Part shown: positions 1 through 43,058 of the stretch, one piece after another
Layout of the letters: every line of letters starts with the position of its first letter
Position numbering within the stretch: position 1 is the first letter of the stretch
Virus record (IMG/VR): IMGVR_UViG_3300020138_000003
Location: 1 to 43,058 of that record
Direction: 5' to 3' (one strand)
Source of the DNA: a virus
Length of the DNA: 43,058 bases
Position numbers and translations under genes: made by a program
Notes under the pieces: generated by a model
The model's input: the letters and a program-made list of their open reading frames with translations, nothing else
What the model was told of the DNA's origin: nothing
The model's database searches: none

Positions 1-127
1 AGCTGTCGTCTCGATTGATGCAAGGTTCTTCGGCCCAGACGGATCGATCGCATTGATCTCCACGATCTTCGGTGTTTGGGGCTTGGTAGCTGTCCAAAGC
101 GCCTTGGTCATCGGAGCAACGATGGGC
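1..127. repeat. assembly overlap, identical to 42932..43058 (circular contig junction)
   Basis: The first 127 bases read identical to the last 127 bases. The overlap lies inside an open reading frame. Confidence 0.95.
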
Positions 128-1023
128 AGCGAAGCAACCAACGGCAAGCCGACGCTTAGGCCAGCCTGAATAATCGGAGCACTGTTGATCTGCTGTTCAG
201 CCGTAGCGTCAGGTGCCCCCAGCTTATCAAACACAGTCTGATAATCGGTGTCCTCATCGTCCGTAAGCTCTCTAATCCCTTGATCGATAGCCAAGCCAAC
301 ACCAAGGTTGGTTGCCAGCTTCGGAACAGTTGGTCCAATCAGGAACGGAGTGACAGCTTCGGCAACGGCAGGGACACCCTTGAGCTTGCCAGGCCCAGGC
401 AGAGGGATTAGGCTCCCAGCAATAGCAGCGGCGCTTTCCTCAATGTTCCGAGGATCACCGACGCCAAGGGAAGCGTTGATCTTGCGCTGACGATCTACGC
501 TGTAATTCAGTGCATCCTCAGCCCCAATATCCACACCGGGGATAAGCTCGACGCCCGACCCGACAAGGCCGTACAACGCAGGCCCGAATGTAGTCGGATC
601 AGCCGTACCGATCAACGCACCACCAGTCTGCGCCGCCATCCTTCCCGTAACATACGCAGCGGTTTTCGGATCAGTGACGTTCGTAAGGAAGTCGCGGCTG
701 TCAACCAGCGCACGCATTTCCTTCTCTTCCTTGCCCTTGGTGCTGTTGGGCCGATCGGTTAGGTACTTATCAAGCTCAGCATCGTCCAGCGTTCTTGGAT
801 CAACAGGATCGAGCGTAGCCAAAAGCTCATCTACATTCTGCAAGTCCAAAGGATCATCCGGCGTTACAACACTTGTAACACCGGACTGATCCCGCTCTAC
901 TCTGCTGCCCTTCCTGCGCCTGATCTCCAGTAGCAGGTCCAGATCATCAAGCTTCTCAAGCTCGTCATCGGGCTTATCGCCACCAAGGGACTTGTACTCA
1001 TCGATCAGGTCCTTATTCGCCAC
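1..1023 (-). CDS. 5' part (341 codons) of a wrap-around protein of about 1386 aa, a large internal-virion/ejection-type protein; continues at 42931..39794
   Basis: My translation stays open from GTG at 1023 to base 1. GGAGG sits 5 nt upstream of that GTG, which overlaps the end of ORF 1013..1864. The frame is in phase with MTKALWTATKPQ of track ORF 39794..43042. The function call rests on size and position only. Confidence 0.8.
   Translation of the reverse strand, partial: MANKDLIDEYKSLGGDKPDDELEKLDDLDLLLEIRRRKGSRVERDQSGVTSVVTPDDPLDLQNVDELLATLDPVDPRTLDDAELDKYLTDRPNSTKGKEEKEMRALVDSRDFLTNVTDPKTAAYVTGRMAAQTGGALIGTADPTTFGPALYGLVGSGVELIPGVDIGAEDALNYSVDRQRKINASLGVGDPRNIEESAAAIAGSLIPLPGPGKLKGVPAVAEAVTPFLIGPTVPKLATNLGVGLAIDQGIRELTDDEDTDYQTVFDKLGAPDATAEQQINSAPIIQAGLSVGLPLVASLPIVAPMTKALWTATKPQTPKIVEINAIDPSGPKNLASIETTA
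864..878. repeat. iterated palindrome TTACAACACTTGTAA (0 mismatches)
   Basis: Inside the giant gene, read as VTSVVT. The flanks extend the dyad (CCGG..CCGG). Confidence 0.95.
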
Positions 1024-1864
1024 CGCCGCCTCCCCGACCGGTTGTCATCGCCTTGGCTGCAAGCTGAGCAGCCTCGGCGCGGGTTTTGTCCGCACTCATC
1101 ATCGCTTGGATCAGAGCCGTCAAGCCCTGTGTAGTCGATGTATCGAACGTATTAGCCAAACCGCTCGGGCTGTATCCACTCCGACCGTCCTGACCAGCCA
1201 AACCACTGAGCATAGAAAGTTCGTTCTGCGCTCGATTGTTCCTAGCACCCTCGAACGTGGCAAAGTCTTGCATACCCTGCCGTTTCGCAGCACTGGTAAC
1301 ACCGTCAAATGCGCCTTCGCTCAGTCCTCGGAAGGCACTAGCAAAATCAGCAGCATTATTACCACCGCCAGCGCGTAGGGCCTGACGAGATACAAGTTCA
1401 CCAACACGATCTAGCCCCTGCTGTCGATCCTGCACCGCCGAACGCTGAGCATCGGCAATGAAGTCCTGCTCGCTGCGCTTCGGAGCATAGCGATAGTTGT
1501 TGAACGCCTGCTCGAAGGCATCGTTGGCCTGAATAGATCGCTGATCCTGCCGTTCAAGAGCCGCCCTGTTCCTAGGAGCATCCTCCCTAGCAGCGAGCAA
1601 CTGCTCGACTTGCTCAGCATCGAGGATCGCCTGTGACGTGGGCGTCTTCTCAGTAAACCAACCACGCACAGGATCGTACTTAGTAACGTTCCCGTACGCA
1701 TCAGTCCTCGGGGCCGTGATCAGCGACTGCTGCTGCCGAGACGAGGACAAGCTGTCCAACACGCTCGCCAACAGGATCGACTGAGGATCGACACGACCAT
1801 CCCTACCCCTTGCTAGGGTATCGGCAAAAGCCTGTTCAAGCAAGTCCTCGAAATCTACAGCCAT
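1013..1864 (-). CDS. hypothetical virion-module protein, 283 aa
   Basis: Track ORF in the late arm, tightly packed with its neighbours. No domain recognised. Confidence 0.65.
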   Translation of the reverse strand: MAVDFEDLLEQAFADTLARGRDGRVDPQSILLASVLDSLSSSRQQQSLITAPRTDAYGNVTKYDPVRGWFTEKTPTSQAILDAEQVEQLLAAREDAPRNRAALERQDQRSIQANDAFEQAFNNYRYAPKRSEQDFIADAQRSAVQDRQQGLDRVGELVSRQALRAGGGNNAADFASAFRGLSEGAFDGVTSAAKRQGMQDFATFEGARNNRAQNELSMLSGLAGQDGRSGYSPSGLANTFDTSTTQGLTALIQAMMSADKTRAEAAQLAAKAMTTGRGGGGGE

Positions 1865-1868
1865 TTTG

Positions 1869-2258
1869 TTACCTCAGGACTTCGATCAGCGCATCAAGTT
1901 CAGGCTTGTCGCCATCAGAGAACAGCATCGTTGCAGCTTGGCGCCGATCATTATCTGCACCATCCCAAAGAGCCAAGACTTTCTTAGTCTCGTTGGGCAT
2001 GTAGGTTTTCTTGAGCAAGGCAGGGAACTTGGCCTGAGTGACTCTGGCCTCAGTCGTCTGTCGTGCTCGCAGATATTCGGGATCGTTCTCAAGTTCCTTG
2101 AACTTGTTGATTTCCTTAACTGTCTGCTTGTCAGCACCAGCCTTGCCCTTGATGAACTTGTCGAGGCCCGACTTGCTCGGACCCCGACCCTTAGTATTCA
2201 TCGTAAGCTTCTTGCTCTGGTTCTGCAAACGCTTGAGAAGAGCCTCGTCATCGGCCAT
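1869..2258 (-). CDS. hypothetical basic protein, 129 aa
   Basis: Track ORF. GAAAGGAAG Shine-Dalgarno sequence upstream of the ATG at 2258. Confidence 0.65.
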   Translation of the reverse strand: MADDEALLKRLQNQSKKLTMNTKGRGPSKSGLDKFIKGKAGADKQTVKEINKFKELENDPEYLRARQTTEARVTQAKFPALLKKTYMPNETKKVLALWDGADNDRRQAATMLFSDGDKPELDALIEVLR

Positions 2259-2260
2259 GA

Positions 2261-2977
2261 TTACTTCCTTTCCTCACCGAGGACCTGCTGAAGGACCCGA
2301 TTGGAAGTCTGGTCTTTCTCAGCTTCATCATCGAATGATTTGATCCGATTGATTTCGGTGATCATCGAAGCGCGATCCATCGAGCCAGTATAGTGCCCAT
2401 CAGAAAGCATTTCGAGATAGCCACGAAGCTGGCGATCAGACATGTTTCCCAAGTCGTCCGTTACAACACTTGTAGCAGGAGCCGCCTGCTTCTGTTGCAT
2501 GACATCCCCGAGCACCTTGGCCCGGATAGCATCAGTCGATCCCGACGCGACGTTTGGGCCATTGCCAACAGGATCAGCACGTAGCGTGTCATCACGATTA
2601 TTGATGATGCTCTGCCCAGCCCTGTTCCCTCGGTGGGCGGCGTCCCAATACCCAAGCTCGTCCTCACCTTCCGCAGGCCAGTCACGAGTATCGTTAAACG
2701 GATCGCCCGGAGCCTCTTCCTGTATCTGCAAAGCCGCGGCTGCGACCATCATCATTTCACCATCCGAAGCCGGATCGAGAATGCCTGTCGCACGCTTGGC
2801 TTCTTCATAGGCAGCAGGATCAATGCGATCCATGACGTTGCCGAACCTGTTGCTCAGCGGATGCGGAAGCGCGTTGGCAACTCTGTTGGTCGACCGATTG
2901 CTGCTGATCGCACCACCGACAAGACCTGTATCGCCTCTCAGAGCAGCGAGAAGATCATCCTGAAAACCGTCAGCCAT
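2261..2977 (-). CDS. hypothetical virion-module protein, 238 aa
   Basis: Track ORF with 2-3 nt gaps to its neighbours. Confidence 0.65.
   Translation of the reverse strand: MADGFQDDLLAALRGDTGLVGGAISSNRSTNRVANALPHPLSNRFGNVMDRIDPAAYEEAKRATGILDPASDGEMMMVAAAALQIQEEAPGDPFNDTRDWPAEGEDELGYWDAAHRGNRAGQSIINNRDDTLRADPVGNGPNVASGSTDAIRAKVLGDVMQQKQAAPATSVVTDDLGNMSDRQLRGYLEMLSDGHYTGSMDRASMITEINRIKSFDDEAEKDQTSNRVLQQVLGEERK
2461..2475. repeat. iterated palindrome TTACAACACTTGTAG (1 mismatch)
   Basis: Inside 2261..2977, read as ATSVVT. Confidence 0.9.
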
Positions 2978-2980
2978 TTC

Positions 2981-3292
2981 TTACTGCTCCACTCGATCGT
3001 AGTGCGTGCCAACAACGATCCCTGTCGGCTGCTTGTTCTTGTCAGCGAACTGCAAGGTGTTCGTAGCCACGCTGTCCTTGGCAAACGGGTTGTAAATCCG
3101 CGCATAGAACGAGGGGTTCTCGAACAAAATCTGCGCCGTGTCGTCATCGATGATGAATACGTTTTCATGCTCATCGATCACAGCAATTCGATGTCCCTCA
3201 TCGTTACAAAAGTTGTAATCGACCTCAATCGAAGTCTCGACATCGTCATCGACCCCAGGACCGACTTCCTTAACCACAGGCTTCCTAGCCAT
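2981..3292 (-). CDS. hypothetical protein, 103 aa
   Basis: Track ORF in operon context. Confidence 0.6.
   Translation of the reverse strand: MARKPVVKEVGPGVDDDVETSIEVDYNFCNDEGHRIAVIDEHENVFIIDDDTAQILFENPSFYARIYNPFAKDSVATNTLQFADKNKQPTGIVVGTHYDRVEQ
3204..3218. repeat. iterated palindrome TTACAAAAGTTGTAA (0 mismatches)
   Basis: Inside 2981..3292, read as YNFCN. This is the only Y-N-x-C-N frame case. Confidence 0.95.
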
Positions 3293-3304
3293 TTCTAACT
3301 CCTA

Positions 3305-4213
3305 TCAGAAGATTGACGAGAAATTCGCGCTGGTGTTGTCGTCGTCATCATCGTTGTTGTCAACGAACAGACCAGCGAGAGCGTTCGGATCGAACTTGGT
3401 GTTCTGCGCACCCTGTCCAGCCCCAGCCTTAGCAGCCAAGCCGCTAGTCGTATACAGTTGCCCAGGCAACCTGTTCCTGATATTCCCACCCAACCCCTGC
3501 AAGAACGCATCGATGGAGTTGTTGATGTCGGTGCTGTATGAGAACGGGTCGAACTGATTACCAAGTTGGTAGTTCGCAGCAGCATTACGGCCCTCGTTAG
3601 CCAAGTTGCCGATCTGCGTCCGAGCAGAGCTTAGAGCCCCGAGCCCAGCCTCTTCAAGCTGAGCCTTGGCCCTGTACTGCTGATTGTCCAAGTCACGTCT
3701 ACCTGCTTCATAACCAGCAGACGTAATAACCCCACGGCTCAGCAGGTTCTGCAAGTACTGGTCAGCACTCCCGTACTGTTCAGCATTGATCGCAGCGAGA
3801 ATGTCATCATCTGTCGTATCAGCGATGCGCCTATTCTCGAAACCTGTCGGGGCGAACTCGTTGAACTGCCTGAGGTACTTGTTCCGGGCAGTCGTTTCCT
3901 GCGTATCGTATACATTCTGCCCGAGGTTGTTGAAGAAGCTCAACGGATCAGCGGCATCGGTCGGGATGTTGCCCCTGATCCTATCAGCCTGCTGATTGAT
4001 GGCGCTCATGAAGTCATCGGGGTCCAAGCCCTGCATGGTGAAATAGTCGCGCGCATCATTGATCGCACCACTATACGCGCCACCGAGCTTCTCAGCCCAG
4101 GCCTGTTTCGCCGCTTCCTGCCGAGCCTTTTCCTCAGCCTCAGCCTTGGCCTTTACAGCCTCTTCCTCAGCAGAGCGATCGACCGGCGTCCCCTGCTGCC
4201 TGTTACCACTCAT
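3305..4213 (-). CDS. hypothetical internal-virion-type protein, 302 aa
   Basis: Track ORF with an N-terminal charged coiled coil (EEEAVKAKAEAEEKARQEAAK) and an acidic C-tail. The start overlaps the stop of the GNAT gene. Confidence 0.6.
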   Translation of the reverse strand: MSGNRQQGTPVDRSAEEEAVKAKAEAEEKARQEAAKQAWAEKLGGAYSGAINDARDYFTMQGLDPDDFMSAINQQADRIRGNIPTDAADPLSFFNNLGQNVYDTQETTARNKYLRQFNEFAPTGFENRRIADTTDDDILAAINAEQYGSADQYLQNLLSRGVITSAGYEAGRRDLDNQQYRAKAQLEEAGLGALSSARTQIGNLANEGRNAAANYQLGNQFDPFSYSTDINNSIDAFLQGLGGNIRNRLPGQLYTTSGLAAKAGAGQGAQNTKFDPNALAGLFVDNNDDDDDNTSANFSSIF

Positions 4214-4668
4214 TGCTCGATCTCCATGCAGAAATTGGTTCCGATCTGTGTAAAGCCAAAGCGTTTGGCGAGCATGGCAAACTTCTCAACCTTGTAACCG
4301 CTCGACTGTGACCATCGGATTTCTCTTACACACCGTTCCTTGGCCCATTTCACATAAGCCGTTACAAGTGTTGTAATCGCCTTTAGGCTCCGATGCTGCG
4401 GGATGACATAGGTCACCCGGTCGATAGCATAAGCCTCGTAACTGAATGGGAACGACAACGCCTCCGCTGCCATTCCTCCAATGATCTGCCCATGATCTGT
4501 GATCACGTTGCAGAAAAAGTCCTCGTTGTTGATATTGCCCTTGAGCATTCCGATAACCTTCTCAGGAGCATAGCTGATCTTACCGTAATGTGTTTCGGCA
4601 AGACCAGCCTTGAGAAGCTCAACGATCATTGGAATTTCGTACGGGCTGTAACGCCTTGTCTCGATCAT
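4210..4668 (-). CDS. GNAT-like N-acetyltransferase (tentative), 152 aa
   Basis: The ATG at 4668 overlaps the upstream TGA (ATGA). The beta-alpha pattern and the segment VIPQHRSLKAITTLVTAYVKWAKE resemble GNAT motif A. No search was run. Confidence 0.45.
   Translation of the reverse strand: MIETRRYSPYEIPMIVELLKAGLAETHYGKISYAPEKVIGMLKGNINNEDFFCNVITDHGQIIGGMAAEALSFPFSYEAYAIDRVTYVIPQHRSLKAITTLVTAYVKWAKERCVREIRWSQSSGYKVEKFAMLAKRFGFTQIGTNFCMEIEQ
4362..4376. repeat. iterated palindrome TTACAAGTGTTGTAA (0 mismatches)
   Basis: Inside the GNAT-like gene, read as ITTLVT. Confidence 0.95.
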
Positions 4669-5048
4669 GGCAACTTCGTCAGCGATTTGATGATCAGTTC
4701 CAAGCCACCGCCTGTCACGAACCACACAATTCCACCGACCCCTGTCCCGATCAAGCTGAACGCAAGGAGGAAGCCGGCGATTTTGTTCTTCGCGGCTTCC
4801 CCCTCGGCAATCATGGGTTTGACTGTCTGATCGACTGTTTGTTTCAACGCCTTGATTTCGATCTCGGCCTTGCCCATGCGTTGTAGAACGTTCTCTAAGT
4901 CTCCCTTGACGTTCTTTCGATACGCCGTAGCATCAATGCCCTGCGTTCGAACCTCTTCTCTAATTGCGTTCACCATCCCGATCGTCTCACCCAACGAACG
5001 CTGGATGCTGGACAATTGAGAAAGTATTTCACCGTCAAGGTTGGTCAT
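4665..5048 (-). CDS. coiled-coil protein with a C-terminal TM helix (holin/spanin-like candidate), 127 aa
   Basis: Hydrophobic C-terminal segment IAGFLLAFSLIGTGVGGIVWFV. Position in the lysis cluster. Confidence 0.5.
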   Translation of the reverse strand: MTNLDGEILSQLSSIQRSLGETIGMVNAIREEVRTQGIDATAYRKNVKGDLENVLQRMGKAEIEIKALKQTVDQTVKPMIAEGEAAKNKIAGFLLAFSLIGTGVGGIVWFVTGGGLELIIKSLTKLP

Positions 5049-5050
5049 CG

Positions 5051-5065
5051 TTACAACTCTTGTAA
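5051..5065. repeat. iterated palindrome TTACAACTCTTGTAA (0 mismatches)
   Basis: Fills 15 of the 20 nt between the stop at 5069 and the start at 5048. Confidence 0.95.
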
Positions 5066-5068
5066 CAG

Positions 5069-5614
5069 TTACTTGTTCTGATACACGATGTTCCGAACGA
5101 TGTTCTCGTCCTTCTCAGGCAGCTTACTGACAAGCACCTTCTGCCCATTGACGACGACCTTGTCCTGCGCCGAAGCGCCCACGCCCCACAGACCCATGAG
5201 CACAGTCACGATCTGGAGCAGGATGCCCGTAAGCTGTCCCTCATCCACACCGAACTTCACAGCCAGATACTGTGCGACAGCGGCGACCACGTATTTCAGC
5301 AGTGTAGTCGAAGCAAAGGCGCTCAGCAGACCCTTCAACGAAATTCCGAACATAGCTTTCTTTCCTCTCTGTGCTTGCTCTACTATCTCCGGGAACAGGA
5401 TGCTGAACACCGGATCATCTACCGACGACCTGACATCGCCAGTAACTTCTAAGCCGTAGTCTGCCTGTAGCATACGAACAGCTTTGGCCGTCTCGCGCCC
5501 AAATATGCCATCAGCCCCATCGGGACCAACGTCATATCCGAGTTCTATCAGACGTTCCTGTAATGTCAGATTGCCGACGGTCTGAGCACCAGCATAAATC
5601 AGGATGCTACTCAT
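5069..5614 (-). CDS. peptidoglycan-binding domain fused to about 2 TM helices, 181 aa
   Basis: N-terminal PG_binding_1-like pattern LQERLIELGYDVGPDGADGIFGRETAKAVRMLQADYGLEVTG. Hydrophobic stretches in the C-terminal half. Confidence 0.65.
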   Translation of the reverse strand: MSSILIYAGAQTVGNLTLQERLIELGYDVGPDGADGIFGRETAKAVRMLQADYGLEVTGDVRSSVDDPVFSILFPEIVEQAQRGKKAMFGISLKGLLSAFASTTLLKYVVAAVAQYLAVKFGVDEGQLTGILLQIVTVLMGLWGVGASAQDKVVVNGQKVLVSKLPEKDENIVRNIVYQNK

Positions 5615-6152
5615 CGATCAAGCGCCCCTGCTTCGCCCAATCACGCCAAGGGTGAAGCTCGAAGTGGCCCCAATCGAGAAAACTCTCATCAGAGGTTTTA
5701 TCGTTCATGTTCCAATCAGCACCCCAACGAATAGGGATTTTGCGCGCTTTGGCAATGGTAAGAAACACCTGCGCAATGGCTTTGAACTTATCCACGTTGT
5801 CGAAATCAATGGGATAGGGGACGATGTCCATGGCAACGGCAGGGATATAGTTATGTGCCGACTGACCAAAGTGTGCCTTAGTGTTACCGAGCTTGAATGC
5901 CTGCTCTTGCTCGGCCCTACCACGTTGTGCATCAAGGATCACGAAGTCGATCTGTTTGATCGCCTCATCAACGATCAATTGCAGGTTCGGATGTAGTTCC
6001 TTTCGTGCATCCAAGCTGCGTTTGGAGAACTTGAACCCCGTTACAACAGTTGTAGTTAGTCCAAGATCAAGCTCAGGCTCGGTTTCCTCAACCACTTCTT
6101 GTCTCCGTTTGTAGAAAATCCAGCCGAACAAGTTACATCCACGGTTCACCAC
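5607..6152 (-). CDS. M15-family zinc peptidase (endolysin candidate), 181 aa
   Basis: The pattern SAHNYIPAVAMDIVP ... DWGHFEL fits the H-x6-D ... H metal ligands of VanY/M15 peptidases. Confidence 0.75.
   Translation of the reverse strand: MVNRGCNLFGWIFYKRRQEVVEETEPELDLGLTTTVVTGFKFSKRSLDARKELHPNLQLIVDEAIKQIDFVILDAQRGRAEQEQAFKLGNTKAHFGQSAHNYIPAVAMDIVPYPIDFDNVDKFKAIAQVFLTIAKARKIPIRWGADWNMNDKTSDESFLDWGHFELHPWRDWAKQGRLIDE
6041..6055. repeat. iterated palindrome TTACAACAGTTGTAG (1 mismatch)
   Basis: Inside the M15 peptidase gene, read as TTTVVT. Confidence 0.9.
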
Positions 6153-6595
6153 GTCAGCCCCTCACCGATGCGCCAAGCACTATCGAGTTGTTGTTCAGTC
6201 AAACCGGCAGCCCCAGCTAGTGCGGCGAGTAAGGCGTTGTCCCGAGCAAACGTCTGCTGTTCGTCAAATACAATGCGGGCGAGGACTTTCTCATCCCCAT
6301 CAGGCATTGCATCAATTAGATCATAAACAGCCTGTTTGGTAATTCCCAATTTCTGCATCATGAACAGAAAAGCAGGACGAGATAATGGCTCAAACGGTTT
6401 CGGGGGCTCTTCCATTTCGATCGGAATTAATGCGAAGCCGCCATAATTCTCATTCGTCACAGCGCCACAAACCACATCACCGTTCGGCAGGTGGATCGGG
6501 TTCGGGATCGCAGGGCACTGACCCCATGTACCTCCCCACACCTGAATTTCCGTGCCCTCACCATCGACCAGTTTGTATCCAACGATCTCGCTCAT
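6146..6595 (-). CDS. hypothetical protein, 149 aa (downstream of the fibre genes)
   Basis: Track ORF that overlaps the next gene by 7 nt. Confidence 0.6.
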   Translation of the reverse strand: MSEIVGYKLVDGEGTEIQVWGGTWGQCPAIPNPIHLPNGDVVCGAVTNENYGGFALIPIEMEEPPKPFEPLSRPAFLFMMQKLGITKQAVYDLIDAMPDGDEKVLARIVFDEQQTFARDNALLAALAGAAGLTEQQLDSAWRIGEGLTW

Positions 6596-6597
6596 AC

Positions 6598-7788
6598 CTA
6601 TAATCCCATGTTGGGCATATTGAAGCCGCCACTTGTTTTTGGTCTATAGTCGAGGACGATCAGTGAACCACCGCCGTTCCCGGACTTTGTAGCTCTGCCA
6701 GACCCGTTTCGAGTAACGCCACCGCCGCCTCCCCCGTACTTTCCTCCAGAGTTACCAGCAGCGGGAGACGACTGCGTATCTGTAAACTGAAAACCACCGC
6801 CACCGCCGCCTGTTCCATGTGCTGGATCGAACTCGGAGCCATCACCACCATCAGCTTCTGCTCCACCAGCACTCCCGGTTCCTCCGTTGCCGCCATTACC
6901 ATCACCCCCCTTTGAAGCTCCGGTACCGCTCTGATTGGTTCCGTTCCCACCATTGGCATCTGGCCCAGCTGCTCCGCCTCCACCAGTTGCACGCCGATCA
7001 TCCGCTACGGCGCCGTTGCCGCCTCTACCACCAGCCCGTTTGAGCGCCCCAACGCTTGCAGCAGTCGTACCACCAGCCCCCCCTACGGCACTCGTAGCAC
7101 GCCCTTCTGCCTTACCACCAGCCCCAGGGCCTGCACAAACTATGTAATCAGTAGGGAACACCACTCCAGTGTTCTTTGTGCTTAGGGCAGACGCACTCCC
7201 TGTCTCTCCATCAATTGCACTATTTGTTCCTGAGGGTGCCGTTGGTGTTACCACTGAGCTTTCGGTAAATACATAGAGCCTCGTAGGGAACGTGAAATTG
7301 GCAGTTTGGGCGAAAGCCCCGCCACCACCACCACCAACATTGCTATGACTTGCAACCGTGCGAATGCCTCCACCACCGCCCGGTCCTACGGCCCTTGCTG
7401 TGTTAAAGGTATCGTCCCAATCATTTGGGCGGTTTACTTGGGTATAGTTGTTATTGCCTGAATAGAACACCTGTGTAGCAAGTTCAAAGCTCAGGTGAGG
7501 TAACAGTTCTGGGTCTCCCCATACATCATTGAAATGATGAAGGTTTGGAGCATTACCACCACAACCAATATGCTGAGCCAGGTCCCAATAAAATGCGTCA
7601 AGCTCATCACGATCATCAAACCACCCAGCCCATGCGATATGCCCATCGTGCAAACGTGCACGAACACGGAACCTCGTCTGGTTCTGGTTCCCAAGAGCGT
7701 CCCTTGGCTGTGACAATGATGGCTCTCGCCATTGTAGGTGAGGTACTGGCACCAATATGCGGTTCTCATATGGTTGAAGAATGATCAT
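6598..7788 (-). CDS. glycine-rich tail-fibre-like protein, 396 aa
   Basis: Long GGxGG/GNGG tracts in the C-terminal two thirds. ATGA overlap with the upstream fibre gene. Confidence 0.5.
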   Translation of the reverse strand: MIILQPYENRILVPVPHLQWREPSLSQPRDALGNQNQTRFRVRARLHDGHIAWAGWFDDRDELDAFYWDLAQHIGCGGNAPNLHHFNDVWGDPELLPHLSFELATQVFYSGNNNYTQVNRPNDWDDTFNTARAVGPGGGGGIRTVASHSNVGGGGGGAFAQTANFTFPTRLYVFTESSVVTPTAPSGTNSAIDGETGSASALSTKNTGVVFPTDYIVCAGPGAGGKAEGRATSAVGGAGGTTAASVGALKRAGGRGGNGAVADDRRATGGGGAAGPDANGGNGTNQSGTGASKGGDGNGGNGGTGSAGGAEADGGDGSEFDPAHGTGGGGGGFQFTDTQSSPAAGNSGGKYGGGGGGVTRNGSGRATKSGNGGGSLIVLDYRPKTSGGFNMPNMGL

Positions 7789-9260
7789 TGCAGCGCCTTA
7801 AAGACATAGGTTGAAACGCCATTAATCCTTCTGATCGACATAATGAATTTGTGCCCATTCGTCGTTGTAAGTTCATCGCCAGTGTTCGTACCGACAGTAA
7901 ATCCGGACAACGTCAACGCTCCGGCAGAAGCGCCATTCGTCATAAGCAAATCGATGGCACAGTCTTGTGTCGGAGCAGTAATCGTGAGCGCGCTGTTTCT
8001 TGTGCCGTATTGATACGACGACTTTGTATGATCAAGGGTAAAACTCGTCATAGTTCCAAGCGAAGCAGTAACAATGGCAGAACCCCCGCTCCGTGCAACT
8101 GCCGCTGTTTGCGTCGCCGTCAAATTTTGTGGTGCCCCTGTTCCTGCTCCCACCGCGCGGCCTTTGATCTGCGCCTGCGCCATGTCAGCAAGTTTAGCAT
8201 TGCCGACGTAACCATCAGGGACTGTTCCAAAGCGTGCATCATCACCAGCAGCAACTGTCCCTTCCGTTGTGCCCACATTTAGTGTAGCAGCACCACCGAG
8301 GTCCTCAGGTTGCACTGCGGTGCTTGCCAGTACCCCCTCCGCAGCAGTAGCAAAGTCACTTACTTTCTTTCCACTGTCCTTGATGATCTTACCAGTCGTA
8401 CCTGAGAACAGCACAATCCTATCATTGACCGAAGTGATCGGGCCTTGGACATCACCAACGCCCTCAGCTGGAACGCCAGGCAATCCACTGATGCTGATGT
8501 ACCAATTCGAGATCGTGCCTGTGCCCTTGATCGCAGCGACGTCAATGGTAAGCTCACCAGTCGCAGGATCATAGGCCGTGATCGGACCATAAAGCTGGTT
8601 ATCGGTAGGATTGGCAGCATCCCTCGCCACCACCCAATCTCCGGGACGCCACGACTTGCCGATCTCGGTTTGGAAATTCAGGACTGCTTGTTCAATATCG
8701 TGCTCTGTCGTGCTCGTCCCAGAGTACGTAGCGGCAAGCATGGCCAATTCAGCACGATCAGCATCTGCATCGACCTGTGCTACAACACTTGTAATGTCGA
8801 AGATCGGGAACCAGAACCCTTGGCTCAGATCAGCCAACAAATCATCGCTGGACTGGTGCGGAACAAGACAACCAAGGATTAGTGCCCCACCCATTGCATA
8901 GACGAGGTCGTTAGTGAAATATGCAGTCTGTGGCAGCCAAAAACCGCGAGGCAGCAATCCCTGTGACACTACGCGCCAACGCTCAGGGTGAGCAGCAATC
9001 TCTTCTGAGAATGTGCCAGTGCTTGGGCTCGTGTGCTCAATCAGGCAGCGCCACAAGCTGCCCGTCGCTGTATTGACGACACGATCCTCAACCCTATACA
9101 ACGTGTTGTGTGCCCAGATGCCTCTGATGTTCGAAAACACACCAAGCGACCGCAATGTTGCATCAATGATGGTCATATTGTCGTTAACATCATCGTGCCA
9201 TGTCGCGGCATTAAAGTTCGGACGAGACAAACGCAGGGTCGGTGTTGGATTTGTGGTCAT
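7785..9260 (-). CDS. tail fibre/tailspike candidate, 491 aa
   Basis: Called from size, position after the tail-tube-like genes, and Gly/Thr/Ala-rich repetitive segments. Confidence 0.45.
   Translation of the reverse strand: MTTNPTPTLRLSRPNFNAATWHDDVNDNMTIIDATLRSLGVFSNIRGIWAHNTLYRVEDRVVNTATGSLWRCLIEHTSPSTGTFSEEIAAHPERWRVVSQGLLPRGFWLPQTAYFTNDLVYAMGGALILGCLVPHQSSDDLLADLSQGFWFPIFDITSVVAQVDADADRAELAMLAATYSGTSTTEHDIEQAVLNFQTEIGKSWRPGDWVVARDAANPTDNQLYGPITAYDPATGELTIDVAAIKGTGTISNWYISISGLPGVPAEGVGDVQGPITSVNDRIVLFSGTTGKIIKDSGKKVSDFATAAEGVLASTAVQPEDLGGAATLNVGTTEGTVAAGDDARFGTVPDGYVGNAKLADMAQAQIKGRAVGAGTGAPQNLTATQTAAVARSGGSAIVTASLGTMTSFTLDHTKSSYQYGTRNSALTITAPTQDCAIDLLMTNGASAGALTLSGFTVGTNTGDELTTTNGHKFIMSIRRINGVSTYVFKALQ
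8780..8794. repeat. iterated palindrome CTACAACACTTGTAA (1 mismatch)
   Basis: Inside the fibre gene, read as ITSVVA. Confidence 0.9.
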
Positions 9261-11083
9261 CTGAAATACGTCCCGATGTAGTAGATGATGGTAAGTGTTG
9301 CGATGTTGAGAGGTTTATTGGAAGAACCGGACAGCCTGAGCTTCAAAATTTTGAAGTCAGCTGGGTTCTTCCAAGGACGCTCATCTTTCGTACGCCTACC
9401 GCCACCATACGGTTGATCTTGATTACCATAACCTTGGCTATCTCCACCAACGAAATCGAACGATGTCGCCGGATCGAAGTTGCCGTCACGGTCTAGGTAA
9501 TAGTTATCCACGAATGCCTGTAGTGTAAACTGTGCTGTACCGCCAGTATCGATCTGGATATAGGACAGCCGCTTCTTACGGGCGCGCATCCCAAGACTTG
9601 TCCAAGGAAGCTCCCAAGCGAAGTTGATATACTGACCATCAGTGATGTCGAGAAGCCTCCCCGCAGCCTCATCATTCTCGATTGTGTTGGATACATGACT
9701 GATAAGAGCACGGTAAATTTTGTCGCTGTCTGGGTCTTTGAGAATTTGCCCAGCTGTTACAGGGACAGCTTGCTCCCAGACACTGTCGTACTCACCGACT
9801 TTGTCTCCGGTGTACCTCTCATTATCAAAGACGTCGTTGCCGTACTGATAGACTTTAGTTCCTTCGCCAAGGAACACTCTGCCACGAGCCGTGCCACAGC
9901 CACAGGTTGGCTTAAGCCCAAGAATGCGAGAGAACGCTGGGGTTTTGAACGTCTTGCGAAGAACCGATGCTGTCCAACCGATCGTCTCACCCTGCTCATC
10001 GATTACAAAAGTTGTAATGCGCCGTTCGAGCTTGTTGTAGACCGAGAATGCCTTAGCGCGATCCATGCTCTCAAGGCTGACCGAGCCAGCAAACTTCGGG
10101 TCCAACGGTTGGCTGATACCAAACGTCTCAACAAGTCCAAACGTGTTCTTACGAGCCAGATGCCAGCCGGTAGTGTCCGCCATGACAAGATCACGCTCAG
10201 CAGTGATCATCGTCCGATAGTTGATAACACCATGCTCTACGATGTTGTCTTGCACGACTGGCTTGTGAACATCGTTGTCGTCATATTGCCCAAGCTCAAC
10301 CGTGACGATCGAGCCTTCGAATGCAACAATTAGGCTGTTCCTATACGACGCAAGTCCGATGATCTCATTCGTATTCTCAGGCACAAAGCTGCTAAGATTA
10401 TACGAAATGCTATCATTGGGCGGATCATCACCGGGCCAAACGCCGGACGTGCCAGAGCTAGAGATATAGATCGAGCCAAGGGCGGCACTGATCCCAGCCA
10501 TGACGAGATAGTTGCCACAGGTCGTGACGTACCTGCCAATTGGCGTGTTCACGTTCGAGCCAGTTGCTGGATCATCGAGATACTTGACTGAGAACCCAGC
10601 AGATATAATCAGGGGCTTGTCTTGGCCGTTGACGACAACGAGGTCGCCCTTGAACTCTGATGTATCAATGTAAAACTGGCCGGCAGACCAACCATCGGGG
10701 GTTCCGGGAAGCAGCCCAGCAATCGTGCTGTTCCAGATCGCGGTCGGCGTGCCGCTGTTGTCAATCCGTGCGATCTCACCACCGTCAGTAAACGCCAACA
10801 GCGCGCCGTTGAAGTACACGATCTCCAGCAACTGGCCTGTTACAACGTTTGTAACGTCACAGAACAGTTTCGTGCCCCAACGAATGGACAAGGTGCCATC
10901 GTTGTCCTGAACGACATTATCCAGAACCTTGGCAAACTTGCTATTCAGTGTAAGATCGTTGGCTGTTAAATCCAGCCCACCATCGAACCCCGTAATCGAA
11001 ACGTCTCGAAGCTGAACAGACTGCTTCGGAGGCTTAATTCGGGGAAATAAGGACAGTGCTGCCATCGCGATAACCTGCTCCAT
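9257..11083 (-). CDS. tail tubular/nozzle-type protein candidate, 608 aa
   Basis: Synteny only. It is a large ORF after the head module and an adaptor-sized ORF. Confidence 0.4.
   Translation of the reverse strand: MEQVIAMAALSLFPRIKPPKQSVQLRDVSITGFDGGLDLTANDLTLNSKFAKVLDNVVQDNDGTLSIRWGTKLFCDVTNVVTGQLLEIVYFNGALLAFTDGGEIARIDNSGTPTAIWNSTIAGLLPGTPDGWSAGQFYIDTSEFKGDLVVVNGQDKPLIISAGFSVKYLDDPATGSNVNTPIGRYVTTCGNYLVMAGISAALGSIYISSSGTSGVWPGDDPPNDSISYNLSSFVPENTNEIIGLASYRNSLIVAFEGSIVTVELGQYDDNDVHKPVVQDNIVEHGVINYRTMITAERDLVMADTTGWHLARKNTFGLVETFGISQPLDPKFAGSVSLESMDRAKAFSVYNKLERRITTFVIDEQGETIGWTASVLRKTFKTPAFSRILGLKPTCGCGTARGRVFLGEGTKVYQYGNDVFDNERYTGDKVGEYDSVWEQAVPVTAGQILKDPDSDKIYRALISHVSNTIENDEAAGRLLDITDGQYINFAWELPWTSLGMRARKKRLSYIQIDTGGTAQFTLQAFVDNYYLDRDGNFDPATSFDFVGGDSQGYGNQDQPYGGGRRTKDERPWKNPADFKILKLRLSGSSNKPLNIATLTIIYYIGTYFR
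10003..10017. repeat. iterated palindrome TTACAAAAGTTGTAA (0 mismatches)
   Basis: Inside 9257..11083, read as ITTFVI. Confidence 0.95.
10840..10854. repeat. iterated palindrome TTACAACGTTTGTAA (0 mismatches)
   Basis: Inside 9257..11083, read as VTNVVT. Confidence 0.95.
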
Positions 11084-11723
11084 GCCCGATCTCAGTCGCG
11101 GCGGTATTGCTCAGGTAATCAGTGAACGCACTATCGAACACAGCTTGGGCACCCCCAGCAGCATTCGCATTAAGTCCGTCACCACTGAATACTTTCCACA
11201 CTGATCCAAGGATCATCAGGTTCCTGTCGAACGGAATGATCCCATCAGGGTCTGAGAACTCAGTTGGGCGATGTCCTGCGAATACCGCAATCGTCCCTAC
11301 TGCATCAAGCGGATAGAACCGAACGACTTTGGTGGCCAGTTTCGGATCATCCCACATCATCGGCGTACGGTACAGAGGCTCCGAGCCGGTGACGAAATTG
11401 TACTCGTCAGCAACTGCCCAAGGGACAGACCTGCCCCGAGCGTTGTTGATCCTGACTTCTGCAACATCTTCCCAGCGCGTAATCCCATGGGTCTGAGTGA
11501 TGTCTACCCAATCTTCTGTAGTCGTGCCATCGACGCCGTTAAGCGTGAATTTGTGCCACGTCCACAGGTGCTTCCACTTAGCTTTGCCCCACAGAAACTC
11601 AAACGTATCGAAAATCGCAGCATCGATCTGCGGTTCTGCATACGTCTGAACGCTCGTGCCTGGCACAAGACCAAGCCTGATCGTTATATCCGTACGGAGT
11701 TCTTTCAGCTTCGGGTAAGCCAT
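11034..11723 (-). CDS. tail adaptor/tubular protein A-type candidate, 229 aa
   Basis: Synteny only. It is the first gene after the hairpin that closes the head module. Confidence 0.35.
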   Translation of the reverse strand: MAYPKLKELRTDITIRLGLVPGTSVQTYAEPQIDAAIFDTFEFLWGKAKWKHLWTWHKFTLNGVDGTTTEDWVDITQTHGITRWEDVAEVRINNARGRSVPWAVADEYNFVTGSEPLYRTPMMWDDPKLATKVVRFYPLDAVGTIAVFAGHRPTEFSDPDGIIPFDRNLMILGSVWKVFSGDGLNANAAGGAQAVFDSAFTDYLSNTAATEIGHGAGYRDGSTVLISPN

Positions 11724-11725
11724 GA

Positions 11726-11740
11726 TTACAACTCTTGTAA
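11726..11740. repeat. iterated palindrome TTACAACTCTTGTAA (0 mismatches)
   Basis: Intergenic, 2 nt upstream of the start at 11723. Confidence 0.95.
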
Positions 11741-11747
11741 TGAGCTA

Positions 11748-11773
11748 AGGGCTGGGATCGAAACCCCAGCCCT
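11748..11773 (-). terminator. hairpin AGGGCTGGG / CCCAGCCCT closing the head module
   Basis: Read directly. Lies between the stop at 11781 and the palindrome at 11726. Probably an attenuator or stability element, since downstream genes must still be expressed. Confidence 0.4.
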
Positions 11774-11780
11774 GTTTGCC

Positions 11781-12464
11781 TCAGCCGTTGAAGTGCCGAA
11801 TGCCGTGCATACCGCCGTTGCCAGCAGCATTTACGAAGTTCGAGAACTCGCAATCGACCTCGATGATCTTGACGCCATTGAGCGCCGCAGTAGGATCATA
11901 CATCCCGCGCGGATCACCCGTTGTCGCTGTCTGCGGATCAGTAAACACCGGCGCAGCCAACGAACCGGCAGCTCCAGCCACGTTGTCAACGAACTCTTCC
12001 TCGACTTTCATGGTGACATAGGGGAGCCCAAGAGCATCACCCCAGCCAACATTGATCGTAGTTGCGGCGGTGACACCAGCAGTAACCCGATCGATGTACC
12101 GGAAGGCTTTCTTGCCAGCGACAGGAGTGTTGCCATTGAGCGTGAAGCTCTCACGCATCTTCTGTCCAAGGTAGTCGCGGCCGTAAACCGTGACATTGCT
12201 GGTCGCAGCACCCGAGGCAACAACCGTAAGCGCCCGGCCGAACTTGCCCATGATGGCTTCGGTCGGAGCATAGGTCGCAGCAAAGCTTACGGTATCGACA
12301 GCAGCAGCAATCGACTGCCCCGACAGAATGCCATCAGCATCGGCAATAACGGGCGCACCAAGACTGACACGCCCATGCGTCATCTGACCAAGGTCAGCCG
12401 CTGCCTGCATACCCGGAACATAGTAGTTATGCTCAGGCATGAAGCTTCTCTGTGCAGCACCCAT
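11781..12464 (-). CDS. hypothetical head-module structural protein, 227 aa
   Basis: Track ORF with a TAATG overlap with the upstream gene. It is followed by a strong hairpin. Confidence 0.6.
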   Translation of the reverse strand: MGAAQRSFMPEHNYYVPGMQAAADLGQMTHGRVSLGAPVIADADGILSGQSIAAAVDTVSFAATYAPTEAIMGKFGRALTVVASGAATSNVTVYGRDYLGQKMRESFTLNGNTPVAGKKAFRYIDRVTAGVTAATTINVGWGDALGLPYVTMKVEEEFVDNVAGAAGSLAAPVFTDPQTATTGDPRGMYDPTAALNGVKIIEVDCEFSNFVNAAGNGGMHGIRHFNG

Positions 12465-12934
12465 TACGCTGCCCTCCTTTCGATCTCACCTTCGGGGTCA
12501 TAATCGGCAATGATGCCCTGCAAGTGGTTCTTGCCCACCTGCCGAACACAGTTCCGAATGACCTCATCTTCCATTTCCTGATAAGCCCGCTTCCTATCAG
12601 CATCGTGGATGGCCAGCATGAACCTACCGGCCGGGGTAGACACGTCAGTTGCCTGCTCTCGGTTGAGAACGTTCGGCTGACGATGAAAACCGCGACGAAT
12701 AAGCTCTTTCTGACCCATCCGATAGCAATGCCCAGACGGAAGATAGACCATGAAGCCCGCGGGCAGGACAACCTGCTCGCGTTCATTGTTCGTTTTGCCC
12801 TCAAGGCTAGGGTCAGCCTCACGCTGCCTAGCACTTGGGGGCGGATTGGTGACCTGCCTCTTGATCGTGCCGGGAATTTCCCTGACAACGAACTCAAGCC
12901 GCGGACCTTTGAGACTTTCGCTCGATGTGCCCAT
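12464..12934 (-). CDS. hypothetical head-module protein, 156 aa
   Basis: Track ORF. A palindrome copy lies 2 nt upstream of the ATG. Confidence 0.6.
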   Translation of the reverse strand: MGTSSESLKGPRLEFVVREIPGTIKRQVTNPPPSARQREADPSLEGKTNNEREQVVLPAGFMVYLPSGHCYRMGQKELIRRGFHRQPNVLNREQATDVSTPAGRFMLAIHDADRKRAYQEMEDEVIRNCVRQVGKNHLQGIIADYDPEGEIERRAA

Positions 12935-12936
12935 TG

Positions 12937-12951
12937 TTACAACCCTTGTAA
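12937..12951. repeat. iterated palindrome TTACAACCCTTGTAA (0 mismatches)
   Basis: Intergenic, 2 nt upstream of the start at 12934. The spacer reads GGG on the coding strand. Confidence 0.95.
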
Positions 12952-12954
12952 TGC

Positions 12955-13905
12955 TCAGTTGGTGCCGTAGGCGTGGTTCCGATAGTTACTCCACGAGCAC
13001 AGCTGGTACTCCATGATGTAACGACGGCCAATCGCGTCTTGGTTCCAAGGAGCCGACAGTTCCTTGAGCTTCATGTTCGCCGACTTGAGAATATGCACAT
13101 GCAGGAAGTTCTCATTGGCGAAATAGAAGTCATCGGGGGCCAAGAACTCGTCGTAGATGACGGGCGTGCTCTGATGCGTCGTGCCCTTGATGCCCAGATT
13201 GATCAGCTGCTTGCCGAAACCAGTCTCACCGAGGCTGATCTGGGTCTTGTCCCGAGCCGCAGCACGATGGGTACGATAGATATTGCGCCCAACGAAGATC
13301 ACAGTCGGGCTTTCGCCGTCATGCGTCAGGTCAAGCAGAATATCATCGAACGCCTCTTCAATATTGCCGGCATTGAGCCCGCCATTGAAGTCGTAGCTCG
13401 ACGGCCGGAACAGATTTTCGTTGGCAAGATTGATGCCACCGATGGTCCCGGAAGTCGGATCGCTCGGAATGAGGTTCGGAAGGCCGTTCGGCGCGGAACC
13501 GGAGTTCAGATTGGCAGCATAAACACGCTGCGTCTTCTTGAACGCGTGCTCCAGAGCTTCGAGCTTGGCCGTGAGGATTTTAACGATGACAGCATCGCCC
13601 TGATTTTCATCAGTCTCCTGATCCGACATGATGAGCGTACCGACGATACGCGTCATGTCGTAGTTCACAGTCGTAAGCTCGTTGGTTTCATCAACCGGGA
13701 CAGTATCGTAATACGTCGCGGTCGTGACGTTCGGATTGCTGCCGACGATCAGCGGGTTGCTGATGTTCGGGCCACCATCTTCCATCTTGATGCGGTTCTT
13801 TGCAGCAAGGTAGGAGAAAATCCCACCCGGAAGCGTGGCTGCAAGGATCAGACGCTTACGGCTACGAGTAGCCATTGCGTGCATGAGAGTTTCGGGTCTA
13901 ACCAT
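12955..13905 (-). CDS. major capsid protein candidate, 316 aa
   Basis: Lies immediately after the scaffold gene. Strong GAGGGA Shine-Dalgarno sequence. Size typical of HK97-fold coat proteins. Confidence 0.7.
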   Translation of the reverse strand: MVRPETLMHAMATRSRKRLILAATLPGGIFSYLAAKNRIKMEDGGPNISNPLIVGSNPNVTTATYYDTVPVDETNELTTVNYDMTRIVGTLIMSDQETDENQGDAVIVKILTAKLEALEHAFKKTQRVYAANLNSGSAPNGLPNLIPSDPTSGTIGGINLANENLFRPSSYDFNGGLNAGNIEEAFDDILLDLTHDGESPTVIFVGRNIYRTHRAAARDKTQISLGETGFGKQLINLGIKGTTHQSTPVIYDEFLAPDDFYFANENFLHVHILKSANMKLKELSAPWNQDAIGRRYIMEYQLCSWSNYRNHAYGTN

Positions 13906-13914
13906 TGTGGTCCC

Positions 13915-15012
13915 TCAGAGGTTCTTGATGTCGGCAAGCACAGACTTACCGATGTCTGCATAACTTTCATCACCGCTGATAGAGCGACGACGACGATGAC
14001 GAGGCTGGCCGGGTTCACGAAGCGGCTTCTGCTCTCGGCGCTGCGTTACAACACTTGTAACGCCACCACGCTTGAGAACTTCGTAATGCAGCTTCTCCCA
14101 ATACTGGTCGATCGTCTGCGGCTTCCTACCATTCGCAATATCCGTCTCACGCGCTCGCATGAGTATCTGACCGAGAGCCTTCGCACCGCCATTAAGCGTC
14201 TCAGCGAAAGTCTCAGCCTCAGGATTGCGATCAAAGAAGCCGTTGACCTGATGTTCCAGTTCAGCCTGTGCGGCACGGTCTGCCGTCATATCGCTGACGG
14301 GCTTAAGCCTCTCGTCAACGTGGGACTTGATTTCAGAAACTATGGCGCTCAGGTCAATCCCATTGCCTGCCACGCCAAGTTGCTCAATACCGACCCCAGC
14401 GAGCTTTGCCTTTGTCAACATCAGCTTGATGCCGTCAAGGGGGTTTTTCTTATAAGCCGTCGCCACGTCGAACATAAGCTTCTGTTCATCGAAGTTCAGG
14501 CCCGCACTCTCGAACATGTTCTTGTTCTTTTCGAGCGTGGTATAGCGCGTATACAGGTCACGTGCAGCGCCCGAAAGCTCCTGCAACCGACTTGCCATCT
14601 TGCGGTTCTGCTGACGCTCCGCACCAATGACACGACGAGCGCCCTCGAAGTTGCGCCGTTCCCGACCAGCAGCAGCAATCATCTTGCCGTTGAGATACAG
14701 CGAGCCGTTACGATCTTCGAGCTTGGTGCGCGGATCGTAAATATCGGGCTGCCTTACAACAGTTGTATCAGGCTTGCCCGGCTGCTTGCCCTTGGTTTTA
14801 CCAGCAAGCGGGGGATCGTTCTGATCATCACTACCACTGTCGTCATCATCGCCCTGATCATCGTCGCCCTGATCATCATCATTATCAGGAGCAGCGTCGT
14901 CGTCGTTGAGATCATCGAGATCAAGATCATCATTGTCGTTGCTGTTATCATCATCGACCTCATGGCCTGTGATGTCATTGAGCAGTTCGTTTTCCACGTC
15001 CTTGTCAGGCAT
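13915..15012 (-). CDS. scaffolding protein candidate with an extreme poly-acidic N-terminus, 365 aa
   Basis: Lies between the portal and capsid genes. Helical, charged sequence. Contains a D-rich tract of about 60 aa. Confidence 0.6.
   Translation of the reverse strand: MPDKDVENELLNDITGHEVDDDNSNDNDDLDLDDLNDDDAAPDNDDDQGDDDQGDDDDSGSDDQNDPPLAGKTKGKQPGKPDTTVVRQPDIYDPRTKLEDRNGSLYLNGKMIAAAGRERRNFEGARRVIGAERQQNRKMASRLQELSGAARDLYTRYTTLEKNKNMFESAGLNFDEQKLMFDVATAYKKNPLDGIKLMLTKAKLAGVGIEQLGVAGNGIDLSAIVSEIKSHVDERLKPVSDMTADRAAQAELEHQVNGFFDRNPEAETFAETLNGGAKALGQILMRARETDIANGRKPQTIDQYWEKLHYEVLKRGGVTSVVTQRREQKPLREPGQPRHRRRRSISGDESYADIGKSVLADIKNL
14046..14060. repeat. iterated palindrome TTACAACACTTGTAA (0 mismatches)
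   Basis: Inside the scaffold gene, read as VTSVVT. The arms extend to 9 bp (GCGTTACAA/TTGTAACGC). Confidence 0.95.
14754..14768. repeat. iterated palindrome TTACAACAGTTGTAT (1 mismatch)
   Basis: Inside the scaffold gene, read as DTTVVR. Confidence 0.9.
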
Positions 15013-15027
15013 CGTGTCGTCTCCAAA

Positions 15028-17040
15028 TTAAGCAGGGATCGCTTGGTCATTCGGCGGAGGGGGTTGCGTACCATCAGCAGCTGGAGCACCCGCCGAGGCT
15101 GCCCCAAGATTACGCTGAATTTCTTGCAAGAGCAGCTGTTCATCTTGCTTTGTAAAGTTAAACTCGCTGAACGCGGTAGAGAACAAGCGCGTAGCAATCG
15201 TCATTGCCGTCATTGGTGCAGCCTGCGCGAACTGGCCAAGTGCTTGCACGATCTGAATAGCCTCGCGTTTCTTGTTCTCAGACGTAGGCTTCTCTGTCGA
15301 GCCCGCAGCGACGGTCATAGCGAAGGCTGCATTGAACTCTTCAACAGACAGAGGCTCGAAAGGTTCAGCGTTGATCGGCCCAATGAGCGAGGCAACCTGT
15401 TCCTTGTCGTACTTGCTGACAAAGAGTTCAGCCATTGACCAGCCCAACTCTTCAAGTGTATCCTCAACAGCATCAGTCAGTTCATTCGTGACCGTAGCTG
15501 CCTGATTGTTGTACTCTTGGATAGCCTTGTTGGTCGTGTTGGTTCTGAACTGATCACCGCGTTGGTGCGGGGCAAACGAGTTGACCCGATCAATGGTTTT
15601 CATCAGATCGGACTTATCATATAGCGTCGGCAGCTGAGCATCAGGAGGAACGAACAGCTGGAACACGTCAGTAAGTTTGGCCTCAGGGTCCCACTCAACA
15701 CCGATCGCATCGAACTTCTTGGGGTTCTTCATATGCGATATGAGTTTCGCGACCGCCGTGTCCTTTACAACTTTTGTATTGTAGATGAGTTCTCCGAACG
15801 CGAGCCTGCGGATGAACGATGTGCGCTCATTGATGTCATTCACTTCCTCAGCAGCACCAGAGTAGGTCGAGCTTTCACCCGGCTGCACAACTCCATCGAG
15901 TGGCTCAGTATAGTAAATGATGAAGTGCTGAAAGAACCGGCTGAGCTTGAGATTATCCTCCCAGACCCAAATCGGATACTTCATGTCATCGGCGATGTAT
16001 AGACTGATCTCGCGTGTGAGCTTGTCCCAGATGATGTAGCAGCGTGTCTTGTCCTTGGCCAAGATTTCCTGCCGTTCGTCGGGAGTGAAACCAGTAACCT
16101 GCTGAACGACACGCTCACGCACACCTTCGGCAGCGTCAGTTCCAATAGTCGCCCCCATACGCTGCACTTCCGTACCGTCGGACTTGCGCGTGTAGACACC
16201 CTTCTCTTCCTCATCAAGGAACTTGCTCTTGATGTACGCAGTGGAAATGAAGATTTCCTCTGCAAGCCAATCACAGTCCGAGAGATCAGCAAGCGTACAG
16301 TTCGGATCGATGATGACGCGGTGCGGGAGGGTAACTCCCAACGTCATGCCCTGATTGGAATAAAGCGGCAGCATTTCCTCATTCTGCTCAAGCTGCGCGT
16401 AGAGGTCATCGAGCGTAGCTGTATCCTTGGCGTCCTTGAGCTTCTGCCTAATCTCATCACGATTGGCCAAAGCTTCCTGACGCGACCCAGCCTTGTCCTG
16501 ATAGCCCAGCTTGAGGATGCCAAAGTTCGTCAGGTGCGCATGGACGATGGCGCGACGAATGCGCTGCTTAGCATTGAGCCCTGGGTACACCCTACGATTG
16601 AGCAGTGCGCTCACACCCAAGGTCAAAGCCTTAGCAAGGTCTTGCTTAGCAGGATCAAGCGAGCTAAACTCGATCTTCGGGTTGCGCGTGTACGTAGTAC
16701 GCAGAAGCGTTTTAACATTCTCGCGCACGAGGTTTTCGTCAGTGCGCCGAGTTGTTACAAGTTTTGTATCAGTAAGCTCTGCGTCGGACGGACCGACTTT
16801 GCGATAGTCCGCGTATGCCTGATCCCAAAGCGAGCGCTCATTCTGTGTAGCAGAGATCGCATCTTTGATCTTCTGGTCCCATGCAGGGCCAGCCTTCTTA
16901 CTGACTGGGATCGAAGCATCACCGATCATGACATAGGCGGGGAGATTGTCTAGCTCAGCATTGGCTTCTTCAAGCTCTTCATCATCGAGAACTTGATCAA
17001 CAACATTGGAGCGAACAGATTTCAGTGAAGCTCGTGCCAT
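15028..17040 (-). CDS. portal protein candidate, 670 aa
   Basis: Called from size and position directly downstream of the large terminase, which it overlaps. Confidence 0.7.
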   Translation of the reverse strand: MARASLKSVRSNVVDQVLDDEELEEANAELDNLPAYVMIGDASIPVSKKAGPAWDQKIKDAISATQNERSLWDQAYADYRKVGPSDAELTDTKLVTTRRTDENLVRENVKTLLRTTYTRNPKIEFSSLDPAKQDLAKALTLGVSALLNRRVYPGLNAKQRIRRAIVHAHLTNFGILKLGYQDKAGSRQEALANRDEIRQKLKDAKDTATLDDLYAQLEQNEEMLPLYSNQGMTLGVTLPHRVIIDPNCTLADLSDCDWLAEEIFISTAYIKSKFLDEEEKGVYTRKSDGTEVQRMGATIGTDAAEGVRERVVQQVTGFTPDERQEILAKDKTRCYIIWDKLTREISLYIADDMKYPIWVWEDNLKLSRFFQHFIIYYTEPLDGVVQPGESSTYSGAAEEVNDINERTSFIRRLAFGELIYNTKVVKDTAVAKLISHMKNPKKFDAIGVEWDPEAKLTDVFQLFVPPDAQLPTLYDKSDLMKTIDRVNSFAPHQRGDQFRTNTTNKAIQEYNNQAATVTNELTDAVEDTLEELGWSMAELFVSKYDKEQVASLIGPINAEPFEPLSVEEFNAAFAMTVAAGSTEKPTSENKKREAIQIVQALGQFAQAAPMTAMTIATRLFSTAFSEFNFTKQDEQLLLQEIQRNLGAASAGAPAADGTQPPPPNDQAIPA
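15765..15779. repeat. iterated palindrome TTACAACTTTTGTAT (1 mismatch)
   Basis: Inside the portal gene, read as NTKVVK. Confidence 0.9.
16755..16769. repeat. iterated palindrome TTACAAGTTTTGTAT (1 mismatch)
   Basis: Inside the portal gene, read as DTKLVT. Confidence 0.9.
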
Positions 17041-18503
17041 TTCAGATGCTCCGGGGTGATTGCGGGGGCGCGATATACAAGGGTTGATGGATCAGGGAGG
17101 CGGCTGACTGCGTATTTCACCGCGTCCATCGCGTGGTCGTTGCGATCAATGGGACGATCGATACGCTCACCATTGGGATTTGTCTGCCAGAAATAAGCAA
17201 GGAATTCGTCAGCTATGAACTGGAGCTTGTCAGAGAAGTACATCCGAGGGCCGGGACGGGCAGGGTCGAGGATGTGCCCAATGGGTTGGATTGCAAGATA
17301 CCCATTGACTTTCATAATACCATTCTCAATGGCATTCTGGCCGGGCTTAACGAACAGCCCTTCATCGGAAAGCCCACGAGCAACGGTGGTTGCAGACATT
17401 CCCTTAAGCTGCGTTTTCTTAAAGATGGCTGGGTCTGCCCAGATCGGGTCTGAGAACTCGATGCCGTACTGGTACAACTGTTGTAATGCTTTGATCTCGG
17501 ATGCATCAACAGCAGTCGATGAGGACGGACGATAGAACCCATCAACGAAGATGATATTGCTTAGCTCATCAACGAAGCCAATGAGATAGCACGAGGGCAC
17601 AACGAGGCCAAGGTCGAACGACTGTATGCCGTTATAGCGCGACCTCTCTCGCCAGTTAGCGTGTAGTATCTTCTCGATTTCTTCATGCGGTAGCAGGTGC
17701 ATGTCACGAGAGAACTCAGGATAAACCAAGCCTTCGTAAGCTGCCCACTTGCCTAGCACAAAGCGATCGTACATCTGTCCTTTGTACGTCGAGCGCAGCC
17801 CCTGCAAGAAGTCTGCATCAAGGTTGTGCGCATTGGATGTCGTTGGGGCCTCGATGATGTCGATCAGAACCTGCTTTGTGTCTGGATCGTGGATCAGATC
17901 ATCAGTGATCAATCCTGTAGCTCTGTACTGATGGTACGGCTTGACGATCTTAGTATAGACCCAATTGGCCGTCGGGTTGACAGCAATGCCGAGCCAGCGC
18001 GGGCCAGTCATCGGCATGGTGGGATCATTGCCCTTGTATGGGGTCGAGCCGCGCAGACGGCCAAGGATGTCGAGGAAGTCCTTGTATTGGATTTCCGGGT
18101 CCTCAAGCTGATCAACGAACGCCCAATCATAGGTTGCGCTGAGCAGGTTGGACGTGGTGTATCCATCAGCTGTTTTCTTACCGCGCTGAGCAATGTAGCG
18201 GAAGTTAACAGTTGTACCGTTCTTAAGGATCAGAGTGTTATCAGTAGTCGTAGGCATCCGCGCAATGGCACCGGGTGGTAGCCACTTGAAGAACTCTTTC
18301 TTGATCGTATCGTTAAGCTTGACGTATGACGCACGCGCAATGAGGCCATTGGACCCTGGGTAATCAAACGCCAGACCAATAGCCTTAACGCACATAGCAG
18401 CGGTCTTGCCGTTACCAAAACCGCCGCCATACATCTGAATTTTGTTCCGGGCCAGCATGTACGTATGCTGGGGAGTTCCGGGAATGACACGGTACTTAGG
18501 CAT
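17022..18503 (-). CDS. terL: terminase large subunit, 493 aa
   Basis: Walker A-like GGGFGNGKT, Walker B-like WAFVDQLED, and a C-terminal nuclease-type NDHAMDAVKYA. Confidence 0.88.
   Translation of the reverse strand: MPKYRVIPGTPQHTYMLARNKIQMYGGGFGNGKTAAMCVKAIGLAFDYPGSNGLIARASYVKLNDTIKKEFFKWLPPGAIARMPTTTDNTLILKNGTTVNFRYIAQRGKKTADGYTTSNLLSATYDWAFVDQLEDPEIQYKDFLDILGRLRGSTPYKGNDPTMPMTGPRWLGIAVNPTANWVYTKIVKPYHQYRATGLITDDLIHDPDTKQVLIDIIEAPTTSNAHNLDADFLQGLRSTYKGQMYDRFVLGKWAAYEGLVYPEFSRDMHLLPHEEIEKILHANWRERSRYNGIQSFDLGLVVPSCYLIGFVDELSNIIFVDGFYRPSSSTAVDASEIKALQQLYQYGIEFSDPIWADPAIFKKTQLKGMSATTVARGLSDEGLFVKPGQNAIENGIMKVNGYLAIQPIGHILDPARPGPRMYFSDKLQFIADEFLAYFWQTNPNGERIDRPIDRNDHAMDAVKYAVSRLPDPSTLVYRAPAITPEHLKWHELH
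17472..17486. repeat. iterated palindrome GTACAACTGTTGTAA (1 mismatch)
   Basis: Inside terL in the stop-containing frame, read as LQQLY. TAA is changed to TAC. Confidence 0.9.
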
Positions 18504-18510
18504 TGGTCAT

Positions 18511-18729
18511 TCAGATCGTTACAACAGTTGTAGCCGGAGCCCAATCAGAAGATGTCAATCCCATCGCCTTGTAAAGGTTCAGGGCCCCATCAGCAACCAC
18601 ACCAATGATCTCGCCAGAGAACAACGGCGTGACATCATTTGCTGCTCCGCTGGAGAATTTCCGATTGACCGACGTAAGAGCGTTGTCGAGGTTGGGATTG
18701 TTGCCGGACTTGTCACGCACGATAGCCAT
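18511..18729 (-). CDS. hypothetical protein, 72 aa
   Basis: Track ORF with an AGGAG Shine-Dalgarno sequence. Its last codons are a palindrome copy. Confidence 0.55.
   Translation of the reverse strand: MAIVRDKSGNNPNLDNALTSVNRKFSSGAANDVTPLFSGEIIGVVADGALNLYKAMGLTSSDWAPATTVVTI
18519..18533. repeat. iterated palindrome TTACAACAGTTGTAG (1 mismatch)
   Basis: Last codons of the 72-aa ORF (ATTVVT), 15 nt upstream of the terL ATG. Confidence 0.9.
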
Positions 18730-18732
18730 AGT

Positions 18733-19377
18733 TTATCTCCTAGTCTTGATGTTGATCGACGTACGATTTTCCTGCTCAGATACGATCTCGATCTGGAGCG
18801 TATTGCCCTCATCGGTCGAGTGTTTACCGAACAGAACGTCCTGATGCAAACCAGAGCGATCAAGCACGTCTTGGTTCGCTTTGAGCACAACGATGGGCGG
18901 GACCTTCCAGTCGCCTTCCTGCTGAATAACCTCACCAGTCTCTTCATCAGTCTCAATCTTGGGCTTGGGCTTGTAGTTCGCAAGCTCCATAACGTTCTCG
19001 ACGGCTGCGCCTGCGTATGAAGCAAGTCGAGCCTGTAGACTGTTGCTGTTCGCGCTCAGAAGCTCACCAAAGACAAGCTCAAAAGTCTCTTGGAACGCTG
19101 GCAGGGATTTTACATGCTCAATATCCGAAATCGACGTGCCAAGATGCACAGCCATTTCATTCTCAGACATGCCCAATAGCGTATAGACCATGATTGCATT
19201 GACCACGGTCTGTGTCTGGGGCTCAGCGGGCAGTTCTTTGCCCGATCTGCGCGTCTTGGGTTGGAAATTCGCAAGGTTCGGGACCGTAAGACTGAAATCT
19301 TGCGGTCCACGATCGGTCGCAGCGACGAGTTTGCCACGATTTGAGACTAAAGGGTCACCGGGCTGGGCGTATTTCAT
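18733..19377 (-). CDS. terminase small subunit candidate (HTH-containing), 214 aa
   Basis: Lies upstream of terL. HTH-like segment LGMSENEMAVHLGTSISDIEHV. Confidence 0.45.
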   Translation of the reverse strand: MKYAQPGDPLVSNRGKLVAATDRGPQDFSLTVPNLANFQPKTRRSGKELPAEPQTQTVVNAIMVYTLLGMSENEMAVHLGTSISDIEHVKSLPAFQETFELVFGELLSANSNSLQARLASYAGAAVENVMELANYKPKPKIETDEETGEVIQQEGDWKVPPIVVLKANQDVLDRSGLHQDVLFGKHSTDEGNTLQIEIVSEQENRTSINIKTRR

Positions 19378-19379
19378 CG

Positions 19380-19394
19380 TTACAACTCTTGTAA
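19380..19394. repeat. iterated palindrome TTACAACTCTTGTAA (0 mismatches)
   Basis: Intergenic, 2 nt upstream of the start at 19377. Confidence 0.95.
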
Positions 19395-19401
19395 TGGGGG
19401 A

Positions 19402-19425
19402 GGAAGGGACAAAATTGCCCCTTCC
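19402..19425 (-). terminator. hairpin GGAAGGG / CCCTTCC after the first late gene
   Basis: Read directly. No T tract. Confidence 0.3.
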
Positions 19426-19435
19426 CTAGGTAAAA

Positions 19436-19801
19436 TCAGTGTCCGAAGTACGCAACAGTGCCAAGATCACCCTTGTTGCGAGGGTAATTGGCCGGCTGCG
19501 ACACGAAACTGAGGATATTGGTGTCAAGATCGGCGACATCATCGGAAGTCGTAGCCCGATCGATGTTCGCGGCAGTCTCAATGACACGCTTGCCACCGAG
19601 TTCGGCGGTATTGTGCTGCACGCGAGCATAGTTATCGCTAGCAGTAGCACCCGGTGCGACGCCAAGAAGCGTTTTCAACAGTTCCCGATCGGACCGGGAC
19701 ATGAAATTGTCGAGTTTCTGCGCGATCCGACGCCGATTTGTCGGATGATCATTGGTCAGGACGAGGTTGTCGCCCCAAAACTCAGAATGGATGTGATACA
19801 T
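19436..19801 (-). CDS. hypothetical protein, 121 aa, first gene of the late arm
   Basis: The internal ATG at 19801 (MYHIHSEFW) is preferred. The track start at 19834 would read through a palindrome copy. Confidence 0.55.
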   Translation of the reverse strand: MYHIHSEFWGDNLVLTNDHPTNRRRIAQKLDNFMSRSDRELLKTLLGVAPGATASDNYARVQHNTAELGGKRVIETAANIDRATTSDDVADLDTNILSFVSQPANYPRNKGDLGTVAYFGH

Positions 19802-19814
19802 GGGAACACCTGCG

Positions 19815-19829
19815 TTACAACTGTTGTAA
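19815..19829. repeat. iterated palindrome TTACAACTGTTGTAA (0 mismatches)
   Basis: Lies 13 nt upstream of the start at 19801. Confidence 0.95.
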
Positions 19830-19884
19830 TGCAAACAGGTGGGATGAACAAATCCATAATGTCAACAAACAAAAACAAAGAATA

Positions 19885-19910
19885 AATCTTAATCTTAATC
19901 TTAATCTTAA
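19885..19910. repeat. tandem hexamer (AATCTT)x4 plus AA
   Basis: Read directly. An inverted partial copy (TAGATTAAGAT) lies near 19945-56. Confidence 0.85.
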
Positions 19911-19982
19911 ATAAAACAAATAATAAATCTTATCTTTCTTGTTTTAGATTAAGATACATCTCCCCTTTTGGGTTGATTTAAG

Positions 19983-20012
19983 AAAATACCAGCTTTCTTC
20001 ATGCTTTGTCAA
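19983..20012 (-). promoter_or_regulatory. candidate late-arm promoter TTGACA-18 nt-TATTTT (minus strand)
   Basis: The reverse complement of 19983..20012 reads TTGACAaagcatgaagaaagctggTATTTT. Confidence 0.3.
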
Positions 20013-20179
20013 TAGGCACGATTTGCACAACAGCGCGTCAAGCACAAATCACTACCAATCCCACAACTATACGCGGCGTAGCCGCACAGGGTTCACCCCG
20101 CCAAATTCCCTACAACTACTCATCCCCTCCCTCACGCGAGGCAAAAAATTTCTGACCCAAGGGAAGTTAGCAGATTGCC

Positions 20180-20194
20180 TTACAACAGTTATAA
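20180..20194. repeat. iterated palindrome TTACAACAGTTATAA (1 mismatch)
   Basis: In the non-coding control region. Confidence 0.9.
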
Positions 20195-20223
20195 CCGGGG
20201 GCGGGGCTGATGATTACAGTGCG

Positions 20224-20238
20224 TTACAAGAGTTGTAA
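20224..20238. repeat. iterated palindrome TTACAAGAGTTGTAA (0 mismatches)
   Basis: In the control region, 44 nt from the previous copy. Confidence 0.95.
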
Positions 20239-20288
20239 GGGTGAAGAGATTGGGCAGCGAGCACTGTGCGGCTTGGGCCGCTCTTGGC

Positions 20289-20316
20289 TTGGAGCAGATC
20301 ATGGCGCTGTTATAGT
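20289..20316 (+). promoter_or_regulatory. candidate promoter TTGGAG-16 nt-TATAGT with TG extension
   Basis: TGtTATAGT at 20308-16, at the left edge of the AT-rich block. Confidence 0.3.
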
Positions 20317-20349
20317 ATTATATATAGTATAGTATAATATATACATATG
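20310..20349. other. 40-bp AT-rich block (TATAGTAT-type repeats), candidate DNA-unwinding element or promoter cluster
   Basis: The sequence is ttatagtattatatatagtatagtataatatatacatatga, about 85 percent A+T in a genome of roughly 50 percent GC. Confidence 0.5.
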
Positions 20350-20371
20350 ATCATCGAGCATCGATCGAGCG

Positions 20372-20386
20372 TTACAGGAGTTGTAA
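20372..20386. repeat. iterated palindrome TTACAGGAGTTGTAA (1 mismatch)
   Basis: In the control region, just right of the AT-rich block. Confidence 0.9.
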
Positions 20387-20488
20387 TCGAACGTAGAGCA
20401 TCCGGTGCGATTTGGATTGCAGGAGCTATGAGGAAGCGCATAGGGGTAGGCCAACCTCGCTTCCGCTCGCCCGCGTGTCAAGGCTTCG

Positions 20489-20497
20489 TGGTAGAAT
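20489..20497 (+). promoter_or_regulatory. candidate extended -10 element TGgTAGAAT
   Basis: Read directly. No good -35 element. Confidence 0.2.
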
Positions 20498-20609
20498 AGC
20501 GTTTTGATTTACCGGGGGGACGTAGAAAATTATTCCCTGTGACATATATGCAACAGTGTCAGCCCAGCGCGTGGAACAATGTTTTAGAATTTAATTCTAT
20601 CGCGCAGTG

Positions 20610-20840
20610 TACTGCTGTTCTAGTCCAGCGCTCTAGTACGCTGCTCTAGTCCTGCGCCTATCCCTCGCGCTGGCTATAGAACACTGATCCACGGTATAGC
20701 TAGAACGATAGTTCACATGCGCGTAAGGATGTAGAACGCCGCCCTAATCTCCACCCTCTCTCATCTAATCCTGACCAAAACCCCATTCCATTACAACACT
20801 TGTACCAACATTCTAGTTCCGAACTATATTCTAGAACCAA
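20610..20840. repeat. cluster of short TCTAG / TAGAAC / GTTCTA repeats (iteron- or operator-like)
   Basis: Copies: GTTCTAG 20617, CTCTAG 20631 and 20644, ATAGAAC 20676, CTAGAAC 20700, GTAGAAC 20731, TTCTAGTTCcGAACTA 20811-27 and TTCTAGAAC 20829. Another GTTCTAGAAT lies at 21351. Confidence 0.6.
20791..20805. repeat. iterated palindrome TTACAACACTTGTAC (1 mismatch)
   Basis: In the control region, next to the TAGAAC-type repeats. Confidence 0.85.
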
Positions 20841-21435
20841 ATCGTAGTAATCTTTTATCACAATTCAGTAATCTATAGATAGATATTCCCTATTTCCCTG
20901 TATTCTTAGCATAAAAAACTACCGCGTGCCTGGGCTACATGCTATTCATGACTTCGGGCCGGGTTATCAGGCCCAGTCGCAGGGGTTTAGCCACTTCTGG
21001 GACGGCTCTTTGACATCCTAAATCGTATCCGGCTCTAGGTCGGACGTTGTGCTATGGTCATGCGATAAACAACCATAGGCGGCGAAGCTGTCAGCAATCG
21101 CGAGCATAAGTAACCTTGCTCATGACTGCCTAAGCCTCGCGAGCACAAGCAAAGGCTCTAGCCTCTGTGCTCTTTCGTGTTGGGTCTAAGGACTATCGGT
21201 TGCACGCGAGTTGCATTTGCCAGCCATGACAAAAGCGGGCTTTGCATCGGATTGTATCGGTTAGCTTGCCTACCTAACCGCCTCAACTCTAGGTTTGCGC
21301 TAGACCGATCACGAAAAAAGAGAGCCTAGGATCATTCCTGATAAAACCCCGTTCTAGAATGCAGCAAGGCGACACGGTTAGGACCCGTGTCGCTCATGGT
21401 GCATTCCGCACCTAATCAGGAAAGGACAATCTACC

Positions 21436-21657
21436 ATGTTCACCATCATTCTCACGCTCATGACTGCCCCGGTTGCTGGCGTTGCTGGTCAGGCTGTCAC
21501 GCTTGAACCGGAACTGACCATCGCCTTCACCAACACCACGGAAAAGAAAGCCACGGCCGATTGCGCCAAGGTTAACAAGGCTTTCCAGTCGGTCAATCGC
21601 ATTGCGTTCTGTTCGCCTGCCTCGCTGGCAACGCCCGCGAGCGTCACGCTCGACTAA
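21436..21657 (+). CDS. hypothetical small protein with a hydrophobic N-terminus, 73 aa
   Basis: GGAAAGGAC ends 8 nt upstream of the ATG. It is the first gene of the plus arm. Confidence 0.6.
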   Translation: MFTIILTLMTAPVAGVAGQAVTLEPELTIAFTNTTEKKATADCAKVNKAFQSVNRIAFCSPASLATPASVTLD

Positions 21658-21675
21658 CTGCCTGCAACTCAAGAG

Positions 21676-21709
21676 CGGCTTGGCGTTACAACTCTTGTAA
21701 CCCAAGCCG
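21676..21709 (+). terminator. long hairpin CGGCTTGG-c-GTTACAA ctc TTGTAAC-CCAAGCCG after the first early gene
   Basis: 15 paired positions with one bulge, read directly. The tail is not clearly T-rich. Confidence 0.45.
21686..21700. repeat. iterated palindrome TTACAACTCTTGTAA (0 mismatches)
   Basis: Apex of the longer hairpin 21676..21709, after the first early gene. Confidence 0.95.
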
Positions 21710-21761
21710 TTCCTAGGTGCTGGCAATCTCGCCTGCCCAATGTTCTTGGAAAGGACATCTA

Positions 21762-22217
21762 ATGACCATTGAACTCGTGAATGACCCGAAGCGTTTGCAC
21801 CGCATGACTGTCAGCCTTGGCAAGTCTGGTGCCAAGTTCGACACCGCCATGCACGTCATCGCCTTCAACGCTCTTTGCTTGGCGGAAAACGTTGGCGACA
21901 TCCGTCCGATGCAAGCTTTGCATGACGTGCTAACCCCGAACAATCGCGCGGCTCTCGCAGTTTGGGCGTTGGCGTTCGGCAAGTTCAGCTATGACAAGGC
22001 CGAAGCGAAGTTCAAATTCCGCAAGTCGGCCACCACTCAGCGCATTGAAGCCGAAGGCATTTCGCCCCTGAGCTATGTTAAAGCTAAGGCGAACAAGGCC
22101 GCGCCTGAGTTTGATTTGCTCGAAAGCCTTGAACGGCTCATTGCCAAGGGGCGCAAGGCGGAATGCAAGGGCAAGGTTTGGAATGCCATTCTGGCGGCTC
22201 GGCAACTCGCGCTCTAA
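21762..22217 (+). CDS. hypothetical protein, 151 aa
   Basis: ATG at 21762 is preceded by GGAAAGGAC. The track ORF starts earlier at a non-ATG codon. Confidence 0.6.
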   Translation: MTIELVNDPKRLHRMTVSLGKSGAKFDTAMHVIAFNALCLAENVGDIRPMQALHDVLTPNNRAALAVWALAFGKFSYDKAEAKFKFRKSATTQRIEAEGISPLSYVKAKANKAAPEFDLLESLERLIAKGRKAECKGKVWNAILAARQLAL

Positions 22218-22242
22218 TCCTATCCTATGGATTGCAAATCAC

Positions 22243-22270
22243 TGCCCTAGGCTAATCCAAGCCTAGGGCA
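22243..22270 (+). terminator. hairpin TGCCCTAGGC / GCCTAGGGCA (10 bp) followed by TTCTT
   Basis: Read directly. Lies between 22217 and 22312. Confidence 0.5.
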
Positions 22271-22311
22271 TTCTTGAGCAATCATGCTCTAGTCGGAAAG
22301 GACAAACCAAA

Positions 22312-22590
22312 ATGCACTATGATGTCAGCTATGCTAAGGATAACTCGCCGCGCCGCGCCGTGTTCGATTTGGTGCATTGGATTGGCTTTCGGCGCGCCCG
22401 CATCATGCTCAAGATTGCCAAGTATGGAATGCGCTCCGCGAATGGCGAGATAAAGACGGACATAAAAACACGCTGGGATGCGTTCAATTTCTATTGCTCG
22501 ATGCTTGGCGTGTCTGGCCACCCCGTTCGTGAGGCGTTCAAACGCTGGGCCAGCATCACTCAGGCTCAGCTTGAGGCTATCCCTGACTAA
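22312..22590 (+). CDS. hypothetical protein, 92 aa
   Basis: GGAAAGGAC Shine-Dalgarno sequence. Flanked by hairpins. Confidence 0.6.
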   Translation: MHYDVSYAKDNSPRRAVFDLVHWIGFRRARIMLKIAKYGMRSANGEIKTDIKTRWDAFNFYCSMLGVSGHPVREAFKRWASITQAQLEAIPD

Positions 22591-22604
22591 TCGTTGGCTT
22601 CACC

Positions 22605-22631
22605 AGTAGGGCAGATTTTCCGTGCCCTACT
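22605..22631 (+). terminator. hairpin AGTAGGGCA / TGCCCTACT (9 bp)
   Basis: Read directly. There is no T tract, so it may be a processing or stability element. Confidence 0.35.
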
Positions 22632-22671
22632 CATCGAGCCAATTCCGGCTTGACTACGAAAGGGCAAATCA

Positions 22672-22908
22672 ATGGCTAAGGAGAATGACGACGTGACTGA
22701 CGCTCTGTATCTTGCGCATGATTATACGAGCGGCCTTGTTAGGCGTGCCGAAGATGCCGTTGAAGCCAAACGCTTCGATCAGAACGTCTCACTGTTCGAG
22801 TTCGGAAAGGCTTATCGTGCCTTTGAACAGGCCATGCGCGCGCGTGCGATGGTTATCTCGCTTGAGAGCACCATTAACCGTGCCAATGCGCTCATTGAGC
22901 GCATGTAA
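22672..22908 (+). CDS. hypothetical helical protein, 78 aa
   Basis: GAAAGGG Shine-Dalgarno sequence. Confidence 0.55.
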   Translation: MAKENDDVTDALYLAHDYTSGLVRRAEDAVEAKRFDQNVSLFEFGKAYRAFEQAMRARAMVISLESTINRANALIERM

Positions 22909-23031
22909 CAATCTTATCGCTCGCCAAATATAGCCGTTACGTGCTATATTACATTCTCCGATCGGGCGTGAGGCTCCCCTGTCTCATGCCCATTCTCATG
23001 CCCGATCGATCGTGCCCATAGGAAAATTTCG

Positions 23032-23046
23032 TTACAACTCTTGTAA
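23032..23046. repeat. iterated palindrome TTACAACTCTTGTAA (0 mismatches)
   Basis: Intergenic, with 9-bp arms (TCGTTACAA/TTGTAACGA). Confidence 0.95.
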
Positions 23047-23091
23047 CGACTATCTTCTTCACCCCCCTATCAGCCATAGAAAGGCTTTCTC

Positions 23092-23247
23092 ATGTTCATC
23101 GTTCACCACCCCTCCAATTTCGGCCTTTTGGATATCCAGCGCTGGGCCAACAGACACAATTTCCTGCTCATCCGCGTGCGTCATGTCAACGCCTCGCCCG
23201 ATGACGAGAACCCGCATTACGTCAGCTATCAGGTCGTGCGCGACTAA
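23092..23247 (+). CDS. hypothetical small protein, 51 aa (below the track cutoff)
   Basis: My translation gives MFIVHHPSNFGLLDIQRW...VVRD. AGAAAGG lies 7 nt upstream. Confidence 0.4.
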   Translation: MFIVHHPSNFGLLDIQRWANRHNFLLIRVRHVNASPDDENPHYVSYQVVRD

Positions 23248-23332
23248 CAGTTGGCGATACATAGCAGTAGGAACAATTCCCGCTGCCAACACGGTGCGGC
23301 TGATGCCGCGTAACTCAAGAAAGGACTGCCCA

Positions 23333-23611
23333 ATGCCCGAAGAGATCGATGACAATGATGCCCTCAACGATGACACCGAAATCGGTGCCATCGATGGCGA
23401 GAACAAGGCCGATAAGTTCCAGCGTCTGGCCATCGCGCGTGTCAATCGTGCGATCCATTCGATCAGGCTCATTGGCAATCTCGCCTCGCGCAGCAACTAT
23501 GACTACACCGACGAGCAGGTCACGAAGATCACCGATGCCCTGATCAACGAAGTCGCGCAGGTCAAGCTCAAGTTCCAGCCCAAGACCGGCGTACCTCTGT
23601 TCACCCTCTGA
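23333..23611 (+). CDS. hypothetical protein with an acidic N-terminus, 92 aa
   Basis: ATG at 23333 is preceded by AGAAAGGAC. The track ORF 23012..23611 starts at a non-ATG codon inside a palindrome. Confidence 0.55.
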   Translation: MPEEIDDNDALNDDTEIGAIDGENKADKFQRLAIARVNRAIHSIRLIGNLASRSNYDYTDEQVTKITDALINEVAQVKLKFQPKTGVPLFTL

Positions 23612-23626
23612 CTACAACAGTTGTAA
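23612..23626. repeat. iterated palindrome CTACAACAGTTGTAA (1 mismatch)
   Basis: Starts 1 nt after the stop at 23611. Immediately upstream of the RBS of 23644. Confidence 0.9.
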
Positions 23627-23643
23627 CAGGAAAGGACGTTACA

Positions 23644-24042
23644 ATGAATACCAATGATAATGAAGTCGCGCTTGCGGATCGGCCCAAGCATTACATGGGC
23701 AAGCTCGCGAACCTGTGCAACACGTCGCTGGAAGCCAGCATCGTTGAGGATACGCTCAAGGCGTTCTCTGCTGGCCCGCCGGATCAGTTCATCCATCTTA
23801 TGCGCACGCTTTCCATCGTGCTCACAGCTTCCATCACTGCGCTTACCAATGAGCACCTTGATGCCCCAGAGGCTGAACGTGTTGAACAGATCAAGCGTGA
23901 CTTTGCTTCCGTTCATAAGCGGCGCGTTGTTCTGCTCGATGCGGTGTCTGATCTTACGAGCTTCGGACATGAAATCATCGGGGCGTTCGAGCGCATCGAT
24001 CGTTACAATGCCGGTGCTGATCCGTTCGCTCGCGACGACTGA
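23644..24042 (+). CDS. hypothetical protein, 132 aa
   Basis: GGAAAGGAC Shine-Dalgarno sequence. Confidence 0.6.
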   Translation: MNTNDNEVALADRPKHYMGKLANLCNTSLEASIVEDTLKAFSAGPPDQFIHLMRTLSIVLTASITALTNEHLDAPEAERVEQIKRDFASVHKRRVVLLDAVSDLTSFGHEIIGAFERIDRYNAGADPFARDD

Positions 24043-24044
24043 TC

Positions 24045-24545
24045 ATGGCTCGCAAGATCAAGAAGCCAAAGCCAGATCAGGCATACATTGCGACTACGCA
24101 AAGTCTGGCAACAATTCAGCGTGCGACGGAGGAAATCTACTCCGCCGCTGCTAATATCATAGAGCTTGTGCGTGCGCATGAGTTGTCAGTTGACAAGCGC
24201 ATCGCAGAGAACCAGCTCGCAGTAAACGAGTACATTACCAATCCTGACAATCGCCCTGTTCTTGTTGTCAGGAAGTTCAAGGCCGAAACGATCGTCGCGC
24301 TCAACGACCAAGTGTATTCGTATGGTCCACGTAAGGACATCAACAGCCTTGATGACGATGAGCCTGCATTCTTCTGGAGATATGGTTCGGACACGGAGCA
24401 ATTCCCTGCCCGAACCTACTCCGATGCGCTGCTCGCAATCCTTCAACACTACTGCCGAAAGGAAGAACCCGATGACGCAGACACAGATGCAACTGCAACT
24501 GGAGCCACAGCCGACCCCGATCCATTGGCCGGGAGCGATCCGTGA
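24045..24545 (+). CDS. hypothetical protein, 166 aa
   Basis: Track ORF with a 2-nt gap to the upstream gene. Confidence 0.55.
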   Translation: MARKIKKPKPDQAYIATTQSLATIQRATEEIYSAAANIIELVRAHELSVDKRIAENQLAVNEYITNPDNRPVLVVRKFKAETIVALNDQVYSYGPRKDINSLDDDEPAFFWRYGSDTEQFPARTYSDALLAILQHYCRKEEPDDADTDATATGATADPDPLAGSDP

Positions 24546-24744
24546 CGGGCAGCATACGGCTGTTCGCATCAAGCGTTCGGCGCGGCAGATCGAGGCTGAT
24601 AGGAAGCATAACCATATCGTCCATCGGCCGTCTGTCTATGTTCCCGGTGATGTCAGCCTGATCGATGCTGGTTTCGACCAGTTCTACGAAAGCTACTTCA
24701 CAATCAGCCGTGAGCTTTACCTCCAGTTTGGCACGGTTGACTAG
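24472..24744 (+). CDS. hypothetical protein, 90 aa (overlaps the previous gene by 74 nt)
   Basis: AAGGAAG lies upstream of the ATG at 24472. The large overlap lowers confidence. Confidence 0.4.
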   Translation: MTQTQMQLQLEPQPTPIHWPGAIRDGQHTAVRIKRSARQIEADRKHNHIVHRPSVYVPGDVSLIDAGFDQFYESYFTISRELYLQFGTVD

Positions 24745-24756
24745 GCCGACCCTCGA

Positions 24757-24771
24757 TTACAACACTTGTAA
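24757..24771. repeat. iterated palindrome TTACAACACTTGTAA (0 mismatches)
   Basis: Intergenic, with 8-bp arms (GATTACAA/TTGTAATC). Confidence 0.95.
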
Positions 24772-24832
24772 TCTCAGGCCATTCGGTATATCCTTCATCC
24801 TATTCGTCGGCCTAACCCAAGGAGCTAGCCCA

Positions 24833-25219
24833 ATGGTCGATCAACGAGGACGCGATAACCCGCCGATCTTCTACCTTGATACCCAGATCGCCAACTATAG
24901 GTATCACGTCCTGCTTACCGAGCCTGTCAGTGATGCGTTTGACATGCTCTTAGACCTCAATCGACAAGATCAGGAACTCAAAGAAGTCAACGGCGAGTTT
25001 CATGTCACGCGCCCCCGAGGCATCTATGGTTTCCAGCGCATCGAGGACCGTGACAAATTCTGCAAGCGTTGTAACGCTCTGTCAGAAATCGATGAGTACG
25101 CAGTCTGTTATCCCGTATTCATTCCAAATTTGGTACTTGACCTACCGTCCAATCTTAGGATAAAGTACCAAAAGGGTCAGGCAGACCTTGCTAAGGAAGG
25201 CTTGTCTGACCTCGACTGA
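24833..25219 (+). CDS. hypothetical protein with a CxxC pair, 128 aa
   Basis: AAGGAG lies 8 nt upstream of the ATG at 24833. Confidence 0.55.
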   Translation: MVDQRGRDNPPIFYLDTQIANYRYHVLLTEPVSDAFDMLLDLNRQDQELKEVNGEFHVTRPRGIYGFQRIEDRDKFCKRCNALSEIDEYAVCYPVFIPNLVLDLPSNLRIKYQKGQADLAKEGLSDLD

Positions 25220-25237
25220 CCCAACCAACCAACCCTG

Positions 25238-25252
25238 TTACAAGTTTTGTAA
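25238..25252. repeat. iterated palindrome TTACAAGTTTTGTAA (0 mismatches)
   Basis: Intergenic, between 25219 and 25273. Confidence 0.95.
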
Positions 25253-25272
25253 CTCAACCCGAAGGAACTGAA

Positions 25273-26274
25273 ATGTCCACTGATACCAACGTCGCTACCA
25301 TCACTTCCAACTCGCTGCCTGCGCTCAAGTCGCTCGAAGAGACGGGCGTTGCTGGCTTCGGCAACAACTATCTCAGTGCTCTCATCGCGCAGTCTGCGTT
25401 CGATGAGGAACTGACTGCCCTGTCGGCCGCTGCCGAGAACAGCCGTACCTTCATGAGCTTCGAGCTTACCAAGGCGGTGCTCAAGTTGCAGGAAGAGGAC
25501 GAAAAGGTTAACCTGTTCGCCATCTGGGAAGGCGGCAAGGCTACCGAGAAGCTGAACACACGCGTGCTTGTGCGCATGGGCGTCATGGCGCGCATCGCCG
25601 ATGAGGAAAGCGATAGCGTGGTCTACAAGTGGTCCGACCCTGATCTTGAGAAGCAGTACAACTACGGTGGCGTCGACAAGGAGAAGGACAAGGAAGAGTA
25701 CGAGCGTCGGCTCTCCAACCGTAAGCGTCTGAACATCAACCTCAGCAATGCTTACAAGGCTGCTTGTGCCCTGCTCGATGCCGGGACCAAGGCCGACGAT
25801 ATGGTGATCACGCAGGAAGAGGGCAAGGCGCCCGTTGCGCAGATCACCAATGCCCCTGCTGCGATCGCCGGCGAGCTTGGCTCCAAGCCCGTTGAGTTCG
25901 GTAAGCGTACCGTCAACACTGGTGCCAGCGTCTCGCCCACCATGTCGAGCCTTGTGAAGATCGCTACCCAGAAGCATAAGGTCGAGGACGAGGGCAAGAC
26001 CGGCGAGCGTTCCGACAAGGGCAACGATCGTTCGGGCGAGGCCAAGCTGGGCATTTCCGATGAGGAGTTCGGTGGCATCGTCAACACGCTCAAGCGCGTG
26101 ATCGCGGCGCAGGAGAACAAGTTCTCGGCTGAGAAGATCAAGCAGATGAAGTCGCTGATTGATACCCTCACTCAGGCCGCTTCCAACCCGCCGTTCACGC
26201 CCGAGCCCGAACCCAAGCAGACCGAGGTTAAGGCTGAGCCCAAGGGCAAGGGCAAGACGAACAAGGCGCTGTAA
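25273..26274 (+). CDS. hypothetical abundant-looking early protein, 333 aa
   Basis: GAAGGA Shine-Dalgarno sequence. Lys/Glu-rich sequence. It is followed by a cluster of terminator hairpins. The antisense 366-aa ORF is judged a shadow. Confidence 0.65.
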   Translation: MSTDTNVATITSNSLPALKSLEETGVAGFGNNYLSALIAQSAFDEELTALSAAAENSRTFMSFELTKAVLKLQEEDEKVNLFAIWEGGKATEKLNTRVLVRMGVMARIADEESDSVVYKWSDPDLEKQYNYGGVDKEKDKEEYERRLSNRKRLNINLSNAYKAACALLDAGTKADDMVITQEEGKAPVAQITNAPAAIAGELGSKPVEFGKRTVNTGASVSPTMSSLVKIATQKHKVEDEGKTGERSDKGNDRSGEAKLGISDEEFGGIVNTLKRVIAAQENKFSAEKIKQMKSLIDTLTQAASNPPFTPEPEPKQTEVKAEPKGKGKTNKAL

Positions 26275-26281
26275 CACCCCG

Positions 26282-26296
26282 TTACAACTCTTGTAA
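26282..26296. repeat. iterated palindrome TTACAACTCTTGTAA (0 mismatches)
   Basis: Lies 7 nt after the stop at 26274. Confidence 0.95.
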
Positions 26297-26338
26297 TCTC
26301 CCTCCGTGGTTAACGTCCTCCCGCCACGGCAACTAGCT

Positions 26339-26370
26339 GGGGATTGTTGAGTTCACACTTGACAATCCCC
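26339..26370 (+). terminator. hairpin GGGGATTGT / ACAATCCCC after the 333-aa gene
   Basis: Read directly. Followed by GGCTCTTTC. Confidence 0.5.
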
Positions 26371-26393
26371 GGCTCTTTCTATCTCATACCTAT

Positions 26394-26473
26394 GGGAGCA
26401 GCAGCACACAGGCATCAAGCCCGTCCAGCACACGATGTCTTGTCCTTTCCAACATCGTGGTGCTGTTGCTCCC
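26394..26473 (+). other. 80-nt nested stem-loop (14-bp outer stem, 8-bp inner stem)
   Basis: Outer stem GGGAGCAGCAGCAC / GTGCTGTTGCTCCC with one G-T pair. Inner stem CACGATGT / ACATCGTG. Confidence 0.5.
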
Positions 26474-26570
26474 ACCCAATTCATATCTGACTGTCTGTTT
26501 TGAACAGGGGCAGTCAGTCAGTAGAGCGACTAGCATCGCCGGGCAGCGATCATAGGTCTAGCTCCGAAAG

Positions 26571-26605
26571 TGCCGTGCGAGATTATGTCTCCACGGCATT
26601 TTTGT
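26571..26605 (+). terminator. canonical intrinsic terminator TGCCGTG-loop-CACGGCA-TTTTTGT
   Basis: Read directly. Confidence 0.65.
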
Positions 26606-26678
26606 AGCTGGATTTTGTAGGTGCTCAGTGTTTGTGCCTACTTATTTTGTGAAACAAAATAAAAATAAATAATAGCTA

Positions 26679-26707
26679 TTGCCAAACTCCACAGGAGTTA
26701 TTATAAT
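26679..26707 (+). promoter_or_regulatory. near-consensus sigma70-type promoter (TTGCCA-17 nt-TATAAT)
   Basis: Read directly: TTGCCA at 26679-84, a 17-nt spacer, then TATAAT at 26702-07. It lies after a terminator cluster and upstream of the 26867 gene block. Confidence 0.6.
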
Positions 26708-26824
26708 GTCTTTAGTACAAGGGAGGGCATAGCCCGATACTTGTTGTTTTATTTTTGTTGAAACGAAATTTTATATTTTGTTTCGACCCCGTTCATTACA
26801 AGGTAAGTAGTTCCTGCCCGCGTG

Positions 26825-26839
26825 CTACAAGTCTTGTAA
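26825..26839. repeat. iterated palindrome CTACAAGTCTTGTAA (1 mismatch)
   Basis: In the 5' leader, 27 nt upstream of the ATG at 26867. Confidence 0.9.
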
Positions 26840-26866
26840 CATCTACCCTGTTCTACCCCGAAGCAA

Positions 26867-27175
26867 ATGGAGAATGAAATGGAACACTCTTGGGCCACCC
26901 CAGGCGCCAAAGCCGTGTGCATTGTTGACGATCCGAGCCAATGGTATCGGGTTGGGCACAATGATCGAACCACTCCGCAGTTCATGAACGTGTATACCAT
27001 CCGTGAGCAGGCGCTGCGATACTGTGGTGGGCTTGGTTGCACAGGGCATGTCACGCTCATGTTTGAAGAGTTCCCGCAGGATGCATTCGACATTCGTGGC
27101 TTTGCCCCTGTTCAGGACATGCCTGATGAAGAAGATGAACTCACTGCTCCACCCAAGCAGCCCATCGATGCGTGA
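26867..27175 (+). CDS. hypothetical protein, 102 aa, first gene after the consensus promoter
   Basis: Track ORF about 150 nt downstream of the predicted transcription start. Confidence 0.55.
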   Translation: MENEMEHSWATPGAKAVCIVDDPSQWYRVGHNDRTTPQFMNVYTIREQALRYCGGLGCTGHVTLMFEEFPQDAFDIRGFAPVQDMPDEEDELTAPPKQPIDA

Positions 27176-27429
27176 TGCAAAGACCATCGCGCCTATCAAT
27201 CATCACGCCAAGCTCTAAGCAAGCACCATTCATCGAGTACAATGCCAAGTCCCAACGCTGGCGTGTGTGGCAGTCTTTCAATCCGACTGTTACCGCTGGG
27301 ACTTACCTTGATCTCTATCCTTCAGGCGCAGTTGAGCGCGTAACTCTCGGCCCCGATGGATCGATCAAGGACATTACAACTGTTGTATCGGGAGACACGT
27401 TATGCTCAAGCCTGCAAAACAAATCCTGA
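27175..27429 (+). CDS. hypothetical protein, 84 aa
   Basis: The ATG overlaps the upstream TGA (TGATG). GTG at 27172 is the alternative start. Confidence 0.5.
   Translation: MQRPSRLSIITPSSKQAPFIEYNAKSQRWRVWQSFNPTVTAGTYLDLYPSGAVERVTLGPDGSIKDITTVVSGDTLCSSLQNKS
27374..27388. repeat. iterated palindrome TTACAACTGTTGTAT (1 mismatch)
   Basis: Inside 27175..27429, read as ITTVVS. Confidence 0.9.
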
Positions 27430-27572
27430 TCATCAACTCCAAGCCGACAAAGATCGACGCTGCCGGCTTGATCTATACCTACCCTGTCCTGTTCACCAAT
27501 GGATCGACTGGTGAGGCTAAGGTTTATGCTGACCAGCGTCCTGATTTCATAGGAACCAAGACCAATGACTGA
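27402..27572 (+). CDS. hypothetical small protein, 56 aa (below the track cutoff)
   Basis: GGGAG lies upstream. The stop overlaps the next ATG (ATGACTGA). Confidence 0.5.
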   Translation: MLKPAKQILIINSKPTKIDAAGLIYTYPVLFTNGSTGEAKVYADQRPDFIGTKTND

Positions 27573-28050
27573 GGCATCAGAGCCTGACATCCGATTGTTC
27601 TTTGACACGATCGAAAACCCTGTTGAGTTCCTCACTGACGTAGCAAAGCTGCTCGCTCTCAGTGGCTGGGGGCAGGGTAACTATGCTATCGAGCAGCATG
27701 AGCCCGATCTCCTATACAACTTCTGTATCATTGGTGCTTGCACCTACGTTGCTGCTGGTAAGGCAGGGTATCAGGTAACAAACCTTTCTGGTCTGAGCCG
27801 CATTGCGTATCATCCTCTGTTCGACAAGCTGTTCGAGCCAGTCATCGGAGCCTTCGATCAGTTTAAGGATGTCGTACACTTCAATGACACAGGAACATAC
27901 GGTGAAGTGGTGCGTCTGATCCATGCTGCTATCGAGTACTGGCGAGCACATGATCAGTCCAGCATCTCTGTCATCCGTCGCCAACCTTCTCCCTATCTCG
28001 GAGCCGCCGTTACAACTCTTATAACCAAGGAGACTACGCCCAATGTCTAA
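27565..28050 (+). CDS. hypothetical protein, 161 aa
   Basis: Track ORF, coupled to both neighbours. Confidence 0.6.
   Translation: MTEASEPDIRLFFDTIENPVEFLTDVAKLLALSGWGQGNYAIEQHEPDLLYNFCIIGACTYVAAGKAGYQVTNLSGLSRIAYHPLFDKLFEPVIGAFDQFKDVVHFNDTGTYGEVVRLIHAAIEYWRAHDQSSISVIRRQPSPYLGAAVTTLITKETTPNV
28010..28024. repeat. iterated palindrome TTACAACTCTTATAA (1 mismatch)
   Basis: Inside 27565..28050, read as VTTLIT. Confidence 0.9.
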
Positions 28051-28477
28051 TCCTAAGCCTGTTCTTTCCTCCACCGCTGCTATTCAGGCCGCTGCTGAGG
28101 AAGTCATCAACACCCTGATCCAGCAGCTTCCTTACGATGCGCAGGATGATGCTGATCGTGAAGCTGCTACGCACCATGCCTTGCAGCTGCTCGACAAGCG
28201 TGTCTCATCCCGCATCCGCAAGCTCGATGAGGCTGTTAAGTCATCCTTCCGTGACGGTAGTCTCGCTGCCGAGACAGAAACCAAGGCTTACAGCCGGCAC
28301 ATTTCTCTTGGCACCCCTCGGCGCATCTTCAACGCTGATCAGTTCATCAACCTGATCGCCGAGACTTATCCCGACATCCCGAAGCACAAGCTCCGCACGC
28401 TTGCTGAGGATGACCGTGCCTACAAGACTTCGGCTGCCCCTGTCTCGATCTCTTATGATCTCAGGGATGAGCTTTGA
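28043..28477 (+). CDS. hypothetical protein, 144 aa
   Basis: AAGGAG Shine-Dalgarno sequence. Confidence 0.6.
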   Translation: MSNPKPVLSSTAAIQAAAEEVINTLIQQLPYDAQDDADREAATHHALQLLDKRVSSRIRKLDEAVKSSFRDGSLAAETETKAYSRHISLGTPRRIFNADQFINLIAETYPDIPKHKLRTLAEDDRAYKTSAAPVSISYDLRDEL

Positions 28478-28560
28478 TGCACGATGGCAATCGTTTGGCA
28501 GCAGTTGTTGTGCTGCTTGTTCTGTCCATCGTCATCGTCGTCATAGGGTTTTCCCAATGA
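28477..28560 (+). CDS. 27-aa hydrophobic micro-protein (single TM)
   Basis: My translation gives MHDGNRLAAVVVLLVLSIVIVVIGFSQ. TGATG overlap upstream and ATGA overlap downstream. Confidence 0.4.
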   Translation: MHDGNRLAAVVVLLVLSIVIVVIGFSQ

Positions 28561-28871
28561 GCCTATATATTCATCCCAACATCCGCAATCTAACTGCGGA
28601 TAAACTACACCTGATGATCGAAGCCAATCGTCAGCGTCGTTTGATCACAGCTATCGAAGCGAACACTGCTCGACAGCGCAACCTGTCCAAGATGATCAAG
28701 CGCGATGCTGAGAAGTACACTAAGATTGGGGATCGTCTTGTCACCCGGCTCGCAAAGATTGAGGCTGCCCTCAGTCAGTGTGATGCTGATCTCAACAACA
28801 TGCAGAAGTTGGCCTCATCGATGGGGTTGGTCGAAGCAGAACTTGGCCCGGAGTTTTCGTTCGATGATTAA
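28557..28871 (+). CDS. hypothetical coiled-coil protein, 104 aa
   Basis: ATG at 28557. The track ORF starts earlier at a non-ATG codon. Confidence 0.55.
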   Translation: MSLYIHPNIRNLTADKLHLMIEANRQRRLITAIEANTARQRNLSKMIKRDAEKYTKIGDRLVTRLAKIEAALSQCDADLNNMQKLASSMGLVEAELGPEFSFDD

Positions 28872-29223
28872 GAATTTCAATGGAAGCGCAGGAGTGTATC
28901 CCTGCAATGGCAGAGCCGCGCTGCACGCGCTGGTGCTTGATCTTGCTGAGGCAGGCTATCGCATTGTTACTGTTCTTGCGGAGCCAGAAGGCAGCTATCA
29001 AGTCATAGCGCAACTGGAGGTTGCTGCACCCGAAGATGGGCGGGACACTACAACTCTTGTAACCAAACCTGCCCAACTCGAAGAACTCAAACGCATCCTG
29101 CTTTGGTACGCTGATCAAGTCCGAGACTGTCGTAAGATGGGAGGGGATGGAGACGCTGCCAGAGCCAAGCTTTTTGATGATGGAGGTTCCTATGCCCGAC
29201 TTGCCTTTGCAATCCTCGCCTAA
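28864..29223 (+). CDS. hypothetical protein, 119 aa
   Basis: ATG at 28864 overlaps the upstream stop region. Confidence 0.55.
   Translation: MIKNFNGSAGVYPCNGRAALHALVLDLAEAGYRIVTVLAEPEGSYQVIAQLEVAAPEDGRDTTTLVTKPAQLEELKRILLWYADQVRDCRKMGGDGDAARAKLFDDGGSYARLAFAILA
29048..29062. repeat. iterated palindrome CTACAACTCTTGTAA (1 mismatch)
   Basis: Inside 28864..29223, read as TTTLVT. Confidence 0.9.
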
Positions 29224-29605
29224 CCTGCCTACTCTCGATGCTCTTTGGTCATCGATACAGTTCGTTGATGATCCTGTGTTCACAGCATGGGTCAACGAGC
29301 AGCCCGATAAACATTGGGCCAAGTACGATCTCACTGCTCTGCGCTTAGGCTACGTGCTTGGTCGTGCCGCAGCGGTCACTTGTCACAATCCAAGCCATCG
29401 ACATGCTCGATCCGATCGGCATTGCAAGGTTCTGTTCGAAGCGAGAATGCAATCCGAAGATTGGGTTACTGATCTTGGCCATGCGGTAGGGTTGGATAGA
29501 GTTGATATGCTTCCTGTCATAGTCTACGTCGATGAGGACGGATCGTATTGGGCGCGCCCATTCGATGAGTTTCACGATGGCCGCTTCGAGGAATTGAAAC
29601 CATGA
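29192..29605 (+). CDS. hypothetical protein, 137 aa
   Basis: GGAGG lies upstream of the ATG at 29192. Confidence 0.5.
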   Translation: MPDLPLQSSPNLPTLDALWSSIQFVDDPVFTAWVNEQPDKHWAKYDLTALRLGYVLGRAAAVTCHNPSHRHARSDRHCKVLFEARMQSEDWVTDLGHAVGLDRVDMLPVIVYVDEDGSYWARPFDEFHDGRFEELKP

Positions 29606-29760
29606 CCATCCGTTCATTTAAGCTCAAGCAGATCACCGCCGCTCTGTTGAACGGCTTGTCTTACAATGCCCTGTACGCTGCCATGCCCATCATGCCCGAA
29701 GATCAATGGCGGTACTTTGGTTTTGATCCCGTAACCTTGGAGACTGTTCACCATGACTGA
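29602..29760 (+). CDS. hypothetical small protein, 52 aa (below the track cutoff)
   Basis: ATGA overlap upstream and ATGACTGA overlap downstream. Confidence 0.45.
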   Translation: MTIRSFKLKQITAALLNGLSYNALYAAMPIMPEDQWRYFGFDPVTLETVHHD

Positions 29761-30076
29761 TAATAGTTTGGACCTTACCAACGCGACACCAGCCACCCTG
29801 CCCGCACCCAATGCTGCATCGTTGGAACTGCTCAATCATTACGACACGCTGATCCAACAGCTTCGCAATGAGCAGCATCTGTGCGACAGCATGTTGTCCT
29901 ACTGGCAAACCCGCCAGTCCGATGTTACCCGCTCGATCAACGCGGTCAATGCTGCGGTCGAAGAGTTCAATCGAACTGTTACAAGAGTTGTAACCCCTGC
30001 TCAACAACGACGCGAAGTCCATCGTCGTCCTCGCACCAACCGTAACCCAGCCAAGGACACAAGCTCCAATGCCTGA
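29753..30076 (+). CDS. hypothetical protein with a basic C-terminus, 107 aa
   Basis: Track ORF. Confidence 0.55.
   Translation: MTDNSLDLTNATPATLPAPNAASLELLNHYDTLIQQLRNEQHLCDSMLSYWQTRQSDVTRSINAVNAAVEEFNRTVTRVVTPAQQRREVHRRPRTNRNPAKDTSSNA
29979..29993. repeat. iterated palindrome TTACAAGAGTTGTAA (0 mismatches)
   Basis: Inside 29753..30076, read as VTRVVT. Confidence 0.95.
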
Positions 30077-30356
30077 CATCGTACAGAACATCAGCGAGGA
30101 CATCTTCAAGATCGGCAAGGACTGCAACATCCCTGCCCCGTTCCTCGCAATCATTGCCCAGCAGCATGAGGAAATCCGTATGCTGCAAGAGTACTGCAAG
30201 GAACTCTCTGTTCACATGTCGCAGATCATCGAGGCTTTGAAGTTCAGCCAAAGCCTATACAAAGACAGCAAGGCCAGGCTCGCTCGCATCGAGCAGCGAT
30301 ACACCGATGCCAATCAGGGCCTCGTGAACCCGGAGCAGATCAATGACGGGAACTGA
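30069..30356 (+). CDS. hypothetical protein, 95 aa
   Basis: Track ORF. Confidence 0.55.
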   Translation: MPDIVQNISEDIFKIGKDCNIPAPFLAIIAQQHEEIRMLQEYCKELSVHMSQIIEALKFSQSLYKDSKARLARIEQRYTDANQGLVNPEQINDGN

Positions 30357-31452
30357 TGACAGTATTCACATCCGTTGGACCAAGCTGTCTGAAGCTAACC
30401 TCTTCGCCTACTCGCATTCCAAGGTCGAGGCGATCTTAACCTGTCCAGTCTGGGGCATCATTCGCTATGTCAAGAACCTGTACTATCCAAATGCACAACG
30501 GGCCATGGCCCTCGAAGCAGGTGGTGCAATGCACGACGTGTTTGCAGCGTGTAGGCTCTGGCAGTTACTTCGACTACAGTCTTTGCCGGAGCATTTCATC
30601 CACCACGGACACAGACTGTTTGGTGAAGAACGTTTCACGCGCTGCTGGAAGGATTATGGTGGAAAGGAAACTGACTATCGAGACGAACTCATCAACTTCT
30701 GTTTCAACATCCTGAACTCTGGTGAGTTCTACGACGACACCGACGACAACATACGTACGCTCAGCAACATGGAGACTACTGTCATCCGCTATGTTGATTG
30801 GCGTATGCCGCAGTTCGAGCGAAATCCAATCTGGGTTGAGGATGTCAACGATGCAACCAAGCGCGTAGGTATCGAAGTCACGTTCGACGTGATCATAGCC
30901 TACCGAGGCAAGAGCGTTCGTTACATTGGTACCATCGACGGCATCATCACGCCGCTCAATGCTAATCCCAGCTACCCTGTTCTCGGTGAAGCCTACATCG
31001 ATGAGAACAAAACAGCCTCGCGCCTTGACGAAACTTGGCGCAAATCTTACATGGTTAAGTCCCAGCCGACTGGCTACATCGCAATCGCTCGGATGATTAC
31101 AAGTCTTGTAGTCAGCAAGGTCCGAATGATTGGCGTCAAGATCAAGCAGACCAGATCGTCTGAGGACCTGCGTGCATTCATCGAGGATCGTGAAGATTAC
31201 CAGATGATCAAGTGGGTGCAGAGTTTGTTTCATGCACATGAGATCGTTGAACGATACGAAGCTGATCCTCTACAAGCCCCGCAGTACACCCATTCCTGCT
31301 CGCGGTTCTTCCGACCCTGTTCGTTTATTGATCTATGTGCTGCGTCCCCTGAGGATCAACAAGACATCTACCAATCGATGGTACCGGGCAGACTTAGCCC
31401 GTCAGAAATCAGAGCAAAGGAACTTATGAATGAACTTGCTGATAAAGACTGA
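30343..31452 (+). CDS. PD-(D/E)XK nuclease, RecB/Cas4-like with a Cys cluster, 369 aa
   Basis: Motifs IGTIDGI ... IDENKT ... QPTGY. One N-terminal Cys (LTCPVWG) plus a C-terminal CSRFFRPCSFIDLC, resembling a Cas4-type Fe-S ligand set. Confidence 0.75.
   Translation: MTGTDDSIHIRWTKLSEANLFAYSHSKVEAILTCPVWGIIRYVKNLYYPNAQRAMALEAGGAMHDVFAACRLWQLLRLQSLPEHFIHHGHRLFGEERFTRCWKDYGGKETDYRDELINFCFNILNSGEFYDDTDDNIRTLSNMETTVIRYVDWRMPQFERNPIWVEDVNDATKRVGIEVTFDVIIAYRGKSVRYIGTIDGIITPLNANPSYPVLGEAYIDENKTASRLDETWRKSYMVKSQPTGYIAIARMITSLVVSKVRMIGVKIKQTRSSEDLRAFIEDREDYQMIKWVQSLFHAHEIVERYEADPLQAPQYTHSCSRFFRPCSFIDLCAASPEDQQDIYQSMVPGRLSPSEIRAKELMNELADKD
31097..31111. repeat. iterated palindrome TTACAAGTCTTGTAG (1 mismatch)
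   Basis: Inside the nuclease gene, read as ITSLVV. Confidence 0.9.
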
Positions 31453-31669
31453 GGACCTGCCGATCGATACGCAGCGTATCATCAGAGCGTTGCAGGAAGT
31501 TGATCCCGGCAGTGCTCACCTGATCATTCGAGTTACGAAGCTCGAAGGCGAAGAAGGGCACGATATTCAGTTGATCTCCAATGAGATTGGCAATCCGGCC
31601 GCCGCTCATGAGGTCTTGTCTGTTGTTGTCGAAAGCCTTGGCAAGTACAATCGTAACAATGCAAACTAA
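31430..31669 (+). CDS. hypothetical protein, 79 aa
   Basis: Track ORF overlapping both neighbours. Confidence 0.45.
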   Translation: MNLLIKTEDLPIDTQRIIRALQEVDPGSAHLIIRVTKLEGEEGHDIQLISNEIGNPAAAHEVLSVVVESLGKYNRNNAN

Positions 31670-31928
31670 GGATCGCGTCCGTTTCACGCACATGTCCCGG
31701 CCAGAGTTCATCCACTTCGCCAAGGACTTCCTGTTCATCATGTTCGATCGAGGATCGGCTTCGGAACTCAAGACTATTATAAGTCTTGTAATCGAGGACA
31801 TCGACTTCAAATCCAAGCAAGAGTTTGTCCTCACCATCGAGCAACTATACAGAGAGCTAAAGCACACATGGCAACCGAACTTACAATCACTAGCCCAGCC
31901 GAGCAATTCCCCAGATCAACAGGAATAA
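31659..31928 (+). CDS. hypothetical protein, 89 aa
   Basis: ATG at 31659. It overlaps the next gene by 61 nt. Confidence 0.45.
   Translation: MQTKDRVRFTHMSRPEFIHFAKDFLFIMFDRGSASELKTIISLVIEDIDFKSKQEFVLTIEQLYRELKHTWQPNLQSLAQPSNSPDQQE
31777..31791. repeat. iterated palindrome TTATAAGTCTTGTAA (1 mismatch)
   Basis: Inside 31659..31928, read as IISLVI. Confidence 0.9.
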
Positions 31929-32725
31929 TCTGGGGACCCGCCAAGTCTGGCAAAACCACACTACTCGCCACGCTCCCCGGCAAGAAGCTGATCATCAACG
32001 TCGACCCCGATGGTTACGAAAGCGTGTCCTTCCGTTCCGATTACAAGGTCATCGATCTCTCTGGCCATAGCCACAAGGACATCTGCGCTGCTGCTGAGAA
32101 AGTCGTGCCGTCCATGATTGAGAAGGAACTCGATGACTTCCAGCCCGGAGACAGCGTGTTCTTCGACAGCTTGTCTTCCCTCGGTTGGGCGGCGCTTAAC
32201 GCAGCCATCATCAATCAAGTAGGTAAGTCTCGTGATTTCACTCCTTCAATTGAAGCTCCCGGTCTTAGTGCATACGGTGCTAGGACCAACTACATCGTAT
32301 CCGCAATGCGTAATACGCTCCGAGCTACTAAGCAGCGTAATTTGCATTGCTGGTTTACCGCCCATATGGACACTCCCACCACTAACAAGCAGGGTGATTT
32401 TCTCTACCAGTCTATGACCCTGTCTGAGAACGGTGTGACACAGACCAGCTTGTCAATCTCTGAAATCTGGTTCATGGATCGGGACAACAAGAAACAGACC
32501 TTGGCTATCCAGCCGGTCCGTGGACGTAAGCCGATGGGCACGCGTATGTTCCGGCTCGATGATGTGCCGGAGTTCGAGATCAAGTACAACATCGATGAGG
32601 ACGATAGTCAGATGTACTCGATGGCTACTTGGTGGCGCATGTATCTTGCCAACAACAAACACAAACTCCCTGTCCCCGGTTCGCCGGACTTCCTCAAACT
32701 CTATAAGCAACTCCCGAAGGAATAA
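31868..32725 (+). CDS. AAA_24/Sak4-like RecA-fold ATPase, 285 aa
   Basis: Walker A IIWGPAKSGKTTLL followed by KKLIINVD. Typical phage recombination-module context. Confidence 0.7.
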   Translation: MATELTITSPAEQFPRSTGIIWGPAKSGKTTLLATLPGKKLIINVDPDGYESVSFRSDYKVIDLSGHSHKDICAAAEKVVPSMIEKELDDFQPGDSVFFDSLSSLGWAALNAAIINQVGKSRDFTPSIEAPGLSAYGARTNYIVSAMRNTLRATKQRNLHCWFTAHMDTPTTNKQGDFLYQSMTLSENGVTQTSLSISEIWFMDRDNKKQTLAIQPVRGRKPMGTRMFRLDDVPEFEIKYNIDEDDSQMYSMATWWRMYLANNKHKLPVPGSPDFLKLYKQLPKE

Positions 32726-32728
32726 CAA

Positions 32729-33064
32729 ATGCGCGGCGATGTTATCGTCCTCCGTCCCAACCGCGGGCCAGAAACCCGTACCTATTTCGGCCGCCCACCC
32801 TACGATCTGGTATCCAGTGCTGTAGGTGGGTCGATCGAGATCGTACCGATGTTCGATCACGTTCAGTTGTTCGACGGTACGTCCACCCGAGCAGTGGTGT
32901 TCTGTAATTCAGAAGCCTACATGCTCGATTTGCCCGACAACTTTTGGGCTACGGCAGCATGGCACTATATCATCCGAGCCAAGGGTGAGAAGCGTCCGCT
33001 CGCTATGCTCAAAGGCACTGTCATAATCATCACAGGTGACGATGAGTTCATGGAGGAACTCTAA
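32729..33064 (+). CDS. DUF3846-like protein (tentative), 111 aa
   Basis: The pattern GGSIEIVP ... VVFCNSEAYMLDLPDN ... LKGTVIIITGDDEF resembles that family from memory. Confidence 0.4.
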   Translation: MRGDVIVLRPNRGPETRTYFGRPPYDLVSSAVGGSIEIVPMFDHVQLFDGTSTRAVVFCNSEAYMLDLPDNFWATAAWHYIIRAKGEKRPLAMLKGTVIIITGDDEFMEEL

Positions 33065-33621
33065 TGCCAACCAAATCTAAAGTTGCTGGGCCGGCTAAGC
33101 CTAAGTCGGCCAGTAAGGGTAAAGGGACTGCGCCCAAAGACAGCCCCGCTACAACTGTTGTAACCAAACCAACCAAAGGTAACGCTACCATGTCTGACCA
33201 GGTCACGATCATCGATCTCGATATGAACCTCGAAGATTTCGAGGATTATGAGATTTTGCCCGATGGTCCTCTCCCCGGTGAATGCACCATTGCCGAGGTC
33301 CGCACTTCGGACAATGGCAACCAGTATTTCTACACCATGTGGCGGATCGATCCTTCCGATTATCCGCTCGACTACGATCGGGAGAACGCCCCGAACGGAA
33401 CCATCATGAACTATTCGCGTGTTCAGGTTCCGACCCCCGGCGATCGTCGCTCGATCACTTCGGTCAAGAAGTTCATGGCTGCGATGGGCCTGAGCCTCAA
33501 GACCAACTCGATCGATTGCTCGCAGTGGGTTGGCAAGCGCGCCATGCTCAACATTGGGCATCAGGTCTACAACGGTGAGAACCGGAACCAGATCGTGTCG
33601 GTTGAGAACGAGGACGCCTAA
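33064..33621 (+). CDS. DUF669-like putative ssDNA-binding protein (tentative), 185 aa
   Basis: Lies next to the AAA_24 ATPase. Basic low-complexity N-terminus followed by a globular domain. Confidence 0.4.
   Translation: MPTKSKVAGPAKPKSASKGKGTAPKDSPATTVVTKPTKGNATMSDQVTIIDLDMNLEDFEDYEILPDGPLPGECTIAEVRTSDNGNQYFYTMWRIDPSDYPLDYDRENAPNGTIMNYSRVQVPTPGDRRSITSVKKFMAAMGLSLKTNSIDCSQWVGKRAMLNIGHQVYNGENRNQIVSVENEDA
33149..33163. repeat. iterated palindrome CTACAACTGTTGTAA (1 mismatch)
   Basis: Inside 33064..33621, read as ATTVVT. Confidence 0.9.
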
Positions 33622-33740
33622 GGTCAGGCTTAGGCTAAGCTAAGGCATGTGTGCCACAAGGGAAGTTGTTCGGCTAGCTACCGGCGCACCGGCTTAACAG
33701 CGGTCATACCCCTCGACTTGAGGGACATGCCAAGGCTTGG

Positions 33741-33770
33741 GAGGGGGAGATTAATTTCTCCCCCTCTTAT
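33741..33770 (+). terminator. intrinsic terminator GAGGGGGAGA-ttaatt-TCTCCCCCTC-TTATT
   Basis: 10-bp GC-rich stem, confirmed against the ORF-track frame. Confidence 0.65.
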
Positions 33771-33784
33771 TACAACTCTTATAA
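33770..33784. repeat. iterated palindrome TTACAACTCTTATAA (1 mismatch)
   Basis: Intergenic, directly after the terminator 33741..33770 and upstream of the helicase. Confidence 0.9.
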
Positions 33785-33803
33785 CACAAGGATTTGCCCA
33801 TCC

Positions 33804-35027
33804 ATGTCGTTCTCCAACGCTACCCAAGATCAACAGCTAGCAATCGATCTAAGCCTCGACACGGCTAATCGACTTGTTGGCATCACTGGGGCAGCAGGCA
33901 CAGGCAAAACCACCGTTCTCGGTGAAGCAATATCCGAAGCCAAAGATGCTGGATACTCAGTCGCAGTCGCTGCCCCGACTGGCCGTGCCGCCGCTCGGAT
34001 CAAAGAAAAGTCTGGGCATTATGCTCAGACAGTCCATCGCTTGCTTGGCTATGGTGCCCCTGATCCCAATGACCCCAATGATATGCCCATCCCTAAGCGT
34101 GGGCGTAGTAATCCTATCCCTGCCGACTTCATCTTCATTGATGAAGCCTCGATGCTTAGTGATGAACTGCACCGCAATCTTGTTCAAGCTGTTCGCCCCG
34201 GTGCCGTCCTGCGCTACTTCGGGGACATGAACCAACTCCCGCCTGTCGAAGGAACCAGCAAGTTCCAGATGGTGCTCGACAAGTTCCCGTCAGTTACACT
34301 ACAGCACAACTTTCGTTCAGGCGACGGGATCATTCAGGCCAGCCAATCCATACTCAAGGGCCTGCTTCCCGTCACCAACGATCAGGTTTCGATCCTCAAC
34401 ATTGGTTCGCGCCTTGGGCTCACCACGCTCAGCGAGTTCATTGATGAAGAGTTTCTTACTGACCAAGCGCAGATCATCTTGCCCACGCGCGTCGGTCAGC
34501 TTGGTACAAATCTTGTAAACAGGTACATCCAACAGAAGCTCAACACCAATCCTCGGCATCTTGATCTGGTCTATGAAGCCAAAGGTCAGGACCCTGAGCA
34601 GAAGTTGCGCCTACGTCCCGGCGACAAGATCATCTGGACCAAGAACGATTACAATCTCAACCTGTTCAATGGCATGATCGGTCGCGTCGTCAACTTCGAT
34701 GAGTTCGAGGGCTCGATTGTGCTTGAGTTCTATGGGCAGGACAAGGTTATTCCTACAGTCCTCGAACGCTACGATGCACAGAACGATAGGAAAATCTTCC
34801 GGTATGATCCGCGGCGCTACATCGATCTGGCCTACGCAATCACGACGCACAAGTCTCAGGGCTCAGAGTTCCAGCGCGTATTAATGCTGCTCTATCGCAC
34901 TCGTGTCGCATCGCGCCAGAACTTCTATACAGCAATCACTCGTGCTCGTAAGCACGTTACCGTCATCGCTGGCCCCGGTGGCCTTCGATCAGCCATGCAA
35001 CTTCAACGTCAGTCACAGGAGGAATAG
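33804..35027 (+). CDS. SF1 DNA helicase, RecD/Dda-like, 407 aa
   Basis: Motifs ITGAAGTGKTT, FIDEASML, GDMNQLPPV, AITTHKSQGSEF and YTAITRARKHV. Confidence 0.9.
   Translation: MSFSNATQDQQLAIDLSLDTANRLVGITGAAGTGKTTVLGEAISEAKDAGYSVAVAAPTGRAAARIKEKSGHYAQTVHRLLGYGAPDPNDPNDMPIPKRGRSNPIPADFIFIDEASMLSDELHRNLVQAVRPGAVLRYFGDMNQLPPVEGTSKFQMVLDKFPSVTLQHNFRSGDGIIQASQSILKGLLPVTNDQVSILNIGSRLGLTTLSEFIDEEFLTDQAQIILPTRVGQLGTNLVNRYIQQKLNTNPRHLDLVYEAKGQDPEQKLRLRPGDKIIWTKNDYNLNLFNGMIGRVVNFDEFEGSIVLEFYGQDKVIPTVLERYDAQNDRKIFRYDPRRYIDLAYAITTHKSQGSEFQRVLMLLYRTRVASRQNFYTAITRARKHVTVIAGPGGLRSAMQLQRQSQEE
34504..34518. repeat. iterated palindrome GTACAAATCTTGTAA (1 mismatch)
   Basis: Inside the helicase gene, read as GTNLVN. 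Confidence 0.9.
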
Positions 35028-35028
35028 T

Positions 35029-35367
35029 GTGTCTAAGAAATTTAGTAACCAGCGTTTCGGAAAGATCATCGATGAAACGATGGTTACTGTCAATCGGCTC
35101 GGTGCACTCAAAGGTGCTGAGTATGCTGGTGATGATGATCGTCTGGCCAACTTCCGACGCAATGCTGCTGATCTCGAACTGACAATGGAAAGCATCTGGC
35201 GCGTCTATGCTGCCAAGCATTGGGATGCCATCGGTCAATACGTTCGTGACGTTGAACATGGCGTCAAGCGTGAGCGGCTAGAAAGCTTGGCCTCCCGTTG
35301 CGATGATCTGATTGTCTACCTCTTGCTGTTCAAGGCTATGCTCATTGAAGCTGAGGAACTCGAATGA
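35029..35367 (+). CDS. all-alpha NTP-pyrophosphohydrolase-like protein (tentative), 112 aa
   Basis: GTG at 35029 lies 6 nt after AGGAGG. The pattern KGAEYAGDDDRLANFRR resembles MazG/DUF1599-type proteins. Confidence 0.35.
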   Translation: MSKKFSNQRFGKIIDETMVTVNRLGALKGAEYAGDDDRLANFRRNAADLELTMESIWRVYAAKHWDAIGQYVRDVEHGVKRERLESLASRCDDLIVYLLLFKAMLIEAEELE

Positions 35368-35789
35368 TCTACCGCAAATCCAACCATCGGTTTCCAAAGA
35401 AGGCCCCACTTGCCAAGCGTATCTTTGTCTATGGCTCGTCCCTTACTGGTTCGGTCAAGACAGGCTTGGCACACGATGCCTACATGCACCACGGCGCAAC
35501 TGCCGGACATAAGGCCGGTATCAGTGGACAGGCATATGCCATCCCTGTCCGTGACCATAACGATAAGCTCTTGACCTTGATACAGATTGATCTTTGGGTC
35601 AGTCGGTTCTTGGTCTTTGCAGCTGAACATCGAGAGCTACAGTTCGATGTCACGGCTGTCGGTTGCGCCCCCAACGAGTACACGGCACAGCAGATTGCAC
35701 CGTTCTTCCAAGTCCGAACCACCAACATCAGGCTACCGAAATCATTCATCAACGTCCTGATCAACCCAACCCCATTACAAGAGTTGTAA
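35364..35789 (+). CDS. conserved-looking hypothetical protein, 141 aa
   Basis: ATGA overlap upstream. The motif FVYGSSLTG...GISGQAYAIPV is reminiscent of Rossmann/SLOG-like phage proteins, which is very tentative. The stop codon is supplied by a palindrome copy. Confidence 0.55.
   Translation: MIYRKSNHRFPKKAPLAKRIFVYGSSLTGSVKTGLAHDAYMHHGATAGHKAGISGQAYAIPVRDHNDKLLTLIQIDLWVSRFLVFAAEHRELQFDVTAVGCAPNEYTAQQIAPFFQVRTTNIRLPKSFINVLINPTPLQEL
35775..35789. repeat. iterated palindrome TTACAAGAGTTGTAA (0 mismatches)
   Basis: Read as L-Q-E-L-stop. Its TAA is the stop of 35364..35789, and the next ATG follows 1 nt later. Confidence 0.95.
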
Positions 35790-35790
35790 C

Positions 35791-35991
35791 ATGAAGCTCC
35801 AGACCTACACGTTCACCTTCGGCCAGACCGTCAACACTGGCAACTACAACAGCAAGCGTTTCGAGATCACGGCAACCGTTGCCATCGACAAGCCTCTGGA
35901 AGATTGCGCTGAGGACATCGCTGAACTCGAAAACTATGTCCGCGCCAAGGTTGCCGTTATTCACGACAGGATTAAGTCCAGTGCAAACTGA
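35791..35991 (+). CDS. hypothetical protein, 66 aa
   Basis: The ATG lies 1 nt after the palindrome/stop. Confidence 0.5.
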   Translation: MKLQTYTFTFGQTVNTGNYNSKRFEITATVAIDKPLEDCAEDIAELENYVRAKVAVIHDRIKSSAN

Positions 35992-38488
35992 TCTAAAGCT
36001 CCACAAGAAGGAAATGCTCAATCGTTGTATTGAGCTTGATCTTGAACCACAGGTTCTGTGCGATGGCAGGCTCGACGCTGAGCTTGTCATCGTTGCCGAA
36101 GCTCCCGGTGGAACAGAAGTTGCACAGAAGCTCCCACTCGTTGGGAGTTCTGGTGCATTGATCTGGAACATCCTACGCCAGAACAACATCCTCCGTCCGA
36201 ACTTCTACATCACCAATGTCTGTAAGCGACAGATCAGCCTCAGCAGTGAGAAGCGTGCTGCTGTCCCTGCTGATGAATGGACACGGTGGCGCACGCTGTT
36301 TGATTGGGAAATGCGGCAGCTTACGGGTCCCAAGGTAATCCTTGCTATGGGCAACGTGGCTATCGAAGCTCTGCTCGGTGTCACTGGCATCAACAAGTTC
36401 CGTGGCTCAGTCTATGATCTGAACCTCAACGGACATGATGTTAAAGTCATGTGTACCTACAATGCTGCGGCAGTTCTTCGGCAGCCCAAGGATGAAATCA
36501 TTCTGCATTTTGACATCCGGCGGTTTGCTCAGCTTGCTCAGGGCGATTGGAAAGAGTGGCCAGTCACCACGCGCTACGATCTCAGCTTCGATGAAACCCT
36601 TGCCGAGATCGCACGGTTCAAAGCCGAGAACAAAGACACAGCCGTTGACATCGAGTGGACCTCGGGGCGCTTGGCCTGTGTCGGCTTGGCCAACGATGTT
36701 CATCATGCTGTTTGTATCAATTTCCGTGACAGGCTTTCCAATCGCTTTACGACCGAGCAGGAAATCCAAATCATGTTCGCGTTACAAGACTTGTATCAAA
36801 GTCTCGCAGCATCAGGCCACATGATCGGACAGAACAGTTCGTTCGATAGTCATGCTTCTGGCATCTTCGATCACATTGATATGCCGATGAACTATGACAC
36901 GTTGCTTGCTCACCATACACTCTATCCAACCCTACCGCACAACCTCGGTTTCCTCACCAGCATGTACACGACCATGCCGTACTACAAGGACGAGGGCTCC
37001 GAGTGGAAGGAAGATGGTGATGTCACTACGCTCTGGGAGTATAACGGTAAGGACGCCTGCGCAACCCTAGCCGCTAAGATCGGCACTGAGCAAGAGCTAA
37101 AACAGCAAGGGCTCTATGACTTCTTCATCAACCATGTCATGCACTTGCAGCCGCACCTAATCCAATCGACCATTCATGGGATCAGAGTTGATCAGGCTAT
37201 CAAGCGCAAGATCGCAACCGAACTCTCAACCGAAGTCGAGGAAAAGAAGCTCAAGTTCCAGCACTGCGCAAGGATTGCTACTGGCTTACCTGACACATAC
37301 AAGCCCAACCCTGACAGCCCAGCCCAAGTCAAAGACCTGCTCTATACTCGCCTCGGCCTACGGCATCGATCCAATTCCACCGACGCCAATGCTCGGGAAG
37401 ATATGCTCGCCGATCCTCGAACGTCGGCTGCTGCCAAGGAAGTTCTCGTCTCGCTCACCAACTACAAAGCCGATGCGAAGTTCCTGTCAACCTATGCCGA
37501 AAGCCGTGTCGATCCTGACGGCAGGTTCCGCTGCGACTGGAAACAGTACGGCGTTCAGTCAGCACCGGGGCGACTATCTTCATCCAAGACCCTTTGGGGC
37601 ACAGGGATGAACATGCAGAACCAGCCATATCGTGCTCGGCAGTTCTATATTGCTGACGACGATTGTGTGCTGATCTACTTCGACCTTGCGCAGGCTGAGG
37701 CGCGTGTTGTTGGCTACGTCGCCGACATCGACAAGTGGAAGGAAGATTTTGAACGTGCTCGTGTGTCTGGGGATTTCGACTGCCATCGATCCCTTGCCGC
37801 TGACATGTTCAAGATGCCTTACGACGACGTTCCCAAAGACGACCTTGATGAGGATGGCGAGCATACCATCCGTTACATCGCCAAGCGTTGTCGCCACGGC
37901 TTGAACTATCGAATGCAGATTGATCGACTTGCCGAAACAACAGGCTTGTCTTTCTCTCGCGCTGCTCAAGCCTATCATGCCTATCACCGCTTGACCCCAG
38001 AGCTTCAACTCTGGTGGAAGGAGATTGAACACATAGCCAAGCGTGATCGAGAACTGTTCAACGCCTTTGGTCGCAGGATGAAAATCTTGCAGCGCATTGA
38101 CGATGATGCTCTCAAGTCAATCGTTGCGTTCTATCCTCAGTCTACCATTGGGGACAAGGTCTGTGAAGTCTGGTACTCGGCACATGAAGATGATCGATGG
38201 GATAGCCACAAGGCGCGTATTCAGCTTAATGTGCATGATGCTCTCATCGGCATCGCGCACAAGGACTATGCCAAGACTGCTCTGTCGATCATGAAAGCCT
38301 ACGCAGAGAAACCGATCCTGATCGAGAACGTTTACAAGACCAAGCGTGAGCAGCTTATCATTCCTGCTGACTGCGCGATCTCTGCGCTTGAGTTCAAGGA
38401 CAAGAAAGGAAACATCGTCAAGGATACTGTCCATCGCTGGTCGAACTTGCAGAAGCTCAAGCTCGATGCAGCAAGTCTGCCGATCTGA
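35981..38488 (+). CDS. family A DNA polymerase with an N-terminal family-4 UDG-like domain and a 3'-5' exonuclease
   Basis: UDG-like segment VIVAEAPGGTEVAQKLPLVGSSGALIW. Exonuclease motifs VDIEW, QNSSFDS and YNGKD. Polymerase motifs FDLAQAEARV, RYIAKRCRHGLNY and NVHDA. The start is uncertain: GTG at 35981 overlapping the upstream stop, or ATG at 36014. Confidence 0.9.
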   Translation: MQTDLKLHKKEMLNRCIELDLEPQVLCDGRLDAELVIVAEAPGGTEVAQKLPLVGSSGALIWNILRQNNILRPNFYITNVCKRQISLSSEKRAAVPADEWTRWRTLFDWEMRQLTGPKVILAMGNVAIEALLGVTGINKFRGSVYDLNLNGHDVKVMCTYNAAAVLRQPKDEIILHFDIRRFAQLAQGDWKEWPVTTRYDLSFDETLAEIARFKAENKDTAVDIEWTSGRLACVGLANDVHHAVCINFRDRLSNRFTTEQEIQIMFALQDLYQSLAASGHMIGQNSSFDSHASGIFDHIDMPMNYDTLLAHHTLYPTLPHNLGFLTSMYTTMPYYKDEGSEWKEDGDVTTLWEYNGKDACATLAAKIGTEQELKQQGLYDFFINHVMHLQPHLIQSTIHGIRVDQAIKRKIATELSTEVEEKKLKFQHCARIATGLPDTYKPNPDSPAQVKDLLYTRLGLRHRSNSTDANAREDMLADPRTSAAAKEVLVSLTNYKADAKFLSTYAESRVDPDGRFRCDWKQYGVQSAPGRLSSSKTLWGTGMNMQNQPYRARQFYIADDDCVLIYFDLAQAEARVVGYVADIDKWKEDFERARVSGDFDCHRSLAADMFKMPYDDVPKDDLDEDGEHTIRYIAKRCRHGLNYRMQIDRLAETTGLSFSRAAQAYHAYHRLTPELQLWWKEIEHIAKRDRELFNAFGRRMKILQRIDDDALKSIVAFYPQSTIGDKVCEVWYSAHEDDRWDSHKARIQLNVHDALIGIAHKDYAKTALSIMKAYAEKPILIENVYKTKREQLIIPADCAISALEFKDKKGNIVKDTVHRWSNLQKLKLDAASLPI
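36782..36796. repeat. iterated palindrome TTACAAGACTTGTAT (1 mismatch)
   Basis: Inside the polymerase gene in the stop-containing frame, read as LQDLY. TAA is changed to TAT. Confidence 0.9.
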
Positions 38489-38503
38489 TTACAACACTTG
38501 TAA
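38489..38503. repeat. iterated palindrome TTACAACACTTGTAA (0 mismatches)
   Basis: Starts right after the polymerase stop. Its 3' end overlaps the AAAGGAA RBS of the mazG-like gene. Confidence 0.95.
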
Positions 38504-38516
38504 AGGAACCGAACGA

Positions 38517-38948
38517 ATGCAAGTCAATGTTCTCGCCGTTGCCCTGAACGACCTATCCATCCGCTGTCATGTTGCGAGCCGAAATGCCGGTTGGTGGAAC
38601 GAGATCATCAGTAATGTCGGCCTGATCCCAAGCGAGGAAGATAAGCGACACGAAGAATACTTGGTCAACGGCACCTTCCCGTACGTTATAGCTACCAAGA
38701 TCGCGCTAATCCACAGCGAACTTTCGGAAGCTCTCGAAGGCGTTCGGCGCAATGCTGACGACGACAAGCTCCCGCATCGCAAAGCTGTCGAAGTTGAGCT
38801 TGCCGATGCTTTGATCCGCATCTTTGATCTTGCCGGCGCGCTCGATCTCGATCTCGGCGGCGCTGTTATAGAGAAGATGAACTTCAACGTCGCTCGTCCT
38901 GATCATCAGGTTGAGCAGCGCCGTGATCCCAACGGGAAGATTTTCTAA
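38517..38948 (+). CDS. mazG: MazG-like nucleotide pyrophosphohydrolase, 143 aa
   Basis: ATG at 38517 follows AAAGGAA. Motif SELSEALEG...ELADALIRIFDLA. Confidence 0.7.
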   Translation: MQVNVLAVALNDLSIRCHVASRNAGWWNEIISNVGLIPSEEDKRHEEYLVNGTFPYVIATKIALIHSELSEALEGVRRNADDDKLPHRKAVEVELADALIRIFDLAGALDLDLGGAVIEKMNFNVARPDHQVEQRRDPNGKIF

Positions 38949-39148
38949 TGCTTACTCGTGCCAAGAACAAGATACAGATTAGCTGCGATGAGTGCGGGGA
39001 ACCGATGCGCAACAATGCTGGCAAGGAATTGATCTACAACCACGACGAGTTTGACGTCATGATCTCTGATCTACACGATCAGTCTTGGATCACGACGCGC
39101 GACGGAAACATATACACGCATATCTGCCCAGATTGTCAGGAGGATTAA
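38948..39148 (+). CDS. zinc-ribbon-like small protein, 66 aa
   Basis: Cys pairs CDEC ... CPDC. TAATG overlap. Confidence 0.55.
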   Translation: MLTRAKNKIQISCDECGEPMRNNAGKELIYNHDEFDVMISDLHDQSWITTRDGNIYTHICPDCQED

Positions 39149-39484
39149 ATGGCCAGACCTGTTCATGGATTTTTGTCAGTCGATGGCCAGTTCTTTGAAA
39201 CCAAAGAAGCCTGTGATGCGTATGAAAGCCATCGAGCAGTCAAGGCTATTATTGTCCAAAGGCTATCCAAGGCCGCAGACCTAACCGACAACGGCCTGAA
39301 CTACATGACTGCGGTCGTATTCGCCATGCTCGATGAGAACCTCGATGCCTTTGGTGACTATGTGTACACTCATCAAAACGTAACGACAACAAAGCAAGAA
39401 CCTCCCCCTCCGAATGACATTCGTGCATCGGAGATCGGGCCTGCCCTTGCAGAGGTTGTGCCTGAGCCACCTACTGCCCAATAA
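39149..39484 (+). CDS. hypothetical protein, 111 aa
   Basis: AGGAGG Shine-Dalgarno sequence. Confidence 0.6.
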   Translation: MARPVHGFLSVDGQFFETKEACDAYESHRAVKAIIVQRLSKAADLTDNGLNYMTAVVFAMLDENLDAFGDYVYTHQNVTTTKQEPPPPNDIRASEIGPALAEVVPEPPTAQ

Positions 39485-39490
39485 ACAAAA

Positions 39491-39517
39491 GCCCCGAGGA
39501 CTTATCATCCTCGGGGC
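39491..39517. terminator. bidirectional hairpin GCCCCGAGGA-cttatca-TCCTCGGGGC
   Basis: The A-run (AAACAAAA) on the plus side gives a TTTTGTTT tail on the minus strand. This is probably the terminator of the late arm and the end of the main plus operon. Confidence 0.6.
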
Positions 39518-39534
39518 AATGCTTGGAGACACCA

Positions 39535-39861
39535 ATGGCCTTCTCTCTGCGCTACGCTGAACTTGTTCGTAGGCTTCTGCTTGCTGCTGGTACCAACGGC
39601 ATCGGTCAGCGTGATCTACACCAGCGTTCTCGTACTCCAAAGTACAACATCGATGACCTGCTCATGTTGCTTCATGCTTGGCAACGCCGCAATTGGGTCG
39701 ATCATTACAAGATTGGAGCTAAGCATTACTGGCGCGCGACACAGCTTTTGCATGACCAGTGGTTCATCGTTACAAGTGTTGTATCAGACGTGCTCACTGC
39801 GGACCTCCCGCCATCGGCGCTAAGTCCTTCGCAAAATCAAACCGACGACCCGGAGGCATGA
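39535..39861 (+). CDS. winged-helix-like DNA-binding protein candidate, 108 aa
   Basis: GGAGA lies 5 nt upstream of the ATG at 39535. HTH-plus-wing pattern GIGQRDLHQRSRT ... VDHYKIGAKHYWRAT. The 3' end overlaps the convergent giant gene by 68 nt. Confidence 0.45.
   Translation: MAFSLRYAELVRRLLLAAGTNGIGQRDLHQRSRTPKYNIDDLLMLLHAWQRRNWVDHYKIGAKHYWRATQLLHDQWFIVTSVVSDVLTADLPPSALSPSQNQTDDPEA
39770..39784. repeat. iterated palindrome TTACAAGTGTTGTAT (1 mismatch)
   Basis: Inside the winged-helix candidate gene, read as VTSVVS. Confidence 0.9.
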
Positions 39862-42800
39862 CCCCGGCCGCAACAAGTTGATCAGTCACGTCATCTTCGA
39901 TCTGCCTGATCTGTGCAAGCTGTTGTTCCATTGTCGCATGGCGCTCAGTTTCGAGCAAGTTGATCAGACGCTCGACATCGAACCTGTCAGTCAGGTCAAT
40001 GTCGTTGTCTTTCAACAACTGTCTTGTCTTAATCATTTGCTCGTATTGCCACTCAGTAGCTTTCGCGCTCTCAAGAGCACTTTTCGCTGCCAGCCCGGCC
40101 TCCGTCTGTGTTTTTTCTCCACGCGGAATAGCGTCATACGCTTCTTGGGCAACAGCTGTCTCCCCCTTAGCCTGTTCGTAATCGTCCACAGCACTGTCCA
40201 GTTTCTGCTCGAACTCTATATAATCCCTCTTGCGTCCAGCGTTATATCCCTTGAGCAGGTTGATTTGTTCAGTCAGCGTACCCTGCCGCGCACGGATGTT
40301 CCCCATACCATACGCGCTGTTGCTCTCCATCGAGTTCCAGATATATTCGCCCATCGCCGCATATACTGGATTGGTCGGCCTCGGGGTAGTTGGGGGCGCG
40401 ACATAGCCAATCGGCGCATCCATTGTCACACCAGCCGGACCAGCAGGGAAGTCTTGCGTTGACCGCACTACTCCGCCCCGACGATAGTGCAGGTCGTACT
40501 CATCCTTGAACTTATAATAGGCATCAAGCTTCATCCGCTGCTCTTGAGCAATCGGTGTAAAGTACGTAGCCTTACGCTTTAGCCCAGCAACGCCCTTGAG
40601 TACCGGAACCCTGGCCAGCACGTCCTCGCTAAATTCCTCAGCCGCCGCACCCGGTCCCCCCTCGCCAAAGGCATAGGCGGCATCGAGGGCATAAGCACTC
40701 GCAGCACCGAACAGTTCACGGATCGTCATTTCGACGTTCTGCGGCAGATAACCAACGTTATCCTCGGTGATGTTGTAGGCATTCCCACCGATCTCAGGCG
40801 GATTAATACCAAGCATAGCAAGCCCAGCATTGGCCAGTGGAGGCATACTGATTGGGCTCATGTTCTGCAACAAGGTCATACCGAACTGGTCAGCAGCAGC
40901 TTTCGTATGCTCGTCGCTCGATGACAAGTGTTGTAACATCTGCTGATATGGTGCAGCAAACAGCACCTGCTCATGTGCAATCGGAATGCTGATCCCCTGC
41001 TCGGGAGGCAGCCCAGGAATACCGATGTAAATCGGCTCCATGATCTGATCACGCATCGAACGCTGCTCGAACTGGTACTTGTTGTAATCATGCCCATCGG
41101 GGTTCTGCTCGCTTAGCATATTATTCCATGCCATTGATACAACACTTGGCAAGCCGACCGTCATCCATGACCGAAGCGCGAACCGTACCGGATCATCCGC
41201 AGCCGCACCAAATGCTCTGCGCACGCCCTGTATCGATGGGTTAAAATACGGCACAGAAAGCCGAACAGCCTCAGACGCACCACCGATTATTGCATCTAGT
41301 GGCACGAACGTGGGGTTCGCAGCATCTGCGGTGATCAAACGCCCTCGACTATCAAAGGCTCGGCCAGACCTGTTCGTATCACCAGTAATCCTTCGAGCAC
41401 TACCCGCAGCTTTGGCGGGATCGATCCCCGCCTTGACTGAACGCTTGAATGCCGAGTATCTCGGAGCTTCCTGCAAGCTATCGAACAGCGCACCGAAGCC
41501 CTTGATAGCTGCCCCAGCACTCACGCCCCACGATCTGCCAAGCCAAGGGTAACGCTCATTCAACTCTCGACCGATCTCATGGAACGCACCAGTCGCAACC
41601 TCCATTCGAGTACGCATGATCGAGGCGTCGTAACCACCCTGCTCTTTGGCCATCGTGTAGATCGTATTCTGCAACGAATTGGCAGCACGCTGCACGAATT
41701 GCTGAGCCGCCCCCTGTTCCATGAACGGGATCATCTGCTTCCCAGCCAGTAACCTTGCCTCAGCCGCACGAACGAAAGCCTCGGTAGCCTTAGCACTGAG
41801 GATTTCAGCCGGTGCGGTAAGCACACCAAGAATGCTGGGGCCTTTCTCACCCTTGCCGACGTTCGCAGCGCCTGCGAGTGTATCGCGGATCATTGTTGTC
41901 GGAGCAAACGTGATCGAAGCAACACCAGTCGTACCCTTTTCGAACCACCTACGGGCCGTGACGATGCTACTCCCAAGTACGCCGCGAACAGCGTAGGGAT
42001 CAAACTGTGCAATCTGCGCCTGCAACTGGCCTGTGATGTAATTCGTGGTCTTGCCCTGCCTTACAACACTTATAATGCGCGTCGGATACTTCCGAACTTC
42101 ATCCGCCGTAGCCTTCCTGATCAATGGTGATTTCTTGCCCTTGATCCTCGCAGCCTGAACATCAGATGAGAGCAAGCTATCAACGTAGTTCGCCCTCGTA
42201 TTGTTCTGCAACTGCTGATTGAGCACGCCGCGCGTATACTCGATCATCGTCTCCATCGAGTGCCGACGATCGTTGACTGCCTTGTTCCCAAGATAGTCTT
42301 TGCGCCCGAACCAAGCCTGCTCATCAACTGGGGCACGATTGTTCCTTGCAGCCTGATTGATCCTAGTCAGCAGCGGGTCGCCGGGATTGATACTCGTCGG
42401 GCTGCTCGGGACAAAGTGCTTTCTGCTCATCGCAAGGCTTTGTCCCTGATTACGCCCAATCAGTGCATTCGGCCCCTGCTGCAAGAAGTCCCTGCTTGCA
42501 TCCATCACACCCTGATAAGCTTTGCTGAACTCGGCAAGCTGCGGGTACTTGGCACGCAAGTCAGCGCGTTGTTTCTGAACAGTGCTGAGCTTTCGTTTGG
42601 CCCCCTTTGGTCCCTTCGGATTGTTTGCTTGCAATCTTAGGTCGTCGGCAAAGTCACCGAGCTTGAGATACAGATCGTATTCGCGCTGAACTTCGGGCGG
42701 AAGCTGATAGAAGCTATCATACAGCACTCGCGGAGCGACAGGCGCGTTGAAGTCTCCGAACTGCCCACGAAGCTTGCCGGAGTTCAGAGCTTCGTTGGTT

Positions 42801-43058
42801 TTCATCAGACCCGAAACCTGCGTGTTCTGATCAATGTCAAGCGATAGCCCATCGGGATCAGGAACACCAGCACGCTTGGCGATGTTGATCAGTGCCTGCT
42901 TATCGTCGGCAATATGCGACAGATACTGATCAGCTGTCGTCTCGATTGATGCAAGGTTCTTCGGCCCAGACGGATCGATCGCATTGATCTCCACGATCTT
43001 CGGTGTTTGGGGCTTGGTAGCTGTCCAAAGCGCCTTGGTCATCGGAGCAACGATGGGC
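39794..43058 (-). CDS. 3' part of the same wrap-around protein of about 1386 aa (42932..43058 duplicates 1..127)
   Basis: The track ORF of 1082 aa starts at an internal Met. The frame continues upstream across the circular junction. The C-terminus is coiled-coil-like. Confidence 0.8.
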   Translation of the reverse strand, partial: PIVAPMTKALWTATKPQTPKIVEINAIDPSGPKNLASIETTADQYLSHIADDKQALINIAKRAGVPDPDGLSLDIDQNTQVSGLMKTNEALNSGKLRGQFGDFNAPVAPRVLYDSFYQLPPEVQREYDLYLKLGDFADDLRLQANNPKGPKGAKRKLSTVQKQRADLRAKYPQLAEFSKAYQGVMDASRDFLQQGPNALIGRNQGQSLAMSRKHFVPSSPTSINPGDPLLTRINQAARNNRAPVDEQAWFGRKDYLGNKAVNDRRHSMETMIEYTRGVLNQQLQNNTRANYVDSLLSSDVQAARIKGKKSPLIRKATADEVRKYPTRIISVVRQGKTTNYITGQLQAQIAQFDPYAVRGVLGSSIVTARRWFEKGTTGVASITFAPTTMIRDTLAGAANVGKGEKGPSILGVLTAPAEILSAKATEAFVRAAEARLLAGKQMIPFMEQGAAQQFVQRAANSLQNTIYTMAKEQGGYDASIMRTRMEVATGAFHEIGRELNERYPWLGRSWGVSAGAAIKGFGALFDSLQEAPRYSAFKRSVKAGIDPAKAAGSARRITGDTNRSGRAFDSRGRLITADAANPTFVPLDAIIGGASEAVRLSVPYFNPSIQGVRRAFGAAADDPVRFALRSWMTVGLPSVVSMAWNNMLSEQNPDGHDYNKYQFEQRSMRDQIMEPIYIGIPGLPPEQGISIPIAHEQVLFAAPYQQMLQHLSSSDEHTKAAADQFGMTLLQNMSPISMPPLANAGLAMLGINPPEIGGNAYNITEDNVGYLPQNVEMTIRELFGAASAYALDAAYAFGEGGPGAAAEEFSEDVLARVPVLKGVAGLKRKATYFTPIAQEQRMKLDAYYKFKDEYDLHYRRGGVVRSTQDFPAGPAGVTMDAPIGYVAPPTTPRPTNPVYAAMGEYIWNSMESNSAYGMGNIRARQGTLTEQINLLKGYNAGRKRDYIEFEQKLDSAVDDYEQAKGETAVAQEAYDAIPRGEKTQTEAGLAAKSALESAKATEWQYEQMIKTRQLLKDNDIDLTDRFDVERLINLLETERHATMEQQLAQIRQIEDDVTDQLVAAGVMPPGRRFDFAKDLAPMAGGPQ
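40922..40936. repeat. iterated palindrome TGACAAGTGTTGTAA (1 mismatch)
   Basis: Inside the giant gene in the stop-containing frame, read as LQHLS. TAA is changed to TCA. Confidence 0.9.
42061..42075. repeat. iterated palindrome TTACAACACTTATAA (1 mismatch)
   Basis: Inside the giant gene, read as IISVVR. Confidence 0.9.
42932..43058. repeat. assembly overlap, duplicate of 1..127
   Basis: Same 127-nt string as the window start. Confidence 0.95.

Follow-up and report, generated by a model that had tools for sequence, protein, structure and literature searches.

An evenly spaced, genome-wide array of 15-bp palindromes in an uncultivated phage, possibly the binding sites of a phage-encoded dimer

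Why would a phage repeat one 15-bp palindrome throughout its genome, inside genes as well as between them, and what reads it? The window analyzed here (IMG/VR record IMGVR_UViG_3300020138_000003, 43,058 nucleotides) is a complete assembly that closes into a circle, its ends overlapping by 127 bp, and has a unique length of 42,931 bp. Its two gene arms diverge from a switch region and converge near 39770..39784, and the terminal minus-strand gene (1386 aa) crosses the circular junction. The genome encodes PolA, an SF1 RecD-like/Dda-like helicase, Sak4, an SSB-like protein, and an exonuclease of the RecB-family/PD-(D/E)XK type whose C terminus bears a cysteine cluster; neither a primase nor a replicative helicase can be recognized in it. 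Pfam and PHROGs searches of the genome returned no repressor, integrase, ParB, or other DNA-binding family, and no methyltransferase, HNH, or nuclease other than the recombination exonuclease. The phage looks lytic; it is uncultivated and has no cultured relative.

19835..21435, no strand assigned, switch region: 1.6 kb between the divergent arms, almost no coding sequence

This region holds the densest cluster of sites together with AT-rich direct repeats, and the sole sigma-70-like promoter found in it points leftward (20012 to 19983).

A pattern search of the whole window for TTACAA-N3-TTGTAA (864 to 42075) returned the same 20 perfect and 25 one-mismatch copies, at the same coordinates, as had been reported in an earlier note on this DNA. 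The resulting density is about 1 copy per kb in the 42.9-kb phage, whereas dinucleotide shuffles predict 0.00 perfect copies and 0.07 with at most one mismatch. The match cut-off is sharp, since relaxing it adds just 1 site with two mismatches and 10 with three. On recount, 43 of 45 copies again have A or T as the central spacer base, and the dyad continues into the flanks, giving R-TTACAA-SWS-TTGTAA-Y. Flank positions 0 and 16 favor R and Y without covariation (21 Watson-Crick pairs versus 20.6 expected), and a compensated change never occurs in the one-mismatch variants; each half-site is thus read separately, as by a dimer on duplex DNA. As a correction, the site at 864 is genic because the 1386-aa gene spans the circular junction. 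All sites are listed below, with no strand assigned.

864..878, perfect, TTACAACACTTGTAA; in the junction-spanning 1386-aa gene
2461..2475, one mismatch (A15>G); in ORF 2261-2977(-), frame 1
3204..3218, perfect; in ORF 2981-3292(-)
4362..4376, perfect; in ORF 4210-4725(-), frame 1
5051..5065, perfect; occupies the 20-nt gap separating two minus-strand genes
6041..6055, one mismatch; in ORF 5607-6152(-), frame 1
8780..8794, one mismatch (T1>C); in ORF 7785-9260(-)
10003..10017, perfect; in ORF 9257-11083(-)
10840..10854, perfect; in ORF 9257-11083(-)
11726..11740, perfect; intergenic, 2 nt before the ATG of ORF 11034-11723(-), mRNA-strand spacer GAG
12937..12951, perfect; intergenic, 2-3 nt from the major head protein stop on one side and from the next start on the other
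14046..14060, perfect; in ORF 13915-15012(-)
14754..14768, one mismatch; in ORF 13915-15012(-)
15765..15779, one mismatch; in the portal gene
16755..16769, one mismatch; in the portal gene
17472..17486, one mismatch; in the large terminase gene, frame 0, mismatch abolishes a TAA stop
18519..18533, one mismatch; in ORF 18511-18729(-)
19380..19394, perfect; 2 nt before the ATG of the small-terminase-like gene 18733-19377(-)
19815..19829, perfect; 14 nt ahead of the first leftward gene (probable ATG, 19801)
20180..20194, one mismatch; noncoding switch region
20224..20238, perfect; switch region
20372..20386, one mismatch (A6>G); switch region
20791..20805, one mismatch; switch region
21686..21700, perfect; intergenic
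23032..23046, perfect; in the unconserved, probably noncoding 5' part of ORF 23012-23611
23612..23626, one mismatch; first base directly after a stop codon
24757..24771, perfect; in the 5' part of ORF 24665-25219
25238..25252, perfect; 20 nt upstream of gene 25273-26274
26282..26296, perfect; 7 nt past the stop of gene 25273-26274
26825..26839, one mismatch; intergenic
27374..27388, one mismatch; in ORF 27172-27429
28010..28024, one mismatch (G12>A); in ORF 27565-28050 (DUF6197)
29048..29062, one mismatch; in ORF 28705-29223
29979..29993, perfect; in ORF 29753-30076
31097..31111, one mismatch; in the PD-(D/E)XK exonuclease gene
31777..31791, one mismatch (C4>T); in ORF 31581-31928
33149..33163, one mismatch; in the DUF669/SSB-like gene 33064-33621
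33770..33784, one mismatch; just upstream of the helicase start (33804)
34504..34518, one mismatch; in the Dda-like helicase gene
35775..35789, perfect; frame 0, final TAA is the stop of ORF 35364-35789
36782..36796, one mismatch; in DNA polymerase A, LQDLY encoded as TTA CAA GAC TTG TAT
38489..38503, perfect; first base directly after the polymerase stop codon
39770..39784, one mismatch; convergent arm junction, in ORF 39523-39861
40922..40936, one mismatch; in the 1386-aa gene, mismatch abolishes a frame-0 stop
42061..42075, one mismatch; in the 1386-aa gene

The copies are spaced far more evenly than chance allows. Gaps between the 45 sites average 954 bp with a coefficient of variation (CV) of 0.478 (0.97 for random placement), and 38 of 45 measure 480 to 1720 bp; so even a set never arose in 20,000 random placements, whose lowest CV was 0.598.

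About 28 (28 to 29) of the 45 sites lie inside genes, most commonly in frame 1 (xTT ACA ANN NTT GTA Axx). Frame-0 copies at 20224 and 35775 provide the stop codon of a gene, and in those at 17472, 36782, and 40922 the single mismatch abolishes the TAA. Codon-preserving controls (1000 shuffles each, with the 17 nongenic sites kept unchanged) reduced the total from 45 to 18.95 ± 1.1 (maximum, 22) when synonymous codons were shuffled and to 17.04 (maximum, 19) when codon order was shuffled, so that 28 in-gene copies stand against about 2 or about 0 expected. The sequence is therefore selected at the DNA level, and the shuffles do not reproduce the counts; comparable counts were one of two outcomes by which the earlier note would have discarded its proposal of a dedicated cis-element system.

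The other outcome was a host-wide compositional feature. A 17-nt version of the site was scanned against one genome per species for 185,579 bacterial and archaeal species; it gave 61 scattered single matches, the chance level, and no motif-rich genome. A second copy lies within 8 kb of 7 of these 61 matches, and around the matches no bacterial genome has more than two copies. The proposal withstands both tests.

The array also occurs throughout the family, with a sequence that differs between lineages, and this strongly supports a dedicated system over an effect of composition, coding, promoters, or terminators. Each of about 150 metagenomic relatives has a 13- to 15-bp dyad of its own at 0.3 to 2.7 per kb, among them CTACAG-N3-CTGTAG, TTACAT-N3-ATGTAA, TGTGTGA-N-TCACACA, and TATACA-N-TGTATA, and these arrays too are evenly spaced (CV 0.43 to 0.70). 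Protein identity of the motif-bearing relatives to the source phage is 45 to 85%. Motif position 6 is strictly A in the source phage and L344/345 and 88% A in L103, mostly G (88 to 100%) in L208/129, L209, L210, L131, L347, L350, and L352, mostly T (84%) in L156, and mixed A/G in other relatives, which have twice the density. Close relatives (84% identity in the major capsid protein [MCP], 65 to 75% in the large terminase [TerL]) split cleanly between A and G at this position. At homologous codons for LQDLY in PolA, synonymous changes swap the motif in place, TTA CAA GAC TTG TAT in the source phage becoming CTA CAG GAC CTG TAT in L208. L214 has a CTACAG-type site at the same codons as exonuclease site 31097, a GTATAC-class site lies one codon away, and three other motif classes each place their own site within 2 codons of TerL site 17472. 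Where relatives have asymmetric variants, orientation is constant relative to the arm and flips where divergent arms meet: the sense strand in L147/L148 reads TGTGTGAGTCATACA in both arms, and in L282/L239 the sense-strand spacer is AAC (10:0). Fixed orientation relative to the transcription arm is a hallmark of stoperators (PMC5712189).

Among the mechanisms listed in the earlier note, sites for a dimeric protein fit best, and sites for a phage-specific DNA-binding protein are the most likely identity of the copies because each related phage has its own version. We give about an even chance to the full reading, in which double-stranded DNA carries operator-like sites genome-wide for a two-fold symmetric dimer that the phage encodes. 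A homodimeric, sequence-specific phage protein would read the sites and co-evolve with them, and selection would keep the array at about one site per kb, using nearly every small intergenic gap and otherwise writing the site into genes in tolerant frames. Because most sites are genic and away from promoter-like sequences, classical operator function is unlikely; the protein, bound along the whole chromosome, would most likely act globally and not at single promoters. It may halt or stall transcription on the two arms, in the manner of the Cluster A stoperators and their repressor; it may also, or instead, organize the replicating genome by linking sites that lie about 1 kb from each other. A silencing model does not require even spacing, and a stoperator system would lack its usual rationale in a phage that looks lytic. 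Two candidate readers are encoded:

25273..26274, plus strand, candidate binding protein: 333-aa early protein, its gene flanked by sites on both sides
39523..39861, plus strand, second and weaker candidate: 112-aa protein, winged-helix-like sequence pattern

The first is conserved in the TACA-core classes, has a distant homologue in L147/L148, and is predicted to consist of long helices and a helix-helix-beta-hairpin; its matches to MarR-like folds were nonsignificant (E > 0.1), and its columns track motif position 6 no better than portal or terminase columns do. The second gave no Pfam match and a poor single-sequence structure model. The sole clearly helix-turn-helix protein common to all classes is the small-terminase-like protein, whose recognition helix varies within one motif class, which counts against a role as reader.

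Replication offers an unlikely but live minority reading, in which single-stranded hairpins (7-bp stem, 3-nt loop) on the lagging-strand template are the places where a priming enzyme of the phage, or else a polymerase recruited to them, starts Okazaki fragments about every kb. It is the sole reading that predicts even spacing, and the low-variance mean gap matches the length of bacterial Okazaki fragments. The hairpins are moderately stable as single-stranded DNA (−3.4 to −7.9 kcal/mol at four window sites), and the genome, for all its replication and recombination proteins, shows no primase or replicative helicase. The asymmetric variants of relatives, on the sense strand of both divergent arms, would lie on the lagging-strand template if replication forks move outward from the switch region, which is rich in AT and in repeats. 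However, covariation of the flanks and compensated double changes are missing, GC skew is uniform across both arms of this window (about −0.065) with no flip at the switch region, and the genome yielded no enzyme candidate. Known primases read 3-nt sites, and a 15-nt signal would therefore be without precedent.

Recruitment or titration of a host regulator or nucleoid protein, with the motif varying by host, is likewise unlikely. At about 1 per kb, the very same motif is also present in phage contigs without detectable kinship to this family (L070/L034; L020/L090, with 42 to 45% GC and a phiEco32-like amidoligase cluster; and L056), which may point to a host factor, as may the lack of a recognized phage-encoded reader and the 7 chance-level genome matches with a nearby second copy. 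Yet the GC content of these unrelated lineages varies widely, which speaks against a common host; no bacterial genome exceeds two copies near a match; and the A-versus-G split among close relatives is finer and faster than the usual divergence of host regulators. Other relatives have a mixed A/G position at twice the density.

Somewhat less probable is that the copies are tags by which a phage reader tells its own genome from host or competitor DNA, for instance if tagged DNA were spared by a phage helicase-nuclease as Chi spares Escherichia coli DNA from RecBCD. Such tags would explain the density and even spacing (a tag within about 1 kb of any entry point), the two-fold symmetry (action from either direction), the fast diversification among relatives, and the absence from bacterial genomes, and a RecB-family nuclease and an SF1 RecD-like helicase are encoded in the genome. 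The basis is purely inferential, however: known Chi sequences are short and asymmetric, unlike this palindrome; exonuclease, Sak4, and helicase form a common phage recombination module without known site dependence; and the oriented variants of relatives are not predicted.

Improbable, too, are stem-loops in transcripts that would serve to bind a phage protein or to regulate translation or the stability of the RNA. The oriented variants do follow transcription, the L147-type asymmetry is a G-U wobble on the sense strand only (−6.5 kcal/mol as RNA), and four intergenic sites share the layout TTACAA-GAG/GGG-TTGTAA-NN-ATG with a Shine-Dalgarno-like GAG in the loop (at 5051..5065 the mRNA strand reads TTACAAGAGTTGTAA-CG-ATG, the spacer GAG taking the Shine-Dalgarno place). 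But ribosomes would melt the stems of the 28 to 29 sites in reading frames, the window's spacers and wobble-type mismatches show no sense bias (5 sense-compatible versus 10 antisense-compatible), L147-type variants such as TGTATGACTCGCACA form poor hairpins on either strand, the flanks do not covary, and even spacing is unexplained. Targets of a nicking, restriction, or modification enzyme are very improbable: the site is palindromic and T5, phiKMV-like, and LUZ24-like phages carry nicks at consensus sequences, but Pfam and PHROGs gave no enzyme candidate, restriction targets are normally avoided and not enriched and evenly spaced, and the genome would be broken if a palindrome were nicked on both strands.

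For the array as the sites of a phage-encoded dimer, the best reading is that it would act like the stoperators of Cluster A and resemble the palindromes of Cluster O mycobacteriophages. The latter (Corndog and relatives) carry 34 copies of a 17-bp TGTTCGG-N3-CCGAACA repeat (7-N3-7) in about 70 kb, roughly one-third of them inside genes; a dimeric protein was proposed, a promoter role was judged unlikely, and the function is unknown (PMC4351075). The earlier note's statement that no phage with such a motif was known thus needs qualifying, although this precedent has roughly half the density. Both systems have a dyad with a 3-bp spacer, more than 30 copies in short intergenic gaps and genes, little orientation to transcription, and no repeat in the host genome. 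The Cluster O phages and sequence are unrelated to those described here, one motif is common to five genomes whereas our relatives have their own, and even spacing, synonymous recoding, and motif diversification are not reported (PMC4351075). In Cluster A, a 13-bp stoperator bound by the immunity repressor (L5 gp71) occurs in tens of copies genome-wide and acts on passing transcription, not on initiation (PMC5712189). Its consensus also varies among related phages, but stoperators are asymmetric and mostly intergenic, occur about 24 times per 52 kb, and are found in temperate phages whose repressor is known, whereas the array here is palindromic, mostly in genes, evenly spaced, and without a detectable repressor or integrase.

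More distant parallels come from plasmids and chromosomes. The KorB operators (OB) of RK2 and the dispersed centromere sites of N15 are also palindromes repeated around a replicon, with one dimeric protein acting at a distance, but they number about 12 and 4 and are bound by ParB-family proteins, a domain not found here. HIP1 of cyanobacteria, the DNA uptake sequences of Neisseria and Haemophilus, and Chi likewise occur at about 1 per kb, enter genes through codon choice, and are spaced more evenly than random; these are motifs of cellular chromosomes, whereas the palindrome described here has no motif-rich bacterial genome and changes between close phages.

A sequence search reproduced exactly the list given in the earlier note, 20 perfect copies of TTACAA-N3-TTGTAA and 45 at no more than one mismatch (positions 864 to 42075), and the central base was again A or T in 43 of the 45 copies. 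The array, 45 copies in 42.9 kb, is a real feature under strong selection. Dinucleotide-preserving shuffles yield 0.00 perfect copies and 0.07 at no more than one mismatch. Looser matching adds one site at two mismatches and 10 at three, few enough to indicate that the sites are kept to no more than one departure from the consensus, and the logo of the 45 copies is wider than 15 bp (Y-R-TTACAA-S-W-S-TTGTAA-Y). In the codon-preserving comparison proposed by the same note, 1000 shuffles of each kind were made over 50 called genes; 18.95 ± 1.1 sites remain (maximum, 22) when synonymous codons are permuted within each gene and 17.04 (maximum, 19) when codon order is permuted, and neither kind reproduces the 45. 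Since 17 of the remaining sites are the untouched nongenic copies, the in-gene comparison is 28 against about 2 and about 0.

Window positions 1 to 127 are identical to 42932 to 43058 (127 bp), so that the assembly is a closed circle and the genome measures 42,931 bp. The open reading frame listed as 39794 to 43042 (1082 aa) runs on over the junction to a start at window position 1023, giving a 1386-aa gene on the minus strand, so that site 864 falls within a gene. The genome is organized as follows.

Leftward (structural) arm: major head protein, portal, TerL, and small-terminase-like protein
19835 to 21435: switch region of 1.6 kb, almost without coding, between the divergent arms
Rightward (early) arm: PD-(D/E)XK exonuclease, Sak4, DUF669/SSB-like protein, Dda/RecD-like helicase, DNA polymerase A (PolA), and MazG-like pyrophosphatase

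Nearly all other window proteins have no Pfam or PHROG match. No integrase, repressor, ParA, or ParB was found by Pfam or PHROGs on about 45 window open reading frames, no methyltransferase or primase was found in the window genome, and tRNA and Rfam scans of the window were empty. Megablast of 25 kb against GenBank phages gave no match, and the best TerL tblastn match among GenBank phages had 25.8% identity. The phage is apparently lytic and, by these sequence comparisons, has no cultured relative. The switch region holds AT-rich direct repeats (AATCTTAATCTT, AAAACAAAKAATAAATCTTA, and TATAGTATWATATATA, two copies each), repeated GCTGYTCTAGTCC / TCTAGAAC elements, and one sigma-70-like promoter directed leftward (20012 to 19983); it matches no Rfam family and has no terminator-like sites, and it could be an origin or control region.

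The copies lie both between genes and, for 28 to 29 of the 45, inside reading frames, with inconsistent orientation. Gaps between sites on the circle average 954 bp with a coefficient of variation (CV) of 0.478, against 0.97 for random placement; no random set among 20,000 matched this evenness (lowest CV, 0.598), and 38 of the 45 gaps measure 480 to 1720 bp. The exception is a cluster at 19380 to 20791 around the noncoding switch region. Sites recur at roughly kilobase intervals within the long genes (portal, PolA, and the 1386-aa gene); the array is thus not one site per gene. In-gene copies most commonly use frame 1 (xTT ACA ANN NTT GTA Axx), the least costly. Frame 0, in which the site would finish in TAA, is used by five copies; the TAA serves as a real gene stop at 20224 and 35775, and the lone mismatch abolishes it at 17472, 36782, and 40922. 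Intergenic copies fill gaps of 15 to 60 nt between genes, and at four of them (5051, 11726, 12937, and 19380) the mRNA strand reads TTACAA-GAG/GGG-TTGTAA-NN-ATG. The GAG or GGG spacer would double as a Shine-Dalgarno-like element and appears, from its sequence, to be the ribosome-binding site of the next gene. Plus-strand spacers are CWC in 18 copies and GWG in 7, not clearly above the prediction from the C>G skew, and the window site lists show no sense-strand bias of spacers.

A single-protein TerL search of IMG/VR gave no match; relatives were found by alignment-based IMG/VR searches with TerL and with the exonuclease, the closer ones coming from the protein collection. The IMG/VR searches gave about 150 loci of the same architecture, with genomes of about 40 to 48 kb (L-numbers are handles for contigs and loci found by searches). 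De novo dyad counting revealed an own iterated palindrome in each lineage, a few relatives having only weak or nonpalindromic repeats; the consensus differs between relatives and falls into at least nine motif classes. The relatives are likewise evenly spaced (CV, 0.43 to 0.70).

Iterated motifs of the phage family and the loci that carry them
TTACAA-N3-TTGTAA: window phage, L344/345, L103, L132-136, L141, L144
CTACAG-N3-CTGTAG: L121-L131, L208-L214
TTACAT-N3-ATGTAA: L156
TGTGTGA-S-TCACACA: L139, L154, L163, and others
TGTATGA-N-TCATACA: L149, L157
(K)TATAC-N3-GTATA(M): many loci
TGATTAA-N-TTAATCA: L138
GATAAA-N-TTTATC: L143
ACTTTAA-N-TTAAAGT: L150

The TTACAA, CTACAG, and TTACAT classes are built on one core, TACA-N5-TGTA, and are told apart by positions 1 and 6, the latter being the last base of the first half-site. 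Position 6 is A in 97 to 100% of half-sites in the window phage and L344/345 and in 88% in L103, G in 88 to 100% in seven genomes, and T in 84% in L156. Eight genomes with mixed A/G at this position have the highest densities, 1.1 to 2.7 per kb, with six of them reaching at least 2.0. Pairs of genomes that are distinguished by position 6 alone set the window phage and logan:ERR2985260_18982 against IMGVR_UViG_3300048913_000115 and SRR30224755_46150. The A/G mix in L346, L348, L349, L122, L211, and L214 includes hybrids such as TTACAA-GTC-CTGTAG, and in these six the TACA-N5-TGTA core reaches 2.0 to 2.7 per kb, about twice the level of genomes strict at position 6.

Sites of different classes occupy the same or nearly the same codons. 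In PolA, LQDLY is encoded by TTA CAA GAC TTG TAT in the window phage and by CTA CAG GAC CTG TAT in L208, three synonymous changes converting one motif into the other. In the exonuclease, ATT ACA AGT CTT GTA G of the window aligns to ACT ACA GGT CTT GTA G of L214, and a GTATAC-class site is offset by one codon; in TerL, sites of four motif classes are no more than two codons apart. This recoding in the three genes excludes the insertion of mobile palindromes (REP/MITE-like and extragenic), as the in-frame copies occupy conserved codons and synonymous point changes convert one motif type into another. It shows lineage-specific selection on the DNA or its transcript.

Asymmetric site variants in some relatives are oriented. 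The L147/L148 site, TGTATGA-C-TCACACA, has one orientation in the early arm and switch region and the opposite one in the structural arm, the sense strand being TGTGTGAGTCATACA in both arms. On the sense strand of L282/L239, the spacer of TATAC-AAC-GTATA is AAC in 10 cases and GTT in none, with a concordant result for the second arm of that contig; in the structural arm of class D, sense-strand sites have G at the center in a ratio of 13:2. These variants tie the system to some process that has a direction. The orientation data do not separate transcription from replication leading away from the switch region, and one-way packaging along the genome fits poorly. In L147 (1716 to 19499), L148, and L282 (2 to 10239), the orientation flips exactly at the arm divergence. 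In L147, the sign of the GC skew changes between the arms, but in the window the skew is uniform (about -0.065 on the plus strand over both divergent arms) and so does not follow transcription.

We favor, at roughly even odds, a reading of the array as sites at which a symmetric dimer, encoded by the phage, binds duplex DNA. Such a dimer would bind the sites genome-wide and, once bound, would act on the whole chromosome as a roadblock to transcription and/or in genome organization. At flank positions 0 and 16, the preferences for R and for Y are independent of each other (21 Watson-Crick combinations, with 20.6 ± 3.0 expected), there are no compensated double changes among the window site variants, and transition-type mismatches in the window list are G-U compatible in 5 sense and 10 antisense cases, with no sense bias. 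Together, these observations argue against pairing as the selected property here, and the flank and mismatch pattern is consistent with recognition of two duplex-DNA half-sites by a symmetric dimer.

As a single strand, the site would form a 7-bp stem with a 3-nt loop, and the predicted folding of four window sites, as single-stranded DNA or RNA, gives -3.3 to -9.5 kcal/mol. Hairpins acting as priming signals are a minority reading, the only one that predicts kilobase spacing, and RNA hairpins are another. The window shows none of the marks looked for in structured RNA or intrinsic terminators (flank covariation, compensated variants, terminator-like sites in the switch region, or an Rfam match). 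Enzyme targets and a self-marking system are held as minority readings as well. Rather improbable in our judgment is a lineage-specific "genome barcode," in which evenly spaced tags and a fast-evolving phage reader would serve some whole-genome process confined to the phage's own DNA. That process might be lagging-strand priming, protection from the phage's own helicase-nuclease, or selective compaction, and tag and reader would diversify among competing relatives much like immunity specificities; if true, lytic phages would have a type of cis/trans self-recognition not described for them before. A promoter role was dismissed, as TTGTAA is -35-like but no conserved -10 follows it and a promoter scan gave one unrelated site.

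The earlier note had also considered that the motif might be dense throughout the host chromosome. A scan with GTTACAACTCTTGTAAC, present four times in the window phage, over one genome per species from 185,579 bacterial and archaeal species gave 61 scattered single matches in unrelated taxa, about the chance level, for this one spacer variant and with the host possibly unsampled; none of the 61 genomes had more than two relaxed copies in the surrounding 8 kb. HIP1, uptake sequences, and Chi are dense throughout a cellular chromosome, unlike the window motif, for which this one-variant scan found no motif-rich genome, and a host-wide motif was therefore rejected. A second copy at no more than one mismatch lies within 8 kb in 7 of the 61 matches (L283, L290, L299, L321, L324, L327, and L328), above chance; the explanation may lie in ordinary paired operators or in phage fragments that were binned into metagenome-assembled genomes. 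Some IMG/VR contigs without detectable relation to the phage family also carry the exact window motif, with about 1 copy per kb.

L070, 669 to 4311, and L034: unrelated, 62-kb phage with glycosyltransferases
L020, 5517 to 11410, and L090: unrelated 27-kb contigs, 42 to 45% GC, with a phiEco32-like amidoligase/GATase cluster
L056, 2058 to 8830: unrelated 158-kb contig

This recurrence could reflect chance among many such systems, transfer of the reader gene, or a shared host factor; sites read by a host factor are a minority reading. The search for a reader gene common to the window phage and these contigs gave only an HNH link and a 22-bit TerS-like match (L056). The HNH homing endonuclease gene is common to L056 (3229 to 3726) and the family members L218, L227, L239, and L282.

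Four window proteins were considered as the reader, the protein proposed to bind the sites.

18733 to 19377: small-terminase-like protein
19436 to 19834: protein that looks structural
25273 to 26274 (+): early protein of 333 aa
39523 to 39861 (+): protein of 112 aa

The small-terminase-like protein has an N-terminal helix-turn-helix, occurs in all classes, and is the sole family-wide helix-turn-helix protein; it was rejected because the sequence of its recognition helix differs among members of one motif class yet is nearly the same in classes D and E. The 333-aa protein has sites on both sides of its gene, is conserved in the TACA-core classes, and has a distant homologue in L147/L148. Its confident AlphaFold model (pLDDT, 77.6; pTM, 0.63) combines long helices with a helix-helix-beta-hairpin unit. 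No significant neighbor emerged from Foldseek comparison with PDB and BFVD (MarR-type matches were nonsignificant), a PDB profile search was empty, and the protein has no Pfam or PHROG family. Judged by the model, its fold may be new and include a winged-helix-like insert. Residue 148 (a Ser/Asn/Ala column) was rejected as a specificity residue, being Asn in the close class-A relative L344. Over 18 genomes labelled by motif class, three conservative columns split class A from class G; portal and TerS have at least as many such columns, and no column tracked position 6 better than background. This counts against the protein as the reader, though it is still the leading candidate. The 112-aa protein has a winged-helix-like sequence pattern and occurs in only part of the phage family; its single-sequence model is too poor for use (pLDDT, 53). 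The protein at 19436 to 19834 was set aside as apparently not DNA binding, and a comparison of class E (L157) with class D was abandoned because the loci stop short of the early arm.

To our knowledge, two actinobacteriophage clusters account for the genome-wide iterated motifs described in phages, and of these only the stoperators have a mechanism. The closest in form to the window array is the Cluster O mycobacteriophage repeat, TGTTCGG-N3-CCGAACA, with 34 copies in about 70 kb, in gaps and genes, a host without copies, and an unknown function (PMC4351075). Both have 6- to 7-bp arms, a 3-bp spacer, and more than 30 copies (R-TTACAA-N3-TTGTAA-Y, 45 copies, in the window), lying between and inside genes without consistent orientation; however, the motif sequences differ, and there is no sign of common descent (TerL identity, no more than 26% in GenBank phages; no megablast match). 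The closest in behavior is the Cluster A stoperator system, in which about 24 asymmetric 13-bp sites, oriented with transcription and of varying consensus, are bound by the immunity repressor (PMC5712189). The window array likewise has at least 20 genome-wide copies and a consensus that varies among relatives, but its site is palindromic and unoriented (the relatives L147/L148 and L282/L239 are oriented), it lies mostly in reading frames whereas stoperators are predominantly intergenic, and Pfam and PHROGs give no repressor, integrase, or partition genes. ParB/KorB-type dispersed operators need a replicon-encoded ParB-family protein, for which the window has no Pfam match. As a palindrome mostly in genes of an apparently lytic, unrelated phage, the array is a member of neither the Cluster A nor the Cluster O system.

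New in the window phage family are the density, the even spacing, and the in-place synonymous recoding, as well as the broad motif diversification in a large uncultivated family and the presence of symmetric and oriented variants together. Iterated phage motifs are thus not a mycobacteriophage curiosity: this family, with genomes of about 42 to 46 kb and hundreds of metagenomic contigs, maintains evenly spaced arrays at up to 1 to 2.7 sites per kb, at the cost of constrained codon and amino acid choices in essential genes, and a sizeable share of "silent" and even nonsilent sequence in these genes is under DNA-level selection. The site sequence has changed repeatedly, often with sites kept at or near the same codons, and the family offers a natural series of matched site variants for seeking the reader protein and the function. 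If that function is global silencing, genome organization, priming, or self-recognition, it would be a general design principle for small phage genomes and a source of orthogonal protein-site pairs for engineering. Among the family members, L347 has a uracil-DNA-glycosylase domain within its DNA polymerase A gene (20598 to 21047; PF03167 and PF00476), and L346 encodes a small protein (18642 to 18875) with the Acb2/Tad1 hairpin domain of anti-CBASS/Thoeris sponges.

Follow-up and report, generated by a model that had tools for sequence, protein, structure and literature searches.

The palindrome TTACAA-N3-TTGTAA, with at most one mismatch, occurs 45 times in the phage window (the whole 43,058-nt stretch of DNA analyzed) against about 0.1 expected, and the regularity of its spacing far exceeds what chance or the arrangement of genes would produce. 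Our favored reading is a tentative one, to which, taken as a whole, we give a probability of about 0.4: the copies would be dimer sites on double-stranded DNA, kept at even density, bound by a winged-helix protein, and used in replication or genome maintenance.

Copies were scored by mismatches over the 12 specified bases. Sites with zero, one, two, three, and four mismatches number 20, 25, 1, 10, and 76, compared with uniform expectations of 0.003, 0.09, 1.5, 15, and 103, and the palindrome family therefore stops sharply at one mismatch. An identical 127-nt repeat at the two ends of the window probably represents overlap from circular assembly, and the circle is 42,931 bp long. On this circle the 45 positions listed in the initial annotation, and the 45 intervals with them, were all recovered exactly (Table 1).

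Table 1 Palindrome copies and related features of the window
Feature	Position	Strand	Context
Copy, exact	864..878		within ORF-poor stretch 112-1012
Copy, 1 mismatch	2461..2475		within ORF 2261-2977(-), frame 1
Copy, exact	3204..3218		end 1 nt 5' of - strand ATG 3202 (TTGTAAcGATG)
Copy, exact	4362..4376		within ORF 4210-4725(-), frame 1
Copy, exact	5051..5065		occupies 20-nt intergenic gap, 2 nt 5' of ATG 5048; spacer GAG gives AAGAG at Shine-Dalgarno distance
Copy, 1 mismatch	6041..6055		97 nt inside ORF 5607-6152(-), frame 1
Two lineage-specific genes	6146..7788	-	span the only gap >1.8 kb
Copy, 1 mismatch	8780..8794		within 491-aa gene, frame 1
Copy, exact	10003..10017		608-aa gene, frame 1; alignment column shared with relative L001
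Copy, exact	10840..10854		within 608-aa gene, frame 1
Copy, exact	11726..11740		2 nt 5' of ATG 11723
Copy, exact	12937..12951		2 nt 5' of ATG 12934; spacer GGG gives AAGGG
Copy, exact	14046..14060		365-aa gene, frame 1; column shared with L001, L002, L007
Copy, 1 mismatch	14754..14768		within 365-aa gene, frame 1
Copy, 1 mismatch	15765..15779		within portal gene, frame 1
Copy, 1 mismatch	16755..16769		within portal gene, frame 1
Copy, 1 mismatch	17472..17486		large terminase gene, frame 0; mismatch TAC abolishes in-frame TAA
Copy, 1 mismatch	18519..18533		final codons of 72-aa gene; 15 nt 5' of terminase ATG 18503
Copy, exact	19380..19394		2 nt 5' of ATG 19377
Copy, exact	19815..19829		immediately 5' of first late gene, bordering control region
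Divergent non-coding control region	19835..21435		four closely set copies inside
Copy, 1 mismatch	20180..20194		control region
Copy, exact	20224..20238		control region
Copy, 1 mismatch	20372..20386		control region, immediately 3' of AT-rich block 20305-20350
Copy, 1 mismatch	20791..20805		control region
Copy, exact	21686..21700		intergenic, 5' of gene 21717-22217
Copy, exact	23032..23046		20 nt inside longest ORF 23012-23611; probably 5' of true start
Copy, 1 mismatch	23612..23626		intergenic; AGGAAAGGA between copy and ATG 23644
Copy, exact	24757..24771		5' part of longest ORF 24665-25219, frame 2; probably before true start
Copy, exact	25238..25252		intergenic, 5' of ATG 25273
Copy, exact	26282..26296		intergenic, 3' of stop at 26274
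Copy, 1 mismatch	26825..26839		intergenic, 5' of ATG 26867
Copy, 1 mismatch	27374..27388		5' of ATG 27402
Copy, 1 mismatch	28010..28024		3' end of gene 27565-28050; 5' of ATG 28043
Copy, 1 mismatch	29048..29062		local gene model uncertain
Copy, exact	29979..29993		within ORF 29753-30076, frame 1
Copy, 1 mismatch	31097..31111		PD-(D/E)XK exonuclease gene, frame 1; column shared with L008
Copy, 1 mismatch	31777..31791		uncertain gene model; 5' of ATG 31868
Copy, 1 mismatch	33149..33163		5' of probable start of 185-aa gene
Copy, 1 mismatch	33770..33784		intergenic, 5' of helicase ATG 33804
Copy, 1 mismatch	34504..34518		RecD/Dda-like helicase gene, frame 1; column shared with L008
Copy, exact	35775..35789		supplies TAA stop codon of gene 35364-35789
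Copy, 1 mismatch	36782..36796		PolA, frame 0, encoding L-Q-D-L-Y; clade-wide conserved position
Copy, exact	38489..38503		begins right behind PolA stop codon
Candidate binder, 112-aa winged-helix protein	39523..39861	+	orphan homolog of DUF3987 helicase C-terminal domain
Copy, 1 mismatch	39770..39784		in frame 1 of candidate binder gene 39523-39861(+), directly beyond stop of giant gene
Copy, 1 mismatch	40922..40936		1082-aa gene, frame 0; mismatch TCA abolishes TAA
Copy, 1 mismatch	42061..42075		within 1082-aa gene, frame 1

Evenness of spacing in the window and in relatives

The coefficient of variation (CV) of the intervals is 0.478 in the window, as against 0.967 ± 0.135 under uniform placement, and none of 5000 simulations was as low; the uniform null is rejected and the claim of more than random regularity is borne out. 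The largest gap is 2739 nt (P = 0.03 against uniform placement), and once 19.8-20.8 kb is left out the shortest interval is 435 nt, as expected from the earlier statement that no gap beyond the control region is below 430 nt. That annotation had placed a decayed copy at 7133, inside the only gap above 1.8 kb. The site has three mismatches, a class with 10 members genome-wide against 15 expected, i.e., at chance level. The gap is lineage-specific DNA instead: no homolog of its two genes was found in any relative, and 6598-7788 has a low codon score.

Three nulls that take gene layout into account were rejected as well. Random relocation of gene-internal copies within coding DNA gave a CV of 0.92 (P < 5×10−5), and redrawing the boundary copies from the 58 gene starts gave 0.75-0.97 (P < 5×10−5), the gene starts alone having a CV of 0.83. 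Such gene-aware nulls were rejected at 8 loci from five relatives as well, in agreement with the proposal that spacing tracks DNA length and not gene count.

Loss of spacing in relatives would have spoken against a maintained array, yet all five relatives are evenly spaced (CV 0.42-0.65; mean spacing 0.5 to 1 kb), and evenness persists where the motif sequence is a different one. Another 32 loci carrying nine other lineage-specific palindromes have a median CV of 0.53 and means of 0.6-1.7 kb, and the nulls were rejected in 24 of them. Mean spacing also differs between motif types, being about 950 nt for TTACAA and 550-800 nt for CTACAG. The array is conserved family-wide, with changing specificity. 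Of the "ruler" of about 1 kb that had been described, the evenness stands but a fixed 1-kb period does not, given lineage means of 0.5-1.7 kb and CVs of about 0.5. A few dispersed palindromes are present in non-array relatives too, and the difference between array and non-array genomes is therefore a matter of degree.

Site architecture, placement, and selection at the DNA level

The two half-sites vary independently: in six genomes, Watson-Crick matches between positions 1 and 15 and between 6 and 10 are just as frequent as independence predicts. No information content was found beyond ±2 nt in the flanks of 275 oriented sites, and no promoter or terminator signals were found to accompany the sites. 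On these two grounds, independent arms and featureless flanks, the palindrome is read as a site for a dimer on double-stranded DNA; this fits the data, and a hairpin, promoter, or terminator does not.

Sites are enriched about fourfold in non-coding DNA, and some 19 copies in the window lie 9-35 nt 5' of start codons. With about 28 of the 45 copies non-coding or within roughly 45 nt 5' of a start codon, the description of the spacing as regardless of gene boundaries was overstated for the window. Among the relatives 152 of 235 sites (65%) are intragenic, without relation to gene ends, and the genome L004 keeps a CV of 0.58 with 25 of its 29 sites inside genes. Of the intragenic sites in relatives, 137 (90%) are in frame 1, the sole frame that tolerates the motif. 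At homologous alignment columns the peptides switch along with the motif type; at the column of copy 14046..14060, the peptide in L001, L002, and L007 differs accordingly. The PolA column of copy 36782..36796 holds the lineage's own palindrome in nearly every array-clade genome and reads LQDLY, LQLLY, LCDSH, LFDSH, or CCETQ. Protein sequence follows the motif, that is, selection acts at the DNA level. A DNA-borne signal, as opposed to one for gene expression, had been suggested for the window, and the independent half-sites, the uninformative flanks, and the adaptation of amino acids to the motif all agree with it.

A candidate binding protein

Circumstantial evidence points to the protein encoded at 39523-39861 as the most likely binder. 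All four near-complete genomes have it in conserved form, and its AF2 model (pLDDT 86.5) matched dimeric ArsR/MarR/PadR/AspA winged-helix DNA binders in Foldseek, the AspA entry being titled as a centromere-binding protein. A profile search with its domain retrieved both free and helicase-fused forms, which identifies it in fold and ancestry as a DUF3987 C-terminal winged helix: in the array clade the domain occurs as a separate protein, in the non-array clades as a fusion to DUF3987, and its position by synteny is the same in both. PMC4889955 describes DUF3987 proteins as helicases of replication that carry a winged helix at the C terminus, and helicase activity has been demonstrated (PMC11724360). 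Compared with the origin-binding winged helix of these superfamily 6, MCM-like helicases (PMC4889955), the phage domain is homologous and in the same genome position, but free-standing and without the ATPase, and its presumed sites are dispersed and not clustered at a single origin. Sister clades with the DUF3987 replicative helicase have no dense arrays, and the helicase domain was absent from every array genome searched. The association between free domain and array corresponds to one split in the PolA tree, and hence to one evolutionary event, not many. Within sub-clades, the winged-helix residues show no clean partition by motif type. Many phage proteins have no recognizable fold, so another phage protein or a host protein could be the binder.

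No primase domain was found among the phage proteins, in line with the initial annotation, and no hexameric helicase was found in the array phage. Replication, or lagging-strand initiation, was among the functions first suggested; it gains indirect support because the candidate descends from a replicative-helicase domain and neither a primase nor a hexameric helicase was found. Known primases recognize 3-nt sites on single strands, and the origin-binding domains known to us use clustered sites, not 45 dispersed ones, which counts against docking of replication proteins. The control region with its additional copies, and the copies beside start codons, would suit a transcription factor too.

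Alternative explanations

The most credible alternative, although unlikely, is a coat: a dimer would nucleate short-range spreading or bridging, and with a site every 0.5-1.5 kb the protein could cover or loop the whole chromosome. The chromosome might in this way be protected against nucleases of the host and against restriction or CRISPR enzymes that translocate, or be ordered for packaging. The observed spacing is exactly what selection for coverage gives, and densities that vary between motif types of unequal encodability (TTACAA vs. CTACAG) suggest a per-site balance of cost and benefit. AspA, one of the structural matches, spreads along DNA from its own palindromic site. However, ArsR/MarR-type proteins normally bind individual operator sites, none of the phage proteins was recognized as ParB, KorB, or histone-like, and the helicase-domain descent of the binder is left unexplained.

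Slightly less likely is stoperator-like control, in which a global repressor or roadblock would silence or time transcription through operators located at the divergent promoters and throughout the two operons. Four to eight closely set copies do occupy the control region in the window and relatives, many others precede start codons, and the binder fold is typical of transcription regulators. Cluster A stoperators, which are mostly intergenic, provide a precedent. As far as the account in PMC9283540 goes, tens of sites for one protein (L5 gp71-type) are likewise spread genome-wide, with operator copies also at the early promoter. Cluster A sites, though, are asymmetric and transcription-oriented and, in temperate phages, are bound by an immunity repressor acting as a monomer, whereas the present sites are symmetric, often intragenic, and equal in early and late operons, so that binding could not tell the operons apart. 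Searches of the phage for integrase, repressor, and partition genes were negative, and no lysogeny genes were seen; sites lack promoter or terminator signals, the intragenic majority in relatives ignores gene ends, and the gene-aware nulls indicate that spacing, not gene starts, is conserved.

A hairpin in RNA or single-stranded DNA, acting in processing, stability, or translation or as an N4-type hairpin promoter or priming signal, is very improbable and largely refuted. Perfect copies allow a 7-bp stem with a 3-nt loop (-3.3 to -5.2 kcal/mol), and many adjoin start codons, but no arm pair covaries within copies in six genomes, 25 of the 45 copies carry an uncompensated mismatch and fold no better than shuffles, no double compensated variant occurs in the window, and no Rfam match was obtained. 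Programmed nicking as in T5-like phages, proposed in the initial annotation, has an equally slim chance: specific, dispersed sites in a lytic phage would suit it, but cleavage at a site for a symmetric dimer would affect the two strands alike, the nick consensus sequences known so far lack symmetry and specify one strand, and no HNH or GIY-YIG nickase was recognized in the window. That a gene-start signal was made regular by gene sizes is refuted despite the non-coding enrichment and the non-random gene starts, every gene-aware null being rejected and L004 remaining even with mostly intragenic sites.

Comparison with known arrays

KorB OB sites of RK2 and the dispersed centromere sites of N15 are 13-16-bp palindromes spread across a replicon, where a single dimeric protein binds them. 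The palindromic, dispersed sites are alike, but those systems have about 4-12 sites and ParB-family proteins, and no ParB homolog was found in the phage; we know of no report of even spacing or in-frame embedding for them. The closest known analog is the 17-bp repeat of Cluster O mycobacteriophages. In Corndog it is a dyad, TGTTCGG-N3-CCGAACA, and like the present palindrome has inverted arms around a variable 3-bp spacer; the authors of PMC4351075 describe more than 30 dispersed copies, about one third intragenic, in a phage not obviously temperate, predict a dimeric protein that binds the repeats, judge them unconnected with promoters, and offer no explanation of function. Corndog encodes a DUF3987-type helicase too. 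Phage and repeat sequence are nevertheless unrelated, the Corndog arms are invariant, unlike those here, and the spacing is random-like genome-wide (CV 0.93), with a weak trend to evenness in the right arm (CV 0.67, P = 0.04).

A proposed role in replication or genome maintenance

Under the favored reading, the palindromes would be recognized by a phage-encoded protein acting as a symmetric dimer, and selection would maintain an even site density with site-free stretches of at most about 1.5-2 kb, and sites near an existing one would not be kept. Available non-coding DNA would take up sites, pressed against start codons, where the free 3-nt spacer may sometimes have a second role as a weak ribosome-binding site; elsewhere the sites would be embedded in genes in the single tolerant reading frame and paid for in amino-acid changes. 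We infer that the protein at 39523-39861, the remnant of a DUF3987 (superfamily 6) helicase C-terminal DNA-binding domain and encoded where sister clades have that helicase, binds the palindromes, and the effect of binding is likewise deduced. In a clade that lost its hexameric helicase and whose primase is not recognizable, we favor a replication-linked role: the array would serve replication or genome maintenance by offering replication proteins places to dock or initiate, spread along the genome.

Spacing of the palindrome in the window

The palindrome TTACAA-N3-TTGTAA occurs in the window in 20 exact copies and in 25 copies with one mismatch. Sites with two mismatches (1 found, 1.5 expected) and three mismatches (10 found, 15 expected) are at or below chance, so the family is objectively one of 45 copies. 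These match the positions and intervals of the initial annotation, and the array it described is confirmed. The coefficient of variation (CV) of the intervals is 0.478, compared with 0.967 ± 0.135 under uniform placement, and no simulation out of 5000 matched that evenness; the spacing is thus far from random. The longest interval, 2739 nt, had been thought to hold a decayed copy at 7133, but this site has three mismatches and is indistinguishable from chance. The gap coincides with two genes (6146-6595 and 6598-7788) that have no homologue in any relative, the latter with a poor codon score, and it is probably recently acquired DNA in which a site has not yet been gained. The 396-aa gene in 6146-7788 contains short direct repeats (a 25-nt family, 6884-7037). 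An 18-nt word, CGCCACCGCCGCCTCCCC, is found exactly at 1018-1035, in the gene 1013-1864, and again at 6717-6734.

Gene layout could by itself generate regular intervals. About 19 of the 45 copies are centered 9-35 nt upstream of a start codon; the others lie in the control region (4), in otherwise non-coding DNA or at gene ends (5), and inside genes (17). Three gene-aware nulls were simulated 20,000 times, with 58 gene starts. The CV was 0.92 when boundary copies were fixed and the 17 internal ones placed randomly in coding DNA, 0.75 when boundary copies were redrawn among the gene starts, and 0.97 when both were randomized; gene starts alone give 0.83. The observed value was reached by 0 of 20,000 simulations under each null. 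Evenness as a by-product of gene layout is ruled out by all three, and this explanation is essentially excluded. Their rejection implies that internal copies fill the holes between boundary copies, and that boundary copies occupy an uncrowded subset of the gene starts.

Genome of the phage

The window comprises a complete phage genome (42,931 bp, 52.7% G+C). Its positions 1-127 and 42932-43058 are identical over exactly 127 nt, most likely a circular-assembly overlap and not a true terminal repeat; the start of the giant 1082-aa gene (43042) falls within this repeat. The lineage is uncultured: among 50,697 phage records, neither a nucleotide search with 6 kb of the window nor a tblastn search with the portal protein gave a match, and the best match of the family A DNA polymerase (PolA) has 26% identity. 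Pfam and PHROGs searches of about 40 proteins revealed no HTH, integrase, primase, ParB, or methyltransferase, and no integrase, repressor, or ParAB was found among the proteins scanned, some small late proteins being outside the scan. The tRNA and Rfam scans were empty. GC skew is negative throughout the window, with no switch marking an origin.

Coordinates of the main features in the window and in contigs of relatives (L numbers)
Feature	Position	Module, strand or size
Late module	39794 through junction to ~19834	minus strand
Large terminase	17022-18503	late module
P22-like portal	15028-17040	late module
Tail genes and 1082-aa protein		late module
Giant late gene	window 39794-43042; L008 13322-17770; L009 13712-17317; L010 11460-15692	
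Early/replication module	~21436 to 39861	plus strand
PD-(D/E)XK exonuclease; AAA_24 ATPase; RecD/Dda-like helicase		early/replication module, plus strand
Family A DNA polymerase with N-terminal UDG-like domain		early/replication module, plus strand
Non-coding control region	19.85-21.43 kb	1.6 kb
PolA-column site	window 36782-36796; ~10770-10840 in L022, L025, L027, L028, L035, L043, L079	

The 900 nt that separate the tail-gene block from the 1082-aa gene's start (112-1012) hold one palindrome copy (864), no coding-strand ORF longer than 60 codons, and no tRNA or Rfam family; this stretch could be non-coding DNA, a packaging or terminus region, or a disrupted gene. The control region contains a tandem AATCTT run and a 26-nt inverted repeat (19898-19923 / 19930-19955) within 19880-19960, and an AT-only block of TATAGTA-like words at 20305-20350, any of which might serve as a promoter, UP element, or origin. 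Words of another repeated family (CTAGAAC, TCTAGT, CTCTAG), which has no relation to the palindrome, are scattered in many copies over 20600-20850 and 21030-21360. The giant late protein ranges from 1082 to 1482 aa across relatives, and its versions share only 30-40% identity.

Spacing in relatives

Contigs of five relatives, reached through homologues of the portal and PolA, were scanned without bias for gapped palindromes. The closest relative (59% portal identity) has TTACAA-N3-TTGTAA, and four others, down to 37% portal identity, have CTACAG-N3-CTGTAG, with the core TACA-N5-TGTA unchanged. In two relatives at about 30% identity, the palindrome scan found neither a TTACAA- nor a CTACAG-type motif. 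One of these, contig L005, has an alternative palindrome, ACACGTGT, with 12 copies (116-9197) mostly in the control and early region, and the TACA-type motif is absent. Contig L006 has repeated AGGAACTTCC words.

Every motif-bearing locus of the relatives is evenly spaced (CV 0.55-0.65, P < 0.005); the spacing is therefore kept, also where the motif sequence differs. When internal sites were re-placed only at frame-1 positions of called genes, evenness held at eight loci (CV 0.42-0.65, P from <0.0002 to 0.02). The mean spacing in three near-complete relatives is about 955, 800, and 550 nt; the evenness is real, but the earlier description of a 1-kb ruler was overstated. In the relative relA, the giant late gene contains the largest site-free gap (3414 nt).

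Embedding of sites in genes

Site positions in relatives were scored against the contigs' own gene calls. Of 235 sites, 152 are intragenic, 13 lie just upstream of the next start, and 70 fall in the non-coding 7% of the DNA, an approximately 4-fold enrichment. Given this enrichment and the window copies near starts, the proposal that copies are placed regardless of gene boundaries went too far. The internal sites share one frame in 137 of 152 cases, xCT ACA GNN NCT GTA Gxx, encoding peptides such as ATGAV or PTGPV; the window equivalent is xTT ACA ANN NTT GTA Axx. Frame 0 creates an in-frame stop and is used only with a stop-removing mismatch (17472, 36782, 40922) or where TAA is the real stop (35775). 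At homologous columns of the scaffold-like protein, TTACAA genomes encode VTSVV/TTTVV and CTACAG genomes PTGPV/ATAPV.

Late genes whose ATG is abutted by the motif have no separate Shine-Dalgarno sequence. Four of five such spacers read GAG or GGG, yielding AAGAG or AAGGG at the right distance; genes with no adjacent motif have GGAG or AGGA. At these ATG-abutting sites, arms and spacer thus carry two overlapping codes.

Nature of the site

Gapped palindromes can be read as hairpins in RNA or single-stranded DNA, the N4-type hairpin promoter included, and perfect copies do have predicted RNA folding energies of -3.3 to -5.2 kcal/mol. One-mismatch copies, with about -1 kcal/mol, fold no better than shuffles. 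Summed over six genomes, Watson-Crick agreement between positions 1 and 15 was found in 106 copies (106.4 expected) and between positions 6 and 10 in 141 (145 expected), so the arms vary independently. All 25 imperfect copies of the window carry a single uncompensated change, with no compensated double variant. With pairing at the independence expectation and mismatched copies unfolded, the hairpin explanation is essentially excluded.

Orienting 275 sites by transcription revealed no information content beyond two flanking positions, which are themselves symmetric (CR...YG), and the flanks were also essentially symmetric with respect to absolute strand (replication or packaging direction). Spacer position 7 has a weak excess of C. 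A sigma-70 promoter or intrinsic terminator is rejected by the lack of outer information content and by a control-region scan with 1 promoter-like and 0 terminator-like matches (shuffle means 3.2 and 2.2). Independent arms and the lack of an outer signal indicate that the palindrome behaves as a putative dimer binding site on double-stranded DNA.

A clade-wide array with changing specificity

An IMG/VR scan with a single portal protein found nothing; the PolA alignment succeeded, with at least 600 PolA homologues found and 80 loci retrieved. About 56 of 82 loci, grouped together by PolA, each have a high-copy palindrome. At least nine specificities occur in this array clade, among them CTACAG-N3-CTGTAG (TTACAG-N3-CTGTAA in one short locus), TTACAT-N3-ATGTAA, GTGTGA-N-TCACAC, GTTTGA-N-TCAAAC, GTATGA-N-TCATAC, GTTGTG-N3-CACAAC, TGTGTG-N3-CACACA, and CTTTAA-N-TTAAAG. 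Across 32 loci that have 10 or more sites, the CV has a median of 0.53 and the mean spacing is 0.6-1.7 kb; 24 are even at P < 0.05.

Nearly all array genomes have a site, in their own motif, at PolA alignment columns 320-329, which read LQDLY (TTACAAGACTTGTAT), LQLLY, LCDSH (GTGTGACTCACAC), LFDSH, or CCETQ. The position is kept while both the DNA motif and the encoded protein are rewritten. This may be the site from which the system arose, and perhaps an origin.

Outside the array clade, loci L070 and L073 have TAACACGTGTTA 5-6 times at intervals of about 2.5-4.5 kb (CV 0.27-0.28), and these genomes keep, or may keep, the full helicase discussed below. On this evidence, low-density arrays may be older than dense ones.

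A candidate binder

Last among the plus-strand genes is 39523-39861, whose 112-aa product is conserved in the three near-complete relatives and has 33 representative homologues in 1.8 billion proteins. Its AlphaFold2 model is a winged helix (pLDDT 86.5) whose best structural matches are the dimeric DNA binders ArsR, MarR, PadR, and AspA; PDB sequence searches with this candidate and with a 333-aa early protein gave nothing useful. The gene converges on the 1082-aa gene with a 68-nt overlap (39794-39861), and palindrome copy 39770 lies inside it.

A profile of the protein matched 48 of the 91 sequences searched. Array-clade genomes encode the winged helix on its own, in an ORF of 72-139 codons that closely follows PolA; the other PolA clades have it as the C-terminal domain of a DUF3987 protein of 412-501 aa. 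The fused form has the equivalent genomic location: it follows PolA and MazG and faces the giant gene. DUF3987 proteins are seen as replicative helicases of superfamily 6 that carry a winged helix at the C terminus (PMC4889955), and helicase activity has been demonstrated for one of them (PMC11724360). A profile of the helicase part matched 16 non-array loci, with no match in the window or any array genome. Genomes with the fused form either lack an array or have just 1-9 palindromes, which are often clustered. The association of free form and array coincides with one split in the PolA tree, so the link between a free winged helix and dense arrays is suggestive and not statistical proof. The H2-H3 loop differs between TACA-type and GTGTGA-type genomes, and the change from GTGTGA to GTATGA is accompanied by one Q-to-E change in the winged helix; both are confounded with phylogeny, and no residues could be sorted by motif type independently of it.

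Comparison with known systems

The closest described case is the 17-bp repeat of Cluster O mycobacteriophages, TGTTCGG-N3-CCGAACA, with 34 exact copies, about one-third intragenic; a dimeric protein was predicted to bind it, and its function was left unexplained (PMC4351075). Like these repeats, the window palindrome has inverted arms and a 3-bp variable spacer (6+3+6, 45 copies, about 17 intragenic). It represents the same phenomenon, in a phage family with no relation to Cluster O: the motifs differ, and the window portal has no match among the phage records. For evenly spaced palindromes in phages, our literature search yielded only Cluster O and related actinophage repeats. A rescan of the Cluster O phage Corndog gave 37 sites with a genome-wide CV of 0.93, indistinguishable from random, and a weak evenness trend in the right arm (CV 0.67, P = 0.04). 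Its repeats have a spacing of about 3.5 kb in the left arm and about 0.9 kb in the right, each arm looking more even than the whole genome. The present array goes beyond the Cluster O case in its even spacing, its frame-specific embedding of sites, its co-evolving specificity, and its candidate binder.

The array is not a stoperator, start-associated, or parS/ParB system. A start-associated sequence as in Cluster K is rejected, since no more than about 19 of the 45 copies lie near starts and most sites of relatives are intragenic, and a ParB/parS or KorB/OB array is rejected, with no ParB-family domain among the proteins scanned. Cluster A stoperators are asymmetric 13-bp sites oriented with transcription, whereas the window site is a palindrome with symmetric flanks; they belong to temperate phages with an immunity repressor and integration or partition functions, none of which was found among the window proteins scanned. 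Origin iterons bound by a helicase winged helix offer a likeness, in that the candidate profile matches free and DUF3987-fused forms at the same syntenic place. Iterons are clustered at one origin, whereas the window sites are dispersed evenly genome-wide.

Proposed function and significance

At the level of sequence, these comparisons demonstrate an array of putative dimer sites whose even density is maintained by selection on DNA, and they support the initial proposal of a DNA-level function needing regularly distributed sites. The best reading is that evenness would reflect selection for coverage with a cost per site. On this reading, sites accumulate where they are cheap, i.e., in non-coding DNA, and intragenic sites are added only where a gap would otherwise be long. 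Density is higher for the more readily encoded CTACAG type, and newly acquired genes have no sites.

Replication or genome maintenance is the favored purpose of such coverage, owing to the ancestry and location of the candidate binder, to the array clade having shown neither a hexameric helicase nor a primase, and to the sites being independent of the direction of transcription. A specific version, which we judge unlikely, is that a free protein arose from the DNA-binding tail of a lost replicative helicase, and that its site came to form an even, Okazaki-scale array that would program genome-wide replication or re-priming starts and substitute for a primase-helicase. Nearly as plausible as the favored role is a protective or organizing coat. 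A stoperator-like role in transcription is less plausible because the symmetric sites occur to the same extent in both operons and, in relatives, lie mostly within genes, and because the phage gives no indication of lysogeny. Nicking fits poorly with a symmetric site.

Dispersed palindromes have been noted in a few phages, notably those of Cluster O, without explanation. Here, the array is shared, as a family trait, by a large clade of uncultured phages, and it provides quantitative proof, from sequence comparison, of even density under DNA selection that can override protein sequence, as at the PolA position rewritten in each lineage. It also comes with a concrete, testable candidate binder of replication ancestry. 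If replication is the function, the array would represent a new viral organization of DNA synthesis without a primase-helicase; if a coat, it would be sequence-programmed protective chromatin. Under either reading, the many motif-protein pairs would form a natural series on how DNA-binding specificity co-evolves with hundreds of targets.

Follow-up and report, generated by a model that had tools for sequence, protein, structure and literature searches.

The closest published analogue of the repeat described here is the unexplained 17-bp repeat of the Cluster O mycobacteriophages, for which an analogy with stoperators has been discussed (PMC4351075). Stoperators, in turn, are the sites of the Cluster A mycobacteriophages on which a reading as operators of a global repressor can be modelled. 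A different line of thought, molecular drive, has been proposed for uptake sequences and HIP1, and uptake sequences that accumulate by drive show the same kind of reading-frame bias (PMC2817400) as the copies within genes considered below.

The window, by which we mean the whole stretch of 43,058 nucleotides that was analysed, is a complete circular assembly with a genome unit of 42,931 bp and a terminal overlap (Table 1); the virus is an uncultured tailed phage, here with its entire genome. Two publicly available assemblies of this phage supplied the gene calls, and the poorly coding stretch 19378-23332 was curated by hand. A long GTG-started ORF in 22909-23332 is not credible upstream of MPEEID, and this 424-bp gap is non-coding. 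The region between the divergent gene blocks contains seven sites plus AT-rich repeats and is probably a control or origin region; relatives have its equivalent, with 4-6 sites there.

An evenly spaced array of palindromes

The genome carries 20 exact copies of TTACAANNNTTGTAA (TTACAA-N3-TTGTAA), and 45 copies at ≤1 mismatch, where dinucleotide-preserving shuffles lead one to expect 0.00 and 0.07, respectively. The first copy at 864 and the last ending at 42075 lie where a sequence-only reading of this DNA had placed them. That reading dwelt on reading frames; the larger finding is the evenly spaced array itself. The coefficient of variation (CV) of the gaps is 0.48, compared with 0.97 ± 0.13 under random placement (none of 20,000 simulations was as even), and nine relatives give values of 0.41-0.68 (P ≤ 0.015). 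The array also prefers intergenic DNA: non-coding DNA is 10.3% of the genome yet contains 19 of the 45 copies, and sites occupy 12 of the 16 intergenic gaps of at least 20 bp, two gaps being exactly 20 bp. Copies inside genes make up 58% of the sites.

The full motif extends over 17 bp, R-TTACAA-SWS-TTGTAA-Y. Of the 45 copies, 41 begin with R (position 0) and 42 end with Y (position 16), which holds for the intergenic ones too, and the spacer is S-W-S. No information was found outside these 17 positions, and therefore no promoter element is attached to the motif. Isolated half-sites occur at chance levels (TTACAA 10 against 8.9 expected, TTGTAA 7 against 7.8), and the functional unit is the whole palindrome, not the single half-site.

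Among 537 IMG/VR relatives, a large phage family emerges in which palindromes of the same geometry follow lineage-specific codes. Relatives use CTACAG-N3-CTGTAG, and distant clades GTGTGA-S-TCACAC, GTTTGA-N-TCAAAC, GTATGA, CTTTA-N3-TAAAG or GATTA-N3-TAATC, all of 13-17 bp with an odd centre. The motif type follows the portal tree, and mixed half-sites are found within single genomes. Clades differ ten-fold in density (0.2 to 2 per kb), and one motif-poor clade has 3-5 mostly intergenic copies per 20 kb, as ordinary operators would. In aligned structural proteins, 33 of 44 site positions occur in one genome only: density is conserved while positions turn over, and it is density, not position, that is selected.

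Table 1. Palindrome copies (15-bp core) and other features, in window coordinates; L002, L003 and L005 are related genomes
Feature	Coordinates	Strand	Match	Context and encoded peptide
Assembly overlap	42932..43058	.		127-bp repeat of window 1-127
1386-aa gene	1023..1 then 42931..39794	-		spans window ends; virion-block member
Control region	19378..21716	.		2.3 kb, no credible ORFs; between divergent late (-) and early (+) blocks
Candidate reader gene	39535..39861	+		108 aa; last gene of early block
Site 1	864..878	.	exact	1386-aa gene (-); VTSVVT
Site 2	2461..2475	.	1 mismatch	gene 2261-2977 (-); ATSVVT
Site 3	3204..3218	.	exact	gene 2981-3292 (-); sole Y..C-frame copy, DYNFCN; alternative start downstream of motif is out of frame
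Site 4	4362..4376	.	exact	gene 4210-4725 (-); ITTLVT; relatives of the product match Acetyltransf_1
Site 5	5051..5065	.	exact	fills 20-bp gap; ends 2 nt before ATG of 4665-5048; spacer GAG in gene orientation, SD-like
Site 6	6041..6055	.	1 mismatch	gene 5607-6152 (-); TTTVVT
Site 7	8780..8794	.	1 mismatch	gene 7785-9260 (-); ITSVVA
Site 8	10003..10017	.	exact	gene 9257-11083 (-); ITTFVI; position also occupied in L002 (ITTFVT)
Site 9	10840..10854	.	exact	gene 9257-11083 (-); VTNVVT
Site 10	11726..11740	.	exact	intergenic; 2 nt before ATG of 11034-11723
Site 11	12937..12951	.	exact	fills 20-bp gap; 2 nt before ATG of 12464-12934
Site 12	14046..14060	.	exact	gene 13915-15012 (-); VTSVVT; position common to L002, L003
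Site 13	14754..14768	.	1 mismatch	gene 13915-15012 (-); DTTVVR; position common to L005
Site 14	15765..15779	.	1 mismatch	portal gene; NTKVVK, aa 421-426
Site 15	16755..16769	.	1 mismatch	portal gene; DTKLVT, aa 91-96; position common to L003
Site 16	17472..17486	.	1 mismatch	TerL, stop-containing frame; LQQLY, TAA to TAC
Site 17	18519..18533	.	1 mismatch	C-terminal end of gene 18511-18729 (-); ATTVVT
Site 18	19380..19394	.	exact	control-region edge; 2 nt before ATG of TerS-like gene 18733-19377
Site 19	19815..19829	.	exact	non-coding control region
Site 20	20180..20194	.	1 mismatch	control region
Site 21	20224..20238	.	exact	control region; 44 bp from site 20
Site 22	20372..20386	.	1 mismatch, left half TTACAG	control region
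Site 23	20791..20805	.	1 mismatch	control region
Site 24	21686..21700	.	exact	16 nt before start of 21717-22217, first early gene
Site 25	23032..23046	.	exact	non-coding gap 22909-23332
Site 26	23612..23626	.	1 mismatch	begins directly past stop codon ending at 23611
Site 27	24757..24771	.	exact	intergenic
Site 28	25238..25252	.	exact	intergenic; 20 nt before ATG at 25273
Site 29	26282..26296	.	exact	past stop at 26274, ahead of terminator-like stem 26335-26374
Site 30	26825..26839	.	1 mismatch	between promoter-like site 26679-26707 and gene 26879
Site 31	27374..27388	.	1 mismatch	gene 27175-27429 (+); ITTVVS
Site 32	28010..28024	.	1 mismatch	gene 27565-28050 (+, DUF6197); VTTLIT
Site 33	29048..29062	.	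1 mismatch	gene 28864-29223 (+); TTTLVT
Site 34	29979..29993	.	exact	gene 29753-30076 (+); VTRVVT
Site 35	31097..31111	.	1 mismatch	PD-(D/E)XK exonuclease gene 30343-31452; ITSLVV
Site 36	31777..31791	.	1 mismatch	intergenic
Site 37	33149..33163	.	1 mismatch	gene 33064-33621 (+); ATTVVT; gene family present in 79/80 relatives
Site 38	33770..33784	.	1 mismatch	intergenic; 19 nt before helicase ATG
Site 39	34504..34518	.	1 mismatch	RecD/Dda-like helicase gene; GTNLVN
Site 40	35775..35789	.	exact	stop-containing frame; TAA terminates 35364-35789 (LQEL*); following gene begins 1 nt past site
Site 41	36782..36796	.	1 mismatch	UDG-PolA gene, stop-containing frame; LQDLY, TAA to TAT
Site 42	38489..38503	.	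exact	begins directly past PolA stop codon
Site 43	39770..39784	.	1 mismatch	gene 39535-39861 (+); VTSVVS
Site 44	40922..40936	.	1 mismatch	1386-aa gene, stop-containing frame; LQHLS, TAA to TCA
Site 45	42061..42075	.	1 mismatch	1386-aa gene; IISVVR

Reading frame and protein cost

Selection acts at the DNA level. The earlier proposal that the motif is maintained despite protein-coding constraint, and imposes a Thr/Val-rich peptide on unrelated proteins, is supported: both of the refuting tests named with it left it standing. Codon usage does not produce the pattern, as redrawing synonymous codons with every protein kept yields 0.41 coding copies per genome against the 26 observed and favours the Y..C frame, not the observed one. 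Nor do homologues carry one fixed peptide: position 4362 is occupied in every one of the five genomes, but the motif variant differs from genome to genome and the peptide with it (ITTLVT, ITSLVT, ITGLVA, ATELVD and ATELVE). Similarly, the 39535-39861 protein reads IVTSVVSD where a 49%-identical homologue (P0155) has VVPHLIHE, with PHLIHE at site 43. The exception is site 10840, where VSSVVD or VSSVVS stands in homologues that lack the DNA motif, a case of pre-adaptation. The motif codons are atypical: no Thr codon is rarer than ACA and no Val codon rarer than GTA (shares outside motifs: GTA 8.7% of Val codons, ACA 17% of those for Thr, TTA 1.9% of those for Leu), and 20 of the 83 genomic GTA codons sit within motif copies. 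The prediction of a location in variable loops is borne out weakly, with flank conservation of 0.39 against a protein mean of 0.43. In the AlphaFold (AF2) model of the portal, the two sites fall in one loop and at one strand end: the site 15 peptide lies in a low-confidence, indel-rich loop, and that of site 14 covers a strand end and the following loop.

Within the curated genes, 21 of the 26 copies are read as xTT-ACA-Axx-xTT-GTA-Axx, one in the Y..C frame (xxT-TAC) and four as TTA-CAA..TAA. The sequence-only reading had counted 27, split 22, 1 and 4; the 1 and the 4 stand, while the totals become 26 and 21, because one or two copies lie in doubtful control-region ORFs. The peptides it listed were all found, namely VTSVVT and ATTVVT (twice each), ITTLVT, TTTVVT, VTNVVT, VTRVVT, ITSLVV and VTTLIT. 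Equally accurate was its account of the stop-containing frame, in which the TAA is altered in TerL, PolA and the 1386-aa gene, and the fourth copy, intact, serves as a true stop codon. That exactly the TAA is changed is partly imposed by the search, since an open-frame copy with ≤1 mismatch can differ only there; the non-trivial part is that near-copies in this frame exist at all. Nine relatives, counted in the structural block alone, obey the same pattern: x-T-x-x-V accounts for 117 copies, LQxLY for 5 and Y..C for 3.

The frame bias is a by-product, because the used frame costs the protein least, and minimal protein cost predicts such a bias. Positions of low cost (≤2 amino-acid changes) number 20 for frame F2 against 4 for F3, and by low BLOSUM cost 24 against 2. 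The cost model predicts a bias of about 5-12:1, weaker than the roughly 35:1 observed. Where a clade's palindrome has no such asymmetry, both open frames are used and the stop frame alone is avoided (0 of 60 copies in other clades); the TGTGA clade even uses the Cys-containing frame more often than the other (24 against 14), and 'cost' is therefore not fully understood.

Competing explanations

A palindrome could act as a hairpin in single-stranded nucleic acid, as a priming or second-strand signal on displaced DNA, as a promoter of the N4 type serving a virion RNA polymerase, or as a place where RNA is processed or bound. Such a hairpin would work on either strand, and perfect copies can indeed pair over 7 bp around a 3-nt loop (RNA -3.3 to -5.2 kcal/mol, DNA -3.4 to -4.3); the early promoters of N4 are hairpins with stems of 5-7 bp and 3-nt loops. 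Further, no primase was recognised in the genome, the sites lie about 1 kb apart, close to the length of an Okazaki fragment, the GC skew, negative genome-wide and independent of gene orientation, fits one-directional replication, and the 1386-aa virion-block protein is at hand. We nevertheless consider this explanation unlikely. In none of five genomes do mirrored variable positions covary, and at positions 6 and 10 in one of them (L004) A..C is as common as G..T; the halves thus vary independently, and the palindrome is not a selected hairpin. Moreover, the mismatch in 25 of the 45 copies is not compensated, R and Y stay conserved at positions 0 and 16 although these do not pair, no flanking start-site signal is present, and loop orientation relative to transcription is inconsistent (template-strand CxC:GxG of 9:2 in the late block and 5:9 in the early block). 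An operator reading, in which a global repressor would shut off transcription during lysogeny or a carrier state and motif differences would define immunity groups, draws on the cluster of seven sites in the divergent control region, the lineage-specific codes and the operator-like motif-poor clade. It appears improbable for a genome in which no integrase, partition protein or recognisable repressor was found, and whose sites are symmetric and without orientation, are not attached to promoter-like sequences and are so often placed inside genes at a cost to the protein; repression, besides, does not need even spacing.

The rapid turnover of positions at constant density and the ten-fold range of density among clades might also suggest a molecular drive without benefit to the phage, sequence-specific nicking, repair or gene conversion turning near-matches into matches. 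Even spacing and the near-complete filling of intergenic gaps point instead to selection on coverage, near-copies are retained even in the stop-containing frame, and no nuclease or methyltransferase of that specificity was found, all of which leaves drive with little probability. Least credible of all is an origin in the protein or the host, in which either selection for a VTTVV-like peptide would create the motif, or the host would use it as a signal, for instance Chi, an uptake sequence or a site related to restriction. The homologues at site 10840, already V-S-S-V-V, speak for the peptide; the protein version is contradicted by the 19 non-coding copies, by the synonymous resampling and by peptides that follow the motif variant at orthologous positions. 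A Chi-like signal is at odds with half-sites that are not enriched in isolation, and restriction sites are normally avoided, not enriched.

A putative reader and its role

We infer that some protein reads the palindromes. The array probably consists of binding sites in duplex DNA for a dimeric protein of two-fold symmetry, which the phage itself most likely encodes. Selection would act on dense and even coverage of the chromosome, with about one site in every kb, and not on where exactly each site lies. Intergenic DNA would take sites first, and in it the three free bases of the spacer can also serve as a Shine-Dalgarno sequence; thereafter long genes would be filled. There, the frame that places Thr (ACA) and Val (GTA) between flexible codons would be cheap and hence used, the frame demanding Tyr, Cys and Asn/Lys would almost never be, and the TAA frame would be usable only with the TAA turned into Tyr or Ser, or where it terminates the gene itself. 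Both the bias in frame and the 'edited' copies would thus arise because a DNA-level requirement is filtered by protein cost.

No DNA-binding domain reaches significance in any protein of the window. The product of 39535-39861 has a weak, consistent similarity to winged-helix domains (sub-threshold matches, E 0.003-0.7; structure model unreliable at pLDDT 42), and its family is present in 46 of 80 helicase-centred loci, with all motif clades represented. This winged-helix-like protein is a putative reader, linked to the motif only by co-occurrence in the family. The lineage-specific codes, the mixed half-sites and the distribution of motif types on the portal tree suggest that the reader co-evolves with the phage, though it may instead be host-encoded.

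What the occupancy is for is a matter of conjecture. A stoperator-like global control of transcription is a doubtful candidate for the role. Our preference, a tentative one, is for a chromosome-wide marking, in which one phage protein would load along the whole molecule and serve its compaction, its protection or a choice made at packaging.

The array in the coding sequence

The 15-mer palindrome TTACAANNNTTGTAA, in which the arms TTACAA and TTGTAA flank three free bases, occurs in 20 exact copies and in 45 copies at one mismatch or fewer, for which shuffled sequences give 0.00 and 0.07, respectively. By the curated gene list, 26 of the 45 are coding, and the remaining 19 fall in non-coding DNA, which makes up 10.3% of the genome. 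The used frame, xTT-ACA-Axx-xTT-GTA-Axx, accounts for 21 of the coding copies; one copy (3204, encoding DYNFCN) is read as xxT-TAC-AAx-xxT-TGT-AAx, here the Y..C frame, and four lie in the stop frame, TTA-CAA-NNN-TTG-TAx. A second apparent Y..C copy, at 23032, was scored as non-coding, the extension of its ORF having no protein-like look. The motif array inside genes and the one-frame preference that a sequence-only reading had described are thus borne out (45 copies against 0.07 expected, and 21:1:4 across the frames). The four stop-frame copies are likewise as that reading had them: the TAA is changed to TAC in TerL (17472), to TAT in PolA (36782) and to TCA in the giant gene (40922), while the intact copy at 35775 supplies the TAA with which 35364-35789 terminates. 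The confinement of the change to the TAA follows in part from a one-mismatch search inside open frames, and the informative point is that near-copies exist in this frame at all. Coding copies show no excess near gene ends, with 8 lying within 100 nt against 7.6 expected.

Codon usage, or a protein constraint that happens to spell out the palindrome, could in principle have produced such a pattern. Outside the motifs, however, the codons concerned are the rarest of their kind, with GTA making up 8.7% of valine, ACA 17% of threonine and TTA 1.9% of leucine codons, and 20 of the 83 GTA codons in the genome sit inside motif copies. Redrawing synonymous codons with the proteins held fixed yields 0.41 coding copies per genome, against the 26 observed, and favours the Y..C frame, unlike the observed distribution, which codon usage therefore does not reproduce. 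Nor do homologues keep the peptide, as a protein-driven origin would have it. All five genomes compared carry a site at 4362, and the peptides there (ITTLVT, ITSLVT, ITGLVA, ATELVD and ATELVE) track each DNA variant. Moreover, 33 of the 44 aligned site positions are unique to one genome, several others being common to two or three, which indicates that sites turn over while their density is kept; such turnover is what maintenance at the DNA level predicts, and a protein-driven origin would lead one to expect the opposite. A single site, 10840, is pre-adapted, its homologues reading VSSVVD without the motif. Overall, the rarest codons, the redraw and the 19 non-coding copies support the earlier claim that the motif is maintained against coding constraint, and the array beneath it is genuine and under strong selection. 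The further proposal that the imposed peptides fall in variable loops or edge strands is only weakly borne out: in the portal, an AlphaFold model (pLDDT 71.6) places one site in a loop that is disordered and rich in indels and the other where a strand ends; across the site flanks the effect is slight, with conservation of 0.39 against an average of 0.43.

The preference for one frame was compared with its cost to proteins. Read in the used frame, the 17-mer permits [IV]-T-[RST]-[LV]-V-[IMT]; the second frame permits [..]-Y-[KN]-[CST]-C-N, and the third contains a stop. Positions in the window proteome that need at most two changes number 20 for the used frame against 4, and those at low BLOSUM cost 24 against 2, so that the direction of the bias is the one expected from protein cost. 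Its size exceeds a simple cost model, at 21:1 in the window and 117:3 in nine relatives. Clades with TGTGA-N-TCACA and TTTGA-N-TCAAA motifs make use of both open frames (24:14 and 11:11) and of the stop frame in no case. The preference for one frame is thus an expected by-product.

Site architecture and genome setting

Alignment of the 45 copies defines the unit as a 17-bp 7-3-7 dyad, R-TTACAA-SWS-TTGTAA-Y, with 7-bp inverted arms 3 bp apart; R precedes the 15-mer in 41 of 45 copies, Y follows it in 42 of 45, and the spacer reads S-W-S. The alignment holds no information beyond these 17 bp and no attached promoter-like element. Isolated half-sites, assessed for a short asymmetric unit of the Chi-like or uptake-like kind, occur at chance frequency with no enrichment of their own, so the whole palindrome is the unit. 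The sites are, further, evenly spaced: the coefficient of variation of the gaps is 0.48 against 0.97 +/- 0.13 for random placement, with none of 20,000 simulations as low, and spacing is more even than random in nine relatives too. Intergenic gaps of 20 bp or more number 16, and 12 of them contain a site; seven sites lie in the control region.

Perfect copies could fold into a 7-bp stem with a 3-nt loop (-3.3 to -5.2 kcal/mol). Across five genomes, however, variable mirrored positions show no excess of Watson-Crick pairs (all P > 0.08), A..C combinations being as frequent as G..T, which argues against selected pairing and for a reader that has two-fold symmetry and recognises duplex DNA. The sites carry no T-run for a terminator, a terminator scan flagged only one copy, and promoter and terminator matches neither exceed shuffles nor associate with the sites. 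On the plus strand the spacer is CxC 20 times and GxG 7 times, only marginally above base composition, and its orientation has no consistent relation to gene direction.

In tight gaps the motif ends 1-2 nt from the ATG with a GAG spacer (GGAG in the related genomes L003 and L005), so the free spacer doubles as a ribosome-binding site. Two intergenic gaps, 5049-5068 and 12935-12954, measure exactly 20 bp (2 nt, the 15-mer and 3 nt) and look sized to hold the palindrome; in both, the spacer (GAG or GGG) is the only SD-like sequence ahead of the downstream ATG.

Bases 1-127 are identical to 42932-43058, and public assemblies of the same sequence measure 42,961-43,072 bp, which together indicate that the window is one circular assembly of 42,931 bp. 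The gene map draws on calls from two public assemblies, family searches and manual curation. Its late block contains a TerS-like gene, TerL, a P22-type portal, a scaffold-like gene, the major capsid protein, tail genes, a lysin, an acetyltransferase-like gene and the giant gene, which runs over the window ends; its early block contains a PD-(D/E)XK exonuclease, a Sak4-like protein, a RecD/Dda-like helicase, a UDG-PolA fusion and a MazG-like pyrophosphatase. The genome as a whole has no recognised primase, and tRNA and Rfam scans of the window returned no matches.

Coordinates of the main features, with the sites of the motif-poor relatives
Feature	Position	Strand	Remarks
Late block	19377 down through 1 to 39794	-	gene calls, family searches, curation
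Giant gene	1023..1 then 42931..39794, across the junction	-	1386 aa, no assigned function
Control stretch	19378-21716		2.3 kb between divergent late and early blocks; no credible ORFs
Early block	21717 to 39861	+	gene calls, family searches, curation
DNA polymerase	35981-38488		fusion of uracil-DNA-glycosylase-like domain, 3'-5' exonuclease and family A polymerase
Candidate reader	39535-39861	+	108 aa, last early gene, in all motif clades
Sites in motif-poor relative L173	5259, 9870, 16034		
Sites in motif-poor relative L176	3582, 8184, 14037		
Sites in motif-poor relatives L065, L169			

Several other features of the genome deserve mention. Within the control region, AT-rich elements at 19872-19955 and 20311-20343 include two copies of AAAACAAAGAATAAATCTTA, four tandem copies of AATCTT inside a 26-nt inverted repeat, and two adjoining copies of TATAGTAT(T/A)ATATATA; these elements could be an origin-unwinding element or strong promoters. 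A 604-bp gap within the early block, with a palindrome copy on each side, holds a terminator-like hairpin with an 18-bp stem (26335-26374) followed by the best sigma-70-like promoter match of the region (26679-26707, TTGCCA-17-TATAAT, 11/12), and is probably an operon boundary. An 821-aa open frame at 12973-15438 on the plus strand, which lies opposite the capsid, scaffold and portal genes and exceeds each of them in length, illustrates how longest-ORF gene calling is misled in the window. GC skew is negative in almost all 2-kb windows (plus-strand C 28.1%, G 24.6%), in the minus- and plus-strand gene blocks alike, so that transcription direction does not explain the asymmetry, which may reflect one-directional replication. 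GATC is present 414 times where base composition predicts about 166, and TCGATC, GATCGA and CTGATC are among the most over-represented hexamers of the window; three of the related genomes (L002, L003 and L005) share the GATC excess, and L004 has none.

Motif switching among relatives and a candidate reader

Related contigs of 43-46 kb were reached through homologues of the portal. The closest of these, L002 (portal identity 59%), has the motif of the window, while L003, L004 and L005 (37-49%) carry CTACAG-N3-CTGTAG; the core TACA-N5-TGTA is common to both, and copies number 1.1-2 per kb. Scans of IMG/VR with single proteins gave no matches, and an alignment-based scan recovered 537 portal relatives. 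Nearly all clades among them have a dispersed odd-centred palindrome of their own kind, such as GTGTGA-S-TCACAC, TGTGTG-N-CACACA, GTTTGA-N-TCAAAC, GTATGA, CTTTA-N3-TAAAG or GATTA-N3-TAATC, and the motif type tracks the portal tree. Some single genomes (L053 and L056-L061 of IMG/VR) combine two half-site variants, for example GTGTGA-S-TCAAAC beside homodimeric GTTTGA and GTGTGA sites, which suggests that at one half-site position the reader accepts either base and looks like a specificity switch under way. Clade-specific and mixed motifs are what one would expect if a recognition protein evolves with its sites.

A motif-poor clade lacks the dense array and, in the structural half examined, has 3-5 copies per 20 kb, mostly intergenic; it may represent the ancestral few-operator state of the system. 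Its sites read TTATACA-S-TGTATAR (or GTATA-N5-TATAC), and its members include IMGVR_UViG_3300005294_000055 and 3300009148_000021. The only match in a bacterial genome collection is a 26-kb contig of a Thioalkalispiraceae MAG (CAZEZI010000018.1), whose portal is 30% identical and in which a palindrome array is lacking; it may be a prophage or a phage contig binned in error, and is the only hint of a host. Megablast of 25 kb gave no nucleotide match to a cultured phage, and the nearest cultured phages, none of them a Cluster O phage, reach only about 25% identity in TerL and PolA.

Which protein might read the sites? Family searches found no significant DNA-binding domain in any window protein. 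Iterative profile searches over the ORFs of 160 loci identified as family-wide early proteins a replication core, a 185-aa protein adjoining Sak4 and a few small proteins, the products of 39535-39861, 39149-39484, 28557-28871, 28043-28477 and 25273-26274. The candidate is the 108-aa product of the last early gene, which has a helix-helix-helix-wing pattern and an invariant WRAT. Its profile matches the RPC6 winged helix (E 0.1), a Z-alpha chimera (0.68) and RPC34 (1.5) in the PDB, all over helices 1-3, and family members match FeoC (E 0.0033), SelB-wing_2 (0.011) and FaeA (0.015) in Pfam; an AF2 model built on a 2-sequence alignment is unusable (pLDDT 42). These matches, weak but mutually consistent, suggest a winged-helix-like protein and make it a candidate only. 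In a presence/absence test for the reader, the TerS-like protein turned up in the motif-poor clade too, so that its presence speaks neither for nor against it. The 185-aa protein (33064-33621), which 79 of 80 helicase-centred relatives possess and which has an N-terminal tail rich in Lys, Pro and Ala and no family match, was rejected as the reader, since it always adjoins the Sak4-like and exonuclease genes, a position that makes it probably a single-strand DNA-binding protein.

Known systems and the meaning of the array

A literature search by motif sequence found no paper. Among published cases, the nearest is a 17-bp 7-3-7 repeat that Cluster O mycobacteriophages (Corndog and relatives) carry, TGTTCGG-N3-CCGAACA, present in 34 copies in 70 kb, one third of them in genes, and of unknown function; its authors suggested a dimeric DNA-binding protein and contrasted the repeat with stoperators and start-associated sequences (PMC4351075). 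Both are 7-3-7 palindromes in more than 30 copies through a phage genome, between and inside genes, not tied to promoters and not common to other phages. However, the sequences and the phage families are unrelated, which makes this an analogy rather than homology. The Cluster O repeat occurs about once per 2 kb and is massed at one genome end with one third in genes, whereas the sites here number 1-2 per kb, are significantly even and lie in genes in 58% of cases; no frame rule, codon cost or lineage-specific motif switching was reported for Cluster O.

Stoperators of Cluster A mycobacteriophages also form tens of sites across a phage genome, with a motif that co-evolves with the phage lineage. 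They are asymmetric 13-14 bp sequences oriented with transcription, mostly intergenic, and serve as repressor sites beyond the early-promoter operator in temperate phages with a known repressor. None of this holds for the window, where the site is palindromic, its spacer is not consistently oriented with genes, and family searches, which divergent proteins could escape, detected no integrase, ParA/B or repressor family. For the reading frame, DNA uptake sequences, which co-evolve with proteomes, set the precedent (Findlay and Redfield, 2009; PMC2817400). They too are a genome-wide DNA-level motif with preferred frames and inflated peptides, placed where proteins tolerate it, but they are asymmetric, belong to competent bacteria, are read by uptake machinery and use preferred codons, whereas the window motif forces the rarest. 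The OB sites of KorB on plasmid RK2 are 13-bp odd-centred palindromes, TTTAGC-S-GCTAAA, in a dozen or more copies, and they and dispersed ParB/Noc sites lie in some cases far from promoters or in genes, a dimer reading the site and then spreading or sliding. Palindromic sites dispersed on a replicon are likewise found here; yet such systems need a ParB-family protein, for which (ParBc/HTH) no called window protein has a Pfam hit, and have a much lower density. HIP1 of cyanobacteria is similarly a very abundant palindrome, found within genes as well as outside them and biased in its reading frame, but it is an uninterrupted 8-mer of cellular genomes, linked to methyltransferases and of debated function; HIP1 and with it a cyanobacterial host were rejected, GCGATCGC occurring only once in the window.

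We consider it likely that the array consists of binding sites for a phage-encoded symmetric protein, and are less sure of any specific role; the reading we favour has this protein mark or organise the chromosome as a whole. A tentative and rather unlikely extension is that phages of ~43 kb, forming a large family not yet described, label their own chromosomes with a bar code specific to each lineage. On this view a 13-17 bp palindrome would be recognised by a small protein of the phage, perhaps the winged-helix-like one encoded by the last early gene, and selection would keep one every 0.5-1 kb even if protein sequences were rewritten. Chromosome-wide occupancy would then tell phage DNA from that of the host and of related phages, for protection, compaction or packaging, and the code would drift or switch between lineages as immunity or incompatibility groups do.

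Dispersed phage palindromes have been noticed before (Cluster O, 2015) and never explained. What seems new here is the even spacing, the gene-internal majority, the measurable coding cost, the use of the motif TAA as a stop, and the family-wide switching. The requirement is strong enough to be measured in the rarest codons, the imposed peptides and the near-copies kept in a stop-containing frame, the spacing is significantly even, and the motif changes across a family of hundreds of metagenomic genomes; taken together, these should let covariation identify the reader protein, leave a short list of candidate genes and render the problem tractable. For annotation, the array accounts for spurious ORFs with YNxCN or LQxL-stop and for some intergenic gaps of 20 bp. 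Moreover, it offers a clean viral example of a DNA-level signal that shapes protein sequence.

Follow-up and report, generated by a model that had tools for sequence, protein, structure and literature searches.

INTRODUCTION

Cluster O mycobacteriophages (Corndog and its relatives) carry 17-bp dyad repeats of the form TGTTCGG-NNN-CCGAACA (PMC4351075), and Microbacterium phages of Cluster EG carry 18-bp inverted repeats (PMC7302621). The element that we describe here, in an uncultured phage, shares with them two short inverted half-sites (6–7 bp here) around a variable center of 1–3 bp (PMC4351075, PMC7302621). As in those clusters, there are at least 30 copies, intergenic as well as intragenic, in a phage without an integrase or repressor, and the copies have no meaningful orientation, are denser in part of the genome, and have no assigned function. 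On the other hand, the Cluster O and EG phages are actinobacterial siphoviruses unrelated to this one, which has no isolate match by DNA or portal among 50,697 records and a different repeat sequence. About one third of the copies are intragenic there and two thirds here, and the density is ~0.5/kb there compared to 1.07/kb here and up to 2.4/kb in one related locus. Spacing is significantly even here, and most sampled lineages of the family (at least 517 contigs) possess a dyad of their own; neither property is reported for Cluster O.

The stoperators of Cluster A phages (L5 gp71) resemble this system in that one short site is distributed over both arms of the genome, with 20–40 copies there and 46 here (PMC9283540, PMC6550527). 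Stoperators are found within or beside start and stop codons, one copy serves as an operator for the early promoter, and the sequence of the site has co-evolved with its binding protein from one subcluster to the next (PMC9283540, PMC6550527). By analogy, the stoperator system would be the best mechanistic model for a roadblock role. However, stoperators are described as asymmetric, monomer-bound, and oriented with transcription (PMC4351075, PMC9283540), while the dyads here are unoriented; they also belong to temperate phages, whereas the sites here are mostly intragenic and in a phage with no sign of lysogeny.

The start-associated sequences of Cluster K mycobacteriophages and Cluster EF Microbacterium phages are asymmetric and found only at gene starts (PMC7302621). 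Some dyad copies are like them in taking the place of the ribosome-binding site, at a constant small distance from the ATG, but only 5 of the 46 copies are at ribosome-binding sites, and none of these is among the control region's five. In ori-lambda, initiator-binding inverted repeats lie beside an A+T-rich region, with four contiguous repeats inside the initiator gene, confined to the origin. Here, too, dyads are found near A+T-rich DNA (blocks of 87.5% and 83%) in a non-coding stretch, but the sites are irregular and genome-wide, no initiator is recognized, and the skew switch is not the minus-to-plus switch of an origin. The DNA uptake sequences of Haemophilus and Neisseria occur about once per kb, evenly spread and tolerated in particular reading frames; as chromosomal, asymmetric sites, they are recognized by the competence machinery. 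The phage dyad is comparable in its frequency of ~1 per kb, its spacing, which is evener than chance, and its preferred frames in coding sequence, an analogy and not a membership; unlike uptake sequences, it forms no dense repeat in any bacterial genome among the matches listed.

RESULTS

The window, by which we mean the whole stretch of 43,058 nt that we analyzed, is probably the complete genome (~43 kb) of an uncultured, podovirus-like phage. A leftward late arm carries packaging and structural genes, a rightward early arm carries replication genes (ORF map), and between them lies the main non-coding control region (19.8–21.4 kb), the longest non-coding stretch of the genome. Domains encoded in the window include a P22-like portal, a large terminase (T4-type), an SU10-like capsid protein, a RecD-like helicase, a UDG-exonuclease-PolA fusion, and a PD-(D/E)XK nuclease. 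When ~50 ORFs were compared to Pfam and PHROGs, there was no integrase or repressor domain and no recognized primase, initiator, or helicase loader, and the phage is apparently lytic. Neither Rfam (gathering thresholds) nor a tRNA scan gave a match in the whole window. The DNA of 19000–22000 and the portal matched none of 50,697 phage records, and the portal profile found no relative in 185,579 GTDB species genomes when prophages or a host were sought.

Relatives were found by a profile scan of IMG/VR, which yielded at least 517 uncultured contigs, while a single-protein scan of IMG/VR yielded none. We sampled the family as the ±10 kb around one gene per contig (loci designated L001, L002, and so on). 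Most of the sampled loci bear their own lineage-specific 15-bp dyad, evenly spaced at ~0.4–2.4 per kb, the highest density quoted being that of L005 (up to 2.4/kb). Among the bacterial genome matches listed for the exact 17-mer GTTACAANNNTTGTAAC, the sites are scattered, with one or two in each genome, and no genome carries dense copies; the motif is not a host repeat.

In the window, the dyad has the consensus R-TTACAA-SWS-TTGTAA-Y, with S-W-S as its center. Counted at up to two mismatches to TTACAA-N3-TTGTAA, it is present in 46 copies in 43 kb (~1.07/kb); 39 matches were found where 0.03 were expected by chance. The half-sites are near-invariant over the 46 copies, conservation stops beyond 17–19 bp, and nothing is conserved within ±40 bp of the dyads. 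Lone half-sites are not enriched in the window, and the dyads have no orientation relative to transcription, their profile being the same by plus strand or by gene strand. Departures from the consensus are uncompensated, with 81% of positions paired compared to 82% in shuffles. Since there is no compensation, no excess of lone half-sites, and no orientation, the pattern points to a protein dimer on double-stranded DNA and not to a hairpin. Relatives carry other symmetric variants, such as CTACAG-N3-CTGTAG (L002 and L003), CTACAR-N3-YTGTAG (L005), TGTGTGA-N-TCACACA, TGTTTGA-N-TCAAACA, and more, and these lineage-specific forms imply a co-evolving reader protein. Some lineages also have hybrid half-sites, which are expected if each half is read separately. 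Together, these findings suggest that the dyads are most likely binding sites for a phage protein.

Inside genes, the dyads sit in the ACA...GTA frame even though GTA is the rarest valine codon, and sites come and go through synonymous or conservative changes, both of which point to selection at the DNA level. Five copies (at 5051, 11726, 12937, 19380, and 35775) lie 1–2 nt 5' of a start codon, and in all five the coding-strand center is GAG or GGG. Many copies in L002, L003, and L005 read CTACAGGAG(C/T)TGTA, followed by ATG.

A preliminary description of this DNA had placed its densest dyads, five within 1 kb compared to about one per kb elsewhere, in a divergent control region around an A+T-rich block, and this anatomy is borne out. 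The ORF map and conserved flanking genes on both sides establish the divergent region. The five copies start at 19815, 20180, 20224, 20372, and 20791, with 0, 1, 1, 2, and 2 mismatches, and the other 41 are spread over the ~42 kb outside this segment. The copies at 20224 and 20372, 148 bp apart start to start, flank a block that had been put at ~85% A+T and measures 87.5%, and -10-like hexamers are present on both of its strands (TATAAT at 20333, plus, and 20322, minus). The features of the region and its borders are as follows.

18733 to 19377: probable small terminase gene, starting ~0.44 kb from the cluster's first dyad
19436 to 19801, minus strand: first late-arm gene, 121 aa (ORF and tblastn)
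19815 to 19829, no strand: dyad copy 1 (TTACAACTGTTGTAA), 0 mismatches to TTACAACNGTTGTAA, the only perfect 7-1-7 copy in the region
19857 to 19956, no strand: largest A+T-rich block in the window, 83% A+T over 100 bp
19983 to 20012, minus strand: sigma-70-type promoter-like site, TTGACA-18 nt-TATTTT with TG before the -10 (10/12), facing the late arm
20180 to 20194, no strand: dyad copy 2 (TTACAACAGTTATAA), 1 mismatch, in a half-site
20224 to 20238, no strand: dyad copy 3 (TTACAAGAGTTGTAA), 1 mismatch, 44 bp from copy 2 and left of the next block
20310 to 20349, no strand: A+T block of the preliminary description, 87.5% A+T, with two direct repeats of 16–17 nt (TATAGTATTATATATA, TATAGTATAATATATA)
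20372 to 20386, no strand: dyad copy 4 (TTACAGGAGTTGTAA), 2 mismatches, 33 nt downstream of the plus-strand TATAAT
20489 to 20497, plus strand: TG-extended -10-like element TGgTAGAAT, read from the sequence and absent from the two-hexamer scan results
20585 to 20840, no strand: second, iteron-like repeat family, made up of the dyad TAGAAT-tta-ATTCTA (20585–20599) and about eight (C)GTTCTAG / CTAGAAC-type units
20791 to 20805, no strand: dyad copy 5 (TTACAACACTTGTAC), 2 mismatches, inside the CTAG-repeat zone
21436 to 21657, plus strand: first conserved early gene, 73 aa with a hydrophobic N-terminus, at the right edge of the non-coding region
21686 to 21700, no strand: next dyad after the cluster, nested in a longer inverted repeat (21674 to 21712) just upstream of a 166-aa early gene

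Copy 1, 13 nt ahead of the 121-aa gene's ATG, is followed closely by an AGGTG ribosome-binding sequence, and in L002, L003, L004, and L005 the homologous gene likewise has a dyad a short way upstream. This gene is kept family-wide and is always beside a dyad cluster (tblastn: 37 related loci; 140 cluster representatives), and the 73-aa early gene has tblastn matches in L002, L003, L004, L006, and L009. The inverted repeat at 21674–21712 has a predicted RNA fold of -23.4 kcal/mol (z = -7.6). When the control regions of the window and L004, its closest relative, were globally aligned, the result was mostly noise with a few shared islands. L002 and L003 share a conserved non-coding block (AAGGCACAAT...CATTGCTGGTTGAT) that has no clear counterpart in the window.

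The block at 20310–20349 is only the second most A+T-rich 40-mer in the window, and the best 100-bp window around it reaches 66% A+T compared to 83% at 19857–19956. The latter block holds (AATCTT)x4.3 at 19885–19910 and a 26-nt imperfect inverted repeat (19898–19923 / 19930–19955). The former contains TATAAT at 20333–20338 (plus) and 20322–20317 (minus), as well as eight 5/6 matches. The control-region alignment gave no counterpart of it in L004; in L003, an analogous A+T block with two TAGAATgatATTCTA units (6065–6195) is found between two dyads 116 bp apart. Most simply, the 20310–20349 block is a lineage-specific cluster of -10-like promoter elements. The helical phasing of the dyad pairs (148 bp here, 116 bp in L003) is inconsistent across relatives. 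As for the second repeat family, the control region holds seven of the window's eight TTCTAG/CTAGAA hexamers, five of them in 20585–20840, where CTAG reaches 7.5/kb compared to 0.84/kb elsewhere. L004 and L002 are likewise enriched, and the L004 dyads at 4140 and 4280 sit in the homologous CTAG-repeat zone. Judging from their sequence, these units may be sites for a second factor.

The crowding of dyads had been taken as special to this region, the densest of the window for a functional reason, and this view does not survive a control for coding status, after which the excess vanishes. Dyads number 5 over the 1634 nt of the control region (3.06/kb) and 10 over the remaining 2412 nt of non-coding sequence (4.15/kb; P=0.79), compared to 0.79/kb within genes. 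Five copies in 991 bp have P=0.48 under random placement, and the cluster stands out only against the very regular spacing of the arms (P=0.0006). Non-coding DNA as a whole has dyads at four to five times the frequency seen in genes, and this region is its longest stretch; the local crowding is unremarkable and without special meaning. Genome-wide, coding sequence on the two arms contains 31 of the 46 copies, of which 27 are over 25 nt away from a gene end, and the other 15 are non-coding. The gaps between dyads have a CV of 0.44–0.51 compared to 0.96 for random placement (P<5e-5) and 0.89 for gene boundaries or gene lengths, and the largest gap is 2739 bp, where random placement gives a mean of 4131 bp (P=0.03). 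Long genes bear a dyad about every kb, and a comparison of the window with L001 shows turnover of the intragenic positions at a maintained density.

Promoters were called as matches to the sigma-70-type consensus, which may differ from that of the host. In the two-hexamer scan, the site at 19983–20012 was the only promoter-like match in 19300–22000. A 47-nt stretch with TTGACAAAG at this late-arm promoter is 81% identical in L003, where it is inverted relative to the structural genes. The plus strand of the region has only -10-like or TG-extended -10-like elements, which face the early genes, and the element at 20489–20497 lies within an island common to L004 (gGTAGAATrGCGT). The arrangement is like lambda OR in having divergent units on both sides, with the 10/12 promoter on the minus strand only. 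This had been called the one place where the element looks like a conventional regulatory site, but the ORF-free region at 26275–26866 looks regulatory too and contains the window's best sigma-70-type promoter, between the copies at 26282 and 26825.

No dyad overlaps a core promoter in the window itself. The closest one follows a -10-like hexamer by 33 nt, and the best control-region promoter has its nearest downstream dyad at 154 nt. The first of these, copy 4, is in what would be a roadblock-type position; by inspection, a dyad likewise follows a -10-like element at 26–29 nt in L002, L003, and L004. For predicted promoters in ~40 related loci, the next dyad is 30–100 nt downstream in 22 of 95 cases (8.7% expected) and 30–50 nt downstream of the -10 in 9 of 95 (2.5% expected), an association that partly restates a shared preference for non-coding DNA. 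In two lineages the dyad is inside the core promoter, where it occupies the spacer between -35 and -10 (L077) or covers the -10 (L014). All relatives that were read have a dyad ahead of the conserved first late gene. Searching relatives for control regions by their ORF-free gaps was too noisy a method. We also considered whether the dyad belongs to promoters used by a phage sigma factor or RNA polymerase and rejected this, as no -10 or -35 lies at a fixed distance.

Searches of ~50 ORFs against Pfam and PHROGs revealed no DNA-binding domain in any early protein, and the sole DNA-binding motif, read by eye, is the helix-turn-helix MSENEMAVHLGTSISDIEHV of the probable small terminase. The AF2 model of the 121-aa protein (pLDDT 78.7) has an alpha-alpha-beta-beta-alpha topology. 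This protein had no function-bearing match in Pfam, PHROG, PDB, or BFVD, and a word-indexed homolog search returned only itself. An HU/IHF-like fold, suspected from the topology, received no support from PDB and BFVD. A conserved early protein of 333 aa was modeled at pLDDT 77.6, and Foldseek gave nothing below E=0.38.

DISCUSSION

Our best explanation, to which we give somewhat less than an even chance, is that the control-region dyads are operators or roadblocks for a dimeric phage protein at divergent promoters. A phage-specified protein would read each half-site on double-stranded DNA as a symmetric dimer, and its sites would cover the whole genome at about one per kb. In the control region, where the sites adjoin host-type promoter elements or follow them closely, they would serve as operators or roadblocks, and the bound protein would modulate both divergent units, for example, by early shut-off or by setting the timing of late genes. 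While the anatomy of the region, the dyad statistics, the conservation, and the absence of hairpin-type compensation were observed, we infer both the binding of a protein to the dyads and the regulation of transcription by that binding. What speaks against the operator explanation is that the sites are mostly coding, on both arms, and more even than gene boundaries; such sites are not explained by a purely promoter-linked regulator, and roadblocks inside essential genes of an apparently lytic phage would be odd. The lack of a recognized DNA-binding domain in the early proteins and the absence of any dyad over a core promoter in the window weigh against it as well. The layout had been offered as that of an origin or of an operator. 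The operator part is partly supported, by the divergent arms, the promoter, the -10-like elements, and the dyads that follow or lie within predicted promoters of related loci, and better so than the origin part, which the genome-wide copies and the sign of the skew do not support.

Alternatively, the dyads may serve a genome-wide function at the DNA level that is unrelated to promoters, with the control-region cluster incidental, which we regard as unlikely. Possible functions are a self-mark or ruler for the packaging of phage DNA, lagging-strand priming, or a stop or protection against a translocating nuclease, and copies would pile up where coding constraint is absent. This fits gaps more even than random placement or gene lengths, the small largest gap, the site about every kb in long genes, the turnover of intragenic positions at a kept density, and a control-region density equal to that of other non-coding DNA, and it fits the recurrence of even spacing and lineage-specific dyads across the family. 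A RecD-like helicase and a PD-(D/E)XK nuclease are encoded without a recognizable primase, as this reading would have it. On the other hand, an incidental cluster does not predict the enrichment of dyads just downstream of predicted promoters or the two cases of a dyad within one, our searches yielded no candidate for the reader protein, and we know of no packaging, priming, or Chi-like system that uses a 15-bp dyad. A genome-wide mark is compatible with the operator explanation and not exclusive of it. In its strong form, a proposal that we consider rather improbable, a large and wholly uncultured podovirus-like family would bear a ruler-like array of a lineage-specific 15- to 17-bp dyad, a self-mark read by a fast-evolving protein. 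About one copy per kb would then be kept even where essential genes pay for it in rare codons and altered amino acids, and the control-region copies would be just the unconstrained fraction of the array rather than conventional operators.

The remaining readings would give the region itself, or the dyad as a structure, a different role. A replication origin, in which an initiator binds dyads flanking an A+T-rich unwinding element (20310–20349 or 19857–19956), is not supported and is in our view quite unlikely. The two A+T-rich blocks do lie within ~30–220 bp of dyads, and there is the iteron-like family at 20585–20840; of 26 related loci whose motif is strong, 15 have their densest 1-kb dyad window 2.9–6.5 kb upstream of the portal gene; L003 also has an A+T block between two dyads; and the 333-aa early protein has helices followed by beta-hairpins, with faint MarR-like tails in Foldseek, none of them significant. 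However, 41 further copies lie outside the region, whose density is no higher than that of other non-coding DNA, the spacings (365, 44, 148, and 419 bp start to start) do not form an iteron-like, regularly phased array, a DnaA-box cluster was looked for and not found, and no initiator, primase, or helicase loader is recognized. GC skew over the whole sequence is negative on both arms, the plus-strand skew at fourfold sites goes from +0.04 to -0.22 across the region, which is the reverse of the usual origin signature, and the 20310 block is absent from L004. The same 41 copies would be unexpected of a pac site, a reading that we consider very unlikely, in which the small terminase would attach to motifs repeated around bendable, A+T-rich DNA just 5' of the operon that encodes it. 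In its favor, the cluster is 0.44 kb upstream of, and next to, the probable small terminase gene, whose product, with its helix-turn-helix, is the only recognizable sequence-reading DNA-binding protein conserved family-wide (35 loci); a T4-type large terminase and P22-like portal suggest headful packaging, and related contigs break at arbitrary places, fitting circular permutation. Its recognition helix, though, does not track the dyad class, since L080 and L073 have near-identical helices and different dyads, and helices vary widely within the CTACAG class. Least credible to us are hairpins of RNA or single-stranded DNA, acting as mRNA stabilizers, processing sites, or translational operators, with a GAG or AGGAG center presented as a ribosome-binding sequence. 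Single copies with their flanks do fold at -2.8 to -9.5 kcal/mol, the repeat at 21674–21712 folds far more stably, and the copies abutting start codons, in the window and in L002, L003, and L005, fit this reading. Pairing is, however, no better than in shuffles, and each of the three outer stem positions examined fails to pair in 17–27 of the 46 copies. The stem sequence is invariant within the genome, which structure alone does not require, there is no overall orientation bias, most copies are deep inside genes, and the wider-family 7-1-7 dyad leaves no viable loop for a full stem.

Dispersed dyad repeats have been known from a few actinobacteriophage clusters, and here they are found in an unrelated and much larger uncultured family. 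Three features constrain their mechanism: lineages have symmetric variants of their own, even spacing is kept in genes by codon choice, and copies gather near promoters. For the narrower claim, the practical lesson is that local crowding and an A+T block do not mark an origin. The control region is a natural fragment for identifying the reader protein, whose identity would open up what an array of binding sites spaced by about a kilobase does for a lytic phage.

Gene layout and anatomy of the divergent junction

The non-coding stretch 19802-21435 is the divergent junction of a late and an early arm, since minus-strand structural genes lie between 1 and ~19.8 kb (a helix-turn-helix protein that is probably the small terminase, large terminase, P22-like portal, SU10-like capsid protein, and tail proteins), while plus-strand replication-type genes occupy 21.4-39.9 kb (PD-(D/E)XK nuclease, AAA_24 ATPase, RecD-like helicase, and a UDG-exonuclease-PolA fusion). 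Among the window ORFs, called with simple ORF heuristics, we recognised no integrase, repressor, RNA polymerase, primase, or initiator. In the polymerase fusion (35791-38488), a domain of the uracil-DNA-glycosylase superfamily is joined to a 3'-5' exonuclease and a family A polymerase; the fusion recurs in the lineage of L004, the closest relative. A minus-strand ORF (1-1011) exits the window start and would be in frame with a 1082-aa ORF (39794-43058) given 14 extra source-contig bases, which implies a protein of ~1430 aa spanning the joined ends if these bases are added; since the end ORFs would join in this way, the window is probably a complete circular assembly.

The preliminary description had placed five palindromes (dyads) around an A+T block at 20310-20349 in an origin- or operator-like layout. 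We confirm the five starts (19815, 20180, 20224, 20372, and 20791, with 0, 1, 1, 2, and 2 mismatches to TTACAACNGTTGTAA), the block (87.5% A+T, with two direct repeats of 16-17 nt), and its -10-like hexamers (TATAAT at 20333 on the plus strand and 20322 on the minus strand, plus eight 5/6 matches). However, this block is not unique, as the top A+T 40-mer starts at 19889 (0.90) and the top 100-mer at 19857 (0.83). Other features of the junction, and of a second control-like region, are as follows.

Features of the junction and of a second control-like region
19815: dyad, 13 nt 5' of the ATG of the 121-aa first late gene
19857-19956: larger A+T block, the window's most A+T-rich 100 bp, with (AATCTT)x4.3 in tandem and an imperfect inverted repeat of 26 nt
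20012 to 19983, minus strand: promoter-like site TTGACA-18-TATTTT with TG, the sole two-hexamer match in 19300-22000
20585-20840: second family of repeats, made up of a TAGAAT-N3-ATTCTA dyad plus some eight GTTCTAG/CTAGAAC units
26275-26866: second ORF-free, control-like region, bracketed by dyads 26282 and 26825
26335-26374: terminator-like hairpin of 18 pairs, within the second region
26679-26707: sigma-70-type promoter match TTGCCA-17-TATAAT, the window's best, 3' of the hairpin and between A+T-rich inverted repeats

The promoter calls are predictions, based on consensus matches that may not hold for the host. The minus-strand site points to the late arm across the larger A+T block, which lies between it and dyad 19815, and across that dyad. 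The plus strand of the junction carries -10-type elements only, namely TATAAT at 20333, with dyad 20372 lying 33 nt 3' of it, and TGgTAGAAT at 20489-20497, which is among the few islands common to the window and L004. The segment 19981-20025 (TTGACAAAG...) is 81% identical to 7096-7140 of the related locus L003, yet inverted relative to the structural genes.

The repeats at 20585-20840 look like a separate, iteron-like set of putative binding sites. CTAG occurs at 7.5/kb in the control region vs 0.84/kb elsewhere (about nine times denser) and is likewise enriched in L004 and in the related locus L002. The second family also occurs at L004 4040-4360 and L003 6080-6180, and TAGAAT-N3-ATTCTA is present twice in the L003 A+T block. 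The 536 non-coding nt 5' of the first early gene (20900-21435) fold somewhat more stably than shuffles (z = -2.4), and a conserved non-coding block common to L002 and L003 in the equivalent place is not evident in the window.

The dyad as a putative protein-binding site

With up to two mismatches, the window contains 39 matches to the TTACAACNGTTGTAA pattern vs 0.03 expected, and TTACAA-N3-TTGTAA has 46 copies, whose profile is R-TTACAA-SWS-TTGTAA-Y. Aligning all 46 by plus-strand or gene-strand orientation revealed no conserved position within +/-40 bp beyond the 17-19 bp of the dyad.

These copies point to a site for a protein dimer, each half-site being read on duplex DNA, since several sequence features agree with such a reading. 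Half-sites are nearly invariant, and lone half-sites are not enriched (45 TTACAA, nearly all within dyads, vs ~9 expected by composition). In the mRNA sense, 81.0% of positions are paired vs 82.0% in shuffles, deviations are uncompensated, and at each of the three outer stem positions tested, 17-27 of the 46 copies lack pairing. Single dyads give modest RNA folds (-2.8 to -9.5 kcal/mol), lineage changes are symmetric, and hybrid sites occur. The dyad at 21674-21712 lies within a longer inverted repeat that forms a strong RNA hairpin (-23.4 kcal/mol); another at 23029-23049 is likewise embedded (-8.7 kcal/mol) and is flagged as terminator-like on both strands.

The coding sequence indicates that selection acts on the DNA at dyads. 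Intragenic copies almost always use the frame x-ACA-x-x-GTA-x (Thr...Val), where GTA is the rarest valine codon (12%), and in copies whose frame would terminate in TAA, a mismatch turns TAA into TAT/TAC. Between the window and the related locus L001 (large terminase 75% identical), dyads are gained or lost via synonymous or conservative changes, such as TAT ACA AGA CTT GTA vs TAT ACT AAG ATC GTC. Intergenic positions 3' of the capsid gene and 5' of two genes further downstream are kept across lineages. Gaps between dyads are even (CV 0.44-0.51 vs 0.96 for random placement, P<5e-5, and 0.89 for gene lengths). Where dyad specificity shifts between lineages from TTACAA to CTACAG, the two middle codons of each intragenic copy necessarily encode other amino acids.

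Five dyads (5051, 11726, 12937, 19380, and 35775), and many in L002, L003, and the related locus L005, lie 1-2 nt 5' of a start codon and have GAG, GGG, or AGGAG as their coding-strand centre; owing to this centre and position they also serve as ribosome-binding sites. At dyad 35775, the TAA also terminates the upstream gene.

Among the matches listed in a bacterial genome scan, the dyad was not supported as a host repeat. Three Bacteroidales MAGs (Alloprevotella and two others) carry the 17-mer GTTACAANNNTTGTAAC paired 63 nt apart on several contigs, probably an unrelated repeat array; pair spacing is 21 or 42 nt in two of the loci L097, L102, L106, L112, L117, and L162.

Conservation of the junction across an uncultured family

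Via homologues of the portal and of a 333-aa early protein, we reached five loci that represent four related lineages. All of them share the genome plan, a divergent ORF-poor junction of ~1.4-2 kb, and a dyad built in the same way, at 1-2.4/kb: TTACAA-N3-TTGTAA (L001, L004), CTACAG-N3-CTGTAG (L002, L003), and CTACAR-N3-YTGTAG (L005). Each junction carries 5-7 dyads, and in L004 a span of 761 bp contains five; in L002, L003, and L004, one dyad lies 26-29 nt 3' of a -10-like element, and in L003, an A+T block has a dyad on either side. L004 has no counterpart of the block at 20310, the corresponding DNA being 34-40% A+T.

A portal-profile scan of IMG/VR found at least 517 related stretches (30-49% identity), while neither 50,697 phage isolates nor GTDB species genomes contained a related portal. 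The family has no cultured member. In a census of 85 loci, most lineages had their own high-copy 15-bp dyad at 0.4-2.3/kb (e.g., TGTGTGA-N-TCACACA, TGTTTGA-N-TCAAACA, TTGTATGA-N-TCATACAA, TGTGTGT-N-ACACACA, and GATAA-N3-TTATC), and loci seemingly lacking a motif had hybrid half-sites such as GTGTGA-S-TCATAC. Gap CV was below 1 in nearly all census loci, and the densest 1-kb dyad window lay at the junction position, 2.9-6.5 kb 5' of the portal gene, in 15 of 26 strong-motif loci.

Candidate roles: operator, origin, packaging site, or genome-wide mark

The preliminary description was accurate overall, except that the crowding it considered special does not survive control for coding status. Five dyads in 991 bp are unremarkable under random placement of 46 sites (P=0.48) and improbable under a renewal process using arm gaps (P=0.0006). 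However, the control region has 5 dyads in 1634 non-coding nt (3.06/kb) vs 10 in 2412 nt (4.15/kb) in the remaining non-coding DNA (P=0.79 for an excess), while coding DNA has 0.79/kb (P=1e-5 for non-coding enrichment). Density thus peaks here as this is the longest non-coding stretch of a genome in which non-coding DNA is rich in dyads everywhere.

An operator-type interpretation of the control region, as the preliminary description offered, is the best supported, although we hold it tentatively, at slightly less than even probability. Placement near predicted promoters is the main positive support for an operator or roadblock role: among 95 sigma-70-type matches (>=10/12) in ~40 strong-motif loci, the next dyad lies 30-50 nt 3' of the -10 in 9 (2.5% expected) and 30-100 nt 3' in 22 (8.7% expected). 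In two census loci, dyads lie within promoters, filling the -35/-10 spacer in L077 (TTGACAGTGTGACTCACACATGCATAAT) and overlapping the -10 in L014. This support is weakened because promoters and dyads alike favour non-coding DNA. A less probable but serious and more novel alternative is that dyads mark the whole genome and the local cluster is incidental.

A replication origin, suggested by sites around an A+T block, is unsupported and improbable because no DnaA-box cluster was found, dyads spread beyond the control region and form no array, the GC skew of the full sequence is negative in either arm, fourfold-degenerate plus-strand skew steps from +0.04 (10-19.8 kb) to -0.22 (21-30 kb), opposite in sign to a canonical origin, and the A+T block is lineage-specific. 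The cluster is a possible pac site in that the adjoining gene encodes the probable small terminase, the sole family-wide protein with a helix-turn-helix, but its recognition helix does not follow the dyad class. No dyad-binding protein was found among the window's conserved candidates. For the 333-aa early protein (AF2 pLDDT 77.6), structure comparison gave no significant neighbour. Every related locus that covers the 121-aa first late gene retains it (37 loci; 140 cluster representatives), always beside a dyad cluster, and the gene product (AF2 model alpha-alpha-beta-beta-alpha, pLDDT 78.7) has no structure or sequence match with known function.

Stoperators of Cluster A phages are the closest mechanistic analogue of an operator or roadblock, but the window dyads show none of their defining asymmetry, orientation, or temperate context. 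Among described phenomena, the window dyads come closest to the 17-bp dyad of Cluster O mycobacteriophages, which has 34 copies, about one-third of them intragenic, no orientation, and no known function (PMC4351075), and Cluster EG Microbacterium phages have a similar 18-bp inverted repeat (PMC7302621). By this comparison, the window dyads would be the same kind of element as Cluster O-type repeats, and new in their even spacing, intragenic majority, and family-wide diversification.
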